This document shows, one piece after another, positions 1 to 64,000 of a stretch of 64,000 bases of DNA. How positions within the stretch are numbered: position 1 is the stretch's first letter; the number at the start of each line of letters is the position of its first letter. This DNA is from Callorhinchus milii (lineage: Eukaryota). A program made the translations under genes and the position numbers. The notes under the pieces are model-generated. The model searched no databases and was not told the origin of the DNA. It saw only the letters and a list, made by a program, of their open reading frames with translations. The stretch covers positions 186,001 through 250,000 of the forward strand of contig NW_024704759.1 in assembly GCF_018977255.1 (NCBI RefSeq), in the 5' to 3' direction.

Positions 1-100
1 AGTAAGGAAACTTGCCCAAGGTTTCGCCCTCTGCCTGGAATTGAACTCAGGTCTCTCACTTGCAAAGCGAGTGCTCTAACCACTGAGCTACAGGACTCCA
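1..100 (-). mobile_element. tRNA(Ala)-derived SINE, 5' head
   Basis: Reverse complement reads TGGAGTCCTGTAGCTCAGTGGTTAGAGCACTCGCTTTGCAAG...GAGTTCAATTCC, i.e. Pol III A/B boxes and a TGC anticodon-like loop. Same family as 409-731. Confidence 0.85.
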
Positions 101-102
101 CA

Positions 103-1742
103 TAGAATAGAATTTTTTCATGAGGTAACGGAGAGGGTGGATAAAGACAGTGCAGTTGATGTAGTTTATATGGACTTTCAAAAGGCATTTGACAAAGTGC
201 AACATGAAAGACTTGTAAGAAAGATAGAAGCCCGTGGTATAAAAGGAACAGTGGCAGCAGATCCAGAACTCACTGGGAGACAGAAAGCAGAGTTATGGTG
301 AACAGCTGCTTTTCTGACTGGAGGGAAGTGAACATTGGTGTCCCCCAGGGATCGGTATTAGGACCACTGCTCTTCTTAATATATATTAATATATATTATT
401 TATATTTGTGGAGTCCTGTAACTCAGTGGTTAGAGCACTCGCTTTGCAAGTGAGAGACCTGAGTTCAATTCCAGTCAGGGCGAAACCTTGGCCAAGTTTC
501 CTTACTCCACACAGAGCCTAATAATAATCCCTCCAAAACCAAAAACAATAATAAATTGGTCATTTTCAATCTACGACTGTTTGTGGGACATTGCTGTGCG
601 CAATTGGCTGCCGCGTTCGCCCACAAATATACAGTCAATTCACTTTACAGCGTGTTCTGTGAAGCGCTTTGGGACGTCCTCCTGACGTGAAAAGCGCTAT
701 ATCAAATGCAAGGATTATTATTATTATTATTAAATAAATGATCTGGACTTGGGTACAGCAAGTACCATTTCCAAGTTTCCAGACGACACAAGGTTAGGTA
801 GGGTAGTAAACAGTGAGAAGCATAGAGCCAACTGCAGGAAGACATAGACAGAATGGTAAAATAGGCAGACACATGGCAGATGAGTTTCAATGTGGAGAAA
901 TGCGAGGTATTCATTTTGGTAGAAAGAATGAGGAGAGGCAATATAGGCTGGTAATACAATCTTAAGGAGGGTGAAGGAACAGAGAGACCTGGGGGTTCAG
1001 GTAAATAAATTCTTGAAGGTAGCAGGACAGATAGATAAGGCTGTAAAAAGGTCATATGGGATACTGGGCTTCATAAATAGGGGCATAGAGTATAAGAGTC
1101 AGGAGGTTATGATTAACTTATATAAAACATTGGTTAGGCCTCAGTTAGAATACTGCGCCCAGTTCTGGGCACCACACTATAGGAAGGATGTTAAGGCATT
1201 GGAAAGGGTGTAGAGGAGATTTACGAAGATGGTACCAGGAATGAGGGACCTTGATGATGAGGAAAGGCTAAGAGAGGTTAGGATTATTCTCATTGGAGCA
1301 GAGAAGGTTAGGAGGAGACCTAATAGAGGTCTTCAAAATCATGAGGGGATTTGATAGGTTAGAAAGGGAAAAATTGTTCCCACTGGTGGGTGTGTCGGTG
1401 ACTCGAGGTCACAGATTCAAAATAGTCTCTAAAAGAATCCGAGGGGAGGTGAGAAGACATGTTTTCACTGAGTTACAGGACTCCACAAATATAAATAATA
1501 TATATTAATATATATTAAGAAATATATATTTGAATCTGGAACGCATTGCCTGAAAGGGCGGTCGAGGCCGACTCGATAACTACTTTTAAAAACGCGGTGG
1601 ACGGGTATTTTAGGACGGGTTTGCAGGTTATGGGGAAAGGGCTGGGAAGTGGCACTGACATTAGTTGCTCTATTCAAAGAGCCGCACAAACTCAATGGGC
1701 CGAATGGCCTCTTTTTGTGCTGTACGATTCTATGATTCTATG
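103..1742 (+). mobile_element. CR1 LINE 3' fragment (decayed RT), interrupted by a SINE
   Basis: RT remnants ([41 protein letters not shown]) and CR1 tail GATTCTATGATTCTATG. Confidence 0.88.
409..731 (+). mobile_element. Full-length tRNA-derived SINE with L2-like 3' tail and (ATT)n end
   Basis: A/B-box head, body shared with other copies in the window, tail TGTGAAGCGCTTTGGGACGTCC...AAATGCAAGG(ATT)n. Confidence 0.9.
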
Positions 1743-2295
1743 AAATTTATTGAAAAAAATGGCAAAATATCAAAGACTATCTTTAAAATATTTGCAATCT
1801 TCAGAAAACGAGAATGTGCCTTAAGAAACACACATGGAGTGGAGAAGTACTATAGAAGAGGAAAAAGACTATTTGAAGTACATCATTTACTAACTATTAG
1901 TGCTAATTAATACACTCTAAGAATCCGCTTCAAAAAGTATTGTTGAGCTACAACTTCTCTAAATGTGTTAATTTATTTTTAAGTAATTACATGACAAAAA
2001 CACTGTAAGTTTCAAACAAATCATATGAAGGATACATTTCCAATGGCTAATGTCCAGATGTTGACTCCGCATCAATTCAAGATTAGCCTTGTGAGGTCAC
2101 AGTTTCAATTAGTGCTTTCTTTAAGATTTTAAAGGAAAACGCTTTAAATTACAATCACAGATGATCAGCAATTCAACACAAACGTTTGGCTCATTATCTG
2201 TACCATTATAAATCCAATATCAAGAGGGATAGGATGGAAACCAATTCACCAAGCATAAATGAGTCTTCCTACTAGTTGCTTCATCGCTTGCACCA

Positions 2296-3541
2296 ACAAC
2301 AACATATTACCATGCTATCTTCCTCCACCGCTTGTCCTCCCACCTCAACCTTCAAGGCCCTGTCCTTGAGTGGTTTAGGTCGTACCTCTCCCACCGTCTT
2401 CACTTTGTTTCCACGAATGGCTTTTCCTCTACCCCCCGCACTGTCTCGTGCGGTGTCCCTCAGGGCTCTGTCCTCGGTCCCCTCCTCTTCACCCTCTATA
2501 TGCTCCCCCTGTGGTGACATCATCCACAGACATGGGGTTAACTTCCACATGTATGCGGATGACACCCAACTCTACCTTTCCTCCTCTACCCTCAACTCCA
2601 CGACCACCGATGTCCTGACAGCTGCCTGTCCGACATCGAGTCCTGGACGAGAGACAACTTTCTTCAGCTCAACGTGCGCAAAACTGAGCTCCTGATTGGC
2701 TCACGTCAGCGCTTCCGTACCTCAGGCGCTGACAGCATCACCATCCAAGGCTGCACTCTCCACCTCTCAAAGCCATCAGGAACCTCGGGGTTCTGTTCGA
2801 CCCTGAGCTGTCCTTTCTCCCTCATATCCGCACCACAAATGGCACCGCCTTCCATCACCTCTGGAATATCACCAGACTACGGCACTACCTCACCCCTCAC
2901 GCGGCTAAAACTCTGGTCCACACCTTTATCATCTCAAGGCTGGACTACGGGAACTCTCTCCTCGCCGGCCTTCCCGGCCCTCCCTCCACAAGCTGCAGAT
3001 CATTCAGAACTCTGCAGCTCGTGTACTGTCCCGCACCAGGCCTCGCGCCTACATCACTCCCACCCTCGCTCACCTCCACTGGCTCCCCATCCCCCAGAGG
3101 ATCGAATTCAAGATCCTCATCCTCACCTACAAGGCCATTCACGGCCTCGCTCCCTCCTACCACTCTGACCTACTATCCCCCTACCTACCTGCCCGTACCC
3201 TCCGTTCCTCTGGCTCCGGTCTGCTCCACATCCCCCGCCCCAACCGCCCTACCATCGGTGACCGGGCCTTCAGCCTCTCAGCCCCGAGGCTCTGGAACTC
3301 TATCCCCCAGTGCCTTCGCCGCTTCCTCCCTTTCCTCCTTCAAGGCCGGTCTCAAGACCTTTCTCTTTGACTGTGCCTTCAGCTCCCCTCTTGACTCTCT
3401 ACCCCCTCCTCGCTCCCTCCCTCCCTTCCCTCCCCTCACCCTGACCATTTCCCCCCTGCTCGGGTCCTGACCCAACTGTACAGCGCCTTGGGACGTCCTC
3501 CCGACGTGAAAGGCGCTCTATAAATGGAATCTTGTTGTTGT
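2296..3541 (+). mobile_element. L2 LINE 3' fragment
   Basis: [13 protein letters not shown] and [13 protein letters not shown] motifs in broken frames; L2 3' end ...GGCGCTCTATAAATGGAATC(TTG)n. Confidence 0.9.
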
Positions 3542-3545
3542 ATTA

Positions 3546-4670
3546 CATTTGTTTAGCTCCTTTCACATCTGGAGCATGTCCCAAAGCACTGGACAGACAG
3601 GGATTTTGACCCAAGCAGGAGCTTGGGATCAGGAGGGCTGGAAGGCAGAGAGGGTGCGGGTAGGAGAGTGGCCAAAGGCACAGTCAAAGAGGAGGGTCTT
3701 GAGATGTGCCGTGAAGAAGGGAGGGGGCAAGACAAAGTAACTTTTGGATGGAGTTCCAAAGGGTGGGGGCAGAGTGTCTGAAGGCCCAAACCGATGGTGA
3801 GGGGGCGTGGGTGGGATCGTGGAGCCTGCTGAGTGGAGGGAGCAGACAGGACGATCTGGGAGGTCACAGAGGTAGGGAGGAAAAAGGCTGTGAAGGTCTT
3901 TGAAGGCGAGGATGAGGATTTTGAGCTGTATCCTCTGGAGAATGGGAGCCAGGCGAGGATGGCGATTATAGGGTCACGGAGCCTAGTGTGGGAGAGGACA
4001 CAACCTGTAGAGTTCTGGATGATGTGCAAATTGTGGAGGGCAGAGTTGTGAAGGCCAATAAGCAGGAGTTAGTTTAATCTAGCCTTGATGTAATGAACAC
4101 ATAGATGATGATCTTGGCAGACTGAAGGGAGAGGCAGTGGTGGAACCGGGAGATGCTGCCGAGGTGGAGGAATGCAGTGCGGGTCATGGCCGGGATGTGG
4201 GACATAAAGGTTAGTTGGGGATCAAACAAGATGCCAAGGTTCCAGATTGGCTCAGTGAGGTGTAGAGTGCATCCATGGATGGTGATGCTCCAACACCTTA
4301 GGTGTGGAGGTGCTGATGGAGCCAATCAGGAGAGCCTCTGTCTTGTTGAGAAAGTTATTTTTCATCCAGAACTTGATATTTGACAGACACTCTATCAGGA
4401 CAGCAGTGGTCCTGGAGTCAAGTGTGCAGGCAGAGAGATAGAGTACATGTGGTACATATCATCTGCATATATGTGGAAGTTGATCCTATGTCTGCGGATG
4501 ATGCAAGCAAGAGGGAGCAGATATTGAAGAGGAGGGGACCATGGACCGAGCTCTGAGGAACTAACACAAGATGGATGCGGAGGCAGGAGACAAAGTGGAG
4601 ATGGTGCGAAAGATGAGATTTGAACCAATCAAGGTCAGGTTGAGCTGAAAGATAGAGTTGGATGTCATCC
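3546..4670 (-). mobile_element. Degraded L2 LINE fragment
   Basis: Minus-strand FHIYADD, WNLGILFDPQL and FITSRLD remnants. Confidence 0.8.
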
Positions 4671-4693
4671 ACACACCAGAAATTGGAAATATG

Positions 4694-5713
4694 TTACACA
4701 GGCGAGGCTTTTGGTGATTCCTTAGCTTGCCTGCAGCCATATAGCCATTTAATAACTCTTGCATTGCGCTCAATGATAGAGACCACATATACCGCACGTT
4801 CACCCAGTGTCTCCTCTGCCGCACAACTATAATTTGAGCGGGCATATCCCGAGCTGGGGCTGCTGACACTGGCCAACTTGGTGGACACGATATCGGAAGT
4901 GGCCCGTGCAAATCTCTCCATTCCAACATTTTCAATCTCTTCTGGACCAAGACCACAGTAGTTGAAGAAGCGTTCCAAGTCCGCATTTGCTCTGGTAAAC
5001 TTGTCACTGAGGTCGGATTTAGATCTATGAAGCGAAGCCTGGCGCCGGGCACTCCCACCAACTGGTTCCTTGGCTCTTGGGGTTGGAGACCTGGAGCCAA
5101 GGGAAGGCGATGTGCACTTATCTGGAGAAGCAGGAGACGGGATACTGGCGAAAGGCCTTCTGGCACCTCGCACATTGGGTCTGACATCCACTCGCCTGAC
5201 AGCCGCTTTCAGTGTCGGGCTCTGCAGACTGGATGCTGAGATTCCAATCGCTTGCTCACAGTCAGTTTGAAAGAACAGTTTCTTTTTCACCTGGGCGGCG
5301 TTATTGACCCTGGAATCCAATGATCCGAGTGGGACCGGGCTATCACTGATATTAATCAAATTGTTCAGGATCTCAAGGTTTAAAATGCCTTTTCTTGCAG
5401 AAATCCCTCTCCTGTTTCTGCTGCTGCTGTTGCTGGGGCTGTTCAACAGTCTGAGAGTTGGTGACCAGAGAGAGTTGTTGCCGAGAACCGGCTTCACAGG
5501 CTCCTGTCTGGTACTCGCCACCTGCCGGCTCTTCACGTACTTGGCCTTGTCGGCTTCCAGTCGCTCTACAGCGCTGGGTTTGTGGCCAGGGCTGTGCTGC
5601 TGCCGACGGAAGTAGCTGGGACCCTTATTCAGGAGCCGCAGAGGCATCGCGGACGGAGCCGCACCAGAAGCGGCTTTAAACATCTGGTAACTCGGCGCCC
5701 TGTCTGTGGGCAT
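4694..5713 (-). CDS. FAM110A: FAM110A, single coding exon, 339 aa from MPTDRAP...
   Basis: Family motifs PLRLLNKGPSYFRRQ, KPSAVERLEADKAKYVKS, AVRRVDVRP, LHRSKSDLS, ADLERFFNYCGL, IERNARVIKWLY. Start assigned by similarity to FAM110 N-termini; the ORF upstream of 5713 is minisatellite/SINE. Neighbours match human 20p13. Confidence 0.9.
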   Translation of the reverse strand: MPTDRAPSYQMFKAASGAAPSAMPLRLLNKGPSYFRRQQHSPGHKPSAVERLEADKAKYVKSRQVASTRQEPVKPVLGNNSLWSPTLRLLNSPSNSSSRNRRGISARKGILNLEILNNLINISDSPVPLGSLDSRVNNAAQVKKKLFFQTDCEQAIGISASSLQSPTLKAAVRRVDVRPNVRGARRPFASIPSPASPDKCTSPSLGSRSPTPRAKEPVGGSARRQASLHRSKSDLSDKFTRANADLERFFNYCGLGPEEIENVGMERFARATSDIVSTKLASVSSPSSGYARSNYSCAAEETLGERAVYVVSIIERNARVIKWLYGCRQAKESPKASPV

Positions 5714-5715
5714 GT

Positions 5716-6368
5716 CCCCAACCCAGCTCACTGCTCCCCCAACCCTGCTCACTGCTCCCCCAACCCTGCTCACTGCCCCCCCAACCCTGCTCACTGCCCC
5801 CCCAACCCTGCTCACTGCCCCCCCAACCCTGCTCACTGCACCCCCAACCCTGCTCACTGCCCCCTGTATCTCAGTGGTTAGAGCACTCGCTTTGCAAGCG
5901 AGAGACCTGAGTTCAATTCCAGGCAGAGGGCAAAACCTTGGGCAAGTTTCCTTACTCCACACAGAGCCCTAATAATAATCCCTCCAAAAGACCAAAAACA
6001 ATAATAAATTGGTCATTTTCAATCCACGACTGTTTGTGGGACATTGCTGTGTGCAATTGGCTGCCGCGTTCGCCCACAAATAGACAGTCAATTCACTTTA
6101 CAGTGTGTTCTGTGAAGCGCTTTGGGACGTCCTCGCGACGTGAAAAGCACTATATCAAATGCAAGGATTATTATTATTAAACCCTGCTCACTGCCCCCCC
6201 AACCGTGCTCACTGCCCCCCAACCCTGCTCACTGCCCCCCCCAACTGTGCTCACTGCCCCCCCAACCCTGCTCACTGCCCCCCCAACCCTGCTCACCGCG
6301 CCCCCAACCCTGCTCACTGCCCCCCCAACCCTGCTCACTGCCCCCCCAACCCTGCTCACTGCCCCCCA
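5716..6368. repeat. 21-bp minisatellite (CCCCCCAACCCTGCTCACTGC)n split by a SINE
   Basis: About 7 units at 5716-5864 and about 9 units at 6179-6368. Confidence 0.92.
5864..6178 (+). mobile_element. tRNA-derived SINE inserted in the minisatellite
   Basis: Near-identical to 409-731, slightly 5'-trimmed, (ATT)n tail. Confidence 0.9.
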
Positions 6369-6430
6369 GCCCAGAGCCCAGCTCAGCTGTTGACCCAGGG
6401 TTTGAACCGCTGATTTCTTCCTCTTTCTTC

Positions 6431-8195
6431 CTGGAGCTGAGGATGAGGCTGGAGCTGAGGCTGGAGCTGGAGCTGAGGCTGAGGCTGGAGCTGAGGCTGG
6501 AGCTGGAGCTGGAGCTGAGGCTGGAGCTGGAGCTGAGGCTGGAGCTGGAGCTGAGGCTGAGGCTGGAGCTGAGGCTGGAGCTGAGGCTGGGGCTGAGGCT
6601 GGAGCTGAGGCTGGAGCTGAGGCTGGAGCTGGAGCTGGAGCTGAGGCTGGAGCTGAGGCTGAGGCTGGAGCTGAGGCTGAGGCTGAGGCTGGAGCTGGAG
6701 CTGAGGCTGAGGCTGGAGCTGAGGCTGAGGCTGGAGCTGGAGATGGAGCTGAGGCTGGAGCTGAGGCTGGAGCTGGGCTGGAGCTGAGGCTGAGGCTGGA
6801 GCTGAGGCTGAGGCTGGAGCTGAGGCTGGAGCTGAGGCTGGAGCTGGAGCTGAGGCTGAGGCTGGAGCTGAGGCTGAGGCTGAGGCTGGAGCTGAGGCTG
6901 GAGCTGAGGCTGGAGCTGAGGCTGAGGCTGGAGCTGAGGCTGGAGCTGAGGCTGAGGCTGGAGCTGAGGCTGGAGCTGAGGCTGAGGCTGGAGCTGGAGC
7001 TGAGGCTGGAGCTGAGGCTGAGGCTGGAGCTGAGGCTGGAGCTGAGGCTGAGGCTGGAGCTGAGGCTGAGGCTGGAGCTGGAGCTGAGGCTGAGGCTGGA
7101 GCTGAGGCTGAGGCTGAGGCTGGAGCTGAGGCTGAGGCTGGAGCCGAGGCTGAGGCTGAGGCTGGAGCCGAGGCTGAGGCTGGAGCTGGAGCTGAGGCTG
7201 GAGCCGAGGCTGAGGCTGAGGCTGGAGCTGAGGCTGGAGCCGAGGCTGAGGCTGAGGCTGGAGCCGAGGCTGGAGCTGAGGCTGAGGCTGGAGCTGGAGC
7301 TGAGGCTGAGGCTGAGGCTGGAGCTGAGGCTGGAGCTGAGGCTGAGGCTGGAGCTGAGGCTGAGGCTGAGGCTGAGGCTGGAGCTGAGGCTGAGGCTGGA
7401 GCTGAGGCTGGAGCTGAGGCTGAGGCTGGAGCTGAGGCTGAGGCTGAGGCTGGAGCTGAGGCTGAGGCTGAGGCTGGAGCTGAGGCTGAGGCTGAGGCTG
7501 AGGCTGGAGCTGGAGCTGAGGCTGGAGCTGAGGCTGAGGCTGGAGCTGAGGCTGGAGCTGGAGCTGAGGCTGAGGCTGGAGCTGAGGCTGAGGCTGGAGC
7601 TGAGGCTGAGGCTGGAGCCGAGGCTGAGGCTGAGGCTGGAGCCGAGGCTGAGGCTGGAGCCGAGGCTGAGGCTGAGGCTGGAGCCGAGGCTGAGGCTGGA
7701 GCTGGAGCTGAGGCTGGAGCCGAGGCTGAGGCTGAGGCTGGAGCTGAGGCTGGAGCCGAGGCTGAGGCTGAGGCTGGAGCCGAGGCTGAGGCTGAGGCTG
7801 GAGCTGAGGCTGAGGCTGGAGCCGAGGCTGAGGCTGGAGCTGGAGCTGAGGCTGGAGCCGAGGCTGAGGCTGAGGCTGGAGCCGAGGCTGAGGCTGAGGC
7901 TGGAGCTGAGGCTGAGGCTGGAGCTGGAGCTGAGGCTGGAGCTGAGGCTGGAGCTGGAGCTGAGGCTGGAGCTGGAGCTGAGGCTGGAGCTGGAGCTGAG
8001 GCTGGAGCTGAGGCTGAGGCTGAGGCTGGAGCTGAGGCTGAGGCTGGAGCCGAGGCTGAGGCTGAGGCTGGAGCTGAGGCTGAGGCTGGAGCCGAGGCTG
8101 AGGCTGAGGCTGGAGCTGAGGCTGGAGCCGAGGCTGAGGCTGGAGCTGAGGCTGAGGCTGAGGCTGGAGCTGAGGCTGAGGCTGAGGCTGGAGCC
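6431..8195. repeat. About 1.76-kb hexamer array of GAGCTG/AGGCTG/GAGCCG units
   Basis: Directly visible; it produces the long low-complexity ORFs (QP, SL, LELR). Confidence 0.95.
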
Positions 8196-8199
8196 GGTG

Positions 8200-8345
8200 T
8201 CGGTGTCTGACAAAATCAAACAAAGGTCGGAGCCGCTCCTCGGGCGCCAACGGATTCTCCAGCAATAGCCAATCGGAACGCTTGAGGAGCGGCTCCAGAG
8301 GTGGACTCTGATCCGCTCCCATTCAAATTGGCCAAATTTAAATGA
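8200..8345 (-). promoter_or_regulatory. Putative FAM110A promoter
   Basis: CpG-rich patch with CCAAT boxes (8269 plus strand, about 8328 minus strand) and TTTAAAT, directly upstream of the arrays leading to the FAM110A ATG. Confidence 0.45.
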
Positions 8346-8789
8346 TCACAGGGTCAGCACCAGAACATCTCACCTCCTGAATACACAACCTCTTGAAGAA
8401 AATTGTAAAATAAAAGCTAACCTTATGTGCTAAATTAGAAATATTAAAGCAACACTTTCCATTGAATTAAGATCCACCGAGGAAAAGCAAATCAATTATT
8501 TCTGAACCCCAAATCCTTGCATTGCATCTAATTGGCCAACAACATTCACAAATTATATAGAAATACCTATACCTCATTGAGATTTAATATATCTGCCATG
8601 TATGGGCAAGCATAAAACGTTATTTTTTTACACATTACACATCAATTGCCAATTCACCCACATCCCCATATTTTCAAACTTTGTCTATAATACACAATAA
8701 CGACACCTCGCAGAAACATTGCAAAACACGTTGAAACATTTTCAATGCAACAGGGGCTACATAAATACAATTTATTGTTCTTGATATAA

Positions 8790-9990
8790 ACAACAAATAA
8801 CAAATTATATTTGTATAGCACATCACACATCAGGAGGACGTCCCAAGATGCTGGACAGTCAGGGATTTGGACCCTATGAAGGGGATGGGATCAGAAGGGG
8901 TGCAGAGCAGTGAGGGTAGGGGTAGAAGGGTGGCTGAAGTGGTGGTCAAAGAGGATCTTGAGGTATGCCTTGAAGGAGGCAAGGGAGGGAGCAAGGTGAA
9001 GGGACTGTGGGATGGAGTTTCAAAGGGTGGGGCAGACAGGGTAAAGGCCCAACCACCGGGACGTGACGGGTCATGGAGCAGGCCGAAGCCTGCTGCACGG
9101 AAGGAACAAATAGGTTAATATGGCATTAGCAGGTCACAGAGGTAGGAAGTGGCAAGGCCATGGTGGGTCTTGAAGGCAAGGATGAAGATCTTGAACTCTA
9201 TCCTCTATGATCGCCTACAAATATACGGTCAAATCACTTTACAATCTATTCTGTGAAGCGCTTTCAGACGTCGAGAAGACATGAAAAGCGCTATATCAAA
9301 TGCAAGGATTATTATTATTATTATTTGATTGGGAGCCAGTGGAGCTGAGATAGGGTGGATGTGATAAGGTCACGGAGCCTGGTGTGAGAGAGGACATGAG
9401 CTGCAGAGTTCTGGATGATTTGCAGCTTGTGGAGGGAAGTGTTGGAAAGGTCAACAAGCAGGGAGTTGGCGTAGTTGAGCCTAGATATGATGAATGTGTG
9501 GATGAGGATTTTTGGCAGCCTGAGGGGTGAGGCAGTGACGGAGCCAGATGATGTTACAGAGGTGGGGGAAGGCAGAGCAGGTCATGGCACAGATGGGTAG
9601 AAAGGACAGTTGAAGGTCAATCAAGTTGCCAAGATTTTGGACTAGCTTGGTGAGGTGGAGTGTGCATCCCTGGAGGTGTGGAGGCGCTGATGGGAGGCAA
9701 TTAGGAGAGCCTCAGTCTTGTTGATGTTCAACTGTAAAAAGTTAGCTCTCATCCAGGATTCAATGTCTGACAGACATTCTGTCAGGACAGCCGTGGTGCT
9801 GGAGTTGAGGGTGGAGGCAGAGAGATACACTTGGGTGTCATCTGCATATTTGGGAAGTTGACCCTATTTCTGCTACTGATATCACCAAGAGGGAGCAAGT
9901 AGATATTGAAGAGGAGCGGACCAAAGACCTGAGAAATGCCGCACAAAATAGTGCGAGACCTAGAGGAGAAGCCGTTTGTGGAGATGAAGT
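8790..9990 (-). mobile_element. Degraded L2 fragment with a nested SINE tail (about 9210-9325, +)
   Basis: Minus-strand ADDTQVYLS and NFLQLNINKTE; L2 3' end near 8790-8850. Confidence 0.8.
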
Positions 9991-10059
9991 GAAGACAGTA
10001 AAAGCATTTGTATCTGAAACCCTAGAACTAGTATGACTCTCTCATAATTTTATGGGTCT

Positions 10060-10450
10060 GACACATATGGAAACCCATTACCAGGGCTGGAAATTTCCTG
10101 AGTTCTCCCAGGAATGGTTCCTAAACACCCCCATGAATGGCTCCCAATGCTTACTGGTAAAACATCCATGTGCTTATGCTTTTTGTGTCCCCACATGAAT
10201 CAGCATTCCATTTTACCTGAAAATCTCTAGCCCTTTCAGGGAGCCAGTGCACCGCTGCCCATCACCATGCTTAAGAGTAGCCAAACCATACTAGTGAGGT
10301 CCATATATGTAGCCACCTACACATAAAAACTTCCCTGTGTCTGGAGGACTGGAAAGCCCTAACCTATTAAGGCTTTGGTTTATAGGGTTAACAGGAGCTC
10401 AGTGGGAAGAATCCCTGCTTCCAGTGGCTGAATCCCTGCTACCATTCTAA
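10060..10450 (+). repeat. Unclassified old interspersed repeat
   Basis: Motif CCCATCACCATGCTTAAGAG...TTCCCTGTGTCTGGA recurs at about 31815-31910, and inverted at about 54555-54655 and about 62680-62770. Confidence 0.55.
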
Positions 10451-10862
10451 GTTCCGCCATTGCGCCACTGCTGTCATCGACAGTGCCCTGGAGTGCTGTG
10501 GACCTGCCTGGCTCAGACTATGAAGACTGCCATAGAACACTTGCTAAGCACCTCACTTTGGAGCCAATCCAGCTCCAAGGATACCATGCTGACCTCCCCT
10601 CAAAGAGGAAACTCAGTAGTTGGTAATTTGACATCTGACATGCACAGGTATGAGCCCTCGCTTGGTGTATAGCAGCTTCCAGGAACTCTCTGTTAAAGCA
10701 ATAATTTAAGCAAATTACAAAGGTGCATATATATATACACAAAAGCAGAATTATTAGGATACAAAATACTCTACAAAAATGATAGTTAAACAGAATCTAC
10801 GATAACATTTTAAAGGGAATCGGAGCAAATATTTTAAAATGAAATATATAATAGGATATGGG

Positions 10863-12265
10863 ACAACAACAACATTACATTTACACAATGCCTTTCACTT
10901 CGGGAGGACGTCCGAAGGCATGGACGGTCAGTGTTGCGGACCCAAGCTGGGGTTCGGGATTGTGGAGGGTGGAGGGCAGTAGGGAAGGAGGGTGATCAAA
11001 AGCATGGTCGAAGAGGAGGGTCTTGAGATGGGTCTTGAAGGAGGCAAGCGAGGGGGCGGGATGGAGTTCTAGAGGGTGGGGGCAGAGTGGCAGAACGCCT
11101 GCTCGCCAATAGTGGGGCAGGCGAGGCGGGTGACGTGAAGCAGGTCGGAGCCTAGTGAGTGGAGGGAGCAGGCAGGATGGAATGGGGTTAGGAAGTCACA
11201 GAAGTAGGGGGGAGCGAGGCCATTGAGGGCTTTGAAGGTGAGGACTAGGATCTTGCACTGTATCCTCTGTGTATTGGGAAGCCAGTGAAGTCAGGTAAGG
11301 ATGGGGTTGATAGGGTCAGAGAGCCTGGTGTAGGAGAGGACATGGGCTGCAGTGTTCTGGCTGATCTGCAGCTCATGGGGGGAAGAGTTGGGAAGGCCAA
11401 CAAGTAGGAAGTTGGCATAGATGTGATGAATGCGTGGATAAGGGTTTTCAGCGGCCTGAGGGGTGAGGCAGTTTTGGAACTGGGCAATGTTGCAGAGTTG
11501 TGGGTAGGCATGGATGTGGGGTAGAAAGGATAGTTGAGGGTCAAACAAAACGCCAAGGTTCCAGACTGGCTTAATAAGGTGGAGTGTGCATCCATGGATG
11601 GTGATGCTGTCAGCGCGCCTGAGGTGTAGAGGCGCTGATGGGAGGCAATCAGGTGGACCTTGGTCTTGTTGACATTCACCTGAAGAAAGTTACCTCTCAT
11701 CCAGGACTTGATGTCTGACAGACATTCTGTCATGACAGCCGTGGTTCTGGAGTCAAGGGTGGAGGTAGAGTAGTACAGTTGGGTGTGTTCTGCAAACATG
11801 TGGAAATTGACCCCATGTCTGCGGATGATGTAACGAAGAGGGAGCATATAGATATTGAAGAGGAGGGGACCGAGGACAGAGCCCTGAGGAACATTGCACA
11901 AGATAGCACGGGGGCTAGAGGGGAAACCATTTGTGGAGATGAAATGGAGGTGTTGTGACAGATAGAATCTGAACCATTCAAGGACAGAACCATGAAGGTT
12001 GAGGTGGGAGGAGAGGCGATGGATGAGTTTAGAGTGGTCAACAGTGTCGAAGGCAGCAGAGTGGTCAAGAAGGATGAGAAGGCAGTTCGACAAAATGTCA
12101 TTTGTCACTTTGACCAGGGTTTCTGTTTCTGTGCTGTGGGCGGCAAGGAAACCTGATTAGAGGGGTTCATGAGGGGAGCGGCGGGAGAGGAAGAAGCGAA
12201 GCAACGACTCCAGTATGTTGGAGAGGAAAGGGGGTTTGGAGGTGGGGTGTAGTTTGAGAACAGGA
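10863..12265 (-). mobile_element. L2 LINE fragment
   Basis: 287-aa RT remnant ([28 protein letters not shown]) and an L2 tail. Confidence 0.9.
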
Positions 12266-12564
12266 AAGGCAGAGTTGTGAATAACTCTTTCAGAGAGATA
12301 GAAAATTGTCTGTCATATTCGTCTTGAAATTATTAGTCACACTTTAGAAACTTGTGAAGCGATTTGAGATGTTCTCGACGTTTTTAGGCAACGTTTTTCT
12401 ATATGCGTTGCAAATATTATCATTATTTAGTGCAATGTTGCATAAAGATACATAAATAGAAAAGGTAATGGAAGGCAAATGTAAATGGTTGTCAGTTTTA
12501 TTTAACATCTGCATAAAAAGTATCACGGGTTATATTTATAATTGATGCATTAATTGCTAACCAG

Positions 12565-12663
12565 TAACTCGAGACGGAAGGTTCAGGGAGAGGCACCGGA
12601 ACCCGAAGCTGCGCCGAGTGCTGTCCGGCGGACACTCAGTCTGTGACACCGCAACATGGCGGC
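12565..12663 (+). promoter_or_regulatory. NSFL1C CpG-rich promoter/5' UTR
   Basis: ETS-like CGGAAG/CCGGAA sites; YY1-like AACATGGCGGC overlapping the ATG. Confidence 0.55.
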
Positions 12664-15600
12664 TGCTTCGCAACAAGAAGCGATACGCGAGTTTGTGTCG
12701 GTGACGGGAGCGGCGGAGGAGCGGGCGCGGCTGTACCTGGAGTCTGCGGGGGGCGACCTGCAGGTGAGGGGGCGCTGGGGTTCCTCCCTGAGGCGCGAGT
12801 CCGGGCTCTGGGGCGAGGCTCCGGGCGCAGCTGAGTCACGGATCGGCGCAGGTTAGTTGCGGCCTCAGGATCGGCGCCTGAGACACTGTTGGGCTGAGAG
12901 CAGCGACTCGGCAATGAAGTGCAGCCTCTGCGCCGCTGTCCCTTATTGCTGTCGGTGACCTGCGGTAAGGATGAGGCGCGGCGGGGGCTCGGGCGGGGCG
13001 GGGGCTCGGGCGGGGCGGGGGCTCGGGCGGGGCGGGGGCTCGGGCGGGGCGGGGGCTCGGGCGGGGCGGGGGCTCGGGCGGGGCGGGGGCTCGGGCGGCG
13101 GGGGGCGGGCGGGGGCCTCGGGCGGCCGGGCTCGCCCTGGAGCCTGAAGGTTGTTGGACTTTATAAATAATCATTGCAGTTGACTTAATGCCTTATGTCT
13201 TCGCGACATAAATCCCGTGTAGTTATTTGAAACATCCTTCCGATGTGAAAGGTCTTATTTCAAATATTTTATTATAATTATTTCAGGGAGAATGTGCTGG
13301 ATATTCAGACACAAACCGCTACAGTTGTGCGATGATTGGGAGAACAACACACAAATGCTTGAAACATTTAATGTTGTGGTGTTGACGAATAACCAACAAC
13401 TGTGACTCAAGGTTTCAGTGGGTATCATGTCGAGTTACCTGCACGTCTTGGTACTGCTCCTGGTGTCACCTTAGCTCAGTTTATAATGCTCTCTTGCCTG
13501 TGAGTCTGAAGGATGTGAGTTTATGCACCATGTCAGGATTTGAACTGGTAGTCCAAGCTGTGTGGGAGTGGGGGGGAGTACTTTATAGTTGTGGAATGTT
13601 ACCCTGCATTAAGGGTGCTATATAAATTGCAAATAGTTTTTATAGTTGGAGGTTCGTGTGAGATGTTAAACCAAGATCCAGATAAATTGGCTCCTCACTT
13701 TGCTGACTGTTGGATTTGCCCACAAATACTCAGTCAACAACAACTTGCAACTTGTGCCCCTCACGCAGGGTGGTGGTGGTGGAGCTCAACCTCGAGCCAC
13801 GTGGAGGGGGAGGTGACCGTAGGCACAGTTGAAAAAGAAGATCTTCAGGCGCAACCAGAAGATGGGGAATGAAGGGTCAAGACGGAGGGATAGAGGAAGC
13901 GTGTTCCACAGTTCCAGAGTTTCGGGGCGTAGTGGCTGAAAGCACGGCTGCCAATGGTGGAACGGAAGGCATGAGGGACACGCAGAAGGCTGGAGCCAGT
14001 CGCGTGGAGGCAGCGGGTTGGGGGTTAAGCAGGTCGGAGAGGGCATGAAGGGAGTGTGAGAATCTTGAAATCGACCAGTTCGGCGATAGGGAGCCAGTGG
14101 AGCTAGGCTAGAACTGGTGTGATTGGGGTACGGAGTTTAGTGTGGGTTTTGGATCAGTTGGATCCTGTGCATGGTGGAGCTGGGGAGACTGTGGATGAAG
14201 GAGGAGATGCGGCGTAGGAGGATGGCGATCAGGAGGCTGAGGGAGCCCTGGTCACAGAGATAGAGGACATTTGTGACCTTGACAAGCGCTGTCTCTGGGC
14301 TGTGGGCAGGGCAGAAACCAGTTTGGAGAGGCTCGAGGAGGGAGTGGAGGGAGATGTGAGAGCAAAGCTGGACATCGCGTTCCAGAGCTTTGGCAAGGAA
14401 CAGCAGGTTGGAAATGGGAGGTTGGAGTGGTCATGGGTGGGTTTTTTGAGGAGGGGAGTGTTGACAGCGGTTTTAAGAGGTGGGGAGGAACAGAACCTGA
14501 GGAGAGCGACTGGTTGACTGTGTTGGCCAGTAGCAGGGAGAGGAGAGGGAGTCGCACTGGACAGCAGTTAGGAGCTTTGACTTTGCAGGCATTGATTGCA
14601 TCTAATGCAATTATTAGGAGTCCTGTAGCTCAGTGGTTAGAGCACTCAGCTCACAGGGCGAAACCTTGGGCAACTTTGCTTATTCCACACGCTTAATAAT
14701 AATCCCTCAAGAGAGAAAAAAAATTGGTCACTTCAATCCATGACTGTTTGTGGGACACAGCTGCTGTGCACAATTGGCTGCTGTGTTTTGCCCACAAATA
14801 TACAGTCAATTCACTTTATACTCTGTATATTCTGTGAAGTGCTTTGAAACATCTAGAAGATGCAAGGATTGTTATTTATTTATTATTATTTGATACCGAG
14901 TCTTAGGCCTCCTGAAGTAGCATATTCGATATCCTTAACTCTTTGTGAAAAGACATGGTTTTAGTTTCACTTTTAAACGAGACTTCCTGTAGCAGAAATT
15001 GTATGCGTTCTGGGAAGGGATTTGTAATATATATCAGCGGATGTTGGGCAGCGGTGACTCTTGTTTCTGGTGTTACAGCTGGCATTGGGTAGTTTCTATG
15101 AAGATGGAGGTGATGATGATGTGATCACTTTGCCACAGCCAGAGACAGGCCCAGGTCCTAGGAGTACGGCACCCAGGTGAGAATTATGGATCTCCAGCAT
15201 TCATAACTTTGCTGATTCAGATTTGAATTGAATTTGAATATTTGAATATTTGAATATTGTCTTTTATATTTATATAAGAAACACTTTACTGATTTGTTGG
15301 TTCCTGTTTGATAGGTGAGTTCCCTCGGTTTCTGCATTTAAGCAGCCGAGCTTCTTGGTGAACACAGACATAGAATCCAACAGACTCATCACTCTATTAA
15401 AACTGTGGAGCCTGCATGAGTTCTTACGCACACTTTCCAATAGTCATTAGATAATGATCAGGAAATCTTGATTGGCACTGTGCCACAAGTAAGCAGTTGG
15501 AATATCTTCAAATTGTTTTTTTTTAAACTGAGGCCAAAGGCTTTTGTGGGCATGATGTAACTCCTTCCTCAATGTCCTATTAATTGCGCATCAGTGATGT

Positions 15601-18600
15601 GAAACTTCTCCTACTCTGCATTGTTCCTAATGTTTCTCACTTGCAATATTGAATATAACGGAGTGATTAGTCTCATAAAAATGCTTTCATTCAGTGTAAT
15701 GATTCATTAATTTCAAAGCCCCATTGTCCTGGAGTTTTGTGAATCAGGCTTGTTTATGTCTTTTTTCAAAGCCCATACTTAAACATAGTACCACATTGTT
15801 GTGTTTATCAGAACCAGTGTTGCGATTCAGGCTCCATGGACAGTCATGTCGTAAATAAAATTGAGTAATTAAATTTTGTTTCTCACTAGGATTACTTCAG
15901 TAATGTATCAATTTCTAATCTATACGTGTTATTTATTCTCGCAGTGATGGTCGCATAACCTCTCTGAGAGATTTGTGGCATGAGGAAGAAGATGATGAGG
16001 ATGAGGGTCAAAGGTCAGGATCTGCTGAATTTGTCATTTCTCTGAATTGTTCCTTTCATTGCCTGCTCATAATGGACGATTTCAACCTCCACCTAAACTC
16101 CCCTTGCATCACTTCTGCCGACTTCACTGCCCTCCTCCCTTCCCTAAACCTCACCCTTCACATAAATTCACCTACCCACAACCGTGGTCATGCCCTTGAC
16201 CTCGTCATCACCCATGGCCTTAACATTTCCGACCTTAGCATATTGGACAAGGCCATCTCGGACCACTTCCTCATCTCCTTCTCCTCTCTCATCCCTCTCT
16301 CCTCTACCAAGCCCTCAACCACTCTCTACTGCCCTTGGAAAAGGCTACCCCCTGAGACCCTCAAAAAAGCTATTAATTGCGCATCAGTGATGTGAAACTT
16401 CTCCTACTCTGCATTGTTCCTAATGTTTCTCACAACATCATCAAATATCGCATCCCTCTGGCCTTCCACCCGCGGAGATCCGGAAGCAGTCGTCCAGCTG
16501 CTCCATGATCGCCTCTCCTCCACCTTCAACTCCCTCATCCACATGAAATCCAGGACCATCTCCAAATTCACCTGATCCCCCGGTACAACAATCTGCCTAA
16601 AAACCCAAACCCGGCTGCTCGAGCGCAGATGGCGGAAAACTGGCCTGACAGTCCACCGCCAACTGTGTCTCGAGCGTCTCTACAGCTACCGCCGTTCCTT
16701 GACACGCGCAAAAACAGCCTTCTACTCCAACATCATCTTGGAGGCTAAACACAACCCTAACATCCTTTTTTCCATCACCCACTACCTTCTCCGTGGCCCC
16801 CCTCAGGTCCCTCAATCTTCGTATCAAATGCCAAGAGCGAGGAGGTCATGGACTTCTTTTCATCTAAAATTCACAACGTCCCCCAGGCAGCCTCACCCAC
16901 CTGCATCTTGTCAGCCAGCACCACGCCCTCTCTGTCCCCCTCACCCAACCATCATCTGCTCCTACCACCACCCTCATCCTACATTCCTTCCTCCCCATCT
17001 CTCCCTCCCTCTCACCCACCATCACCTCCATGAAACCCACCACATGCTGCCTCGACCCCCTCCCCACTAACTTGCTGGTCACCCAGCTCCCCCTCCTCTG
17101 CCCACTACCTGCTGACGTCATCAACCAGTCCCTCTGCTCCGGATCAGTTCTTGCCCCCCTCAACTCCGCGCACACCTCCTCCCACTCCCTCTTCGAACCC
17201 CTCCAGTCTGGTTTCCGCCCACAGTACGGAGGCTTGTGAAAGTTACAAACAACATCCTCTCTATCTGTGACCAGGGCTCCCTCTGCCTCCTTGAGCTCTC
17301 CGCCACGTTCGACACAGTCGATCACGCCATCCTCCTCCACCGCCTTTCCTCCGTCGCCTGGTTCAAGTCCTACCTCACAAACCGCCAGCAGTACATCTGC
17401 ACAAATGGCTTCTCCTCCCGCTCTCACCCGATCACCTGCGGGTACCCCAAGGATCCATCCTTGGCCCCTTCCTCTTTCTGATCTACATGCTTCCTCTTGG
17501 GGATGTCATCTGCAGACATGGGGTACACTTCCACATGTATGCGGACGACACCCAACTCTACTTTTCCACCTCACTTTGTGACCCCCCAGTCCCCTGATGT
17601 TCTGTCAGCTGCCTGTCAGACCTCAGGAGCTGGATGAGCGCGAATTTCCTTCAGCTGAACATTGACAAAATGGAAGACTTTTTGGCTCTGGTCAACGTCT
17701 AAAATCTCACGGTTCTCACTTCCTCCACTTACCCGACCTCCTCCTAAAACTCTCCGAACCGGTACGCAACCTAGGTGTCAGGTTCGACCCCCAATTATCC
17801 TTCCTCCCCCATATCTGGTCCCTCACCAGCACCTCTTTCTTCTACCTCCGACGCATCGCCCGTCTCCGCCAATACCTCTCTTCAAAAGCCGCTGAAATCC
17901 TGGTCCACGCCTTTGTCACCTCTTGGCTGGACTATTCAAACGCCCTCCTCGCCAGCCTCCCATCCACTACCATCTATAAAATCCAGATTATTCAAAACTC
18001 TGTCGCCCGCATTCTCACCCGCACCAAACTCCGCTCCCTGCTCCCCCCCAGTCCTTACCAGACTGCACTGGCTACCTGTCCCAGAGAGGATCAATTTCAA
18101 GATCCTCACCTTTGCATTCAAACCCCTCCACTCCTCTGCATCCTCCGACCTTTCTGACCTCTCTCCTCAAAACAGTGCCCGTTGCCTTTGTTCCTCCGGG
18201 TCTGGCCTCCTCCTCGTCCCCCGAGTCCTCCGCTCCACCCTCAGCGGCCGTGCCTTCAGCCACTATGCCCCGAGGCTCTGGAACTCCCTTTCTCACTCCC
18301 TTCGCCTCAACTCGTCTCTTCCTATTTTCAGGTCTCTGCTGAAAACCTTTCTTTTTGACCGCGCCTTTGGTCACCTTCCCCACCCCACCCCCATCCCCTC
18401 CCTCCAGGCTCCTCCCCCTCCCCCTGGCTCCCCCGGCTCCTCCCCATCCCCTGGTTCGGCCCTGGGATTCCTTACTGTGAAGCGCTCTGAGACCCTGTCC
18501 GCCGTGGAGGGCACTTTATAAATCCAAGTTGTTGTTGTTCATCAATGCAATCTTTATTGTCATGCATTTTACATTCATACACAACACACCAAGTCAGTCA

Positions 18601-21600
18601 TGCTCAGACTCTCTAGTACAGGGTGGGCAAAATACGCCCCCTGGTCGTATCCAGCCCCCAAATGATACTCTCCGGCCTGTCATTGTGTCCAGCAATAGAA
18701 AAAATTATAGTTCGTTCAGTTCCAGAAAGTCTCACAAATTTAGCATTTGAATCTGACATTAGCCAATCACACGGCTTAGTTATGTGCATGCTCCTTTAAG
18801 TGTTGAATCGGCCGACGCCAGAAATGTACGGATCGGCAAATTTTCAAACGCATGCGTGACAACCGCAGCAATACTTTTCACTGAAGAGGACGTTAATTCG
18901 AAATGAGTTTATCAAAGAAGCGGAAAGCGGACATTGAAGGCCAAATATTCAACAAAGCATGGACTTCTAAAAAATTTTTACCAGTGTGGATGGAAAAGCT
19001 GTGCTTAATTTGCAAAGAAGGTGTGGCAGTCCTCAAAGACTACAACTTGAATCGCCATTTTGAGAGCAAACATGCTTGCGAATATAAGAATGATTCTGCC
19101 AAAGAAAAAGGAAAGAAAGCTGATGAGATGATTATTCGAATGCAAATAGAGCAAAGCATTTTCACAAAACAAATTGCGTCCCAGGATGAGATTACAAGAG
19201 TGAGTTACGTGATTGTACACAAAATCGCCAAGAACAACAAACCATTCTCTGAAGGAGAATTTATAAAGGAATGTATGGTTGACTCTGCCTCGATTTTATG
19301 CCCAGACAAGAAAAAACAGTTTGAGAACATTAGCTGGTCAAGGCAAACTATTGTGAGATGTGTCGAGGATCTATATCTGTAGTTACAAAATAAAGTAAGC
19401 AATTTTGCATGTTTTTCACTGGCACTCGTTGAGAGTTGTGATGTCAAAGACACAGCCCAGTTGATAATTTTTATTCAAGGTATCACCAAATATTTTGAAC
19501 TCACAGAAGAATTGGAATCAATACAGTCAATGAAAGGTATGACAACTGGAGAAGACGTTTGGAGGCAGTAATTAAGTGTATCTTAAAATTAGGAGTGGAG
19601 TGGAAAAAATTGGTGAATGTGACCACCGATGGAAACCCAAATCTGACAGGCAAAAATGCTGAAAAGAATTCAAGATCAAGTCAAAGAAACAAATCCAGAG
19701 CAGAATATTGTTTTTCTACACTGCATTATCCACCAAGAGGTCTTCTGTAAGAGCGTTCTAAAACTAAGCAATGTCATAGACGCAGCTACAAAAGTAGTCA
19801 ACTACATTCGAGCAAGAGGATTAAACCACAGGCAATTTATAACTCTGCTTGAGGAATTGGAATCCGAGCAAACGGATGTTCTATATCGCACAAATGTACG
19901 ATGGCTTAGTTTAGGAAAGGTTTTGAAAAGAGTGTGGGACCTGAGAACAGAAATTGATTTATTTTTGGGCATGAAACAAAAAGATTTGGATTTCCCACAG
20001 CCGAATGATGTGAATTGGCTCTGATTTCGCATTTGCCATTGATATCATGCACCACATGAATGAACTGAATTCAAAACTGCAACGGAAGGGGGCCTTTGTG
20101 CACGATTTATATTGCAGTGTCAAGGCATTTATGACAAAATTATTTCTTTTATCGCATCAGATAGGAAACAGGCTGTTCACCCACTTTCCAACTTCGCAGC
20201 AGATTACTGTTTGCAATCAAAGCCTTAAAAAGTAGACTTCGTCACTACTTGACTTACATGTCAAATTTTATCGCCGATTCCAGGATTTCAATTTGATCAA
20301 AAGTGACCTGTCTTTGGGCCCTTCACCTTTCTCATTTGATGTTGACAAAGCCCCATTTGACCTCCAACTCAAGCTTATTGACCTGCAATGTGATCAATGT
20401 GCGGAGCAATTCAAATCAGTGCCACTTCCCAGTTTTAACATCTCTCTTAATGAATATACCTTTCCAAAAATAAAGGCTCATGCCCGGCGGATGCTTGTGC
20501 TGTTTGGATCAACATTTTCTGTGATGAAATTCAATACATCAAACATAGATCTGTGATGACTGATGACCACCTTGCAGCAGTGCTCCACATTGCAACAACG
20601 GAGACGATGTTTGACTTCAATTGTCCGGTTAATGCACATCAGTGCTTTCATTCTTCCCATTGAGCTTCTCACATTCTCATCAATATGTGAATAACTGAAT
20701 AAATATTAAATAAATGTCTGCTCAATGAGTTGTTTTTATTTAACCTAATCTTAATGAATGTCAATTATATAGACTATTTTATGCATGTACAAGTGTAAGA
20801 CTTGATTTTGAACTATGATTATGCATCTATATTAAATGTGTGGCCCGCAAAGCTTATCAAAACTTGTGAAGTGGCCCGCCAAGCCAAAATAATTGCCCAC
20901 CCCTGTTCTAGTATATTGAACTTTGTAGAAAAATGTAAAAAAAATGCAGAAATCCTGCTGTTCACTGATTTAGAATGATGGAAGACGTACATAAGGCTGA
21001 GGTAAGCATACAATTAACTTGTTTGGTGAACTTGGGTCTAGGGAACATCAGTGAAAACATTACAGACCTTGAGCTAGATTGGAAGGTGGAATAATGTTTT
21101 GCGCACAGAGTGGTCAAGAGTGACTATGGTTTAGTGAGTTATTTTTAAAAGAAACCAAAAATGGCGTGTTTGTGATCAGTTTGGGCTTTTGTTTAACAGC
21201 AAAGCTTTACAATGAGCTATATCTCAACACTTCAGTTGATCTATTCCCAGGCCATTCTGGAGATCCCGAAACGTTGAAACTTTCTGCCTCAATCCCTCTG
21301 CGTTGCTCCCTCCTTCTCCTTTTTCAGTACTGCCTCTTTGATGACTGACGGTTATCTCCTCCCTTCCCCGGCTCAGTGCTTCGCTACTATTAAGTGCTCC
21401 AAAACACTACCCCGAGTAAAGAGTGTGGTATAAATGCAAGTTGTTGTTTTTGAGCTTGTTTCATACAGTATTCTGATTTTTAACAGAACAGTTCTGATTT
21501 AATTTGATGCTGTTATTTCATTCTTTTCGAAATATGATTGTCAGTTCACCCAGTGGTGGTTGTCTCATGATATCTTATTTGAAATGGTGAAACTTCAAAT

Positions 21601-24600
21601 CTAAAAGCCAACAATGAGGCTGACAAGATGCCCTTTCCTGCTGCAAAAAAAGAAATTTGTTCTGATTTGTGGTATTTCATATTGGATTTGTTAAAAATAG
21701 TAAATAATAATAATTCTTACATTTGATATAGTGCTTTTTCACATCTTCTACACAAATACAGGTAATAGACAAATGTCTTGGCTTTGATTACCCGACCAGC
21801 AGTGGGAACAATAATAAGAGGGTACAACGTGAAAGGCACTATACAAATGTAATTTTGGTGTTCCTTAAAAAAGACAAAGTTACATTAGCCATGGTGCTCT
21901 CTGCTAACCAAAAATATAGAATGAGAACTTTGCACTGAGACAATATAGTCCTGGAATAGAGTTCACACAAGTTGATGGGAATTATAATGGAATTCCTTGT
22001 TTAGAAATGGTGCAACTCTTTTTGAAGTCAAACATTGATGTTAATCATCTTTATTTTACAAGGTTTTATGCTGGTGGATCTGAAAGAAGTGGACAGCAAA
22101 TTGTTGGGCCTCCAAAAAAGAAGAATTCTAATGAAGTTGTAGAAGATTTATTTAAAGGAGCAAAGGAACATGGTGCAGTTGCTGTTGAACGAGCTGGCAG
22201 AAGTCTAGGAGAATCCAGTAGATCTAAAGTACGTACAGTATTAAAAAGCCAGCTGGTAACTTGCATATTTGCTTAGTTTGTTCTGTGTCATGATGAGCAA
22301 TAAGATGCTCAACAGCAATCTCCTTATACTGGATTTTCATTGTGTTTGTTTTGTTTGCAAACAAGAAAATAAATTACATGGTAAGCTAGGCAGTTACAAA
22401 ATTAACTAAGGTTCTCATGCAAGTCAGGTACAGTAGTTTGGAAGTACAGAATTACGTTGCTATAGGTTGTCAGTTTGGGCCCAATATTTCAGTGGCCGCG
22501 CTATAAATGAAGTGCAAAAATTGCCTGTCCCTCTACACCTCTAAGTTTGTTATTAAAGCAATTATATTATTTCCATGACAGCAGTATGAATGTTTGATCT
22601 AACAGTAAAACACTTGATATTTTTAAATGTTTTCTGCGACATAAAACTTCTCTTTTCAGCCTTTTGGTGGAGGTGGCTACCGTCTAGGTGCTGCTGAAGG
22701 AGAGCATTCACCTTACGTTGTGGGAGAAAGGAAAGCTGAATCTGCACAAGATGTAAGAGTTTTGTATAAGCAACATGTTCCGAATGCAACAATATTTGAC
22801 TGGCTCCTTAATTTATATTCTCATGTCATGGAAAGTATTGTTTACTATGGGATTGCTATTAAATATAAATCAAAAGGACACAGGAAAGATCAGTCAATGG
22901 ATTGATGTGTACGTAGGTCCATTGGAGGAGCTAGCGACATGAGTGGCTTGATGAGCTGAATCCCACCTGTGATTTTAGTGATAAGCTATGTCAGCTATGT
23001 CATATCTAACCTTTTGGCTGCCGCGGGCCGGATTCCCTATTTGAGAAAGGTCTACGGACCGCATCCAGCATGGGCTAACTGGTGGCCCATGGGCCGCATC
23101 CGGTCCAAGAGAGAGAGGTGGGATGAGAGAATGAGGGGAGGGGGAGAGAGAGGTGAGGGGTAGAGAGAGTACTACCAACTGAGACACAATTAGCAGGTTT
23201 AAATTCCTAAAATTACACTCTTAAGTAGGGATCTTTTGTAATCAATGGTTTAATTTGTTCTAAGGACAATACTGATCTCACTGAATGATGTTTAACAGGT
23301 TCATGTGGTACTGAAACTTTGGAAGAATGGTTTCAGTGTCGATGAAGGGGAAATGAGGAATTACAATGACCCGGCCAATGCTCAGTTCTTGGATGCGATC
23401 AGACGAGGGTTAGTGACGGTATTTAAATTGCAGATGATTTTTCAGTGTTATTGTTAGATGTCTTGCAAAGTTTGAATCTTCGTATACACAAAATAGATCA
23501 AAATAATTATACCAGATAAATTGGCAACTTTTGGAGACGATGTTTAAATTTTGGCTAGATTCCCAGATGTTGTGATTGCCATTAATTGGCAACGTACCAA
23601 TTTACCATAGGCAATACACCTGAAACTTTGATTGTATGCATTGCATATCCAAAACAGCTAATAAAGATGAATAGTGTGTTATTGGAGGGGGATCACGTAT
23701 GCACGTATGGACGACCTCCAACCCAATTTCTGTCTCTTTTATACACAGGAGGGAAACTGTTTTTTCCTTGTACAATGTCGGACTTGTGTTATTGGCTATG
23801 GAGTAAAATTAGTAAAATTTTTCCATTGGTTCACTTTTACGATAAAGATGCGTCTTGTTGCCCCTGACAGGGAGATTCCTCTGGAGCTGAGGAGGTTGGC
23901 CCGTGGCGGGCAGGTCAACCTGGATATGGAGGATCACCGAGATCAGGAATTCATGAAAGCTAAAGCTGCCTTTAAGGCATTTGCAGGAGAAGGGCAGAAA
24001 CTGGGAAGGTAAATATGATAAACTGTAAATCAGGATCAGCTTTGTATAATCTAATTCAAGTCTCGGTGAGCACGATATCTCTGCTTGGGTATGACTGTGC
24101 CAGACTCTGCTGCTGTGTTTAAACATCCCTGGAGTCCTGTAGCTCAGTGGTTAGCGTATTTGCCGAGCAAGCGAGAGACCTTGGTTCAATTCCCAGCAGG
24201 GCAAAACCCTGGGCAAGTTTCCTAACTTCACATCCCTGATAATAATCCCTCAAGAAAAAAATAATAAATTGGTCACTTCAATCCACGACTGTTTATGGGA
24301 CTCTGCTGTGTGCAATTGGTTGCCATCTTTTGCCCACAAATATACAGTCAATTCACTTTTCAGCATATTCTGTGAAGCGCTTTGAGATGTCTAGACGACG
24401 TGAAAAGCACTATATCATATGTAAGGATAATTATTACTTTGTATTATCCCTATTACTGAATGTGATCTCCATTTCATGGTACTATATTTGTAGAAAATTA
24501 CAACATTCACAACTTGATAAATTCTGTTTGAAATGCTAACTATCGTTTCACTAATAATTTATAATTAGTAATGCATTCTTCAGTGAAACCACAATTATGG

Positions 24601-27600
24601 CTTTATTAAGATCCAGGGCAACACTATCTCTTTTCGTTCACAGTGCTACACCTCAGCTCGTCACTATATCTTCTCCTGCACAGCAAGCAGAGAATGAAGC
24701 TAAGGCTAGTTCTACCATTACTCTAAATGATTCTGAAGCTACCACCAGCATTCAGATACGATTGGCGGATGGAGGGCGTTTGGTTCAAAAGTTCAACCAC
24801 ACACACAGGTTGGATATGAAATTAATTTTAAGGTTGGCCCTTGTTTCAGGAAGTATGTGCTGTGGGTGGGCTGTGTAAGATGAGATGAGATGTGATGTGT
24901 CATGAGATGAGTGGGTCCTGAATGGAAGTCTGGAAATTTTATTAGAAATCATGAGCCTAAAAAGTACGCTGCTCTGATTAAAATGAAAATAAATGATTAT
25001 TTTGACACAATCCAGAGATGAGGCAAGACTGCCTGACTCGAGCAGAGAGCCCAGAGTAAGCTACGTCCGGAGTGAGGTGAGGCCAGAGTGAGAAGGAATT
25101 GGGTGAGAGTGGGAATTAGGTGCAGAAGGGGAAGTATATCTTCTAAACGACAATAATACAGGGATAAATAGAGTGAGAGGAGAGAATGACCTGGCTGGTG
25201 ATGTGTGAGGAATGTGGTATGTGGGAGTTGATGGAGGGCCCTGAGCCCGGGCGAGTTCATCTGCGGCAAATGTCTGCAACTGAGGAAGCTCCAGCTTAGG
25301 ATAGCTGAGCTGGAGTCTCAGGTGGAGACACTGCGCAGCATTAGAGATGGGGAGAGCTTCCTGGACAGTTTCATCCTGAAGTCAGACACTCCCATGAGAC
25401 TCGGGGAACATTCCGTTGCCAGCCACGGACAGGACTGGGTGATGGTCAGACAGGCGCTTAAGGGGAACTGACAGAGAGGGGCAGAGGAACCCCAGGTTTT
25501 AACCTTGTCCAACAGGTATGAAATACTTACAACCTGTGTGGACAAGGAAGTCTGTGAGGAAGATGGGCAAACTCACTCCAACGCCTCTATACAGAAGGCC
25601 ACACTGGGAATAGTCAGAAAGAATATAGTGGTGATTGGGGATGAGACAGTCAGGAAGACTGACACACTTTTCTGCAGCTGTAGCAAGGAGGCAAGAAGAC
25701 TCTGGGGCCAGGGTGTAGGATGTCACTTCTGGGCTGGAGAAAAATTTGAAACAGGCAGGTGTGGATCCAATAGTTATGATTCACACAGGGACCAATGATG
25801 TAGGGAGGATAGGTAGGGATGAGTTGAGGAGCAAGTTCCGGGAATTGGGAGTTAAGCTAAAGAGTAGAACATCGAAGGTGTTAATATCGGGGTTATTACC
25901 TGAGCCAGGGGCAAATTGGTACAGTAAAAAAAAATTAAAGAGCTGAATACCTGGCTAAAAGAATGGTGCGGAGGGCAGGGGTTTCAGTTTATAGGCCACT
26001 GGCACCAGTATTGGGGGAGACAGGAGCTATTCCAAAGGAATGGACTCCACCTAAACAGGGCTGGGACAAATGTCCTGGCAACACGAATACATAGGGAGGT
26101 AGACAGGGCTTTAAACTACTAAGGGGGGATGTAATCCGTTACAATTAAAATTAGGACCGATGAAAGTGGGAGAGCAGATTAACCAGGGAGATGAGCAAAG
26201 GGTGTCAAACGGGGAAAGGAAGCCCAGGGATAGGGTACTGGTGAATAGGACTAATAGCCTGAAGTCAGAATTAACGGTGCTATATCTGAATGCACAAAGC
26301 ATTCGAAACAAGATAAATGAGTTAAATGCACAAATAGAAACAAACGGGTATGATCTGGTAGCCATCACTGAGACACGGTTACAGAGAGATCAAGGGTGGG
26401 AGCTAAATATTCCAGGGTACGTGGTGTATAGGAAAGATAGGCAATGTGGTAAACGAGGAGTGGGGGGTGGCCCTGCTAATAAAGGATGGGATAAAAACAG
26501 TAGAGAGGAAAGATTTTAAATCAGAAAAGCAGGAAGTGGAGTCAGTATGGGTAGAGGTACGTAACAACAAGAGGTAGAAAAGTCTAGTGGGAGTAGTTTA
26601 TAGACCCCCAAATAGCAGTCACAGTATCTCTCAAGGTATAAATCAGGAAATTAGCAGAGCATGTAGTAAAGGAAAAACATTAATTGTGGGTGATTTTAAT
26701 CTGCACATAGATTGGGTTAACCAAATTGGGAAACGTATGATAGAGGAAGAGTTTATAGAATGTATTAGGGATAATTATCTAGATCAGTGTGCCGAGGAGC
26801 CAACCAGGGAACAGGCCATGTTAGACCTTGTTTTGTGCAATGAAGCAGAGCTGATCAGGAAACTGGAAATTAAGGCTCCTCTAGGGCAAAGTGATCATAA
26901 TATGATGGAATTTAGCATTAAGTTAGAGAGAGAAATAGTTAAGTCCGAAGCAAAGGTTTTAAATTTAAGTAGAGCCAATTTTGCTGGTATGAGAGAGGAT
27001 TTAGCCAAAATAAACTGGGAAATTAGACTTAAGGATTTGACAGTAGACCAGCAATGGCAGATGTTTAAGGAGATAGTGCAAAATTCCCAGCGAGCACGTA
27101 TTCCTTTGAGGAATAAGAATGCCACGGGAAAGGTGGCCCAACCGTGGCTAACTAGAGCAGTTAGGGAAAGTATAAAGTTAAAGGAAGAAGCCTATAAAAC
27201 AGCTAAGATGAGTAGTAAACCCGAGGATTGGGAGAACTTTAGGGATCAACAAAGGAGAACCAAAAAAGTGATTAAGAGGGAGAAAATGGAATATGAGGGC
27301 AAACTAGCGAAGAACATAAAGACAGACTAAGAGTTTTTATAAATATATAAAGCGGAAGAGGCTGTCAAGGGTAAATGTGGGTCCGTTACAGGGGGAGACG
27401 GGAGGAATTATAGTAGGGGACAAAGACATGGCAGAGTCATTAAACAAGTACTTTGCTACTGTCTTCACCTTAGAAGACACTGAAAACCTACCAAGAATAG
27501 AGGGGAACCAAGAAGACAATGTTAGCGAGCAACTTGGGGAATTAATATTAGTAAAGAAATGGTTTTAGGTAAATTGTCAGGTCTTAAAACTGATAAATCT

Positions 27601-29606
27601 CCTGGACCTGATGGCCTACATCCTAGGGTTTTAAAAGAGGTGGCTACTGAGATAGTGGATGGCTTGTCTTTGATCTTCCAAAATTCTCTGGATTCTGGAA
27701 CGGTTCCCATTGATTGGAAGATTGCAAACGTAACACCACTATTTAAGAAGGGTGGGAGAGAAAAGATGGGGAACTATAGACCAGTTAGTCTGACATCAGT
27801 GGTAGGGAAAATTCTTGAGTCCTTAATTAAGGATGTCGTTATGGGATTCCTGGAAGACCATAACAAGATTAGGCAGAGTCAACATGGCTTTACAAAAGGG
27901 AAGTCATGCTTAACTAATCTTTTAGAGTTTTTTGAAGATGTATCTAGTAGGTTAGATAGGGGGGAACCAGTAGATGTAGTATATTTAGATTTTAAAAAGG
28001 CATTTGACAAAGTGCCACACAAAAGGCTATTGCACAAGGTTAAGGCCCACGGGATTAATGGGAACATATTAGCATGGATTGAAGAGTGGCTAACGGGTAG
28101 AAAACAGAGAGTAGGGATAAACGGGTCATTCTCGAATTGGCAGGATGTGACTAGTGGAGTGCCACAAGGATCAGTGCTTGGGCCTCAGCTATTTACAATT
28201 TACATCAATGATCTCGACGAGGACATTGAATGTAACGTATCTAAATTCGCGGATGACACTAAACTCGGTGGGAGAGTAAGCTCTGAGGATGATGCAAAAA
28301 GATTGCAACGGGATATAGATAGGCGAGGGGAGTGGGCGAGTAGGTGGCAGATGGAATTTAATGTGGGGGAGTGTGAAGTTATTCACCTAGGTAGAAAAAA
28401 TAGAAAAACAGATTATTTTCTTGAGGGGGAGAGATCAGATAGTGTTAGTGTGCAGAGGGATTTGGGTGTCCTTGTACACCAGTCTCAAAAAGTTAGTTTG
28501 CAGGTGCAGCAGCAACTAAGAAGGCGAATGGCATGTTAGCGTTCATTGCTAAAGGTTTAGAATATTAGTAGTAGGGAAGTCTTGCTGCAACTGTATAGGG
28601 CCTTGGTGAGACCGCACCGAGAGGATTGTGTGCAGTTTTGGTCTCCTTATTTAAAAAGACATACTTGCCCTGGAGGGGGTGCAGCGTAGATTCACTCGGT
28701 TAGTGCCTGGGATGTGGGGACTGACCTATGAGGATAGGCTGAATAAACTGGGGCTGTATTCTCAAGAGTACAGAAGAATTAGGGGGGATCTTATTGAAAC
28801 ATATAAGAATCTGAAAGGGCTGATAAAGTAGACACTGAGGGACTGTTTCCCCGGGAGGAGAATCTATAACCAGGGGTCACAGTCTGAAAATTAAGGGTCA
28901 GCCTTTTAGAACAGAGTTGAGGAAACATTTGTTCACTCAGAGGGCAGTGAATTTATGGAATTCACTACCCCAGAAGAGCTGTAGATGCTCAGTCCTTGAA
29001 CATCTTCAAGGCTGAGACTGAGAGAGGGATTAGGGGATATGGGGAGAGGGCAGGTAATTAGAGTTAGGTCAGAAGATCAGCCATGATCTTATCGAATGGC
29101 GGGGCAGGGCTCGAGTGGCCGAATGGCCGACTCCTGCTCCTAATTCTTATGTTCTTATGTTCTTATGCTGATGGTATTGCGTTTTGCCAACTATCGGGGA
29201 ATGCCAGTGTGCATCTTGGAATCTGTGGTTACATGGGTAATGTTCAGTACCTTCATTATAAGCAAGACTGTGTGCATGAATTGGGTCAGATATCTGACCT
29301 ATTAAAATAAGCCATTTGACTGACAGCATTGCGACACCTGCTATACTGTGGAAGATTAACCAGTTACTAAAATAAACTGAATTGTTTTTCTCTAATTCCG
29401 TGTAATTGAATGTAATTTCTAATTGATGTTTCTGGGATTACAGCATTCAGGATATCCGGCAGTTTATCGTGAGTGCCCGCCCAGCCCTGGCTTACACTCC
29501 CTTCATCCTAATGACGACCTTTCCCAGTAAAGAGCTGACAGATGAGAACCAGACCTTGAAAGATGCCAATCTGCTCAATGCCGTGATTGTCCAGCGACTA
29601 AAATGA
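12656..29606 (+). CDS. NSFL1C: NSFL1 cofactor p47 (UBA-SEP-UBX), 369 aa. Exons: 12656-12763, 15079-15176, 15945-16013, 22063-22228, 22660-22752, 23299-23408, 23871-24008, 24644-24808, 29444-29606
   Basis: All introns GT-AG with consistent phases (1110 nt). Motifs [68 protein letters not shown]. Confidence 0.96.
12977..13133 (+). repeat. G-rich tandem array (GGGGCTCGGGCGGGGC)n in NSFL1C intron 1
   Basis: Directly visible; G4-compatible on the sense strand. Confidence 0.85.
13735..14560 (-). mobile_element. Internally deleted L2 fragment
   Basis: Minus-strand [10 protein letters not shown] and [11 protein letters not shown] remnants plus an L2 tail. Confidence 0.7.
14617..14890 (+). mobile_element. 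tRNA-derived SINE, diverged
   Basis: GGAGTCCTGTAGCTCAGTGGTTAGAGCAC head and shared body/tail. Confidence 0.85.
16055..18538 (+). mobile_element. L2 LINE ORF2 relic (endonuclease C-terminal part plus RT)
   Basis: [36 protein letters not shown] motifs and an L2 3' tail. Confidence 0.9.
18619..20905 (+). mobile_element. Full-length hAT (Charlie/Buster, GTF2IRD2-like) DNA transposon; transposase pseudogene about 18903-20620
   Basis: TIRs CAGGGTGGGCAA...TTGCCCACCCCTG; 8-bp TSD CTCTAGTA/TTCTAGTA; [37 protein letters not shown] and VRWLS motifs, with stops and frameshifts. Confidence 0.93.
23005..23110 (+). mobile_element. Fragment of a short non-autonomous element, probably hAT-type
   Basis: AACCTTTTGGCTGCCGCGGGCCGGATTCCCTATTTGAGAAAGGTC is shared with about 49395-49520. 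Confidence 0.55.
24130..24437 (+). mobile_element. tRNA-derived SINE
   Basis: Same head, body and tail as the other copies. Confidence 0.87.
25035..29168 (+). mobile_element. Near full-length CR1 LINE in NSFL1C intron 8 (ORF1 Zn-finger/coiled-coil plus SGNH esterase; ORF2 APE plus RT), inactivated
   Basis: ORF1 from about 25186: [36 protein letters not shown]2: [37 protein letters not shown]. Tail (TTCTTATG)n. Confidence 0.93.
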
Positions 29607-30019
29607 TTGGACTTCATTATTTAAACCTTGTGTTTCTGGAATATTTGAACTGTTGGACTTTGCATTAGTTTAACTTGGTGGTTGTGATAAATTGGATAAA
29701 AAGCTTTTAAATGAAACTCATTACTTTAAAGGTTATTAAAAGTTACAAGATATAAGCATTTGGTGGCACAGCTTTTTGTGACTGAGGTATATTCTATTCG
29801 GACAATTGATGTGTAACACTTTTTGCCTGTTTTAAGTGAAACAAATATAAGCTGTTGCACTAAGCCAGCAAATATTATTTTGACTACAATTGTGTTTGTG
29901 GGGATTCCTCACAATTATTTTAAAATTTCAATCAAATATAAGAAGTTCTGAAGTCTATTTGCAATATTAGCAATCTGCCAATCGACTAACAACCGGGTTC
30001 TACTTACTGCTAGGTAAAC

Positions 30020-30132
30020 AGAGGAGTGTGGCGTAACAAAACTTGCCCAAAGTTTTGCCCTGCCCGGGCATCGAACCCAGGTCCTTTCGATTACGAAGCA
30101 AATGCTCTAACCACTAAGCTATCGGACTCCAC
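30020..30132 (-). mobile_element. SINE head, diverged
   Basis: Reverse complement shows A/B boxes and GGCAAAACTTTGGGCAAGTTT. Confidence 0.7.
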
Positions 30133-31084
30133 TAATGTGTCCTTAATAAGGAAGCTGAATCTTGGTCTAGTCCCAGTGATTTCCCCGTGTAGCTGGGTCC
30201 TGTACAGATTTGATACTATGTGAAGCTCAGCTTTGTTTACAGGAAGTGATCAGATAGTGTGGAGGTCTAATAACTAGATGTGTGAGCACAGAACTTTAAC
30301 TGGCTTATCCTCTGGGGAGCGGTGGATAAGCGAGGTCTACTTGGGAGCAGAGCTGGGAGCAGAGCTCCCATTGTTTTTTTTGTTCCTTTTGACTGTAACT
30401 GTCCCTTTAACCTCTCAAATAGTTAATTCCACTTCCCTTTTCAAGGAAAAAATCACCAGTATCAACTGGGAGTCTTGATCCACATATTCTCATTCAATGC
30501 TTCATAAGTTAAACATCAGGCACTTTGAGCAGGTGATGTGATCAGAGCCAATATCACGTGCAAGAATTATTTTTTATAAACTGAGCATTTAAATTTGGGA
30601 TCTGGAAAGGACTGGCGACAATTGTTCAGTGGTGCTGGTGTGTTTTTTATTGAGAAACCAAACAAGTTTTATTTATAATTAGGGAAAAGGAACCATCAGA
30701 ATGCCTGACAAGACTAGGAGAGAAACCAAGATAAGTGGTTAGATGACTTTTTGGATGGAACCAGCTGATACACTCGGAAACCATGATCAACAGCATTCAA
30801 GGCAGAGTTCCAATATTAAGTTACAAACTACACATTGGAAATTCCCCTGTCTGGAATGTCAGGTGATCTCGCCGTTGCCTGGAAGAGATGGAGGAGAAGA
30901 TAGCAACTTCAATTGAGTTTGTCGTCAACTTCATGGAAGCAGATCGGTGCTTCGGTCACTTCTGATGCCAAATGTTCTGCTCTTCTGACCACAGTGTGGC
31001 TAAATCTCAGTCTCTATATCCTCTTTTTTCTGTGCAAACGATTACCGACAATTAATGCAAGGCGCCACTGAGGCACAGCAAGAG

Positions 31085-31605
31085 AACAGAGTTGAGGAAA
31101 CATTTGTTCACTCAGAGGGCAGTGAATTTATGGAATTCACTCCCCCAGAAGGCTGTAGATAATAATAATAATAATCCTTGCATTTGATATAGAGCTTTTC
31201 ACATCTAGACATCCTAACGCGCTTCACAGAATATGCTGTAAAGTGAATTGACTGTAGATTTATGGGTGAATGCGGCAGCCAATTGCGCACAGCAGCGTCC
31301 CACAAACAGTCATGGATTGAAAATGACCAATTTATTATTATTTTTTTTTTTGGAGGGATTATTACTAGTGTGGAGTAAGGAAACTTGCCAAGGTTTCGCC
31401 CTCTGCCTGGAATTGAACTCAGGTCTCTTGCTTGCAAAGCGACTGCTCTAACCACTGAGCTACTGGACTGCACAAACATCGTCAAGGCTGAAACTGATAG
31501 ATTTTTAAAAACAGGGATTAGGGGATATGGGAATAGGGCAGGTAATTAGAGTTACATCAGAAGATCAGCCAAGATATTATCGAATGGCGGGGCAGGGCTC
31601 GAGGG
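31085..31605 (+). mobile_element. CR1 3' fragment split by an antisense SINE (about 31160-31472)
   Basis: Matches about 28905-29115 on both sides of a full SINE in reverse orientation. Confidence 0.82.
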
Positions 31606-31663
31606 ACTTTGTTTGTGGGGAATATAGTTTTTCACAAGATAACTTTTTGAATCTACGCTACAC

Positions 31664-32346
31664 AATTTGTTGTTGCCACTTTTTCCAAGTACAATAATAA
31701 ACAGGATGCAATCAATAAGCAATCAATAATCAATAAAACCTCAGAATTTTTACTATGACCTGCCATGTATTAGATGCCTGGTATTTATTTTGATCATGTG
31801 AGTGTTTCGTACATGCAGAAACCCATCACCATGCTTAAGAGAATGGAAACCAGACAGAGATCTACATTTGAATACTAGTTACACATGGAAATTTCCCTGT
31901 GTCTGGAATGGAATGTGCATTCTCATGAGAGAAGGATCCTGCTTAACTCATTTCTGAGGCGATTAGGCACAGATTGCTGACAGGAAAGGCTGGGAGACCC
32001 AGAGTGTGTATTGGGGAAACTGTCGAGTTAACCAAATGGGAAGAATCCCTGCTCCCAGTCTACCTCTCCAAGTCCTCCTGATGAGCTTGGTTGTGTCATC
32101 TATCATCAGCAGTGCCTTAGAGTACAGCAAACCTGTCTACCTCAGGAACTGAACTAGAGACCACCACAGATGGTTGCCTCGGTTCTGACATTTCGTTGTG
32201 TACTGTGTCACCTTGGAACAGCTCAGCTTGAAAGAAACTGCACTTTCCCTGCACCCTCCAGAGGACAGATAGGTAAGTATAAGGAGATTCCACACTCCTA
32301 GCTTTGTAAATAATTAAATCATCCCCCTCTACCTGACACAAAATTG
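31664..32346 (+). repeat. 683-bp segment, copy 1 of an inverted duplication
   Basis: Reverse complement of 62239-62921; one mismatch seen. Confidence 0.93.
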
Positions 32347-32399
32347 TTAATTGTACAACTGAAGCGTTGCGTTTCTCATCAAAGACGCACATTCTCATT

Positions 32400-34972
32400 G
32401 GCTCTCCCCCCCCCCCCCCCCCCCCCCCCCGGGCTCCCCCCCCCCCCCCCGGGCTCCCCCCCCCCCCCCGGGCTCCCCCCCCCCGGGCTCCCTCCCCCCG
32501 GGCTCCCTCCCCCCCCCCCCGGGCTCTCCTCCCCCCCCCCCCCCGGGCTCTCCTCCCCCCCCCCCCGGGCTCTCCCCCCCCCCCCCCCCCCCCCCCCCCG
32601 GGCTCTCCTCCCCCCCCCCCCCGGGCTCTCCTCCCCCCCCCCCCCCGGGCTCTCCTCCCCCCCCCCCCCCGGGCTCTCCTCCCCCCCCCCGGGCTCTCCC
32701 TCCCCCCGGGCTCTCCTCCCCCGGGCTCTCCTCCCCCCCCCCCGGGCTCTCCTCCCCCCCCCCCGGCCTCCTCCCCCCCCCCCGGGCTCTCCTCCCCACC
32801 CCCCCCGGGCTCTCCTCCCCCCCCCCCCCGGGCTCTCCTCCCCCCCCCCGGGCTCTCCTCCCCCCCCCCGGGCTCTCCTCCCCCCCCCCGGGCTCTCCTC
32901 CCCCCCCCCCCGGGCTCTCCTCCCCCCCCCCCGGGCTCTCCTCCCCCCCCCCCCGGGCTCTCCTCCCCCCCCCCCCCGGGCTCTCCTCCCCCCCCCCCCC
33001 GGGCTCTCCTCCCCCCCCCCCCCCCGGGCTCTCCTCCCCCCCCCCGGGCTCTCCTTCCCCCCCCCCCGGGCTCTCCTTCCCCCCCCCCCGGGCTCTCCTC
33101 CCCCCCCCCCCCGGGCTCTCCTCCCCCCCCCCCCGGGCTCTCCTCCCCCCCCCCCGGGCTCTCCTCCCCCCCCCCCGGGCTTCCTTCCCCCCCCCCCGGG
33201 CTCTCCTCCCCCCCCCCGGGCTCTCCTCCGCCCCCCCCCCGGGCTCTCCTTCCCCCCCCGGGCTCTCCTTCCCCCCCCCGGGCTCTCCTCCCCCCCCGGC
33301 TCTCCTCCCCCCCCCCCGGGCTCTCCTCCCCCCCCCCCCGGGCTCTCCTCCCCCCCCCCCCGGGCTCTCCTCCCCCCCCCCCCCCCCCGGGCTCTCCTTC
33401 CCCCCCCCCCCGGGCTCTCCTCCCCCCCCCCCCCGGGCTCTCCTCCCCCCCCCCCCCGGGCTCTCCTCCCCCCCCGGGCTCTCCTCCCCCCCCCCCCGGG
33501 CTCTCCTCCCCCCCCCCCCGGGCTCTCCTCCCCCCCCCCCGGGCTCTCCTCCCCCCGGGCTCTCCTTCCCCCCCCCCGGGCTCTCCTCCCCCCCCCCGGG
33601 CTCTCCTCCCCCCCCCCCCCGGGCTCTCCTCCCCCCCCCCCGGGCTCTCCTCCCCCCCCCCCCCCCCGGGCTCTCCTCCCCCCCCCCCCCGGGCTCTCCT
33701 CCCCCCCCCCCCGGGCTCTCCCCCCCCCCGGGCTCTCCTCCCCCCCCCCCGGGCTCCCCCCCCCCCCCGGGCTCCCTCCCCCCCCCCGGGCTCTCCTCCC
33801 CCCCCCCCCCCCCCCCCCCCCCCGGGCTCTCCTTCCCCCCCCGGGCTCTCCTTCCCCCCCCCGGGCTCTCCTTCCCCCCCCCGGGCTCTCCCCCACCCCG
33901 GGCTCTCCTCCCCCCACCCTCCCCCGGGCTCTCCCCACCCTCCCGGGCTCTCCTTCCCCCCCGGGCTCTCCCACACCCTCTCGGGCTCTCACACACCCCC
34001 CTCGGGCTCTCCCCCACCCCCCGGGCTCTCCCCCCCCCCCCCGGGCTCTCCCTACCCCCCGGGACTCTCCCCTACCCCCCCGGGACTCTCCCCTACCCCC
34101 GGGCTCTCCCCTACCCCCCGGGCTCTCCCTACCCCCCCGGGCTCTCCCCTACCCCCCCGGGCTCTCCTCCCCCCCCCCCCGGGCTCTCCTCCCCCCCCCC
34201 CCGGGCTCTCCTCCCCCCCCGGGCTCTCCTCCCCCCCCCGGGCTCTCCTTCCCCCCCGGGCTCTCCTCCCCCCCCCCCCCCGGGCTCTCCCCTCCCCCCC
34301 GGGCTCTCCCCTACCCCCCGGGCTCTCCCCTACCCCCCCGGGCTCTCCCCTACCCCCCGGGCTCTCCCCTACCCCCGGGCTCTCCCTACCCCCCGGGCTC
34401 TCTTCCCCCCCGGGCTCTCTTCCCCCCCGGGCTCTCTTCCCCCCGGGCTCTCCCCTACCCCCCCCAAGTCTCTCCTCCCCCCCCCGAGGCTCTCCCCCCC
34501 CCTCCCGAGGCTCTTCCCCCCCCTCCCGGGCTCTCCCCCCCCCCCCCCGGGCTCTCCCCCCCCTCCCGGCTCTCCCCCCCCCCCCGGGGCTCTCCCCCCC
34601 CTCCCGGGCTCTCCCCCCCCCCCGGGGCTCTCCCCCCCCTCCCGGGCTCCCCCCCCCCCGGGGCTCTCCCCCCCGGGCTCTCCCCCCCCCACCCCGGGGC
34701 TCTCCCCCCCCCCCCCCGGGCTTCCCCCCCCCACCCCGGGCTCTCCCCCCCCCCCACCCCCGGGGCTCTCCCCCCCCTCCCGGGCTCTCCCCCCACCCCC
34801 GGGGCTCTCCCCCCCCCCCACCCCCGGGGCTCTCCCCCCCGGGGCTCTCCCCCCCCCACCCCGGGGCTCTCCCCCCGGGACTCTCCCCCCCCCACCCCGG
34901 GGCTCTCCCCCGGGGCTCTCCCCCCCACCCCGGGGCTCTCCCCCCCCCCCACCCCCGGGGCTCTCCCCCCCA
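32400..34972. repeat. About 2.6-kb C-rich minisatellite (CCGGGCTCTCCTCn)n
   Basis: Directly visible; variable C-run length, with unit variants drifting along the array. Confidence 0.95.
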
Positions 34973-35113
34973 TCAGGACATGGCCGCGGTGCCCGGGGCC
35001 GTGACGCTGGTGAGTGGCGGCTCTCGATCACAATCCTGCGCTGTGACGCCGTCGAGACACCGACTCTGCCTCAGAGAGAGCAGCGGCCGATTACACACAG
35101 CGGAGCCTCTGGG

Positions 35114-38100
35114 ATGGGGTTTGCGGGGCGGGACCTGTTGCGGGAAAAGGAGGAGGAAGAGGAGGACAGCGGGGACTCGGTGTTGGTCCGGCAGGTGACT
35201 CTGGGGGGCTGCGGGGGGCCACTCTGGGGGCTGCGGGGGGCCACTCTGGGGGGCTGCGGGGGGCCACTCTGGGGGCTGCGGGGGGCCACTCTGGGGGCTG
35301 CGGGGGCCACTCTGGGGGCTGCGGGGGGCCACTCTGGGGGGCTGCGGGGGCCACTCTGGGGGGCTGCGGGGGGCCACTCTGGGGGGCTGCGGGGGGCCAC
35401 TCTGGGGGCTGCGGGGGGCCACTCTGGGGGGCTGGGGGGGCCACTCTGGGGGGCGGGGCCACTCTGGGGGCTGCGGGGGGCCACTCTGGGGGGCTGCGGG
35501 GGCCACTCTGGGGGGCTGCGGGGGGCCACTCTGGGGGCTGCGGGGGGCCACTCTGGGGGCTGCGGGGGCCACTCTGGGGGCTGCGGGGGCCACTCTGGGG
35601 GGCTGGGGGGGCACTCTGGGGGGCTGGGGGGGCACTCTGGGGGCTGGGGGGGGCACTCTGGGGGCTGGGGGGGCACTCTGGGGGGCTGGGGGGGCACTCT
35701 GGGGGGCTGGGGGGGGGCACTCTGGGGGGCTGGGGGGGCACTCTGGGGGGCTGGGGGGGGGCACTCTGGGGGGCTGGGGGGGGGCACTCTGGGGGCTGGG
35801 GGGGGGCACTCTGGGGGGCTGGGGGGGGGGCACTCTGGGGGGCTGGGGGGGGGGGCACTCTGGGGGGCTGCTTGTGCACTGTCCTTCAGGACTGCCGAAG
35901 AGGGCATTCTGGTTGTTTTCACTTATTGATAAGGTCCAAATGTAAGTCAAGATTGAGTCTCTCCCTCCCTCCCTCCCCAGATTACACCCCAACACTGCCC
36001 TCCCCGCCGCAATACCACCCGGATTCCCTGTATCGGCACCGCTTGGATCCTCAGCCTCTCCATCCTTTTACTTTTTCCACAGAAGCAGAAGGCTGAATCA
36101 TTATCTGTCTGCAGGAAGCTGTGCTTTGCCATGGGTGGGGCCCCCTATCAGATGACAGGAAACGCCATTGGCTTCTTCTTACAGATCTTCCTCCTGGATG
36201 TGGTTCAGGTATGAACTTCACACTAAACATCAGATGGGAGTCCAGAGTCTGACAATCACTTTGAATGAGAAGGTGTTGGCTTGACTCAGTTGCAATGTTT
36301 CCACTTTCCAAGTCAGATGGTTGTGCGGTTAAACTCCTCGTCAGGACTTTGAACTCACAGTCCAGTCTTACACTGCAATGCAGTGTTGGGCTACTGTTTT
36401 GTGTTAGGGTGTTATCCTTTGCAGGACATGTTCAGGCCCAGTCTGTCTGTTCAAATGGATGTCAAAGATTCCATGTCACTATTTGAAAATAGAAGGAACT
36501 TTCTCCTGATGCTCTCGACAACAATCCTCCAGGTAAGATTAGTCATTCACTTCATGACCACTGCAGGATATTGGATATTGTTGTGGGGGCTGCGGGGGCC
36601 ACTCTGGGGGGCTGCTTGAGCACTGTCCTTCAGGACTGCCGAAGAGGCATTCTGATCATTTTCTCTTATTGATAAGGTCCGAATGTAAGTCAAGATTGCG
36701 TCCCTCCCTCCCTCCCTCCCCAGGTTACACCCCCAACACCTCCCTCCCCGCCGCAATACCACCCAGATTCCCTGTATCCAGCTTGGCTCCTCAGCCTCTT
36801 CATCCCTGACTTTTAACGTAACATAACATGTAAGGGCCATTCGACCCTTCGAGCCTTCCCCGCCATTCAATCATGGCTCACCTTCTAATCTAACTCCAAC
36901 TAATAACCTGGCCCTGCCTTATCCGCATATCCCTTAATTACTTTTTCCACAGAAGCAGAAGGCTCCATTGCAACAGAGTCAAGCCAACACCTTTTCATTC
37001 AAACTCCACTTGAGTATCCACCAACTCCTTATTTCCTCCCAAAGAAGTTCCCATAACTTCTATTCCCTTCTCCCTCATGTATATTTTGCTTCCTCGTAAA
37101 TGTAATCGTACTATCTGATTTAACCACTGCACTGTCAGACAGCAAATTCCATATTCTCACTTCCTACTGCATGAAATAGTTCCTCCTAAATTCTCTTTTA
37201 GATCCCCTAGTTGTTATCTTAGATTCGAGTACCCTAGTTACAGACCCCCCCATACCAACAATTAGGAAAAGAGTCTCTCTCTCTCTCTCTCCCTCTCGCT
37301 CGCTTCCACTTTCTTCTTCTCTAATAGGAACATAGGAACAGGAGTAGGTCTTTCAGCCCCTCGAACCTGTTCCAGCATTCTATAAGATCACGGCTGATCT
37401 GCACCTCAACTCCAATTACCCACCCTTTACCCGTATCCCTTGATACCCTTACCTAACAAATATCTATCCACCTCAGTCTTGAAAATTTTAATGGATCCAA
37501 CATTCACAGCCTCTTGGGACAGAGAGTTCCAGATTTCCACTACCAGGAGGCAGAAATCAGGAGGCAGCGATCAACTCCTAATTAGGAACTGAATGTGGCA
37601 ACAATATTCATGCATTGTAAATTTAAGGAGATTTCACATGACAAGAAAGCAGTATAGATAGTGATTGTATGTACGATTCCAGATTATCTTTCTGTTGCAG
37701 ATGGAGGCTTTCTATGCAAGTCTGATTCTCTTCACGGGCCGTGTGTGGGATGCTTTCACAGATCCCATTGTTGGATTCCTTGTCAGCAAAAGCAGAAGAA
37801 CCAGATTTGGGAAGTTGCTGCCTTGGTGAGTTTGCGTGAGACACCCTGGGGTTGAGTCGGAGGATATCGGGGTAAACTCTATTGGATGCTCTTCATCAAA
37901 AGAGTACATTCATTATTCATCAAATGCATTCATTATATTTAAAGCCAGATAGACCAGAAAGTTTCTGATTTCAAAGCTACAAATGGCCGTAGTGCCCCCT
38001 GGGTTAGGAGGCAGAAAAATAGCCAAGTTTATGCTCCTGCTTATTATCTAAAGACTTCCTTTCTCCCCTTTGGTGGTAGGTGTTATGTGATGTGGTACCT

Positions 38101-41100
38101 ATCCCAGGAAGCTATCCCAAATTTGTCCCTGTAAAGAAGAAGGATTGAGAGATATGATGAGGAAATGGATGGGAGCCTGAAGGGACTGAGGGAGATGATG
38201 AGAAGGGATTGACGGATATAGTTGGGTGGGTAGGAGAACAAACCATGAAAAAGAAATTAGTTTGTTTGACCTGACCTTCTCGTCCTACCCTAAAAAAAAT
38301 TCTGTTAAGATACAACTTTGATCATTGCTCCAATGCAATTCCCTCTCTTGTTCTTCCTACATACTCACTTTGTAATCAATCTTATAGAATCTATTTGTTC
38401 TTTTTGTAATGAAGCGCATGTCTGTTTATCTATTTCCTCTTCTAATATTCACTTAAGTTATCTTCCCATAACTTTATTAGGACTTTCAGTTCTCGTGTCT
38501 TGTTTTCTTTAGATTATTTTAAAATCCATATTCTGCTGCTGTGTTTCTGGTTTCATTATCTGGTATTTTGAAGATGGCTGTAACCATTCAGCTATTTGCT
38601 TGAAGGAGTTGAATAATGGCTTGTAAAATATCATGGGCAGCCTGGAGATTTATTCTTTTAACTTGGCCTAGCTCTTATCCCAATATAAGAGCAGAGGAAA
38701 GATGGAAAGGAATACTGAATAAATTATTATATTTAAGTGTCATAGATTGCACAAATGCACTGAGCCACACAGACCATTGGTGGTTCACTGGTGAGATCCC
38801 CATTTGGTAGTGAAGTTTGTCTATCAGTGGTGGTAAATTGGCCTTAGACTGAAATTCTGCTAAACTGTTGTCTGACTGATATCAGTTTGTTATAATAAAG
38901 CAAATGGCACAAGTTTTGCCCACAAATCCATTTTACAATATATTCTGTGAAGAGCTTTGAGACATCTCAATAACACGATAGGAACCTATATCAAATGCAA
39001 TTCTTTTATTATTACTACTACAATTATGAGCAAAAAGGCACTCTTGAGAATACACCTTTACAGCTTGTGTGAAATTTGTGAGGAAGATTGTAAAGTAAAG
39101 AGTGGATTGCCTTTTTTTATATTCATATTTATGAAAAGCTTCCTTAGAGTGTGTAATTTGCTGTAAATAACTACCTTTTCACTATTTCTAGGATAATCTT
39201 TTCAATGCCATGTGGAGTCGCTGCCTATTTCCTGTTGTGGTTCAGCCCCTCCTATACCATGTCCTCAGCCTATAGCTTCATCTGGTATTTGGTCACGTAC
39301 TGTGCCTTTCATACCTGTATGAGTGTAAGTGCTTTAGTCTTTTTAGATGAAAACTCACAAAAGTTAATTGGGCCTTAAAAAAAATCCATGTTTGCTTCTC
39401 AATTTCATTTACCTTGCTTCGCTACATAATTCCTCCATCCCTTCCCTCCAGAAATGTACCCAGTTGCCTCTTGAACCTAATTGAATGCTCCCACATCACG
39501 TACAGAACAGGTTCCATGGGTACTATTTACACTGTCTAGCCAGCACTCCCAGGTCAGCTACAGTATGGGTAGAGACTGAGTAAAGTTCTCTCTACTCTGA
39601 TCCACCTATTAACATATTTCTCTTGGTGAATGATTCCATTCTCACCTCAGTAGCAGCGATTAGAGGTACTACAGGTTTGTGCTTGGTGCCTTGCCCATGA
39701 GAACAGATTTGTCAGCAAAGTGAAGAAGCTTTCCTAAATAAATGGTCAATTGTTTCATGCCTGTAAATGCCTAGAGGAAGCTCAAAATAGAACTATCTTA
39801 GTTGTGATTTGCCTGGAGACCTCACTTTTCTTGCGGATTCTTCAGGGATGTTGTTCAAACGGTATAAATGATCAAATTAAGTACTTACTCAATTGCTAAT
39901 TACTCAATTTCATCCTGATTGTGGTTGAACTCAGTGACCTCCCGAGATTCAGCTCTACCTTAATCATGTTTGAAATGAATTTTATTCGGAAGTTCATTCA
40001 AATTTTAACTGCTATATAGACATGGGATTTACTGTATAACAAATTGCCATAATCAGATAAATAGTGGGACAGACGAAAAAGGTCAATTGATGCTTCTTGA
40101 ACGTACAGAGTAATTCCTGAGTGTATTACTGTTTCTTAGTCATCCCAGTTACCGAACATTTTAATATGAGACAGAACCGGTCCATTCAATTGAGACAATC
40201 GTTCACCTCAGGTTGACCTGATGCTACAGTTAGATTGTTTCCTGTAACATTCCATGTAAATCTTGCTCTGACACTTGTTGTTTCTCTTTCTCCAGTGTTT
40301 CCATGTCCCATACTCGGCTCTCACTATGTTCCTCGGTGGTGATCAGAAGGACAGAGACTCAGCAACCGCATTCCGTAAGCACCACTTTCCCACCATTAAA
40401 TGTAGATTTTCTCTTTTTCTGGAAATAATTAGCCCATGTAGTGATATTGTACATTTTCCTGCTGTGCTCTTTGTTTTTGCTTGTCTGGGTGGAACCCCAT
40501 TATTATTTGACATCTGACACACAAGGTTGAATCCTCACTAGATGGATAGCAGGTACCAGGAACTGCCTTTGAGATTTCTGGTGAGCAATCCAATTGAGCA
40601 TTAAATGTGTGAGAACATTGCCATCATCCTCCTGCCCACAGATGAAACACATCCCTATCCATTGAGCTACAGTTCTAGTTGGAAATGCAGAAATTGAGCA
40701 CTAGCTGCTTACCTCTCTATACCAATCAATAAGTATGTGTTCCCAGACACCAACTCCAGAAAGCTTTCCAGCAGCTGTCATATTAAGCCTCTGAGTTCAC
40801 ACGATAGTTATCAGATGGGCATCTACAGAATATAATGTGATATTGTAATTATACCTAAAATTTTATTTTGCCATGGTCTCTTCCTTTCTTGGTTACACTG
40901 GTCTGCGTTGGGACATTATTCCTCTTGCACTGGGTACCCTGTGGAGCCTCAGGCAATATTCTATTCTTCACGTATGCTGTCTGACATCCACAGGGAGAGG
41001 ACATCATAGCTAAGCCATATTCTGTCCTTGCCTGACATCCATAGACCAGCATCTTTCAGCAGAGTTCTCTGGATAATGACCAGGAATGGGGAACAGTAGC

Positions 41101-44100
41101 AGAATTTCTTCCCCCCCCCCCATCCCAGGGAAGTCAAGGTCAATTGTAGAGGTAACTGCTGAGAGTAACTCATGATTTGAACCTGCAATCTTCTGATCCA
41201 CATTCGGTAAGGCTAATGAGCACTCCCCCCACCCCCTCCCACCACCATTGAGTGAAGTGTTGGATATTGATGAGTGGAAGTGATAAACAGCATGAGTTAT
41301 AGGATGGGAGGAGAGATGAGATGTGTACAATGTATCTTTTTAAAACTGCTTTTAACCTGTTGTAGACTTGAATGAACCAGTGAAAAGTATAAATGGTAAA
41401 TTCTGGAGAGATGCAGTTAAAAAGTACAGTTAAAGCTGTAGGCAAGTTGGAGTTAAGCTGTGGTCTTAAGATACAGTTGAGCTCTGGTGTAAATGTAGTT
41501 AGGATGAATGTACAATATTTACAACAATATGTAGTTGTGCGTTATTGTGTCTCTGCAGGAATGGGAGTGGAGATTGTGGCGACTCTAGCTGGAGCTGCTA
41601 TTCAGGGGCAGATTGTGGGAGTGTATCATGCACAGACGGCTGAGTCTTGTCGCCTGAGCCAGAATCAGAGCATCAACAGTACCTGGTTACTGGGCAACAG
41701 CCTCGACAGCACAGTCAGTTCCAATTCTCATTGTATTGCAAGTTGTGTTTAAATTATATTTTTTGTGCATTTGTTGTTTGGATGCTAGCATCAACCAACT
41801 TGTGCTTGTATGAAAAACCCAGATCTTCTCTCCTCCATTGCTTGGTTATGGCATTATGCTTGATTTCCTGAACACATTTTAAAACATTTAAAATATATTC
41901 TCATCTACATCAGTTGGTAAAGTGTATGAACAGCCTGAGCAGACCATAAAAGTTTATTGTAACTTTTGGGTGAAATTCCGCCAGCTTTACATTTACTCTA
42001 TTTATGTCATATTTTAATGTCAGAATTTGTCAAATTGTTGAAGTCAGTCTTAACTTTGAAACTGTTTTTCTGTTGTTCTTAAGTGAACTTACAAACCATT
42101 TCAAAATTAAGATAACACTTAAGAATTTGTCAAATTCTGGACACACTAAAAATGTTACAGAGTAAATCAAGAGGTGGAAATTCAACTCAATTGTCTTCTT
42201 CCTGGTAATGATCAACTTCACAGTGACCGTTTTGTCATTAATATCGGATACCCGAAATTCCACTTAGTCTTAGGCTATGAGACCACTTTACCTTAAAATG
42301 TAAGATAGCCTCCATTTGTCTACCGATAATGTGAGACACACCGGGCTGATGTTACTTTGCCTGTCCCTTTCCCCTTTCTTGAATGAGTGTAACATTTGCC
42401 ACCCTCCAATCCTTTGGTGTTAGCCCTATTTCCAAAGAATTTTGAGAATTATAATCTATCTCTATTTGCTCTGTTTGGGGTTGTAGGCCATCTGGCCCTA
42501 GTGACTTATAAAGTCATTGTTCCTTTAACCCTTTTATATCAGTTAATAATTCTTTCACATAGAATCAAATGTCTCAAAGCATTTCACAGGTAATAATTGT
42601 CAAATTACACAAATATGGGTTTGTAAGTATTTATTCTATATTCTCTTATATCTAAGAGTTGCTGTTATTGACATGCCTAAGTTTGACCACTCACTAAATG
42701 GATAACAGCGACCAATTTAGATGTGACTGCTGAGATTAGATAAGGATGCAAACCTGCAATCTTCCGATCCATACTCAGTAATGCCAATGGGCTCTTCCTC
42801 TACACCAATTGAGCTGCAATAGTGAGCAACCTAACTCAGTACAAAATGCTTGAGTGCATTGCCATTATCTTCATGACTGCAGTCTGGATACCCTCACACA
42901 CACACATACTCATTGAATGGTGATTTCAGCAATTACAAGTGTGGAGCTTCTATCATGGCTGATCTCAATACGATCAAAAAGCAGTAAGACCATGTTTCTC
43001 TTGTTTCTACAGAAGAGAGCTTATATCCTGGCAGCCGCAGTGATTGGTGGCCTTTACTTTATTTGTTCAATGATTCTCTTTCTGGGGGTGAAAGAACTGG
43101 CCGGTGAGTATTGAATCATAGAATCAGAGAGATAGCACAAAGAAGAATATTCGGCCCATCGAGCCCCACCAGCTTTCAGAGCAAGGTGTTCATTCAGTCC
43201 CATGTCCTGCCTTATCCCCAACCCCCTTCAAGCCTCTGCCCTTCATTTACCCATCTGCTACTTCCCTCTTGAAACTCACCCTGGACTCTGCCTATACTTG
43301 ACAGGACATTCCATATCCCAACTACAGTAACTCTCTGAATGGGAAAAATCTGTTGTAACTAATAAGGTAGTTACAACAAGAGCAAAAGTAAATCTTGATG
43401 ATTTAAAGCTTGGTCCCTCGTCACTGACTCCTCTAGCAGCAGAAATAGCTTCTCCCTATTTACTCATCAAACCCCCTCATTATTTTAGAGACCAAACTTT
43501 TCCAATTTCTCCTCATAACTAAAGGCCCCACTGCCCTGGTACCCCTTCCAAGGTCTAATTAACTTTCTAGAAATTAGGTGCCCAAAACTTAATACAACAC
43601 TCCAGTTGTGGTCTAACCAATGATGCGCACAAGTTAGCTTTGCGCACAAAGTTAGCATTATTGCTTTGCTTTAGTAATCTAGTAATTTAGTAATCTATGC
43701 CCCTATGTATATTTCGCTTTTTTTCTTAGGTCTTCCCACGTCCACTTCCACTTTCAACGTCCAGGTCCCATTGCTCGTCTGCTCCTTGCAAAATACTGCT
43801 ATTTCGACCAAAATTAATCGCCTTACATTTTGTTTCATTAAACCATCTTCCCATTGCACCCATCTGTTAAAGTCCTCTTACAGTCTCTTGCCAGCCACCT
43901 CACTATTCACTATACCGCCTAGCTTGGTATCATCCACAAACTTTGATACCCCTTGTAATCACTGTCATGAATATACATGGAAAACAAGAGAGGCCCCAGT
44001 AGAGACCACTAATTACTTTCCATCACCTGGAAAAATATCCTTTTAAGCCTAATCTCTTAGTTCGTATTCTTCAATAACCTTTCTATCCAAACTGCCGCGT

Positions 44101-47100
44101 TTGCTCCATGCACCTTGAGTTTCTCCAATAGGAGAAACTTAAGTTGAGTCTGGTTGAGATGCTGTAGTGAAGGGGATGCAGGTTGTCAGTAGCAAAGGCA
44201 TCAGAAATCCTGAAGTTCACATTGTGGAATGGCTAGAGCATGCCAGCTGAAACTGAACAAATTATCAATATAATGCACTGTAAGCTTGCAAGGTTATCCA
44301 TCAGGACGCAAGTGAGAAGAATCAAATCCCTCGCGAGACTGCCCCTTGAAGTCACAATGATGAGCCAGGCAGGCTGATCAACACCACAGTCCACCCAAGC
44401 TGCCTCTCCATCGCCAGGTTAGTCACCCTGCTTACATCTGCCCCCTCCTGAGGATTTGAGCTCTTGTTAGAAGGATTCTGAGTAGAATGAGCAACATGCT
44501 TGCGCATAGTGTGTGAAAGGATTGCCTCCAGCCTACAGTGACCCACCAACCAGCAGCTGAAGGTGAGAGGGCACATCCACAAATTATTCTAGATTCCATA
44601 AGGTTAAACCTGACAATGTCTGATTGCATGAAGCTGGTGATGGTATGCTCTTATTCCAGGCTCCCTCGCATCCAAGAACCAGGTTGCGGTTTCATACCTG
44701 ACTGGCCTGAAGCTGGTGATGAACCACAAACCATATGTAAGCCTGACCTTTGGCTTCCTCTTCATCTCTTTAGCTTTTCAGGTAAGTGATGAATGAAGAT
44801 GATGTCGTGAATGTTCAATGGCAGCTCATGGGCTTTGGTAATTAAGTGACAGACCTAAGAATGCAGTACATGGCATGGAATGTTCCTGAATAAAGTTCAT
44901 AGCTTTTCCAGATCTGAAACCAAGGCATCTGATCCTCCATTCCGTGAGGCTAGTCGATGAGGGTCCAGTAGTTAGCATTGGATGAGAGGGGGCTTTACAG
45001 TCAGGCTCAGTCCTGTCTGCTCAGACGTGCATGTTTCAGCAGGATTGCAAATAACAATCGGGAAATGCTAGCTTAGAATCAATCAATTTTGAAGCTGGCT
45101 TCTTGGCTTGTCTGGTTGGACATGATCCTCAGTGGCTTGTGTGGGGAGGAGTGTTGGAGATTGTATATTGAGTTATTAAAAATGGAACAAAAACTTGGTA
45201 TTATTCTGAGAATCACTGCCTGTCTCTCTCCAGCTCGTCCAGGGTAACTTTGCGCTGTTCTGCACGCACGCAGCTGGTTTGGGACATCACTTCCAACACA
45301 TCGTGCTCATAATCCTGGTATGTATTCAACTCTCTTAGGAGGAGGCAACTTGATCCATCATATTTGCACCATGCTAACCGTACCAATGTACTGTACCAAT
45401 AACAGTAGTAGATTTAAAAAAGGAGTTTAGCAGGAAATTTAGGACTTTAAACTCAGTCTAGGCACTAAAATACTGAGGATGTGCTGTCCTTTGGGTGAGA
45501 TGTTAAACCAAGGTAGACATTAAAGACCGTGTGGCGCTATTCAAAAAGAGAACAGAGTTTCTCTCAGTGTTCAGGCTAACAATCCCCCAGATAAGATTGA
45601 TAATTTATTTTATGAGTTTGTGGGAGACTGCTGTGCGCAAATTAGCTGCTAGTATCGTGTACAAAAGTACAGTAATTACACTTTACAGTATATTCTGTGA
45701 AGTGCTTTGAGACGTCTTCCCAACGTGAAAGGTGTGATATCAAATGTAAGTATTAGTTACACAGAGCATAGTAAGAATATGTAAATCACTACTGAAAGCT
45801 GTGATAAAAAGCATCAACGTATTTTAAAAATTTGATGCATACGTGAGAAGGCGATAGAGGGGAGTAGGAGGCTTGGAGCTCAGACTAGTTATGCCTAATG
45901 GTCTGTTTTCATGTTGTGCTGTTCTGTGTAATTCTATATAAGTTTATTATTGAATAGGTCTCCTACCTTTCTCAGACTTTTTTCCTCCTATGTTTGCCAA
46001 ATTTGGGTACAGTGACACGAGCATCGGGGACTGTTTATAAACTTCTGCATCTTTCACTTGTGGTTTAACTTGTTAATTTACCTTTGTTCAGGTTTCAGCT
46101 GCACTTACAGTTCCATTTTGGCAGTGGGTCCTGATGAAATTCGGAAAGAAAACAGCCTTGTTTGTGGGACTGATAGTAAGTTATGTTTATTTGTTCATCA
46201 AATGCCACCTCGCTATAAAAACATTTGCTGCTATTGGAGGAAATTCTCTTGAAAAATACTTGAACTTTTGTTTCATAATAACTTTTTAGAAGGATGCTCA
46301 ACATCATTAAATGTTAACATTTAACCACTGAACAGCTAATGTGCATTAAACTGTGGCAGCCCTGCAAAAGATGAAAAGCTAGTCACACTTATAATGTTGT
46401 GTGGAATCGGTGTCAGGTTGTCCCTGCATCATTTCCTAAGAGCTTTAGTCTATTTCCTGTTTGTTGCACATTGTGTATTTCCTGTGCGTCTTTTGTGGTT
46501 AGACCATTTACTGTCAGAATATAAAAACATCTTCAATGGAATGTTATCTGTTAACAGAATATTAGGTGCTGACTTTAGTCATTTGATGAGTAATTCTTAA
46601 GTTCAAATCTTGAATTATTAATTATTTTGCTGCTGTGACTGACTAACATTCATTTCCCTCTCTTTCAGTGGTACATTCCGCCTCTGATCACCATCGCGCT
46701 GGTCAACAGAAATCTGTCACTGATCACAGTCATGGCTGTCCCTGCTGGTGCTAGCCTAGCTGTGGCTTTCCTGTTGCCATGGTAAGATTGCACCATTACT
46801 ATGATGACCTGTGATAGACTCAGCAGCTGTTGCTGATCAAGAGATCAAAGGTGAAAATGAAGTATTTAAAAATAATTCATTTCCAACAATGAACACATCA
46901 CATACCAAATCCATCAGTGACAATGGTACTTACAGGCTGCATTGAGACTTTGCTGTGGCTTCATTCATTCATACATTCATTCCTTCCTAAATGCTCATTC
47001 ATGTGTATGCACACATTTAAATACGCTCAAATACGGATGCTTGTGAGCACTGACTCTCATGTATACACATATTCTTGCGCACATTGCAAGAACTTTCTGG

Positions 47101-48976
47101 TGGAGATATGGTGCATTGTGCCTGACGTCAATCCCTGTTCAGTCAGGAGAAAACACATTTTGATCCCAGCAACTGTTGTTGCTCCCTTTGTTAAAGCTTG
47201 TCTGATTCCTGTGTCTCTCTCCAGGTCAATGCTGCCAGATGTAGTGGATGATTTTAGAGCCAAACACCCACACTGCCTGGACCTTGAGGCCTTGTTCTAC
47301 TCATTCTATGTCTTCTTCACCAAATTTGCCGCTGGCGCCTCACTCGGATTCTCAACTTTGTGTCTGCAGTAAGTTCCTCAAAGTCTCATGGCTCACACAG
47401 CCTTATGTTCTGTGCAGGATCATATCTGGTACAAGTACACAACTTCACATCCGGTCACCCACGCAACTGACAGGTTTCCATCTCCCGTAGCCTCACCAAC
47501 CAGTTTGTGTATGATGTATGATGCTGGCACTGACCACATCAGCATCCAAGGCCGCACTCTAAACCTCTCAAAGCCATCAGGAACCTCAGGGTTCTGTTCG
47601 ACCCTGAGCTGTCCTTTCTCCCTCATATCCACGCCACAACTGGCACCGCCTTCCATCACCTCCGGAATGTCGCCAGACTACGTCACTACCTCACCCCTCA
47701 CGCGGCTGAAACTCTGGTCCACTCCTTTATCACCTCAAGGCTGGACTATGGGAACTCTCTCCTCGCCGGCCTTCCCGGCCCTCCCTCCACACTGCAGGTC
47801 ATTCAGAACTCTGCAGCTCGTGTACTGTCCCGCACCATCGGTGGCCGGGCCTTCAGCCTCTCAGCCCCGAGGCTCTGGAACTCTATCCCCCAGTGCCTTC
47901 GCCGCCTCCTCCCTTTCCTCCTTCAAGGCCGGTCTCAAGACCTTTCTCTTTGACCGTGCCTTCAGCTCCCCTCTCGAATCTCTACCCCCTCCTCGCTCCC
48001 TCCTTTCCCTCCCCCTAACCATTTCCCCCCAATGCTCGGGTCCTGACCCAACTGTACAGCGCCTTGGGACGTCCTCCCGACGTGAAAGGCGCTCAATAAA
48101 TGGAATCTTGTTGTTGTGTTATTATTGTGACTTCCCACATTGGAATGTGATATGAAGGGTCAGTTCATATAGTACTTATACCAAAATGGTTCTCTCTCTC
48201 TTCAGTTTCTCGGGTTACAGAGCTGGCACCTGTTCACATTCACCAACCGTGGCCATTACTCTGAGGGTCCTGATAGCTCCCATTCCAATAACGCTACTAC
48301 TTATTGGCTTAGTAATATTTTACTTTTATCCAATCAATGAAACGCGAAGAAAACAACTGAAGGTGGAGCTTGAGGCAGTCATGTAAGTGAATAAGTTTTT
48401 CCTCACTTTGTCCAAGGCTAAAATATCAACATCTGAAAACATGTGGTCAACATGTGGTTGGAGATTTTTCCTGAAGTACAAACTGGGGGAGGGACTGAAG
48501 AACTAAAGACATGGGACCCAGGTGTGTGAAGGGGCAGGACCTATTGTGTAGAATTGAGTATAGTTTGTAACAAAATACTGATCACAAACTATAAGTTTTC
48601 TATAAGTTTGCAGGGCTATGGGGAAAGCGCGGGGAAGTGGGATTGATTTGGATTTGGATATCTCTTTAAAAAGAGCCAGCATAGGCACGATGTGCTAAAT
48701 GGCCTCTTTCTGTGCTATATGATTCTCTGAAACCTAAAAACAACAACTTGCACTTATATAGCACCCCACCACGTAGGGTAGTGTCTCAGAGCGCTTAACA
48801 ACTGGAACCCGAGAGGTTGAGGAAAGCTGCTTGATGAAAATCTTGTGCTTCTGGTGTCTGGGATATCTTGAACACCATGGCTGACCGTGTGGGTTTATAC
48901 AACAGCTCATTTTGTCCCCTTGTTTCTCAGCAGGAGAGACTGGGAATCTGAGCTGGAAGAAATCCACACACTTTGA
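35114..48976 (+). CDS. MFSD2-family (MFSD2A-like) lipid/Na+ symporter, about 519 aa. Exons: 35114-35194 (alternative 34980-35009), 36083-36208, 37701-37825, 39192-39324, 40296-40374, 41559-41713, 43013-43103, 44660-44781, 45234-45317, 46092-46175, 46669-46781, 47225-47368, 48206-48382, 48931-48976
   Basis: All introns GT-AG with consistent phases (1560 nt). Motifs KLCFAMGGAPYQ, GRVWDAFTDP, CFHVPYSALTMF, RDSATAFR, IQGQIVG, LLPWSMLPDV, FYVFFTKFA, YPINE. Exon structure follows MFSD2A. First and last exons are less certain. Confidence 0.92.
35197..35870 (+). repeat. G-rich minisatellite (GGGGCCACTCTGGGGGGCTGC)n at the start of the MFSD2-like intron 1
   Basis: Begins immediately after the donor CAG|GTGACT. 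Confidence 0.93.
36584..36964 (+). repeat. Diverged direct duplicate of about 35850-36094 carrying a CR1 3'-end insert (about 36815-36935)
   Basis: Colinear match from CACTCTGGGGGGCTGCTTG to CTTTTTCCACAGAAGCAGAAGGCT. Confidence 0.88.
37325..37545 (-). mobile_element. CR1 3' end
   Basis: ATAGGAACATAGGAACAGGAGTAGG... is the reverse complement of a CR1 tail. Confidence 0.75.
43115..44130 (-). mobile_element. Old degraded CR1 fragment
   Basis: GAATCATAGAATC tail and RT-like remnants in reverse orientation. Confidence 0.55.
47535..48117 (+). mobile_element. L2 3' fragment, close relative of about 2730-3541, with an internal deletion
   Basis: Near-identical sequence and the same ORF translation (LSKPSGTSGFCSTLSC...). 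Confidence 0.9.
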
Positions 48977-50839
48977 GGAACACTTTATCAGCTGCAACGT
49001 CAGGTTCCTGAATTGGTGCCGTATTAGAGTGGAACCGATTTGCTTATCTGAACTTGAAGTGCACCACATGGAACTCAGTTACACAAAATGTCAGTAAAAC
49101 CAACAACTACATGGACCTCAATAAATCACAAATCCTTTCTATCCATTCTTAATGAGATGGCTGTGCTAGAAAATAAAGAGGCATGAATTAGTTTTCTAAC
49201 TAAATCAATTTGTTATGTTTTATTAAATTCTCATGGAGGACAATCATCCTGAACTGATGCTACATCTAATCTATCACCTCCACAATATTGTCCATTTACA
49301 CCCTATCTTACTATGGCTGCTGTAAATCTTCATGTCCAGAAGAGATTTCCCCAATCTGGAATGTTGCTCTGCATTTAGCATACATTAACTCAGGACAGAC
49401 CAACCTTTTGGCTGCCGTGGGCTGGATTCCCTATTTGAGAAAGGTCCGCAGGTCGCATCCAGCAAGTGGAAGTTGGAATGATGGAAATGGTCGCGGGCCG
49501 GATAAAGTTATCGTTGGACCACACTGCGTAACTCATCCCAAACCCATTCCTAATTCACACCTGAAATTCCTAGCCATATTTGGCTCACTACCTACTCACT
49601 ATCATTCTGGTTTGCTTCTGTCCCACTTCCTCTGCTTACTCTGTGGAGGCTAAGTTCACCCTGGTAGTGGGGATTGTGCCTCAGGATATTGACTGTGAGA
49701 CAAAAATGCACATTTGTATAAATGTGGTAATTTGTATAATGGAACATATTTCATTAGTCTCAATTTTCAAAAAGATTTTTTTAATAGATTTTTGGAAGCA
49801 TTTTCCTGGTTGTTATTACAATGACTTCTGACAAACAACTTTCTCACCTTGAATCCTCATTGCCCACAACCAGCCGATTATTGAAACAGATTTATTAAAA
49901 AATGTAATTATTTCTGGCATTAAGAGTTTTGCAGCAATCTCTGTTGCATTAATCAGCATTAAACGTATTGTAAATTACTCTTCATGAATTTCAAGATTTA
50001 TCATTTCTAATACAACTTCTTGTGGCAGCAAAGAACTACATACAAGATAAGAACATAAGAATTTGCTAGGCTAAAGAAGACTAAGGTGCATCTAGTTTGT
50101 CTTCCACCATCCTGGCAGTTGCTGGACAGGCTATGTCCCAAACGATATACTGTATCCTGAGATATTATTTTCTAGCAGAAATCTATTTAATTTGTTCTTG
50201 AAACAAATGACATTTTCTACTTGCACTGTTTCCCTAGTGAGCCTGTCCGATTAATTTATTAAGATGAGTACACTCTGTATTTGGGGGTGTAGCAATATTA
50301 AGTCCTTGTTCTAATGTTTAAATCTTTTCAGTCTTATCTCTTCTCATCAATGACTTGTCCTCTATTTCTCCCATTTGTTCTCTCTCCTCTTCTAACTTTG
50401 GTCTACTGTTCGCACCTCCTTCTGTCCCAGTGAATAAATCTTCAGTGCATCGCTACATTGCACCCTGATCTATCTTGTGTCTCTTTAACTCTCTTTTACA
50501 ATCTCTCTTTGACTACCTTTGGTCAAATCCTCAAACTGTCATCAATGGGGGATTCCCCTTGTGTCTGTAAACAATTTCCAGACATTCATCCTATTGTGGA
50601 AGTCGTTATGTAAGTGTGTGTTTATTGACAGTAAGTTTAGCGGAGGAGAGATTCCTGCAGAGAAATATGCATCCGAACAGCAAGTGACGTCAACATGAAA
50701 GAGAGAGACAAAGGGCTGAGCTGCTGAGCTATGGTGAGAGCGATGGTGACGGCGACAATGCTGGTGATGATGACGGCGATGATGATGATGGTGATAGTGA
50801 TGATGGTGATGTAGACACTGACAGCCTCTTCAACAACAG

Positions 50840-51020
50840 CCAGATTGGATCCCACTCATAGCTGCACCAATCACAGCACTCGTAGCTAAGCCAATCACCG
50901 GGCTCGGGGCTGGCCAATCACTGCGCTCGAAGTTGAACCAATCAAAGCGCTCAATCTGAAACAGGATCTACATCCGGGAACTGAAGCTGTAACGGTTGTG
51001 AGCTGATTGGTTAAAATACC
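50840..51020 (+). promoter_or_regulatory. FKBP1A promoter with clustered CCAAT boxes; CRE palindrome upstream at 50685
   Basis: CCAAT at 50867, 50891, 50914 and 50938; ATTGG at 50844 and 51006; TGACGTCA at 50685-50692. Confidence 0.7.
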
Positions 51021-51046
51021 GTTATCACCGCGCGACTCGGGCCCAA

Positions 51047-51457
51047 CCCTCAGCCCTCAGCCCCGAGCCCTCGGCCTCAGCCCCGAGCCCTCAGCCCCGA
51101 GCCCTCGGCCTCAGCCCCGAGCCCTCAGCCCCGAGCCCTCGGCCCCGAGCCCTCGGCCTCAGCCCCGAGCCCTCGGCCTCAGCCCCGAGCCCTCGGCCTC
51201 AGCCCCGAGCCCTCAGCCCCGAGCCCTCGGCCCCGAGCCCTCGGCCTCAGCCCCGAGCCCTCAGCCCCGAGCCCTCAGCCCCGAGCCCTCGGCCTCAGCC
51301 CCGAGCCCTCGGCCTCAGCCCCGAGCCCTCAGCCCCGAGCCCTCAGCCCCGAGCCCTCGGCCTCAGCCCCGGGCCCTCGGCCTCAGCCCCGAGCCCTCGG
51401 CCTCAGCCCCGAGCCCTCAGCCCTCAGCCCTCGGCCTCAGCCCTCAGCCCTCAGCCC
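51047..51457 (+). repeat. C-rich array of CCTCAGC/CCCGAGC/CCTCGG units in the probable FKBP1A 5' UTR
   Basis: Lies between the CCAAT cluster and the ATG. Confidence 0.9.
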
Positions 51458-51475
51458 AGACATAACAGCACAGCG

Positions 51476-54400
51476 ATGGGAGTGCAGGTCGAAACCATCG
51501 CTCCGGGGGACGGTAAGAGATTGACTGGACAGCGGTGTGGGGACGGCTTAATGGCGGTTCTGGCGGGGGCTCCGATAGTCTTAGGCCCCGAGGCCTGGGG
51601 TTCGCAGATGGAAGCCGGGATGTTGCGGGCGGGCGAGCGGGCGGCGGGTGGCCGGGCGGGCGGGCGGGCGAGCGGGCGGCGGGTGGCCGGGCGGGCGGGC
51701 GAGCGGGCGGCGGGTGGCCGGGCGGGCGGGCGGGCGAGCGGGCGGCGGGTGGCCGGGCGGGTGGCCGGGCGGGCGGGCGGGCCGGGGCGGGCGGCGGGTG
51801 GCCGGGCGGCCGGGCGGGCGGGCGGGCCGGGGCGGGCGGCGGGTGGCCCGGGGGGGGGGGCGGGCGCGGGGGCGCGGCCTGGACTAAACTCCGCTTGTTT
51901 TCCAGGACGGACTTTTCCTAAGAAGCAGCAGCGCTGTGTGGTTCACTATGTGGGTGAGTGACGCGCGGCTGTTGGCGACACCAGAGGGGGTCCGATCAGC
52001 AACAATAACAGCGGCGACAGCGCGTGTTCCGGTGGGAGGGGGTCCGGGTCTGAGACTCAGAGCCATGTTCGGTGCCGCCGGGAGGGCCCCGACCACATGT
52101 GCTGTTCTTCATCAAAGTGAGAATCAGTGTAGCGCACTCTGTACAATATATTACACTTAATATTCCCGGTGACAACGGGGACGATCCTCAATTACACAAA
52201 GTTTGAAGCAAACCACACAGAATAAAAGTCTATGGAGAGCCTATTAACGCTGTGGGGGGGGGGGGGCGGCACTGCCCGGCGGGAGCAGCCGGTGGTGGAG
52301 CGGCACTGCCCGGCGGGAGCAGCCGGTGGTGGAGCGGCACTGCCCGGCGGGAGCAGCGGATATCTGCAACTCTTGACAGTGAATATCAGCGCTTACAGTC
52401 CAGTTCCTGTTCCCTGTGTTTGACAATCTCGGTGCTGAGTCTGGGAACCAGATTGAGTTCTGTTTCTTTGACAGATGTTACTTGGGGAGTTACTGAATAT
52501 GTTTAATTTGGATACGAATGTTAACTGTTGTGCCCAGAATTATATAATTACACTTTCAGTAATAACTTGTGCCAGATATCTGAAGCATATATTCAGTTGG
52601 ACCCCTTTATAGTGTAGTGGTTGGGTCTATAAAATCACGTTATAGCATTATAAAAATATCGCCAGTCAGCTTTCTCTGAGACGAGCTGTTTTCGAGTGGT
52701 AGAGACCAACTGTTATCCTTGGGAGAGGAGATAAACCAGGTGAGGAGTTTCTCAAGAGCCCCTTTTTTGGTAAATACATCGTGGAATGAAATGAAAAATG
52801 TATAAACTGACATAAAACAAAAAAGCCAACTGCCATTGCCTGCTGAGTCTTCTAGAACTCAGTCATACTGGTGTACCACTTTCCCCCCATATAAGCCGGA
52901 GATGGAGAAGTGTTGATGTGGAGAAGAGGTGTAAATGTGATAAAAAGAAATAAAACATTTTTAATGGATAAAGTAAAACATGAAATTCCTGAAAAGTATG
53001 ACTGTATTTTGTGGGTGAATGGAGCAGCTAGTCTCCCACAACAATTTCCCACAAACAGCCATGAAGTGAGTACCTGTTTTTGTTTGGGACAGTGCTCTGC
53101 ATCAATTGCCTGGTGTACTCACAAAGACAAAGTCATTACACTTTTTGATCATTCCTGTTAAGCGTTTTAAGATGTTTTGACGAAATGGTAATGCACAGCA
53201 GTGAATTCTGTGAAGCACTTTGAGACATCTCGAAGACATGACAAAGTACTATATCAAATCCAAGAATTATTATTGCATCAAATGTGAAGATTATTATTTA
53301 TGGTCATCCAACATTGGGAATCTTTTATTTTTCTCACTCCTGAACATACAATTTGTCCTGCGGTACAGTTTCATTCGAGTGAGTAGCACCTTGCTCAAAT
53401 GGCTTTCACAGTGAGTGTGAATAGGCTGTTTTACTATAGCAGTTTATTGCCAATCCTAGCATAACAGCACTTTCCAACGTAGTGATATTCTCTCTCTCTC
53501 CATATCCACAAGTGTAAACACCAATTGTAGCATTCCCAGCACACTGATGGTGGTCACGCACCCAAATGAAACATCTGGAAATGGAGGGAACCATGTAATC
53601 ACGGAAGATACTGATAACATTCAAGTTTACTCCCCTAGCATTACTGGTATATATCTTGTGTGAAAGCAACTATATAAATGTAAAGTATTGTTCTACACAC
53701 TATTAAAAGAACAAGATTGGTGCTGCTGGGTTTCAGGATATCTGTATTTAGTTCCCAAAAGAGGGGTAAGGGGAGCTGCCTTAAAACAGAGTGAATGACC
53801 GAGATTGTGACAGCGATAATGTGCGAAAAGTTCCAGCGAGGAATAGTTCTGCTTCAATCCAAAGTGGCCACCAAAATAGAAGCAATAGAAAGAAGCATTA
53901 TAAGTTTTAATGTTCGGGTGTTTCTATGGGGTTGACAAATGTCAGTTGACATGCAACATTTCCATTTACTGACATCTTGCGCTTTACCAACAGGAACACT
54001 GCTAGATGGATCTCAGTTTGATTCCTCTCGTGACAGAGGCAAGCCATTTGCATTTGTAATGGGTCGACGAGAAGTCATCAGAGGCTGGGAAGAAGGAGTG
54101 TCTCAGGTAAAATCGCAGCTTCTCTAGTCTTCTCCTTTTTCAGGATGCTGACCATTGAATGGCCTTGGTGCTCGAGTGCTCATAATAATCCTTGCATCTG
54201 ATATAGCGCCTTATCATATCTTCGAGATGTCTCAAAGCGTTCCATAATTATTCTTCCTTGAAGAGTGAGAAGTCGGAACTGAGGTTAGATATTGTTCAGT
54301 TCATGTGTTTTCTTAGTAACCACGTGACCAGCTGGTGACTTGGCTACAACATGATGTTCTTGGCAGCGGAATGTTAGAATCAAGTCATTCCTCTTGGTTG

Positions 54401-54976
54401 TCCTGTTCCTTAGTCAGGTGGGGCACAGATCTCCAGGGCATTGCTCATGATAGATCAGCCAGCCTGACTCATCAGTAAGACTTGTGGAGGTGGGGAGGGA
54501 GACAAGTCACTGGGGCAATTAGGTACGCAGGGAGCGTCCCTCTAGAGTGTTTGCATTTCCAGACATGAAAATTTCCAAGTGAGGGTAGCATATATAAGTA
54601 GAACTATCTGGTTTGAATACTCTGACCCATGGTAATGGGTTTCTGCATGTGTGACTAAAAAACAATTTGTAGAGTATGTCCAACAGGTTCTTCATTTCCT
54701 TTACTGCAGTGCTCCTTTACTTAAGTGCTCTGCGATGCTGCCGTGCGTGTGGGCGCTATACAAATGCAAGGTGTTTTACAATGTGTAGCTCATCAGTTTC
54801 AAGATGAAAATTGATCTTCACATAATTCTTGTGTATTTTTGTTTTAGATGAGCGTTGGCCAGAGAGCTAAGCTGACCTGCACACCAGAATATGCTTATGG
54901 ATCCAAAGGTTACCCTGGTGTCATTCCACCTAATGCAACTTTGATATTTGATATTGAGCTCCTCCGGCTGGAGTAA
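51476..54976 (+). CDS. FKBP1A: FKBP12 peptidyl-prolyl isomerase, 108 aa. Exons: 51476-51512, 51906-51953, 53994-54106, 54848-54976
   Basis: [18 protein letters not shown]...FDSSRDR...VIRGWEEGV...[14 protein letters not shown]; 327 nt; W59 as in FKBP12; synteny with NSFL1C and SNPH. Confidence 0.95.
51625..51878 (+). repeat. G-rich (GGGC)n/GGGTGGCC array filling most of FKBP1A intron 1
   Basis: Directly visible. Confidence 0.88.
52266..52358 (+). repeat. 34-bp tandem repeat, about 2.7 copies
   Basis: Unit CGGCACTGCCCGGCGGGAGCAGCCGGTGGTGGAG. Confidence 0.85.
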
Positions 54977-56108
54977 CTCATTGGCTGGTAGGTGTAACTG
55001 CACAGCAGCGGTGATTTATTTAACTATTTAAACTCCTTTCCTATTGTTGCTAATTTGGGGAGGAAAAAAGTAGATGCTAGTTTTTTTTTCTTTCTTTTAA
55101 CAGGTTTGTTGCCGCATTTTGGCATGTGAACATTGGCAAGCTTGGAGAGTGCAGTAGCGCCTAGTCTATAATCACACTACACTTACTCTATCTGTCGAGC
55201 ACCCACTGTCAGCATCTATCAACAGCAAGTCCGTTCTTTGCAAACATCCATGGGCTGTCATCTTGCGGACACCTGTGGGCTATAACCGAACCTGTTTCCA
55301 TTTTTGATGTTATTGTGCTTTGCTTTTTATCCAAGACCATGTTGTGCCTGGTAGATCATTTCCTCGATGTTAAATACAAAGAAGCACATCTTGTTTATTC
55401 AGTTAACAGCATGATAATCATTGATTTGACTCATTGAAGCCATAAATGAATGGAACAACTAAACCATTTGGGTATGTAAGTCAGATTTTATATAGCAGAG
55501 ATATACCATCTTGGTTTGTGATTAATACATGTTAGATTCATTTAAGCAGGACATGTTTGTCTTTGCTTGGAATCTAGTCTTGAGCTTTACCTGAAGTTCA
55601 TGAGCTGCCCAGCACCACTGGTTTTCAATCTAATCTGGGGAAATATTATTTAAACCTATGATCGATTTAATGTACTGCAGGAAGTCTGATTTCCTGGTAA
55701 AACTGATTCACAATGCTTGCTTGCAGAAGGTGACCGAGGGAGAAGCTAATACACAGGTAACAAATCATAGGAAAGGCTTAAATCACGGGGGCTGCTGCAG
55801 GAAAACTTGTGATATCACAGCCTTACTGCACTGATTAAATGTGTCTAAATTACATTTCTAACTAAATATACAACTGGATAGATTCCTGAAATTCCAGTGG
55901 CTGTTCCGTGGTATGAGTGTATACTGTGTCCCTCTATCCCTCATTCTCTGATAAATGATTTGTGTGAAACAACTGATGGTGTCCTTTGAAGCTAGTCACA
56001 ATTTGTAATTGAAGTCTGCCAATGCATTCTCTTCTGTGCGGCTTCTGAGATCGTCATTGCACTGTAGCTTTGTGATTGGCGATACAGTAAGTTCCAAAAT
56101 GCTTTTAC

Positions 56109-56114
56109 AATAAA
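56109..56114 (+). terminator. Probable FKBP1A polyadenylation signal
   Basis: AATAAA followed by T/GT-rich sequence at the end of the 3' UTR-like region. Confidence 0.55.
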
Positions 56115-56939
56115 ATGCTTTCTCTAAACCTTATGAAATTGTTGCATTTTTATAAGCGTATTATGTTTGTTTCCTAGCATGTCCATCAATATACCAAGAC
56201 CTGAAAACCATCTCAAACTAGTTGATCTTTTTCCATACTTTGAGTGTCTGGCATCCCCCAATTGTCCATATAGTGTTTCTACAAGCATTACAGTTGGTAG
56301 CCTAATCCATGAGCAACACTTCGGCAACAGTTGTGTATGAATGGGAAACAAAGGACAGACTTTGCAAATTGAAATCATTTTTTTAATATAAAAACAGGAA
56401 ACTATTTCATATTTGATAGACCTTGCCACTGCTGCTGGGGCGACACACGCACAGAATGAGGAGACGACTGAGGGCAGGACGCTGAGCAGAACAGAGCATC
56501 GTACTGACGACAACCTCCTCATCTAGTCTGTGTGTGAATAGATGTTGACAATAGACCCAAAGAGGCAGGAGTCTGTGACAGACACATGTTGCCATCAATC
56601 CCACCATCTCCCAGACTTCCAGACTCGGATGCCTAAGCCCACTGCCCCCCCACGCTCCAGGTCACACCAACCAGGAAACCTCTTATTGCTCGCTTCTCCG
56701 AGCCATGAGAAGCAAAGGTCCATCCATTTCTAAACTCCCCCCACCCTTCCCCCCCAGCTACAGGTGTGCTGCTTTCTACTGACGGGGTTTTGAATGTTGT
56801 ATTAAAATGATTTGATGTGGGATTTGGCAGGTTTGAGTCTTTATGAAATAAAACGTGTAATTCCAGATCTAACTCCCTCCCGTTCCAAACTCCCAACAAC
56901 TCCTTCTTAAACTATAACAGCTGATGTTGTTCTTAATAA

Positions 56940-59303
56940 TTATAATTTATCTTCCTGCAGGTCAGGAGAGAGGCTGAGAGGAGGTGCCAGAGTTTCCCTC
57001 ACTTCTTGGTTGCTCATTGTCCGCAGGGAGCCTAATGCCACTAGACAGCAGGTGCGGAGAAAGCAGCTAATGTTATAGAGAGGCTGGGTGCCACCACGTT
57101 GGGTGCAGAAAATCCACATCAGAGTTGGCAGCACTGGGACTGTCACCGCCAGCAGGTCCAGCAGGTAGTGGCGGCTCCAGTGACATGGGACGCCCGGCAC
57201 AGCTGGTGCCAGCAATTCTCCATCACTCAGCACCAACAACACATCTGAGCCAGTGGTGACCAGTGAGTCCTCAGCTGACAGAGTATGTCTGCTCTGGGGC
57301 CTGGCCTCTCCTTCATTCAGCTCGGTGAACATGTTACTGCGAAGCAGGGACCTGGCTGGAGAGCCACTGGTAGACTTGCATTGCTCCCCTTCTAGCTCCC
57401 CCTCCTGGGCCCCCTCCCCCTCCTGGGCCCCCTCCCCCTCCTGGCCCCCCTCCCCCTCCTGGGCCCCCTCCCCCTCCTGGGCCTCCTCCCCCTCCTGCGC
57501 CCGCTCAATGCTGTGTAGCAGCGACTCCAGTTTACGGTTCTGGATGTTGATGTCTACAAAATACTGCTGGATGCCACGGTCCTTCTCCACCAGGTTTTCT
57601 TTCACCGTCTCAATCACCTGCTTCAGTTGCTGGATTTCTTTCCGAGCTTCCTTCAGCGACAACTGCGCCTCCACCCGGTGACACTCCTCCTCAATCCAGT
57701 CCTCCTGCATCCGGCCCAGCTGTAGCTTTAGATCCTCCACCTCAGCCTCCCTGCAGGAAAGACAGTGTCAGGTGCCTGGCTCTGCTGCCCACATTCACAT
57801 CTCTGAATCAGAAGGTTGTAGGTTTAAACACCATGGTCTGGGCTGACCGTGCAGTGCTACAGGGACTGCATTGTATATGGGGAGGGAGAGAGCAGGGTCT
57901 AACAAATTGGGCATCTTTATAATTAGTATAAATAAAAATGACGAGTGCTGGATTACTTAACAACTGCATCAGCTTTTAAAAAAAGAAAGTAGGTTCATGA
58001 TGAAAGATTACACACACAACAATGACCCATATTCTCCGGCAAATGCTAATTGACATCTGCTCTGACTCAGATGCAATTAAAGATCTTAATAAAAAATGGT
58101 GAAAGGCTCAAAGGGGCGAATGACCCTATTGTGCCCCTGTTAATCCAAGTTTCTATGTTGCCGCCCAGTGGTGGAGAGGAACACAGAGAAGAGACTCGGC
58201 CTCCTCGGTGTCGACAAATACCTCTCCTTCAGCTTCTCTTGTGTCTCTTTCAACTTGGCTTTCAGGTGACGAATGCAGACCTCCTTCTGCTGCAATGGGG
58301 TCAGGTACTGTTCAGGAGTGGGGGGTTTGATACCATGGTTTTCACTGCAGGAGGTGTACTTGTTGGAACGCCTATGGGTGATTTGAGAATATAAGTAATG
58401 CAGAGCCAACAACAACATTTGTATAGCGCCTTTCACATCGCGAGGACGTCCCACAGCTGGACAATAAGTGTTTCGGACTGAGTGAGGCTTAACCTTCGCT
58501 CTTGCAGGAGTGCCTTAACCTGACTCATCCTAGCTCAGTCAGTCCTCACATGATACTCACGTGAAATTTTCCAGGAGCGGTTGCTGGAAATAATGAGGGG
58601 GAACTGATACCCCACAAACCCAATTGTGCTGGGACTAATGGTCTCAAATTGCCGCCAAGATGAGATTGAAACTCAGCAGAGACAGGGAGTCTAGTGTCTT
58701 CACCAAATGGGACTTTTGTTAATTTGGGGGTGTAATTTGTCAAGTTGGGGTTAGAGGCAGGAGTCTCTGCCACTCACCGGGGGGTTGGGCTGCTGTCGCT
58801 CCCTTTATAGGAGCCTGAGTTACTGCTGCTGCTCAGGGAGGAGGTGGGGTGGCTGTCACGGAGCCTGACTGGAGGCGAGGTGTGTCTGGGTGGCTGCAGG
58901 AGAGGCTGTGCCTCACGCTGGCTCCCTGTCCCGGTCAATGTGGATTTAAACAGTGAAGAAAAGCCACTTCTTCCATGGAGACAACGGCTGGAGAAGAAAG
59001 AGTCTAGAATTAATTCAGGGAATTGCTCAGGGCACCATTGACACATGGATAAGTTTTAGTAATTATTAAGTGTAAACAAGCTCATCTCCCTGAGTGAGAG
59101 AACCTTGCTTCATTCACCCGAATCCAAATGCAAACCATTCCTATACTTCCTGAGTATATGAGGAGTTAAATATGAATAGAAAATGTCAAACATGGTTTGT
59201 GTTATGGTTTGGAATACGTTATGAGCCAATATATGTTGGCTGCTCAGTACAGCTGTAGGTACCTGCGAGGGACAGAGGAACGTCTGCTTCCTGATCCTGA
59301 CAT
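56940..59303 (-). CDS. SNPH: Syntaphilin, 403 aa from MSGSGSRR. Exons: 59303-59263, 58987-58778, 58371-58222, 57750-56940; possible upstream coding exon 61034-61019
   Basis: SSLSSSSNSGSYKGSDSSPTPR, NHGIKPPTPEQYLTPLQQKEVCIRHLK, MQEDWIEEECHRVEAQL, YFVDINIQN and the C-terminal anchor HYLLDLLAV...PLYNI. Phases are consistent; synteny supports SNPH over SYBU. Confidence 0.92.
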
Positions 59304-62238
59304 GGAGGCCGCTGCAGGAACTTATCCCAACTCCTAAACACAAAACAAACATAAGGATTGGTCCCAGCTGCTTCATGCCACCTCTGGAGATGAGCGACTG
59401 ATGGAGTAAGTGTTCATTTCAAACAAAACTGGATAAGGTTTACAGCAGCTGCACGATTGGTGCTGATACTTTAGACCAGGCTGAAAGCCCCAAAGGCAGA
59501 AGCAGTGCCATCACATGCCAAACACGGAAAAGCCTTGGTGTGACCAGTTGTCACTTCAGGGATCCCTTCCCCAGAGGTTACCTCCCTCCCCCAACCAAAC
59601 CCACAATAACTCCTACAGGGCTCTTCTCCAGTCCACACCAACAAAATTACATTTGTATAGCGCTTTTCACCTTGTGACAACATCCCAAATAGGCATTCAC
59701 ACAAGGTGCTGGCTAGGAGTTACTGAATTCAGACAATACATGGAACTTGAGTAACATCAAAGCAGTGACCAGCCACTTTGGTACTCAGTCCAGGCATCAT
59801 GTCATCTAAGAGTGCTCTTTGGGAATCTGAGCTACAGCATCAGTGGACAATATTTGTTTGGGTCAAATTGGATATAATTAGATTTTACTGCAATCCCAGA
59901 GGCTGACAAGAGCAAGGTTTAGGGATCCCAGAGTGTGAGTTGGAGTAACTGCTGGAGTTTAACTAGCTGAAACTGCAAAATTTGCCATTGTGGGCATTCT
60001 CTGGCAAACTTCCTGCTGCTTGTCCATCCTACTGGTAGGGTTTGGTCTTCAGGGTTTACAAAAATCCGGTGGGAAGAATCTCTTTCCCTGTTGTTAGGAT
60101 TAAGGTGAGGGATTCTCTGCATCCATGACTGTTATATTATTCATTACTTTCTTTTATTGAACTCCAACTAATTGAGCAAACTTACATATAAAAGTAAACC
60201 TTGAGTTTTTTTCGATTGATGTAAAGTGGCGTTAACCAAGTTATTCTTGTATTACCTGCGTGAAGGCAGTCATGTAGAAGTGCTTTCTCAATTTAGAAAC
60301 ACTCTGCCGTGTGAGTGAGGCAGATGTGTGAATCGATAGCCAATAGCAGCATCTTCCCAGCCTGTGCCAAATGGAAATAATGAAATTTTTCACTTCAAAT
60401 TAGCCAAGAAAATAATTGAAACTATTTACAACCCTCCCTCCCCCCACCCACTGCACGGCCTATGAGCTGGATTTCGATCAATTGGCTACCCCATTTTGCC
60501 CACAAAATATATAGTCCATTCACTTTACAGTGAGGCGCTTTGAGACGTCTCAACGATATGGTAAGGTCAACAACGTGAATTTATATAGCACCCTTCATGC
60601 GGGGTAGGGTCCCGGAGTGCTTCACGGTGGCAGAGTCTAACAATGAGCCAAGGGGTGACCCTCGTCCACAGCTTTGTCACTTCCCAGCTGGACTATTCCA
60701 ATGCCCTCCTCGCTGGTCTCCGCAGCTCTACCACACACAAAATTCAATTAATTCAGAATTCCGTGGCTGTGCTTATGGTCACCTCCCTCTACCGCTGACT
60801 CGGGGTCAGACTCCACCACTGCCAAGCGCTCCGGGACGCTATCCTGCATGAAGGGTGCAAGTTGTTTTTGTTGAGCGGGAGGTGGAGCTGGGGAGACCCA
60901 ACCACAGGAAAATACACATCAACCAGGTGTCTCTCTCTGTGATCAACGTCTGGAAGGTGTGCTGTGTGAAAGTCAGGTAACTTTTGAGGGTTTGGGCCCA
61001 ATGTATGTGGACACTCACTGTCTGGAGCTCCCATTTGGGAAGATACTGGAGGTTGCGAAACAACACTTCACTGTCTTCAGTCCAACAAAACTTTATTATT
61101 TTACAAAAATCAAAGCTCATCATCACAGGGCGGATTGAGGCTGATCTTCAGTTTATGTGAATAAACAGTCCCCGGATTTACAAAGCCGTCGGCAAACGGC
61201 AGAGAGGCCCTGAGCCGAGAACCCTCAGCACTGAGGGGGGAGTGATGCTGCAGAGGAGGCACCTGAGGCTGTGCTGCTGCAGCGACACTGCGGAACGCGT
61301 TTCACACTCAAATTGACGCGAAACCCGACATTCAGCACCGACTGCGCGGTCCTAATTCGCATTTCAGTCAATTACATATTTACAGGAGAGGAGACGCCAA
61401 ATAAATAACAAATAACCCTCTACAACTGCAGCTCATCTCTGCCAAATGCTCTCAGTAAAGCCACCGCATCCCCCGCCCCCCAAAACATGGCAATGCGAGT
61501 GCATTTACCCGCTTGTGGCCCCTCTGTGCTGCGGGCCGGTCCGGGCCGCTCCGGGTGACGGTATTCCAGAGGATGGGATGGGATGGGAAGCGCTGCTCGG
61601 GAGGATCTGGGCGGAGCGCTCCGGTGGTACAGGCAGTTGCGCGATGACTTGTCAGATGGTCCTCTGAGCACTTAAACAATGGCGCTTCGGGACATGAAAG
61701 TGGAGAAAACAGCGGCGAAAACCCACCGCCGCCCTTTTCAACGGGTTTTCCCAACTGGGGGGCGAGTTGTCGTGTAGTCGCTTATTATTCTGACACAATC
61801 ACAGGTAGTAATAATAATAATCATTTAATACAGCGCCTTGTCACGTTTTGTAGACATCTCAAAGCGCTTCACAATATAGTATAAAGACAGGATATTTTTT
61901 GGGCAAAAGAGTCTACTCACTACAGCGTCCCACAAAGTCTGGATTGAGTGACCAACTTATTTTTTTACCTGGAAAAGCGATCCCCCAATTGACTAACAAC
62001 CAGGTTCCTGTTCAAAAATAGGGCAACCAATGTGGGCACAACATCCCATAATGGATTTTGTGTCGGATTGTTCACCAGAAGAAATTCCTTTTTGGTTTTG
62101 AAGTGCTGTGAAATTTTCCACCTGTGTGGGCAGACAGGACCTGGCTTTAGTCTCAGCCAAAGACCAGATGGCACAAGGGTGGAGGTTAGTGAGCACCGCA
62201 AACATTTCCGTTCTCGAGATGCCTCCAGAACTGTTCAG

Positions 62239-62921
62239 CAATTTTGTGTCAGGTAGAGGGGGATGATTTAATTATTTACAAAGCTAGGAGTGTGGAATCT
62301 CCTTATACTTACCTATCTGTCCTCTGGAGGGTGCAGGGAAAGTGCAGTTTCTTTCAAGCTGAGCTGTTCCAAGGTGACACAGTACACAACGAAATGTCAG
62401 AACCGAGGCAACCATCTGTGGTGGTCTCTAGTTCAGTTCCTGAGGTAGACAGGTTTGCTGTACTCTAAGGCACTGCTGATGATAGATGACACAACCAAGC
62501 TCATCAGGAGGACTTGGAGAGGTAGACTGGGAGCAGGGATTCTTCCCATTTGGTTAACTCGACAGTTTCCCCAATACACACTCTGGGTCTCCCAGCCTTT
62601 CCTGTCAGCAATCTGTGCCTAATCGCCTCAGAAATGAGTTAAGCAGGATCCTTCTCTCATGAGAATGCACATTCCATTCCAGACACAGGGAAATTTCCAT
62701 GTGTAACTAGTATTCAAATGTAGATCTCTGTCTGGTTTCCATTCTCTTAAGCATGGTGATGGGTTTCTGCATGTACGAAACACTCACATGATCAAAATAA
62801 ATACCAGGCATCTAATACATGGCAGGTCATAGTAAAAATTCTGAGGTTTTATTGATTATTGATTGCTTATTGATTGCATCCTGTTTATTATTGTACTTGG
62901 AAAAAGTAGCAACAACAAATT
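62239..62921 (-). repeat. 683-bp segment, copy 2 (inverted) of 31664-32346
   Basis: The identical peptide appears in ORF 62244-62468 and at the end of ORF 32117-33976; end coordinates are colinear. Confidence 0.93.
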
Positions 62922-64000
62922 TCGCCGCTGTTTTCTCCACATTTCCAATCCATTATCGCAATATGAAATGGAACATTTCTTAACTAAGAAACTACGTTTT
63001 GAAAGCAAACAGAAACTAATGACAGCTTAGTGTTGTTTTATTTCAGACAGAGCTATAATAACATAAAACATTTTTTAAACAGTATAGAAAAACATTCCAG
63101 TGAAAAACACCCAAAGATTTGGTCAATATTAATACCCAGCCTATTGCATCAGCTCTGAGCATCAACTATAAACACTTGGCAGCAAAACAAAATGGTCTGT
63201 TTACAGAAATATAATTATTTAAATACAAAACACAGGAAAAAGTATAAACTTTTATAATAAAATGCTTTGGTTGAAGTTATTTTAGTAAAAAGATATATAA
63301 TTTTTCTGAACATTTGCTACTAACAGAATGGAACACATATTTCAGCAAAGTCAATAAATGACCAACAATCGCTAATGGTTTGATGTCAAACTGGTCCCTA
63401 GTGACCTCTGGGTGCTGGGAACCCAACATCCATTGTGACTAGTCGCCAACACCATCATCAATAACCAGTATTATATTACTGCTGGTGACAAGCAGGTGCT
63501 ATACTTTAGGCTTGCCAATCATTCAATAAACTTTTAACTTGTCTCCCCTTTATGTTACAGACCTTCAGCGCCAAGCTCTATGAAGCACCATCTTGACTTG
63601 AAGCTTTTGTTTGTATTAATTCTAACACTTGCTAAATGGGTATAAATTTACTCAGAATTGAACTCAGACTTTAATTAAACTAAACTGGAAGGGATTGCAG
63701 TAGAAATCATGTCCAAGGAGAAATGTTCTATGGTTCTGTGCATTGTTTGAATCATGAACTATTATTCAACATCAGAAAGCTTAAAAAATAATTGAGTATT
63801 CTGAGAATTGAACAAAGTGTTCAAAGGTGAAACCTTGGTCCTGGGATGGCAATGATGTCGGCATAGGGTTTTATTTGGGAAAATATAAGTACTGATTGTT
63901 TCTTAAGCATCAGAAAACTGTAAAATTTGACTGCTGCCTGCTTACGGTTATTGTTTCTGCACAACTCCAGCAAGCTGAAACACTTGGCACTTGTGCTTTG

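What the first reader, a model, noticed from the sequence alone, without database searches (positions are those of the whole stretch)
5716..51878. Recurrent promoter architecture: C-rich array, first exon, then G-rich array on the sense strand
Seen at different genes with different repeat units. MFSD2-like: C-rich 32400-34972, exon 1, G-rich 35197-35870. FKBP1A: C-rich 51047-51457, exon 1, G-rich 51625-51878. FAM110A (-): C-rich hexamers 8195-6431, short spacer, G-rich 21-mers 6368-5716. NSFL1C has only the G-rich intron-1 array. No comparably large GC-rich arrays lie away from 5' ends. Known: sense-strand G skew favours R-loops/G4 at CpG-island promoters, and intronic G-runs enhance 5' splice sites. 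Inference: a lineage-specific process expands minisatellites at active promoters with fixed polarity, either as a regulatory device or as a by-product of promoter-targeted recombination.
Basis: partly seen in the sequence, partly recalled or inferred. Interest (0 to 1): 0.7.

Follow-up and report, generated by a model that had tools for sequence, protein, structure and literature searches.

The report
Strand-polarised minisatellites at chimaera gene starts
In this stretch of a chimaera (cartilaginous fish) chromosome, four of five genes carry their own long tandem repeats near the gene start, C-rich before and G-rich after, which looks like an oversized version of a strand bias known from human and bird genes and still needs a genome-wide test.

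Summary
The arrays are at the stated coordinates. The window is Callorhinchus milii-type DNA on a 15.2-Mb contig (FAM110A, NSFL1C, MFSD2AL2, FKBP1A, SNPH). They cluster at 5' ends: 6 of 9 GC-rich arrays lie within 500 nt of a gene-start anchor (1.2 expected, p 2.5e-4); 3 of 3 first introns versus 1 of 21 later introns carry one. Units are unrelated between genes and occur nowhere else in the window, so each grew locally.

Three corrections. Only MFSD2AL2 and FKBP1A show C-array/exon 1/G-array. At FAM110A the spacer is not shown to be a first exon: both arrays may lie in the 5' UTR. The putative SNPH 5' CpG island has no large array. New detail: all three C-rich arrays sit between a CCAAT box and the ATG.

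The polarity is already known in humans and birds. Best reading: locally seeded minisatellite growth at unstable 5' CpG islands, amplifying that ordinary bias and resembling avian 'sequence stuttering' but confined to gene starts. Lineage specificity, function and a recombination cause are untested; C. milii PRDM9 status is disputed.

The parts
4694..5713 (-). FAM110A coding sequence, single coding exon, 339 aa
   Evidence: Pfam FAM110_N and FAM110_C; closest named hit C. milii FAM110A
5716..5864 (-). G-rich 21-mer array, proximal block (7 units), ending 2 nt before the FAM110A ATG; each unit holds a GTGAG donor-like motif
   Evidence: the unit's translation also appears in a separate C. milii database model, P0002
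5865..6179 (+). tRNA-derived SINE inserted into the 21-mer array; holds the only two ATGs between 8206 and the FAM110A start codon
   Evidence: Rfam tRNA match 5860-5931; 95% identical to the copy at 415-726; ATG scan
6180..6367 (-). G-rich 21-mer array, distal block (9 units)
6368..6430 (-). 63-nt unique spacer; not shown to be a first exon
6431..8196 (-). C-rich hexamer array (CAGCCT/CAGCTC/CGGCTC, 290 canonical units); no runs of three G, so not G4-forming; the CpG variant is confined to the first 176 units
8200..8349 (-). small CpG cluster (10 CpG, o/e 0.97) with an NF-Y-type CCAAT box at 8267-8275 and a canonical splice acceptor at 8207: promoter, exon boundary or both
12656..12763 (+). 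NSFL1C exon 1 coding part inside a CpG island; no C-rich array upstream
   Evidence: Pfam UBA_4
12975..13130 (+). G-rich 17-mer array of tandem GC boxes in NSFL1C intron 1 (6 identical units, then degenerate)
32395..32403 (+). CCAAT box (reverse orientation) abutting the MFSD2AL2 C-rich array
32405..34970 (+). C-rich about-20-mer array, 123 units in variant domains; meets the LG4 triplet-density threshold on the template strand
34971..35194 (+). unique CpG-rich segment with two CRE-like motifs, an out-of-frame ATG at 34980 and MFSD2AL2 exon 1 coding part (35114-35194)
35195..35871 (+). G-rich 22-mer array starting at the intron-1 donor; proximal units mostly carry a CpG, the last 12 full units do not
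36586..36815 (+). local duplicate of the array end and 3' flank (196 matches, 17 mismatches), keeping a CpG-type terminal unit
50855..51012 (+). FKBP1A CCAAT cluster: degenerate 24-mer x4, each with a CCAAT box, plus a fifth box at 51004-51012
51047..51457 (+). C-rich 7/13-mer array between the CCAAT boxes and the ATG, ending 18 nt before it; no ATG inside
51476..51512 (+). FKBP1A exon 1 coding part
   Evidence: exon 3 matches Pfam FKBP_C
51625..51878 (+). G-rich GGGC-based array filling 65% of the 393-nt FKBP1A intron 1
52266..52357 (+). 34-mer x2.7 in FKBP1A intron 2, mildly G-skewed
61180..61800 (-). putative SNPH 5' CpG island and exon 1 (donor about 61508, my inference): the counter-example without a large array
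   Evidence: SNPH identity by Pfam Syntaphilin

Best explanation
These are gene-private GC-rich minisatellites that grew in place from short motifs already present at the 5' ends of genes on a small, gene-dense holocephalan chromosome. Step 1 (shown): the arrays are confined to gene starts and each unit is unique to its locus. Step 2 (shown): they turned over by block duplication, with variant domains and growth after a local duplication. Step 3 (inferred): the unmethylated, transcribed 5' CpG island is the unstable substrate; stalled forks, R-loops/G4 or double-strand breaks there are repaired by slippage and conversion-type events that add units. Step 4 (inferred): the polarity needs no dedicated mechanism. 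It is inherited from the usual vertebrate bias of the seeds (C-rich sense strand around the promoter and 5' UTR, G-rich at the start of intron 1) and kept by a filter: an array between promoter and ATG is tolerated best when it is C-rich, ATG-free and weakly folded, whereas G-runs are tolerated in intron 1. The arrays are mostly tolerated passengers that can still shift expression, because they push the CCAAT box 0.4-2.6 kb from the start codon.
For: Placement: 6 of 9 arrays within 500 nt, p 2.5e-4; clusters 4 of 5, p 0.004; first versus later introns 3/3 vs 1/21, p 0.002. Local origin: 0 shared 12-mers (two-letter words excluded) in 21 array pairs; 7 of 7 units found only in their own array; units contain or start at local elements (GC boxes, the intron-1 donor, CCAAT boxes). 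Turnover: longest repeated block in the hexamer code is 24 units vs 13.4 in shuffles, 0 of 1000 reaching it; MFSD2AL2 variant classes form 57 runs vs 91, 0 of 20000; the intron-1 duplicate keeps a CpG-type end that the present array lacks. GC richness and skew alone are not enough: four LINE-like segments (5.9 kb, 52-58% GC, skew 0.42-0.48) hold no TRF array over 40 nt. A CCAAT consensus lies within 80 nt upstream of 3 of 3 C-rich arrays and 0 of 5 G-rich ones tested; 1.7% of positions qualify by chance. The C-rich arrays have 0 ATG and fold less than their inverses (-25 vs -55, -34 vs -64, -38 vs -46 kcal/mol per 100 nt). Unique intron-1 sequence is already G-skewed (+0.19, +0.36, +0.33). The same polarity is known in humans and birds; C. 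milii TSSs of expressed genes are hypomethylated (PMC5437953); short chimaera chromosomes are richer in tandem repeats (PMC12952989).
Against: One window, five genes, thresholds set after looking. No TSS is mapped, so 'upstream' versus '5' UTR' is inferred. SNPH has a CpG island but no large array. The unique sequence just upstream of the four array-bearing starts is not C-skewed (+0.01 to +0.04; only the far side of the MFSD2AL2 array is -0.20), so the C-rich seed bias is not visible here. The FAM110A proximal 21-mers are G-rich, G4-capable and abut the ATG, against the 5' UTR filter. The FAM110A hexamer array has no G3 runs, so G4 is not a common driver. The folding asymmetry follows from G-U pairing and G4 in any such sequence and does not show selection; absence of ATG is expected from the units' composition. 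Copy numbers rest on one consensus sequence.
Confidence: 0.55

Rival explanations
1. Specifically a meiotic by-product: with a weak or non-directing PRDM9, recombination hotspots sit at promoter CpG islands, and repeated break repair there expands minisatellites. This is a narrower version of step 3 of the best explanation.
For: C. milii PRDM9 was scored KRAB-SET without SSXRD, with no rapid zinc-finger evolution, and was the sole putative ortholog not detected in testis RNA-seq (PMC5519329 passages). Microchromosomes are described as highly recombining (PMC8302630); the window's proteins lie on a 15.16-Mb contig. Meiotic gene conversion is one mechanism proposed for avian stuttering (PMC12954441).
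Against: A later study counts the same PRDM9 as complete (PMC8892340). No recombination map was seen. Recombination alone does not predict strand polarity. In birds, which lack PRDM9, stuttering is described across the introns of dot chromosomes, not as a promoter feature.
Confidence: 0.2
2. Selected regulatory device: C-rich arrays supply multimerised Sp/KLF/MAZ-type sites or template-strand G4, and G-rich intron arrays promote R-loops, pausing or 5' splice-site use, so selection favours expansion.
For: NSFL1C and FKBP1A G-arrays contain 9 and 19 GC-box matches. G4 motifs at the start of intron 1 correlate with pausing (PMC3130262); positive skew tracks R-loops and unmethylated state (PMC3787257); human promoter VNTRs can be eQTLs (PMC8096271). 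The MFSD2AL2 C array keeps 124 CpG in 123 units.
Against: Units share nothing between genes; sizes run from 0.15 to 2.6 kb; one gene has only a G array and one has none; a SINE insertion in one array was tolerated; CpG content ranges from o/e 0 to 1.18. No expression or binding data.
Confidence: 0.13
3. Local coincidence: this is an unusually repeat-rich (for example subtelomeric) patch, and FAM110A is not even a promoter case, leaving two full examples that do not generalise.
For: Only 2 of 5 starts show the full layout; the acceptor at 8207 makes FAM110A ambiguous. The nine arrays cover about 10% of the window (6,683 nt including a 315-nt SINE) against 1.76% simple repeats genome-wide by a different method (PMC8302630 supplement), so the window is atypical.
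Against: A general repeat-rich patch would put arrays in later introns and intergenic DNA; 20 of 21 later introns (27.7 kb together) have none.
Confidence: 0.17
4. Assembly or sequencing artefact: arrays invented or inflated by noisy long-read consensus.
For: C-runs in the MFSD2AL2 array vary from 4 to 26 nt. The published chromosome-scale C. milii assembly used CLR reads with Falcon, Quiver and Pilon; I did not establish that the window comes from it.
Against: 1,740 of 1,766 hexamer-array bases are canonical units; variant classes cluster even with C-run length ignored; six NSFL1C units are identical. The database model P0002 contains the 21-mer and the SINE translation. Models P0121 and P0123 lack the real MFSD2AL2 exon 1 and start 16 and 134 nt after the G array, as expected if an array-flanked exon was missing from the sequence they were built on (the cause is my inference; GC-rich first exons are commonly lost, PMC9516821).
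Confidence: 0.05

Closest known systems
Avian 'sequence stuttering' on dot chromosomes (PMC12954441; passages read)
   Same: Locally derived, imperfect, gene-private tandem expansions in GC-rich genic DNA of a small chromosome; hard to assemble; here one array starts at the donor itself.
   Different: Here confined to gene starts (1 of 21 later introns), strand-polarised, with interspersed repeats abundant, and no copied coding-exon fragment noticed. Length polymorphism untested. The authors did not find stuttering outside birds, except in gerbils.
GrIn1 elements, G-rich 5' ends of first introns (PMC3130262; passages read)
   Same: Non-template G4 motifs in intron 1 of NSFL1C, MFSD2AL2 and FKBP1A.
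   Different: GrIn1 is about 100 nt, non-repetitive and within the first 100 nt of the intron. These are 156-677-nt tandem arrays, and two of three start 112 and 211 nt into the intron.
Template-strand G4 excess in 5' UTRs (PMC2577360; bioRxiv 10.1101/2025.10.17.683159; passages read)
   Same: C-rich sense strand before the ATG, G-rich sense strand in introns.
   Different: There it is a statistical 1.3-fold bias of short motifs; here it is 0.4-2.6-kb arrays at neighbouring genes.
Human promoter and first-intron VNTRs such as CSTB upstream and DPYSL4 intron 1 (PMC8096271; passages read)
   Same: Minisatellites enriched within 1 kb upstream of genes and in CpG islands; some act as eQTLs.
   Different: Not described there as paired, polarised arrays at most genes of a region; polymorphism is unknown here.
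LG4, long G4-capable regions (PMC7293029; passages read)
   Same: The MFSD2AL2 C array has up to 252 CCC per 1.5 kb (threshold 121).
   Different: 301 such loci in the human genome, 217 overlapping enhancers; here one sits in a proximal promoter.

Membership tests
Minisatellite VNTR | head-to-tail units of about 6-60 nt with interspersed variants | tested here: met
Minisatellite VNTR | copy number varies among individuals | not testable with these tools
   no reads or second haplotype
Sequence stuttering (avian) | repeat units of local origin, private to each locus | tested here: met
   0 shared 12-mers in 21 pairs; 7 of 7 units only in their own array (within the window only)
Sequence stuttering (avian) | repetitiveness across the introns of a gene | tested here: not met
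   1 of 21 later introns has an array
Sequence stuttering (avian) | extensive intraspecies intron-length variation | not testable with these tools
   needs population long reads
Sequence stuttering (avian) | occasional copies of coding-exon fragments in the flanking intron | not tested
   no exon-versus-intron screen was run; none noticed in the unit listings
GrIn1 element | G4 motif on the non-template strand of intron 1 | tested here: met
   6, 15 and 10 motif matches in NSFL1C, MFSD2AL2 and FKBP1A (my pattern allowed loops up to 12 nt)
GrIn1 element | within the first 100 nt of intron 1 | tested here: inconclusive
   met for MFSD2AL2 (starts about +4); not met for the FKBP1A (+112) and NSFL1C (+211) arrays
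LG4 | at least 121 G- or C-triplets per 1.5 kb | tested here: met
   CCC up to 252 in windows over the MFSD2AL2 C array; GGG up to 142 in windows covering its end and the 22-mer array; no other part of the window qualifies (my non-overlapping count, not the LG4ID program)
LG4 | folds G4 in vitro or in cells | not testable with these tools
   prediction only
Skewed CpG-island promoter (Ginno class I) | CpG island with positive sense-strand skew downstream of the TSS | tested here: inconclusive
   CpG clusters and downstream G skew are present but the TSSs are not mapped
PRDM9-independent promoter hotspot | recombination peak at the CpG island in a species without directing PRDM9 | not testable with these tools
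   literature on C. milii PRDM9 conflicts; no map
Coding repeat (FAM110A hexamer ORF) | the open frame through the array has database counterparts | tested here: not met
   unique N-terminal part: no Pfam family; no hit among 383-1220-aa proteins; only 5 weak multi-stretch hits at 34-44% identity, left unexamined. An exact look-up could not be made

The most novel reading that the evidence does not exclude
Chimaeras have a promoter-restricted, strand-polarised form of sequence stuttering. Across the genome, or at least its microchromosomes, a large share of CpG-island genes carry private 0.2-3-kb minisatellites that expand between the CCAAT box and the ATG (C-rich) and in intron 1 (G-rich), driven by recombination or repair targeted to promoters where PRDM9 is degenerate. 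The arrays would be a sequence record of promoter hotspots and a genome-wide source of cis-regulatory length variation, overlooked because these first exons drop out of older assemblies.
Probability: 0.25. Interest if true: 0.72.

Novelty: new variant of a known kind. Interest (0 to 1): 0.45.

Why it matters
The strand bias is known; its amplification into kb-scale private arrays at 4 of 5 neighbouring gene starts was not found described for chondrichthyans in my searches (a Creative-Commons PMC and bioRxiv library only, listings and selected passages). If general, it would extend sequence stuttering beyond birds and gerbils in a promoter-confined form. It would give a natural test of whether promoter-directed recombination or transcription-linked damage drives minisatellite growth, and of how far a CCAAT box can be moved from a start site. 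It would also warn that first exons and promoters of this reference species are missing or mis-modelled in older gene sets. If not general, it is an extreme but ordinary set of promoter VNTRs.

Tried and rejected
Coding role for the FAM110A hexamer array. All three minus-strand frames are open, but any array of these hexamers is. The unique 43-46 N-terminal residues gave no Pfam match, no hit in a length-limited search and only 5 weak hits (not examined). Rejected as unsupported, not disproved; an exact-sequence look-up could not be made.

One dispersed repeat family behind all arrays: rejected. G4 as the common driver: rejected for the hexamer array, which has no G3 runs. CpG gradients as methylation decay: the hexamer gradient (19 of 19 CpG units in the first 176 of 290; 0 of 20000 shuffles) fits deamination or clonal growth, but the 22-mer loses its CpG without a C-to-T change, so no general claim. 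A shared direction of array growth: no consistent end. A bidirectional NSFL1C/FAM110A promoter: one donor-like site on the minus strand at 12739; neither shown nor excluded. Immunoglobulin switch-region likeness of the hexamer array (AGCT 55 per kb vs 5.3 in the window): a resemblance only. Structured RNA genes: Rfam gave 5 matches, all tRNA-like SINE heads.

Rows dropped before the placement test: TRF arrays with score under 150 (15232, 16270, 18395, 23109, 30342, 50740-50811, 50855-50952, 54697); the two 21-mer halves were merged. In one search my anchors cut MFSD2AL2 exon 6 and FKBP1A exon 3 short; ends were corrected to 41713 and 54106. The cross-vertebrate GC-skew paper (Hartono et al.) was not held and is recalled only. 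No genome-wide C. milii DNA, orthologous promoter DNA, reads or RNA-seq were available; the bacterial, phage and plasmid collections were not used, as irrelevant. Supplements of the bioRxiv bird paper were not seen and may bear on first-intron strand bias.

Full report
Setting. The window encodes FAM110A (-), NSFL1C (+), MFSD2AL2 (+), FKBP1A (+) and SNPH (-). Identities rest on my exon models, Pfam (7 of 9 exon translations matched a family; two MFS_2 matches were below the curated cut-off) and homologue searches. The FAM110A protein's best named hit is a Callorhinchus milii model (91%, the difference lying in model gaps and its N-terminus). An MFSD2AL2 exon is 100% identical to three C. milii models, one a RefSeq protein on a 15,161,263-nt contig, the same length as that listed for the window's own FAM110A protein. 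The DNA is therefore C. milii or a very close relative, on a microchromosome-sized sequence. I did not establish which assembly it comes from. The labels L2, CR1 and NF-Y are recalled, not tool results.

Observation. Sense-strand skew is -0.41 to -0.65 for the three C-rich arrays and +0.43 to +0.73 for the five G-rich blocks. I tested the nine arrays with TRF score of at least 150 (21-mer halves merged; dropped rows are listed under Tried and rejected) against five anchors: four start codons and the putative SNPH first donor. Six of nine lie within 500 nt (1.24 expected, p 2.5e-4), eight of nine within 1 kb (1.94 expected, p 2.5e-5), and four of five gene-level clusters within 500 nt (p 0.004). 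Three of three first introns carry an array against one of 21 later introns (p 0.002). Thresholds were chosen after seeing the data, and this is a single window.

Corrections. Only MFSD2AL2 and FKBP1A have C array, coding exon 1 and intronic G array. NSFL1C has the G array only. SNPH has a CpG-rich 5' region with two micro-arrays of 18 and 28 nt and is a counter-example. FAM110A is ambiguous. A CpG cluster with a CCAAT box lies at 8200-8349, but the best acceptor on that strand is at 8207, 10 nt before the hexamers, and scores like the 24 real acceptors. With the arrays collapsed and the SINE removed, acceptor and ATG would be roughly 110 nt apart, an ordinary coding-exon layout. The G-rich 21-mers end 2 nt before the ATG with no pyrimidine tract, so some of them are in the mRNA. 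Each unit carries a donor-like motif (16 matches), so alternative splicing is possible. The 63-nt spacer is not shown to be a first exon.

New anatomy. All three C-rich arrays begin 1, 34 and 72 nt after a CCAAT consensus. Only 1.7% of positions have one within 80 nt upstream, and none of five G-rich arrays tested does (post hoc). They end 143 nt (MFSD2AL2) and 18 nt (FKBP1A) before the ATG and contain no ATG. They have therefore grown inside the interval between proximal promoter and start codon. At MFSD2AL2, CRE-like motifs, high CpG and a strong out-of-frame ATG at 34980 follow the array, which suggests a TSS downstream of it. At FKBP1A the array spans the likely TSS or is 5' UTR. Both placements are inferences.

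Origin and reality. No 12-mer with three or more letter types is shared in 21 array pairs, and each of seven units occurs only within its own array. Units are built from local elements: tandem GC boxes in NSFL1C, the donor-adjacent sequence in MFSD2AL2, CCAAT boxes in a fourfold 24-mer at FKBP1A. The hexamer array is 98.5% canonical units with a 24-unit repeated block (shuffles 13.4; 0 of 1000 reach it). The MFSD2AL2 array has clustered variant domains even when C-run length is ignored (57 runs vs 91; 0 of 20000). A duplicate of the intron-1 flank, 17 mismatches in 213 aligned bases, keeps a CpG-type terminal unit, whereas the last 12 full units of the present array lack it, which suggests growth after that duplication. 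A SINE 95% identical to another copy splits the 21-mer array. A separate C. milii model contains translations of that SINE and 21-mer, and two other models miss MFSD2AL2 exon 1 and start just after its G array, as expected if an array-flanked exon had dropped out (PMC9516821, passages). Against precision: C-runs of 4-26 nt in the MFSD2AL2 array may be partly noise, since the published chromosome-scale assembly is CLR-based (PMC12952989 passages; PMC8302630 supplement search).

Mechanism. GC-rich, skewed DNA away from gene starts does not carry arrays: four LINE-like segments totalling 5.9 kb at 52-58% GC and skew 0.42-0.48 hold none over 40 nt. Something about the 5' end therefore matters. I infer that it is the unmethylated, transcribed CpG island (C. 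milii TSS hypomethylation: PMC5437953, passages), where forks stall and breaks form and are repaired by slippage or conversion. G4 cannot be the only trigger, because the hexamer array has no G3 runs. The polarity matches known biases: G4 motifs on the non-template strand at the start of intron 1 in about half of human genes (PMC3130262, passages); a 1.3-fold excess of C-rich motifs in 5' UTRs (PMC2577360, passages); positive skew and R-loops after the TSS (PMC3787257, passages); template-strand G4 in UTRs and coding-strand G4 in introns of birds (bioRxiv 10.1101/2025.10.17.683159, passages). Unique intron-1 sequence here is G-skewed (+0.19, +0.36, +0.33), but unique upstream sequence is not C-skewed (+0.01 to +0.04 at four starts), so seed bias explains the G side better than the C side. 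A filter could supply the rest: the C-rich arrays fold less than their inverses as RNA. That asymmetry is generic, and the FAM110A 21-mers contradict it.

Rivals. Promoter-directed meiotic recombination is attractive because C. milii PRDM9 lacks SSXRD, evolves slowly and was not seen in testis RNA (PMC5519329, passages), but it is counted complete elsewhere (PMC8892340, passages) and would not by itself set polarity. A selected device has motif-level plausibility (human promoter VNTR eQTLs: PMC8096271, passages) but no shared unit, size or presence. A local oddity remains possible: the arrays cover about 10% of the window against 1.76% simple repeats genome-wide (different method). Artefact is unlikely for existence and possible for exact length.

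Comparison and novelty. It works like avian sequence stuttering (PMC12954441, passages) in local origin and chromosome type, but fails that phenomenon's gene-wide intron criterion, and polymorphism is untested, so I do not file it there. The MFSD2AL2 C array meets the LG4 density threshold (252 vs 121; PMC7293029, passages). The G arrays are GrIn1-like but larger, and two start beyond the 100-nt window. Seven literature searches aimed at this pattern listed no report of polarised promoter minisatellites in chondrichthyans; the library lacks most subscription papers. PMC3466250 (passages) shows that capped 5' ESTs exist for mapping the TSSs.

Verdict. A real, partly overstated observation. The polarity is known; the size, density and confinement to gene starts in a chimaera appear undescribed and can be tested directly with public data. 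New variant of a known kind; interest 0.45.

Noticed in passing
window 31664-32346 and 62239-62921: 683-nt inverted pair with one mismatch, 29.9 kb apart; each copy lies just upstream of a gene start (MFSD2AL2, putative SNPH) in the same relative orientation. Older 74-76% partial copies lie at 54557-54650 and 10258-10345; no clear target-site duplication. Young repeat, gene conversion or inversion breakpoint.
   Followed up: partly
window 36586-36960: Local duplicate of the 3' part of MFSD2AL2 intron 1, including an acceptor-like copy now in intron 2; could act as a cryptic splice site.
   Followed up: partly
window 50740-50952: Upstream of FKBP1A: a degenerate GAT-type array and a 24-mer x4 array that multiplies the CCAAT box itself.
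   Followed up: partly
window 57396-57506: In-frame 18-mer x6 inside the last SNPH coding exon, giving a Gly/Glu-rich six-residue repeat; G-rich on the sense strand.
   Followed up: no
window 6431-8194: AGCT density 55 per kb versus 5.3 in the window, with G skew on the + strand: a superficial likeness to immunoglobulin switch regions (comparison recalled).
   Followed up: no
window 34980: ATG in strong context, out of frame with MFSD2AL2; it would act as an overlapping upstream ORF if the TSS lies before it.
   Followed up: no
window 18600-20900: DNA-transposon remnant with a broken transposase-like reading frame in NSFL1C intron 3 (seen; hAT-like by recall).
   Followed up: no
window 2330-4640, 10900-12300, 16060-18460, 25010-29150: LINE-like remnants (L2- and CR1-like by recall) account for most kb-scale GC skew away from promoters, with sign set by their orientation; skew alone does not mark promoters here.
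   Followed up: partly
window 54987-55103: Likely intron in the FKBP1A 3' UTR, about 10 nt after the stop codon (read).
   Followed up: no
database models P0002, P0121, P0123: These C. milii models have spurious N-termini made of SINE, repeat or intron sequence at exactly these loci.
   Followed up: partly

Follow-up and report, generated by a model that had tools for sequence, protein, structure and literature searches.

The window, a 64,000-nucleotide stretch of the Callorhinchus milii genome (contig NW_024704759.1, positions 186,001 to 250,000 of the forward strand), contains a 14-exon MFSD2 gene, here called MFSD2C. An NSFL1C-type gene ends about 5.5 kb upstream of it and, on the downstream side, an FKBP12-type gene begins after about 2.5 kb. 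The features, in coordinates of the window, are as follows.

4697..5700, minus strand: FAM110 gene, one of a four-chromosome quartet, by position presumably of FAM110A type
12656..29606, plus strand: SEP+UBX gene of NSFL1C/p47 type, upstream neighbor
34980..35113, plus strand: upstream out-of-frame ATG at 34980, possible uORF; 95-codon frame overlapping the main start
35114..48976, plus strand: MFSD2C, third MFSD2 paralog, 14 coding exons, 518/519 aa, predicted MFS_2 transporter
35114..35194, plus strand: exon 1, coding part, aa 1-27; contig joint with exon 2 (run X6)
36083..36208, plus strand: exon 2, aa 28-69; TM1; Y49, Q50; contig joints
37701..37825, plus strand: exon 3, aa 70-111; TM2 with R83, D86, T89 and D90, predicted cation site; contig joints
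39192..39324, plus strand: exon 4, aa 111-155; contig joints
40296..40374, plus strand: exon 5, aa 156-182; H158, S162; contig joints
41559..41713, plus strand: exon 6, aa 182-233; G184, E186; contig joints
43013..43103, plus strand: exon 7; contig joints
44660..44781, plus strand: exon 8, last residue Q304; contig joints
45234..45317, plus strand: exon 9; Q307, at the position of the Na-site Glu in MFSD2A; contig joints
46092..46175, plus strand: exon 10; contigs
46669..46781, plus strand: exon 11; contigs
47225..47368, plus strand: exon 12; W398 gate, E419, K431; contigs
48206..48382, plus strand: exon 13; contigs
48931..48976, plus strand: exon 14, coding part; tandem acceptors 48931 (519 aa) and 48934 (518 aa); contigs
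51476..54976, plus strand: FKBP12-type gene, FKBP1A by position, four coding exons, 108 aa, downstream neighbor
56943..58878, minus strand: syntaphilin-family gene (SNPH type), 3' exons

Joined from ATG 35114 to TGA 48976, the exons read as one open frame of 519 aa; each of the 13 introns begins with GT and ends with AG. The product is identical to the Callorhinchus milii RefSeq protein XP_042197907.1 and matched the Pfam MFS_2 profile across the whole membrane region (profile 1-427, E = 3e-93); the exon 6 loop carries N-glycosylation sequons at N217 and N221. Public contigs from seven runs in three studies, presumed to be RNA, contained 12 of the 13 exon junctions as GT..AG joints, while the exon 10-11 junction was represented by a loose end continuing into exon 11. 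These contigs end near 34937 upstream of the start, run on past the TGA to about 49200, and use 48934 rather than 48931 as the last acceptor, which yields the 518-aa XP_042197908.1. Exon 4 was skipped in minor contigs from two runs.

The gene is intact and spliced. An earlier note on this DNA had described an intact 14-exon MFSD2 gene between NSFL1C and FKBP1A, and the open frame, GT-AG introns, contig joints and neighboring genes all bear this out. At the human locus, NSFL1C and FKBP1A are presumably adjacent with no MFSD2 gene between them.

MFSD2 genes in the Callorhinchus milii genome

Only three multi-exon MFSD2 loci were identified in the genome: MFSD2C on chromosome C18 and separate, open genes for MFSD2A on C10 and MFSD2B on C3, both of which the earlier note had wanted confirmed. 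In both the C10 and the C3 gene, exons 2-13 join to an open frame of 487 aa. Intron phases are equal among the three genes, and exon lengths are equal in all three for 10 of 12. MFSD2C shares 54% protein identity with MFSD2A and 53.5% with MFSD2B, which share 62% with each other. CAP and PPT1-type genes are located 1.3 Mb from the C10 MFSD2A gene; no MYCL-type gene was found on C10, and Myc-like matches were on unplaced contigs. An intronless MFSD2 3' fragment, 82% identical to the C10 gene, was detected at G000:C3:36393410-36393685. Other MFS_2 matches (L001, L008, L009, L011, and L012) were rejected as extra MFSD2 copies, matching the MFSD2C protein weakly and no more than once.

Phylogenetic position of MFSD2C

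Phylogenetic reconstruction with IQ-TREE (40 rows, 497 columns; MFSD2A and MFSD2B represented by six and seven rows, partly fragmentary) recovered clades of MFSD2C (100/100), MFSD2A (100/99), MFSD2B (100/99), and MFSD2A+B (99/97). This maximum-likelihood phylogeny, which the earlier note had called for, places MFSD2C outside MFSD2A and MFSD2B and as sister to the two together, so that it is neither within nor sister to either alone. AU tests, on groups chosen after inspection of a first tree, rejected an MFSD2C+MFSD2A clade (p = 0.033) and an MFSD2C+MFSD2B clade (p = 0.021). Each of the three clades contains both cartilaginous and bony fish, which places the duplication before the jawed-vertebrate radiation; teleost MFSD2C forms two sub-clades.

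Collectively, the fully supported clade, the AU rejections, and the separate MFSD2A and MFSD2B genes indicate that MFSD2C is almost certainly a distinct ancient paralog, the third of the family that the earlier note had proposed. The finding that would have spoken against that proposal, a protein nested within the MFSD2A or MFSD2B clade with no other copy of that gene in the genome, was looked for and did not appear.

Taxonomic distribution and probable losses

The MFSD2C clade takes 171 of 172 of the matches listed. Orthologs were present in sharks, rays, ray-finned fish, lungfish, salamanders, reptiles, birds, marsupials, and a tree shrew. Marsupial orthologs were full-length or near-full-length in eight species, and the 502-aa ortholog of the tree shrew Tupaia chinensis is sister to the marsupials (100/99). 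These orthologs contradict the earlier suggestion that the gene was lost in the mammalian line. MFSD2C is apparently absent from humans and, unlike MFSD2A, was not found in most placental mammals, which would have lost it later; its retention in marsupials and tree shrew suggests that the placental losses were probably repeated. A study of crh2 (PMC9353778) reportedly describes the same evolutionary pattern, in which an ohnolog survives in vertebrates other than mammals but is missing from humans, although crh2 encodes a hormone rather than a solute carrier and MFSD2C is kept in at least one placental.

Functional residues and predicted transport

The AF2 model of MFSD2C (pLDDT 90.4) has the MFS_2 fold of MFSD2A (SLC59A1), the Na+-dependent LPC/DHA symporter, with TM-scores against 7mjs and 8d2t of 0.92 over the target; its best five PDB matches were all MFSD2A. 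All clusters obtained from the ESM Atlas were of the MFSD2 family, and the paralogs were not separated there. Headgroup-trap residues and mutagenesis positions of zebrafish Mfsd2a were taken from Table 1 and the text of PMC10167227. All 16 trap residues are identical in MFSD2C versus 10 of 16 in camel MFSD2B, and 21 of 25 mutagenesis positions are identical versus 13 of 25. At the same 25 positions, the C3 MFSD2B keeps 20 and named invertebrates keep 14-16. As judged from these alignments, the residues common to MFSD2C and MFSD2A are largely ancestral and not diagnostic, and the trap residues are therefore weak for telling MFSD2 paralogs apart. MFSD2C also has the two TM2 aspartates of MFSD2A, its TM11 lysine, and its tryptophan gate, and differs from it in having Q304/Q307 for Met/Glu, G184 for Thr and, among bony-vertebrate members, Asn for T430 (160/172 rows).

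The proposed Na+ site of MFSD2A consists of D87/D91/E309/K433 in zebrafish numbering (PMC10167227). This site is incomplete in MFSD2C: D86 and D90 are present in all 172 MFSD2C-clade rows and K431 in 168 (the other four being gaps), and the Glu is replaced by Gln in 166 of 172. Outgroup rows have D86 (16/17), D90 (17/17), and Q307 (15/17), with Glu in none of the 17, and the D/D/Q/K set occurs in hagfish as well; on this comparison, Gln is the ancestral state at the Na-site Glu position. MFSD2B (SLC59A2), the S1P uniporter of red cells and platelets, resembles MFSD2C in family and exon structure. Its uniporter signature, Gly at the first cation-site residue, is not found in MFSD2C, which has Asp in 172/172 rows; MFSD2B rows from bony vertebrates have Gly and those from cartilaginous fish keep Asp. 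Mapped through camel MFSD2B, Q304/Q307 and K431 of MFSD2C match Q298/Q301 and K423 of human MFSD2B, and Q298/Q301 contact S1P according to a preprint (bioRxiv 10.64898/2026.01.16.700024).

From its residues and modeled fold, we have little doubt in predicting that MFSD2C is a lysolipid transporter, and a zwitterionic lysophospholipid is somewhat favored over S1P as its putative main cargo. MFSD2C would act as a flippase that imports zwitterionic lysophospholipids, e.g., LPC or LPE, in a cation-coupled manner, with the rocker-switch of a 12-helix MFS protein. Charged traps shared with MFSD2A would hand the lipid headgroup on, first at Y49, Q50, R83, D86, T430, and K431 and then at H158, S162, R182, E186, and E419, with W398 as the gate, and a cation bound at D86/D90 would supply the driving force. 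The single likeliest coupling ion is Na+, which we give about an even chance; H+ is the next likeliest, with a considerably smaller one.

A protein with the same history could instead transport lysolipids, possibly S1P, with proton coupling or pH gating, as the natural counterpart of the G91D variant of human MFSD2B. In MFSD2C, the pair of aspartates occurs together with Q304/Q307 and K431 in the absence of the Na-site Glu, a set common to hagfish and most outgroup rows. Introducing the first aspartate into human MFSD2B (G91D) gave a protein that worked at pH 5.5 but not at pH 7.5 and did not depend on Na+, as described in the same preprint (bioRxiv 10.64898/2026.01.16.700024). However, that result comes from one preprint and a mammalian MFSD2B background, and at Y49, R83, H158, and T89 MFSD2C keeps the MFSD2A residues, which in mammalian MFSD2B are replaced by N, K, Q, and A, respectively. 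We regard such a transporter as unlikely. Unlikely to a similar degree is that MFSD2C is a proton-coupled lysophospholipid transporter with the ancestral MFSD2 cavity (two aspartates, and Gln for the sodium-site Glu of MFSD2A) that was kept to the primate/tree-shrew ancestor and then lost several times in placentals. If this were true, fish, birds, and marsupials would own a lysolipid/omega-3 uptake route that is absent in humans and mice.

Likely origin in whole-genome duplication

In the Callorhinchus milii genome, the four FAM110 matches are distributed one to each of chromosomes C2, C3, C10, and C18, as are the four strong matches among six to syndecan. The FAM110 quartet tree groups C3+C10 against C2+C18 with 100% bootstrap support, in agreement with the MFSD2 topology ((C10,C3),C18); FAM110 is the one family for which this pairing was checked with a tree, syndecans being compared by eye. 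The C18 and C3 MFSD2 genes each have an FKBP12-type gene downstream, and SEP-UBX and syntaphilin-family genes occur on both C18 and C2. The FAM110 and syndecan quartets, together with a FAM110 pairing like that of MFSD2, make an ohnolog origin likely, and the four-fold paralogous block thereby supports the earlier view of a whole-genome-duplication paralog. We consider MFSD2C very probably to be such a product. The first duplication (round 1) would have separated an MFSD2A/B ancestor from a C/D ancestor, and round 2 would have produced MFSD2A (C10) and MFSD2B (C3) from one and, from the other, MFSD2C (C18) together with a D copy that lay on C2 and was later lost.

An early segmental duplication of a SEP-UBX/MFSD2/FKBP12 cassette, or a pre-vertebrate origin, would account for MFSD2C with no whole-genome duplication. 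Such an origin would fit the missing fourth copy: a search of 150 kb beside the C2 SEP-UBX gene, whose adjacent gene is presumably CYP7A1-like from its motif, revealed no convincing MFSD2 remnant (tblastn best E = 0.17; HMM best E = 0.035), and the D copy is thus only inferred. It would also fit the failure to find UBXN2A on C3, either near the MFSD2B gene with SEP or UBX family searches or over C3:18.57-18.84 Mb by tblastn with NSFL1C and turtle UBXN2A queries; loss, an assembly gap, or divergence may be responsible, and these are indistinguishable. The UBXN2A-MFSD2B adjacency invoked by the earlier note was therefore not recovered in this genome and stands only in a fused turtle gene model (SEP+MFS_2, MFSD2B clade), the one protein among 37 scanned for fusions as a synteny signal that had a second domain; none of the MFSD2C-clade proteins among the 37 had one. 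In this turtle model SEP-UBX lies upstream, so that MFSD2B resembles MFSD2C in neighbor types on both sides. Such an origin would also fit the weak placement of hagfish, which falls outside MFSD2A+B+C at only 85/70.

Against these alternatives, FAM110 and syndecan genes, unlinked and megabases apart, recur on the same four chromosomes, and the FAM110 chromosome pairing matches that of MFSD2. In addition, vertebrate MFSD2 rows, including MFSD2C, form one clade against invertebrate rows (100/98). An origin without whole-genome duplication is thus improbable. Dating of the MFSD2C split to round 1 is weakly held, because the hagfish branch is long as well as poorly supported, the tree has no labelled lamprey, amphioxus, or tunicate, and the MFSD2A and MFSD2B rows are thin. 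Taken as a whole, it is probable that MFSD2C is a third jawed-vertebrate MFSD2, likely split off at round 1, and a predicted cation-coupled lysophospholipid importer.

Database names and significance

Databases already annotate MFSD2C, with names that blur its distinction from MFSD2A. In UniRef, the Callorhinchus milii protein is named 'MFSD2a-like 2', which agrees with the orthology to fish mfsd2a-like 2 that the earlier note had thought possible; the gar protein is 'MFSD2a-like 1' and those of carp and Hucho are 'Si:ch211-224l10.4', and all belong to the MFSD2C clade. Such names imply a fish offshoot of MFSD2A, whereas the clade reaches amniotes and therian mammals, whose records carry the labels NLS1-like, MFSD2A, or MFSD2B. 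The '2a-like' label misleads as well, since MFSD2A+B, not MFSD2A, is the sister group of the clade. Although its RefSeq name is 'sodium-dependent lysophosphatidylcholine symporter 1' and its best solved relatives are MFSD2A, the idea that MFSD2C is this genome's MFSD2A, or else a relic or copy of MFSD2A or MFSD2B confined to one lineage, is ruled out with near certainty by the separate open MFSD2A and MFSD2B genes, a fully supported clade that spans jawed vertebrates, the AU tests, and splicing in contigs.

A search of the literature within reach, which excluded subscription journals and ohnolog and gene-tree databases, found no paper on MFSD2C. Since human-absent ohnologs are common and MFSD2C is already predicted in databases, the surprise is limited. 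MFSD2A brings DHA to the brain and MFSD2B brings S1P to blood, and the cited literature handles the two as a pair; a conserved third member that databases mislabel as MFSD2A or MFSD2B can confound expression and knock-out studies in zebrafish, farmed fish, birds, and marsupials. Retention in tree shrew changes a simple loss in mammals into likely repeated recent losses that are datable from pseudogene remnants. With two aspartates and without the MFSD2A Glu, as in hagfish and invertebrates, MFSD2C provides a natural test of the origin of sodium coupling.

Structure and Neighborhood of the Window Gene

The 14 exons of the MFSD2-type gene in the window join to form an open frame of 519 amino acids with 13 GT..AG introns, and the product is identical to Callorhinchus milii RefSeq XP_042197907.1. 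Exon 14 has two tandem acceptors, the second of which gives a 518-residue product identical to XP_042197908.1. Splicing was assessed in contigs from seven public runs in three studies (10 runs were listed, and their RNA nature was guessed). These contigs joined 12 of the 13 exon pairs across GT..AG introns, and for exons 10–11 they gave a loose end that continued into exon 11; acceptor 48934 was used for the last joint in three of the four runs of one contig comparison. Given the open frame, the RefSeq-identical product, and the contig joints, the gene is real and spliced, and its description as intact holds.

Along the window the genes run FAM110 (-), an NSFL1C-type SEP+UBX gene (+), MFSD2 (+), a gene of FKBP12 type (+), and one of the syntaphilin family (-), the neighbor symbols being presumed. 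This order agrees with the position between NSFL1C and FKBP1A reported earlier. SDCBP2, which in humans lies between the FKBP and syntaphilin genes, has no room here, since these genes are only ~2 kb apart (54976–56943). Other features of the window are as follows:

35114–48976, + strand: the MFSD2 gene
34980: upstream ATG in good context, opening a 95-codon frame that overlaps the main start out of frame
36590–36965, intron 2: copy of the end of intron 1 (~35850–36100) with the exon-2 acceptor and first exon-2 bases, leaving a decoy acceptor near 36950, as read off the window sequence
31664–32346 and 62239–62921: 683-base inverted duplicate, 99.85% identical, flanking the MFSD2-FKBP-syntaphilin block
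6400–8200, 32400–34970, 35200–35870, 51040–51460, and 51620–51860: long GC-skewed tandem repeats at the 5' ends of the FAM110, MFSD2, and FKBP genes
18880–20660 and 25000–29160, introns of the NSFL1C-type gene: a decayed DNA-transposon-like element with a weak Spin-doc zinc-finger match, and a long LINE-type element

Public contigs of the MFSD2 gene start near 34937, so the ATG at 34980 is possibly part of the 5' UTR and could restrict translation. The inverted duplicate is a recent mobile element or duplication.

A Third MFSD2 Clade

Family and protein searches of the genome identified two further multi-exon MFSD2 loci, on chromosomes C10 (11.54–11.56 Mb) and C3 (18.70–18.74 Mb). In both genes exons 2–13 join to open 487-aa frames; intron phases are common to these and the window gene, and exon lengths are equal in 10 of 12. 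The window protein is 54% identical to the C10 product and 53.5% identical to the C3 product, whereas the latter two are 62% identical to each other. In the tree, the C10 gene, with CAP- and PPT1-type genes 1.3 Mb away, clusters with named MFSD2A proteins (clade A) and the C3 gene with named MFSD2B proteins (clade B). Separate, open MFSD2A and MFSD2B loci are thus present. An intronless 3' fragment (C3:36393410–36393685) is likely a processed pseudogene, because it spans the exon 12–13 junction and shares 82% identity with the C10 gene.

A FastTree of 78 rows was used to select 40 for IQ-TREE (LG+C20+F+G4, 497 columns), comprising 19 from the clade of the window protein (C), six A, seven B, hagfish, and seven outgroups (Glandiceps, Mactra, Sycon, and four others). 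Most of 150 representatives (fragments or distant relatives) and a poxvirus protein were left out; A and B were thinly sampled, partly from mis-spliced models, and the tree held no human sequence. Phylogenetic reconstruction recovered C as a separate third clade (support 100/100), sister to A+B (99/97), with A and B each at 100/99 and vertebrates at 100/98. Hagfish was placed outside A+B+C, at only 85/70. AU tests, on groups defined once a first tree was available, rejected C+A (p = 0.033) and C+B (p = 0.021) as clades.

Branching within C broadly follows the species phylogeny (cartilaginous fish, ray-finned fish, lungfish, tetrapods), and teleosts form two sub-clades. In the faster-evolving teleost copy, position 307 is Leu and the C-terminal tails are long. 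Anchovy has two C copies on contigs of equal size, which hints at a tandem origin.

Probable Origin by Whole-Genome Duplication

Genome searches placed all four FAM110 matches, and the four strong of six syndecan matches, on chromosomes C2, C3, C10, and C18, the last of which carries the window gene. The FAM110 quartet pairs C3+C10 against C2+C18 (100% bootstrap), which is the grouping expected under ((A,B),C) provided that C2 once carried the partner of C. Both C18 and C2 have SEP-UBX and syntaphilin-family genes, and members of the Myc family were located on C2 and C3; a MYCL-type match on C10 was not found in the genome search. Additional Myc-family matches lie on small unplaced contigs (C1384, C1387, C522, and C1130). 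A search of 150 kb around the C2 SEP-UBX gene revealed no MFSD2 remnant. Collectively, the quartets, the FAM110 pairing, and the shared block families suggest that the window gene very probably arose by whole-genome duplication, in keeping with the earlier note.

An FKBP12-type gene lies 85–120 kb downstream of the C3 MFSD2B gene on the same strand, where two such genes stand in tandem:

C3:18519651–18526726, FKBP12-type gene
C3:18579885–18614533, FKBP12-type gene

Genome searches did not find UBXN2A near the C3 gene, but a turtle 'MFSD2B' record (one of 37 proteins scanned) is a fused SEP+MFS_2 model, which supports the UBXN2A-MFSD2B adjacency in a tetrapod.

Taxonomic Distribution

The range set pooled the best 120 of 1828 matches to the shark protein, the best 120 of 1212 to the koala protein, and the full tree-shrew isoform, with three C. 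milii records removed. All but one of the 172 proteins, a Labeo MFSD2A, fell inside clade C (FastTree 100). Hosts among the matches listed include sharks, rays, bichir, sturgeon, gar, bowfin, teleosts, lungfish, salamanders, turtles, crocodilians, lizards, and many birds, with ducks, ratites, and parrots represented. Monotreme, frog, chicken, songbird, and coelacanth were not named among these 240 matches, possibly reflecting further losses or matches below the list floor.

Marsupial orthologues occur in wombat, koala, possum, glider, bilby, Dromiciops, opossum, and Antechinus, and a placental orthologue in Tupaia chinensis (XP_006162563.1, 502 aa), so the earlier claim of loss in the mammalian line is wrong. 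The listed Tupaia isoform is 71% identical to the koala protein; the Tupaia protein, whose branch is unremarkable, groups as sister of the marsupial proteins (100/99) and retains the key residues. Tupaia was the only placental among the best 120 of 1212 koala-protein matches. Since its score was 733 bits and the list went down to 606, further intact placental orthologues would probably have appeared, although absence is unproved because scoring covered the best 7997 candidates and a further 1092 matches ranked below the 120 listed. Repeated loss among placentals is likely.

Predicted Transport Mechanism

An AF2 model built on a 58-row alignment (pLDDT 90.4, pTM 0.87) had MFSD2A structures as its five best PDB matches, followed by MelB. 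Zebrafish Mfsd2a positions from PMC10167227 (25 mutagenesis positions and 16 headgroup-trap residues) were mapped by alignment, with a Labeo MFSD2A control at 25/25. The window protein shares 21/25 and 16/16 of these, respectively; camel MFSD2B shares 13/25 and 10/16. Because the C3 MFSD2B keeps 20/25 and named invertebrates 14–16/25, the shared residues are mostly ancestral.

In the range set, both TM2 aspartates are invariant (172/172 rows, 171 of clade C), K431 occurs in all 168 ungapped rows, and position 304 is Gln in 171/172. Zebrafish E309, fourth in the Na+ site proposed in PMC10167227, corresponds to window Q307, which, unlike MFSD2A, is Gln in 166/172 rows. Hagfish and outgroup rows have D86 (16/17), D90 (17/17), and Q307 (15/17), with Glu in 0/17, and so the Met/Glu pair of MFSD2A looks derived. 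According to bioRxiv 10.64898/2026.01.16.700024, S1P export by MFSD2B requires Q298, cation dependence requires two aspartates, and G91D renders MFSD2B proton-dependent rather than Na+-dependent. The window protein is predicted to be a cation-coupled importer, and from its residues we infer that zwitterionic lysophospholipids would be the substrate. There is an even chance that the coupling ion would be Na+; H+ is a rather unlikely candidate.

Cartilaginous-fish MFSD2B retains the first cation-site aspartate, which is Gly in bony vertebrates, and the MFSD2B uniporter signature thus looks like a bony-vertebrate change. The C3 gene (C3:18699249–18741843) has Asp then Glu, and carpet-shark MFSD2B has Lys/Glu at 304/307. 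The 470-aa ORF-95 protein of Teiidae poxvirus 1 groups with MFSD2A on a long branch in a quick tree, suggesting a captured host transporter gene; several of its transport-site residues are unlike those of cellular proteins.

Annotation and Significance

Pipelines had already annotated the window gene under inconsistent names. Within clade C, RefSeq gives an MFSD2A product, UniRef 'MFSD2a-like 2', gar 'MFSD2a-like 1', carp 'Si:ch211-224l10.4', wombat and owl MFSD2A, and kakapo MFSD2B. In a passage of PMC9333335, only MFSD2A and MFSD2B bear SLC59 numbers. No description of a third MFSD2 paralogue was found in full-text searches of open literature; subscription journals or gene-tree databases may hold the clade. 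The window gene is a real, conserved third member of the MFSD2A/MFSD2B pair and likely an ohnolog. This medically important transporter pair has a third member that was kept further into mammals than previously supposed.
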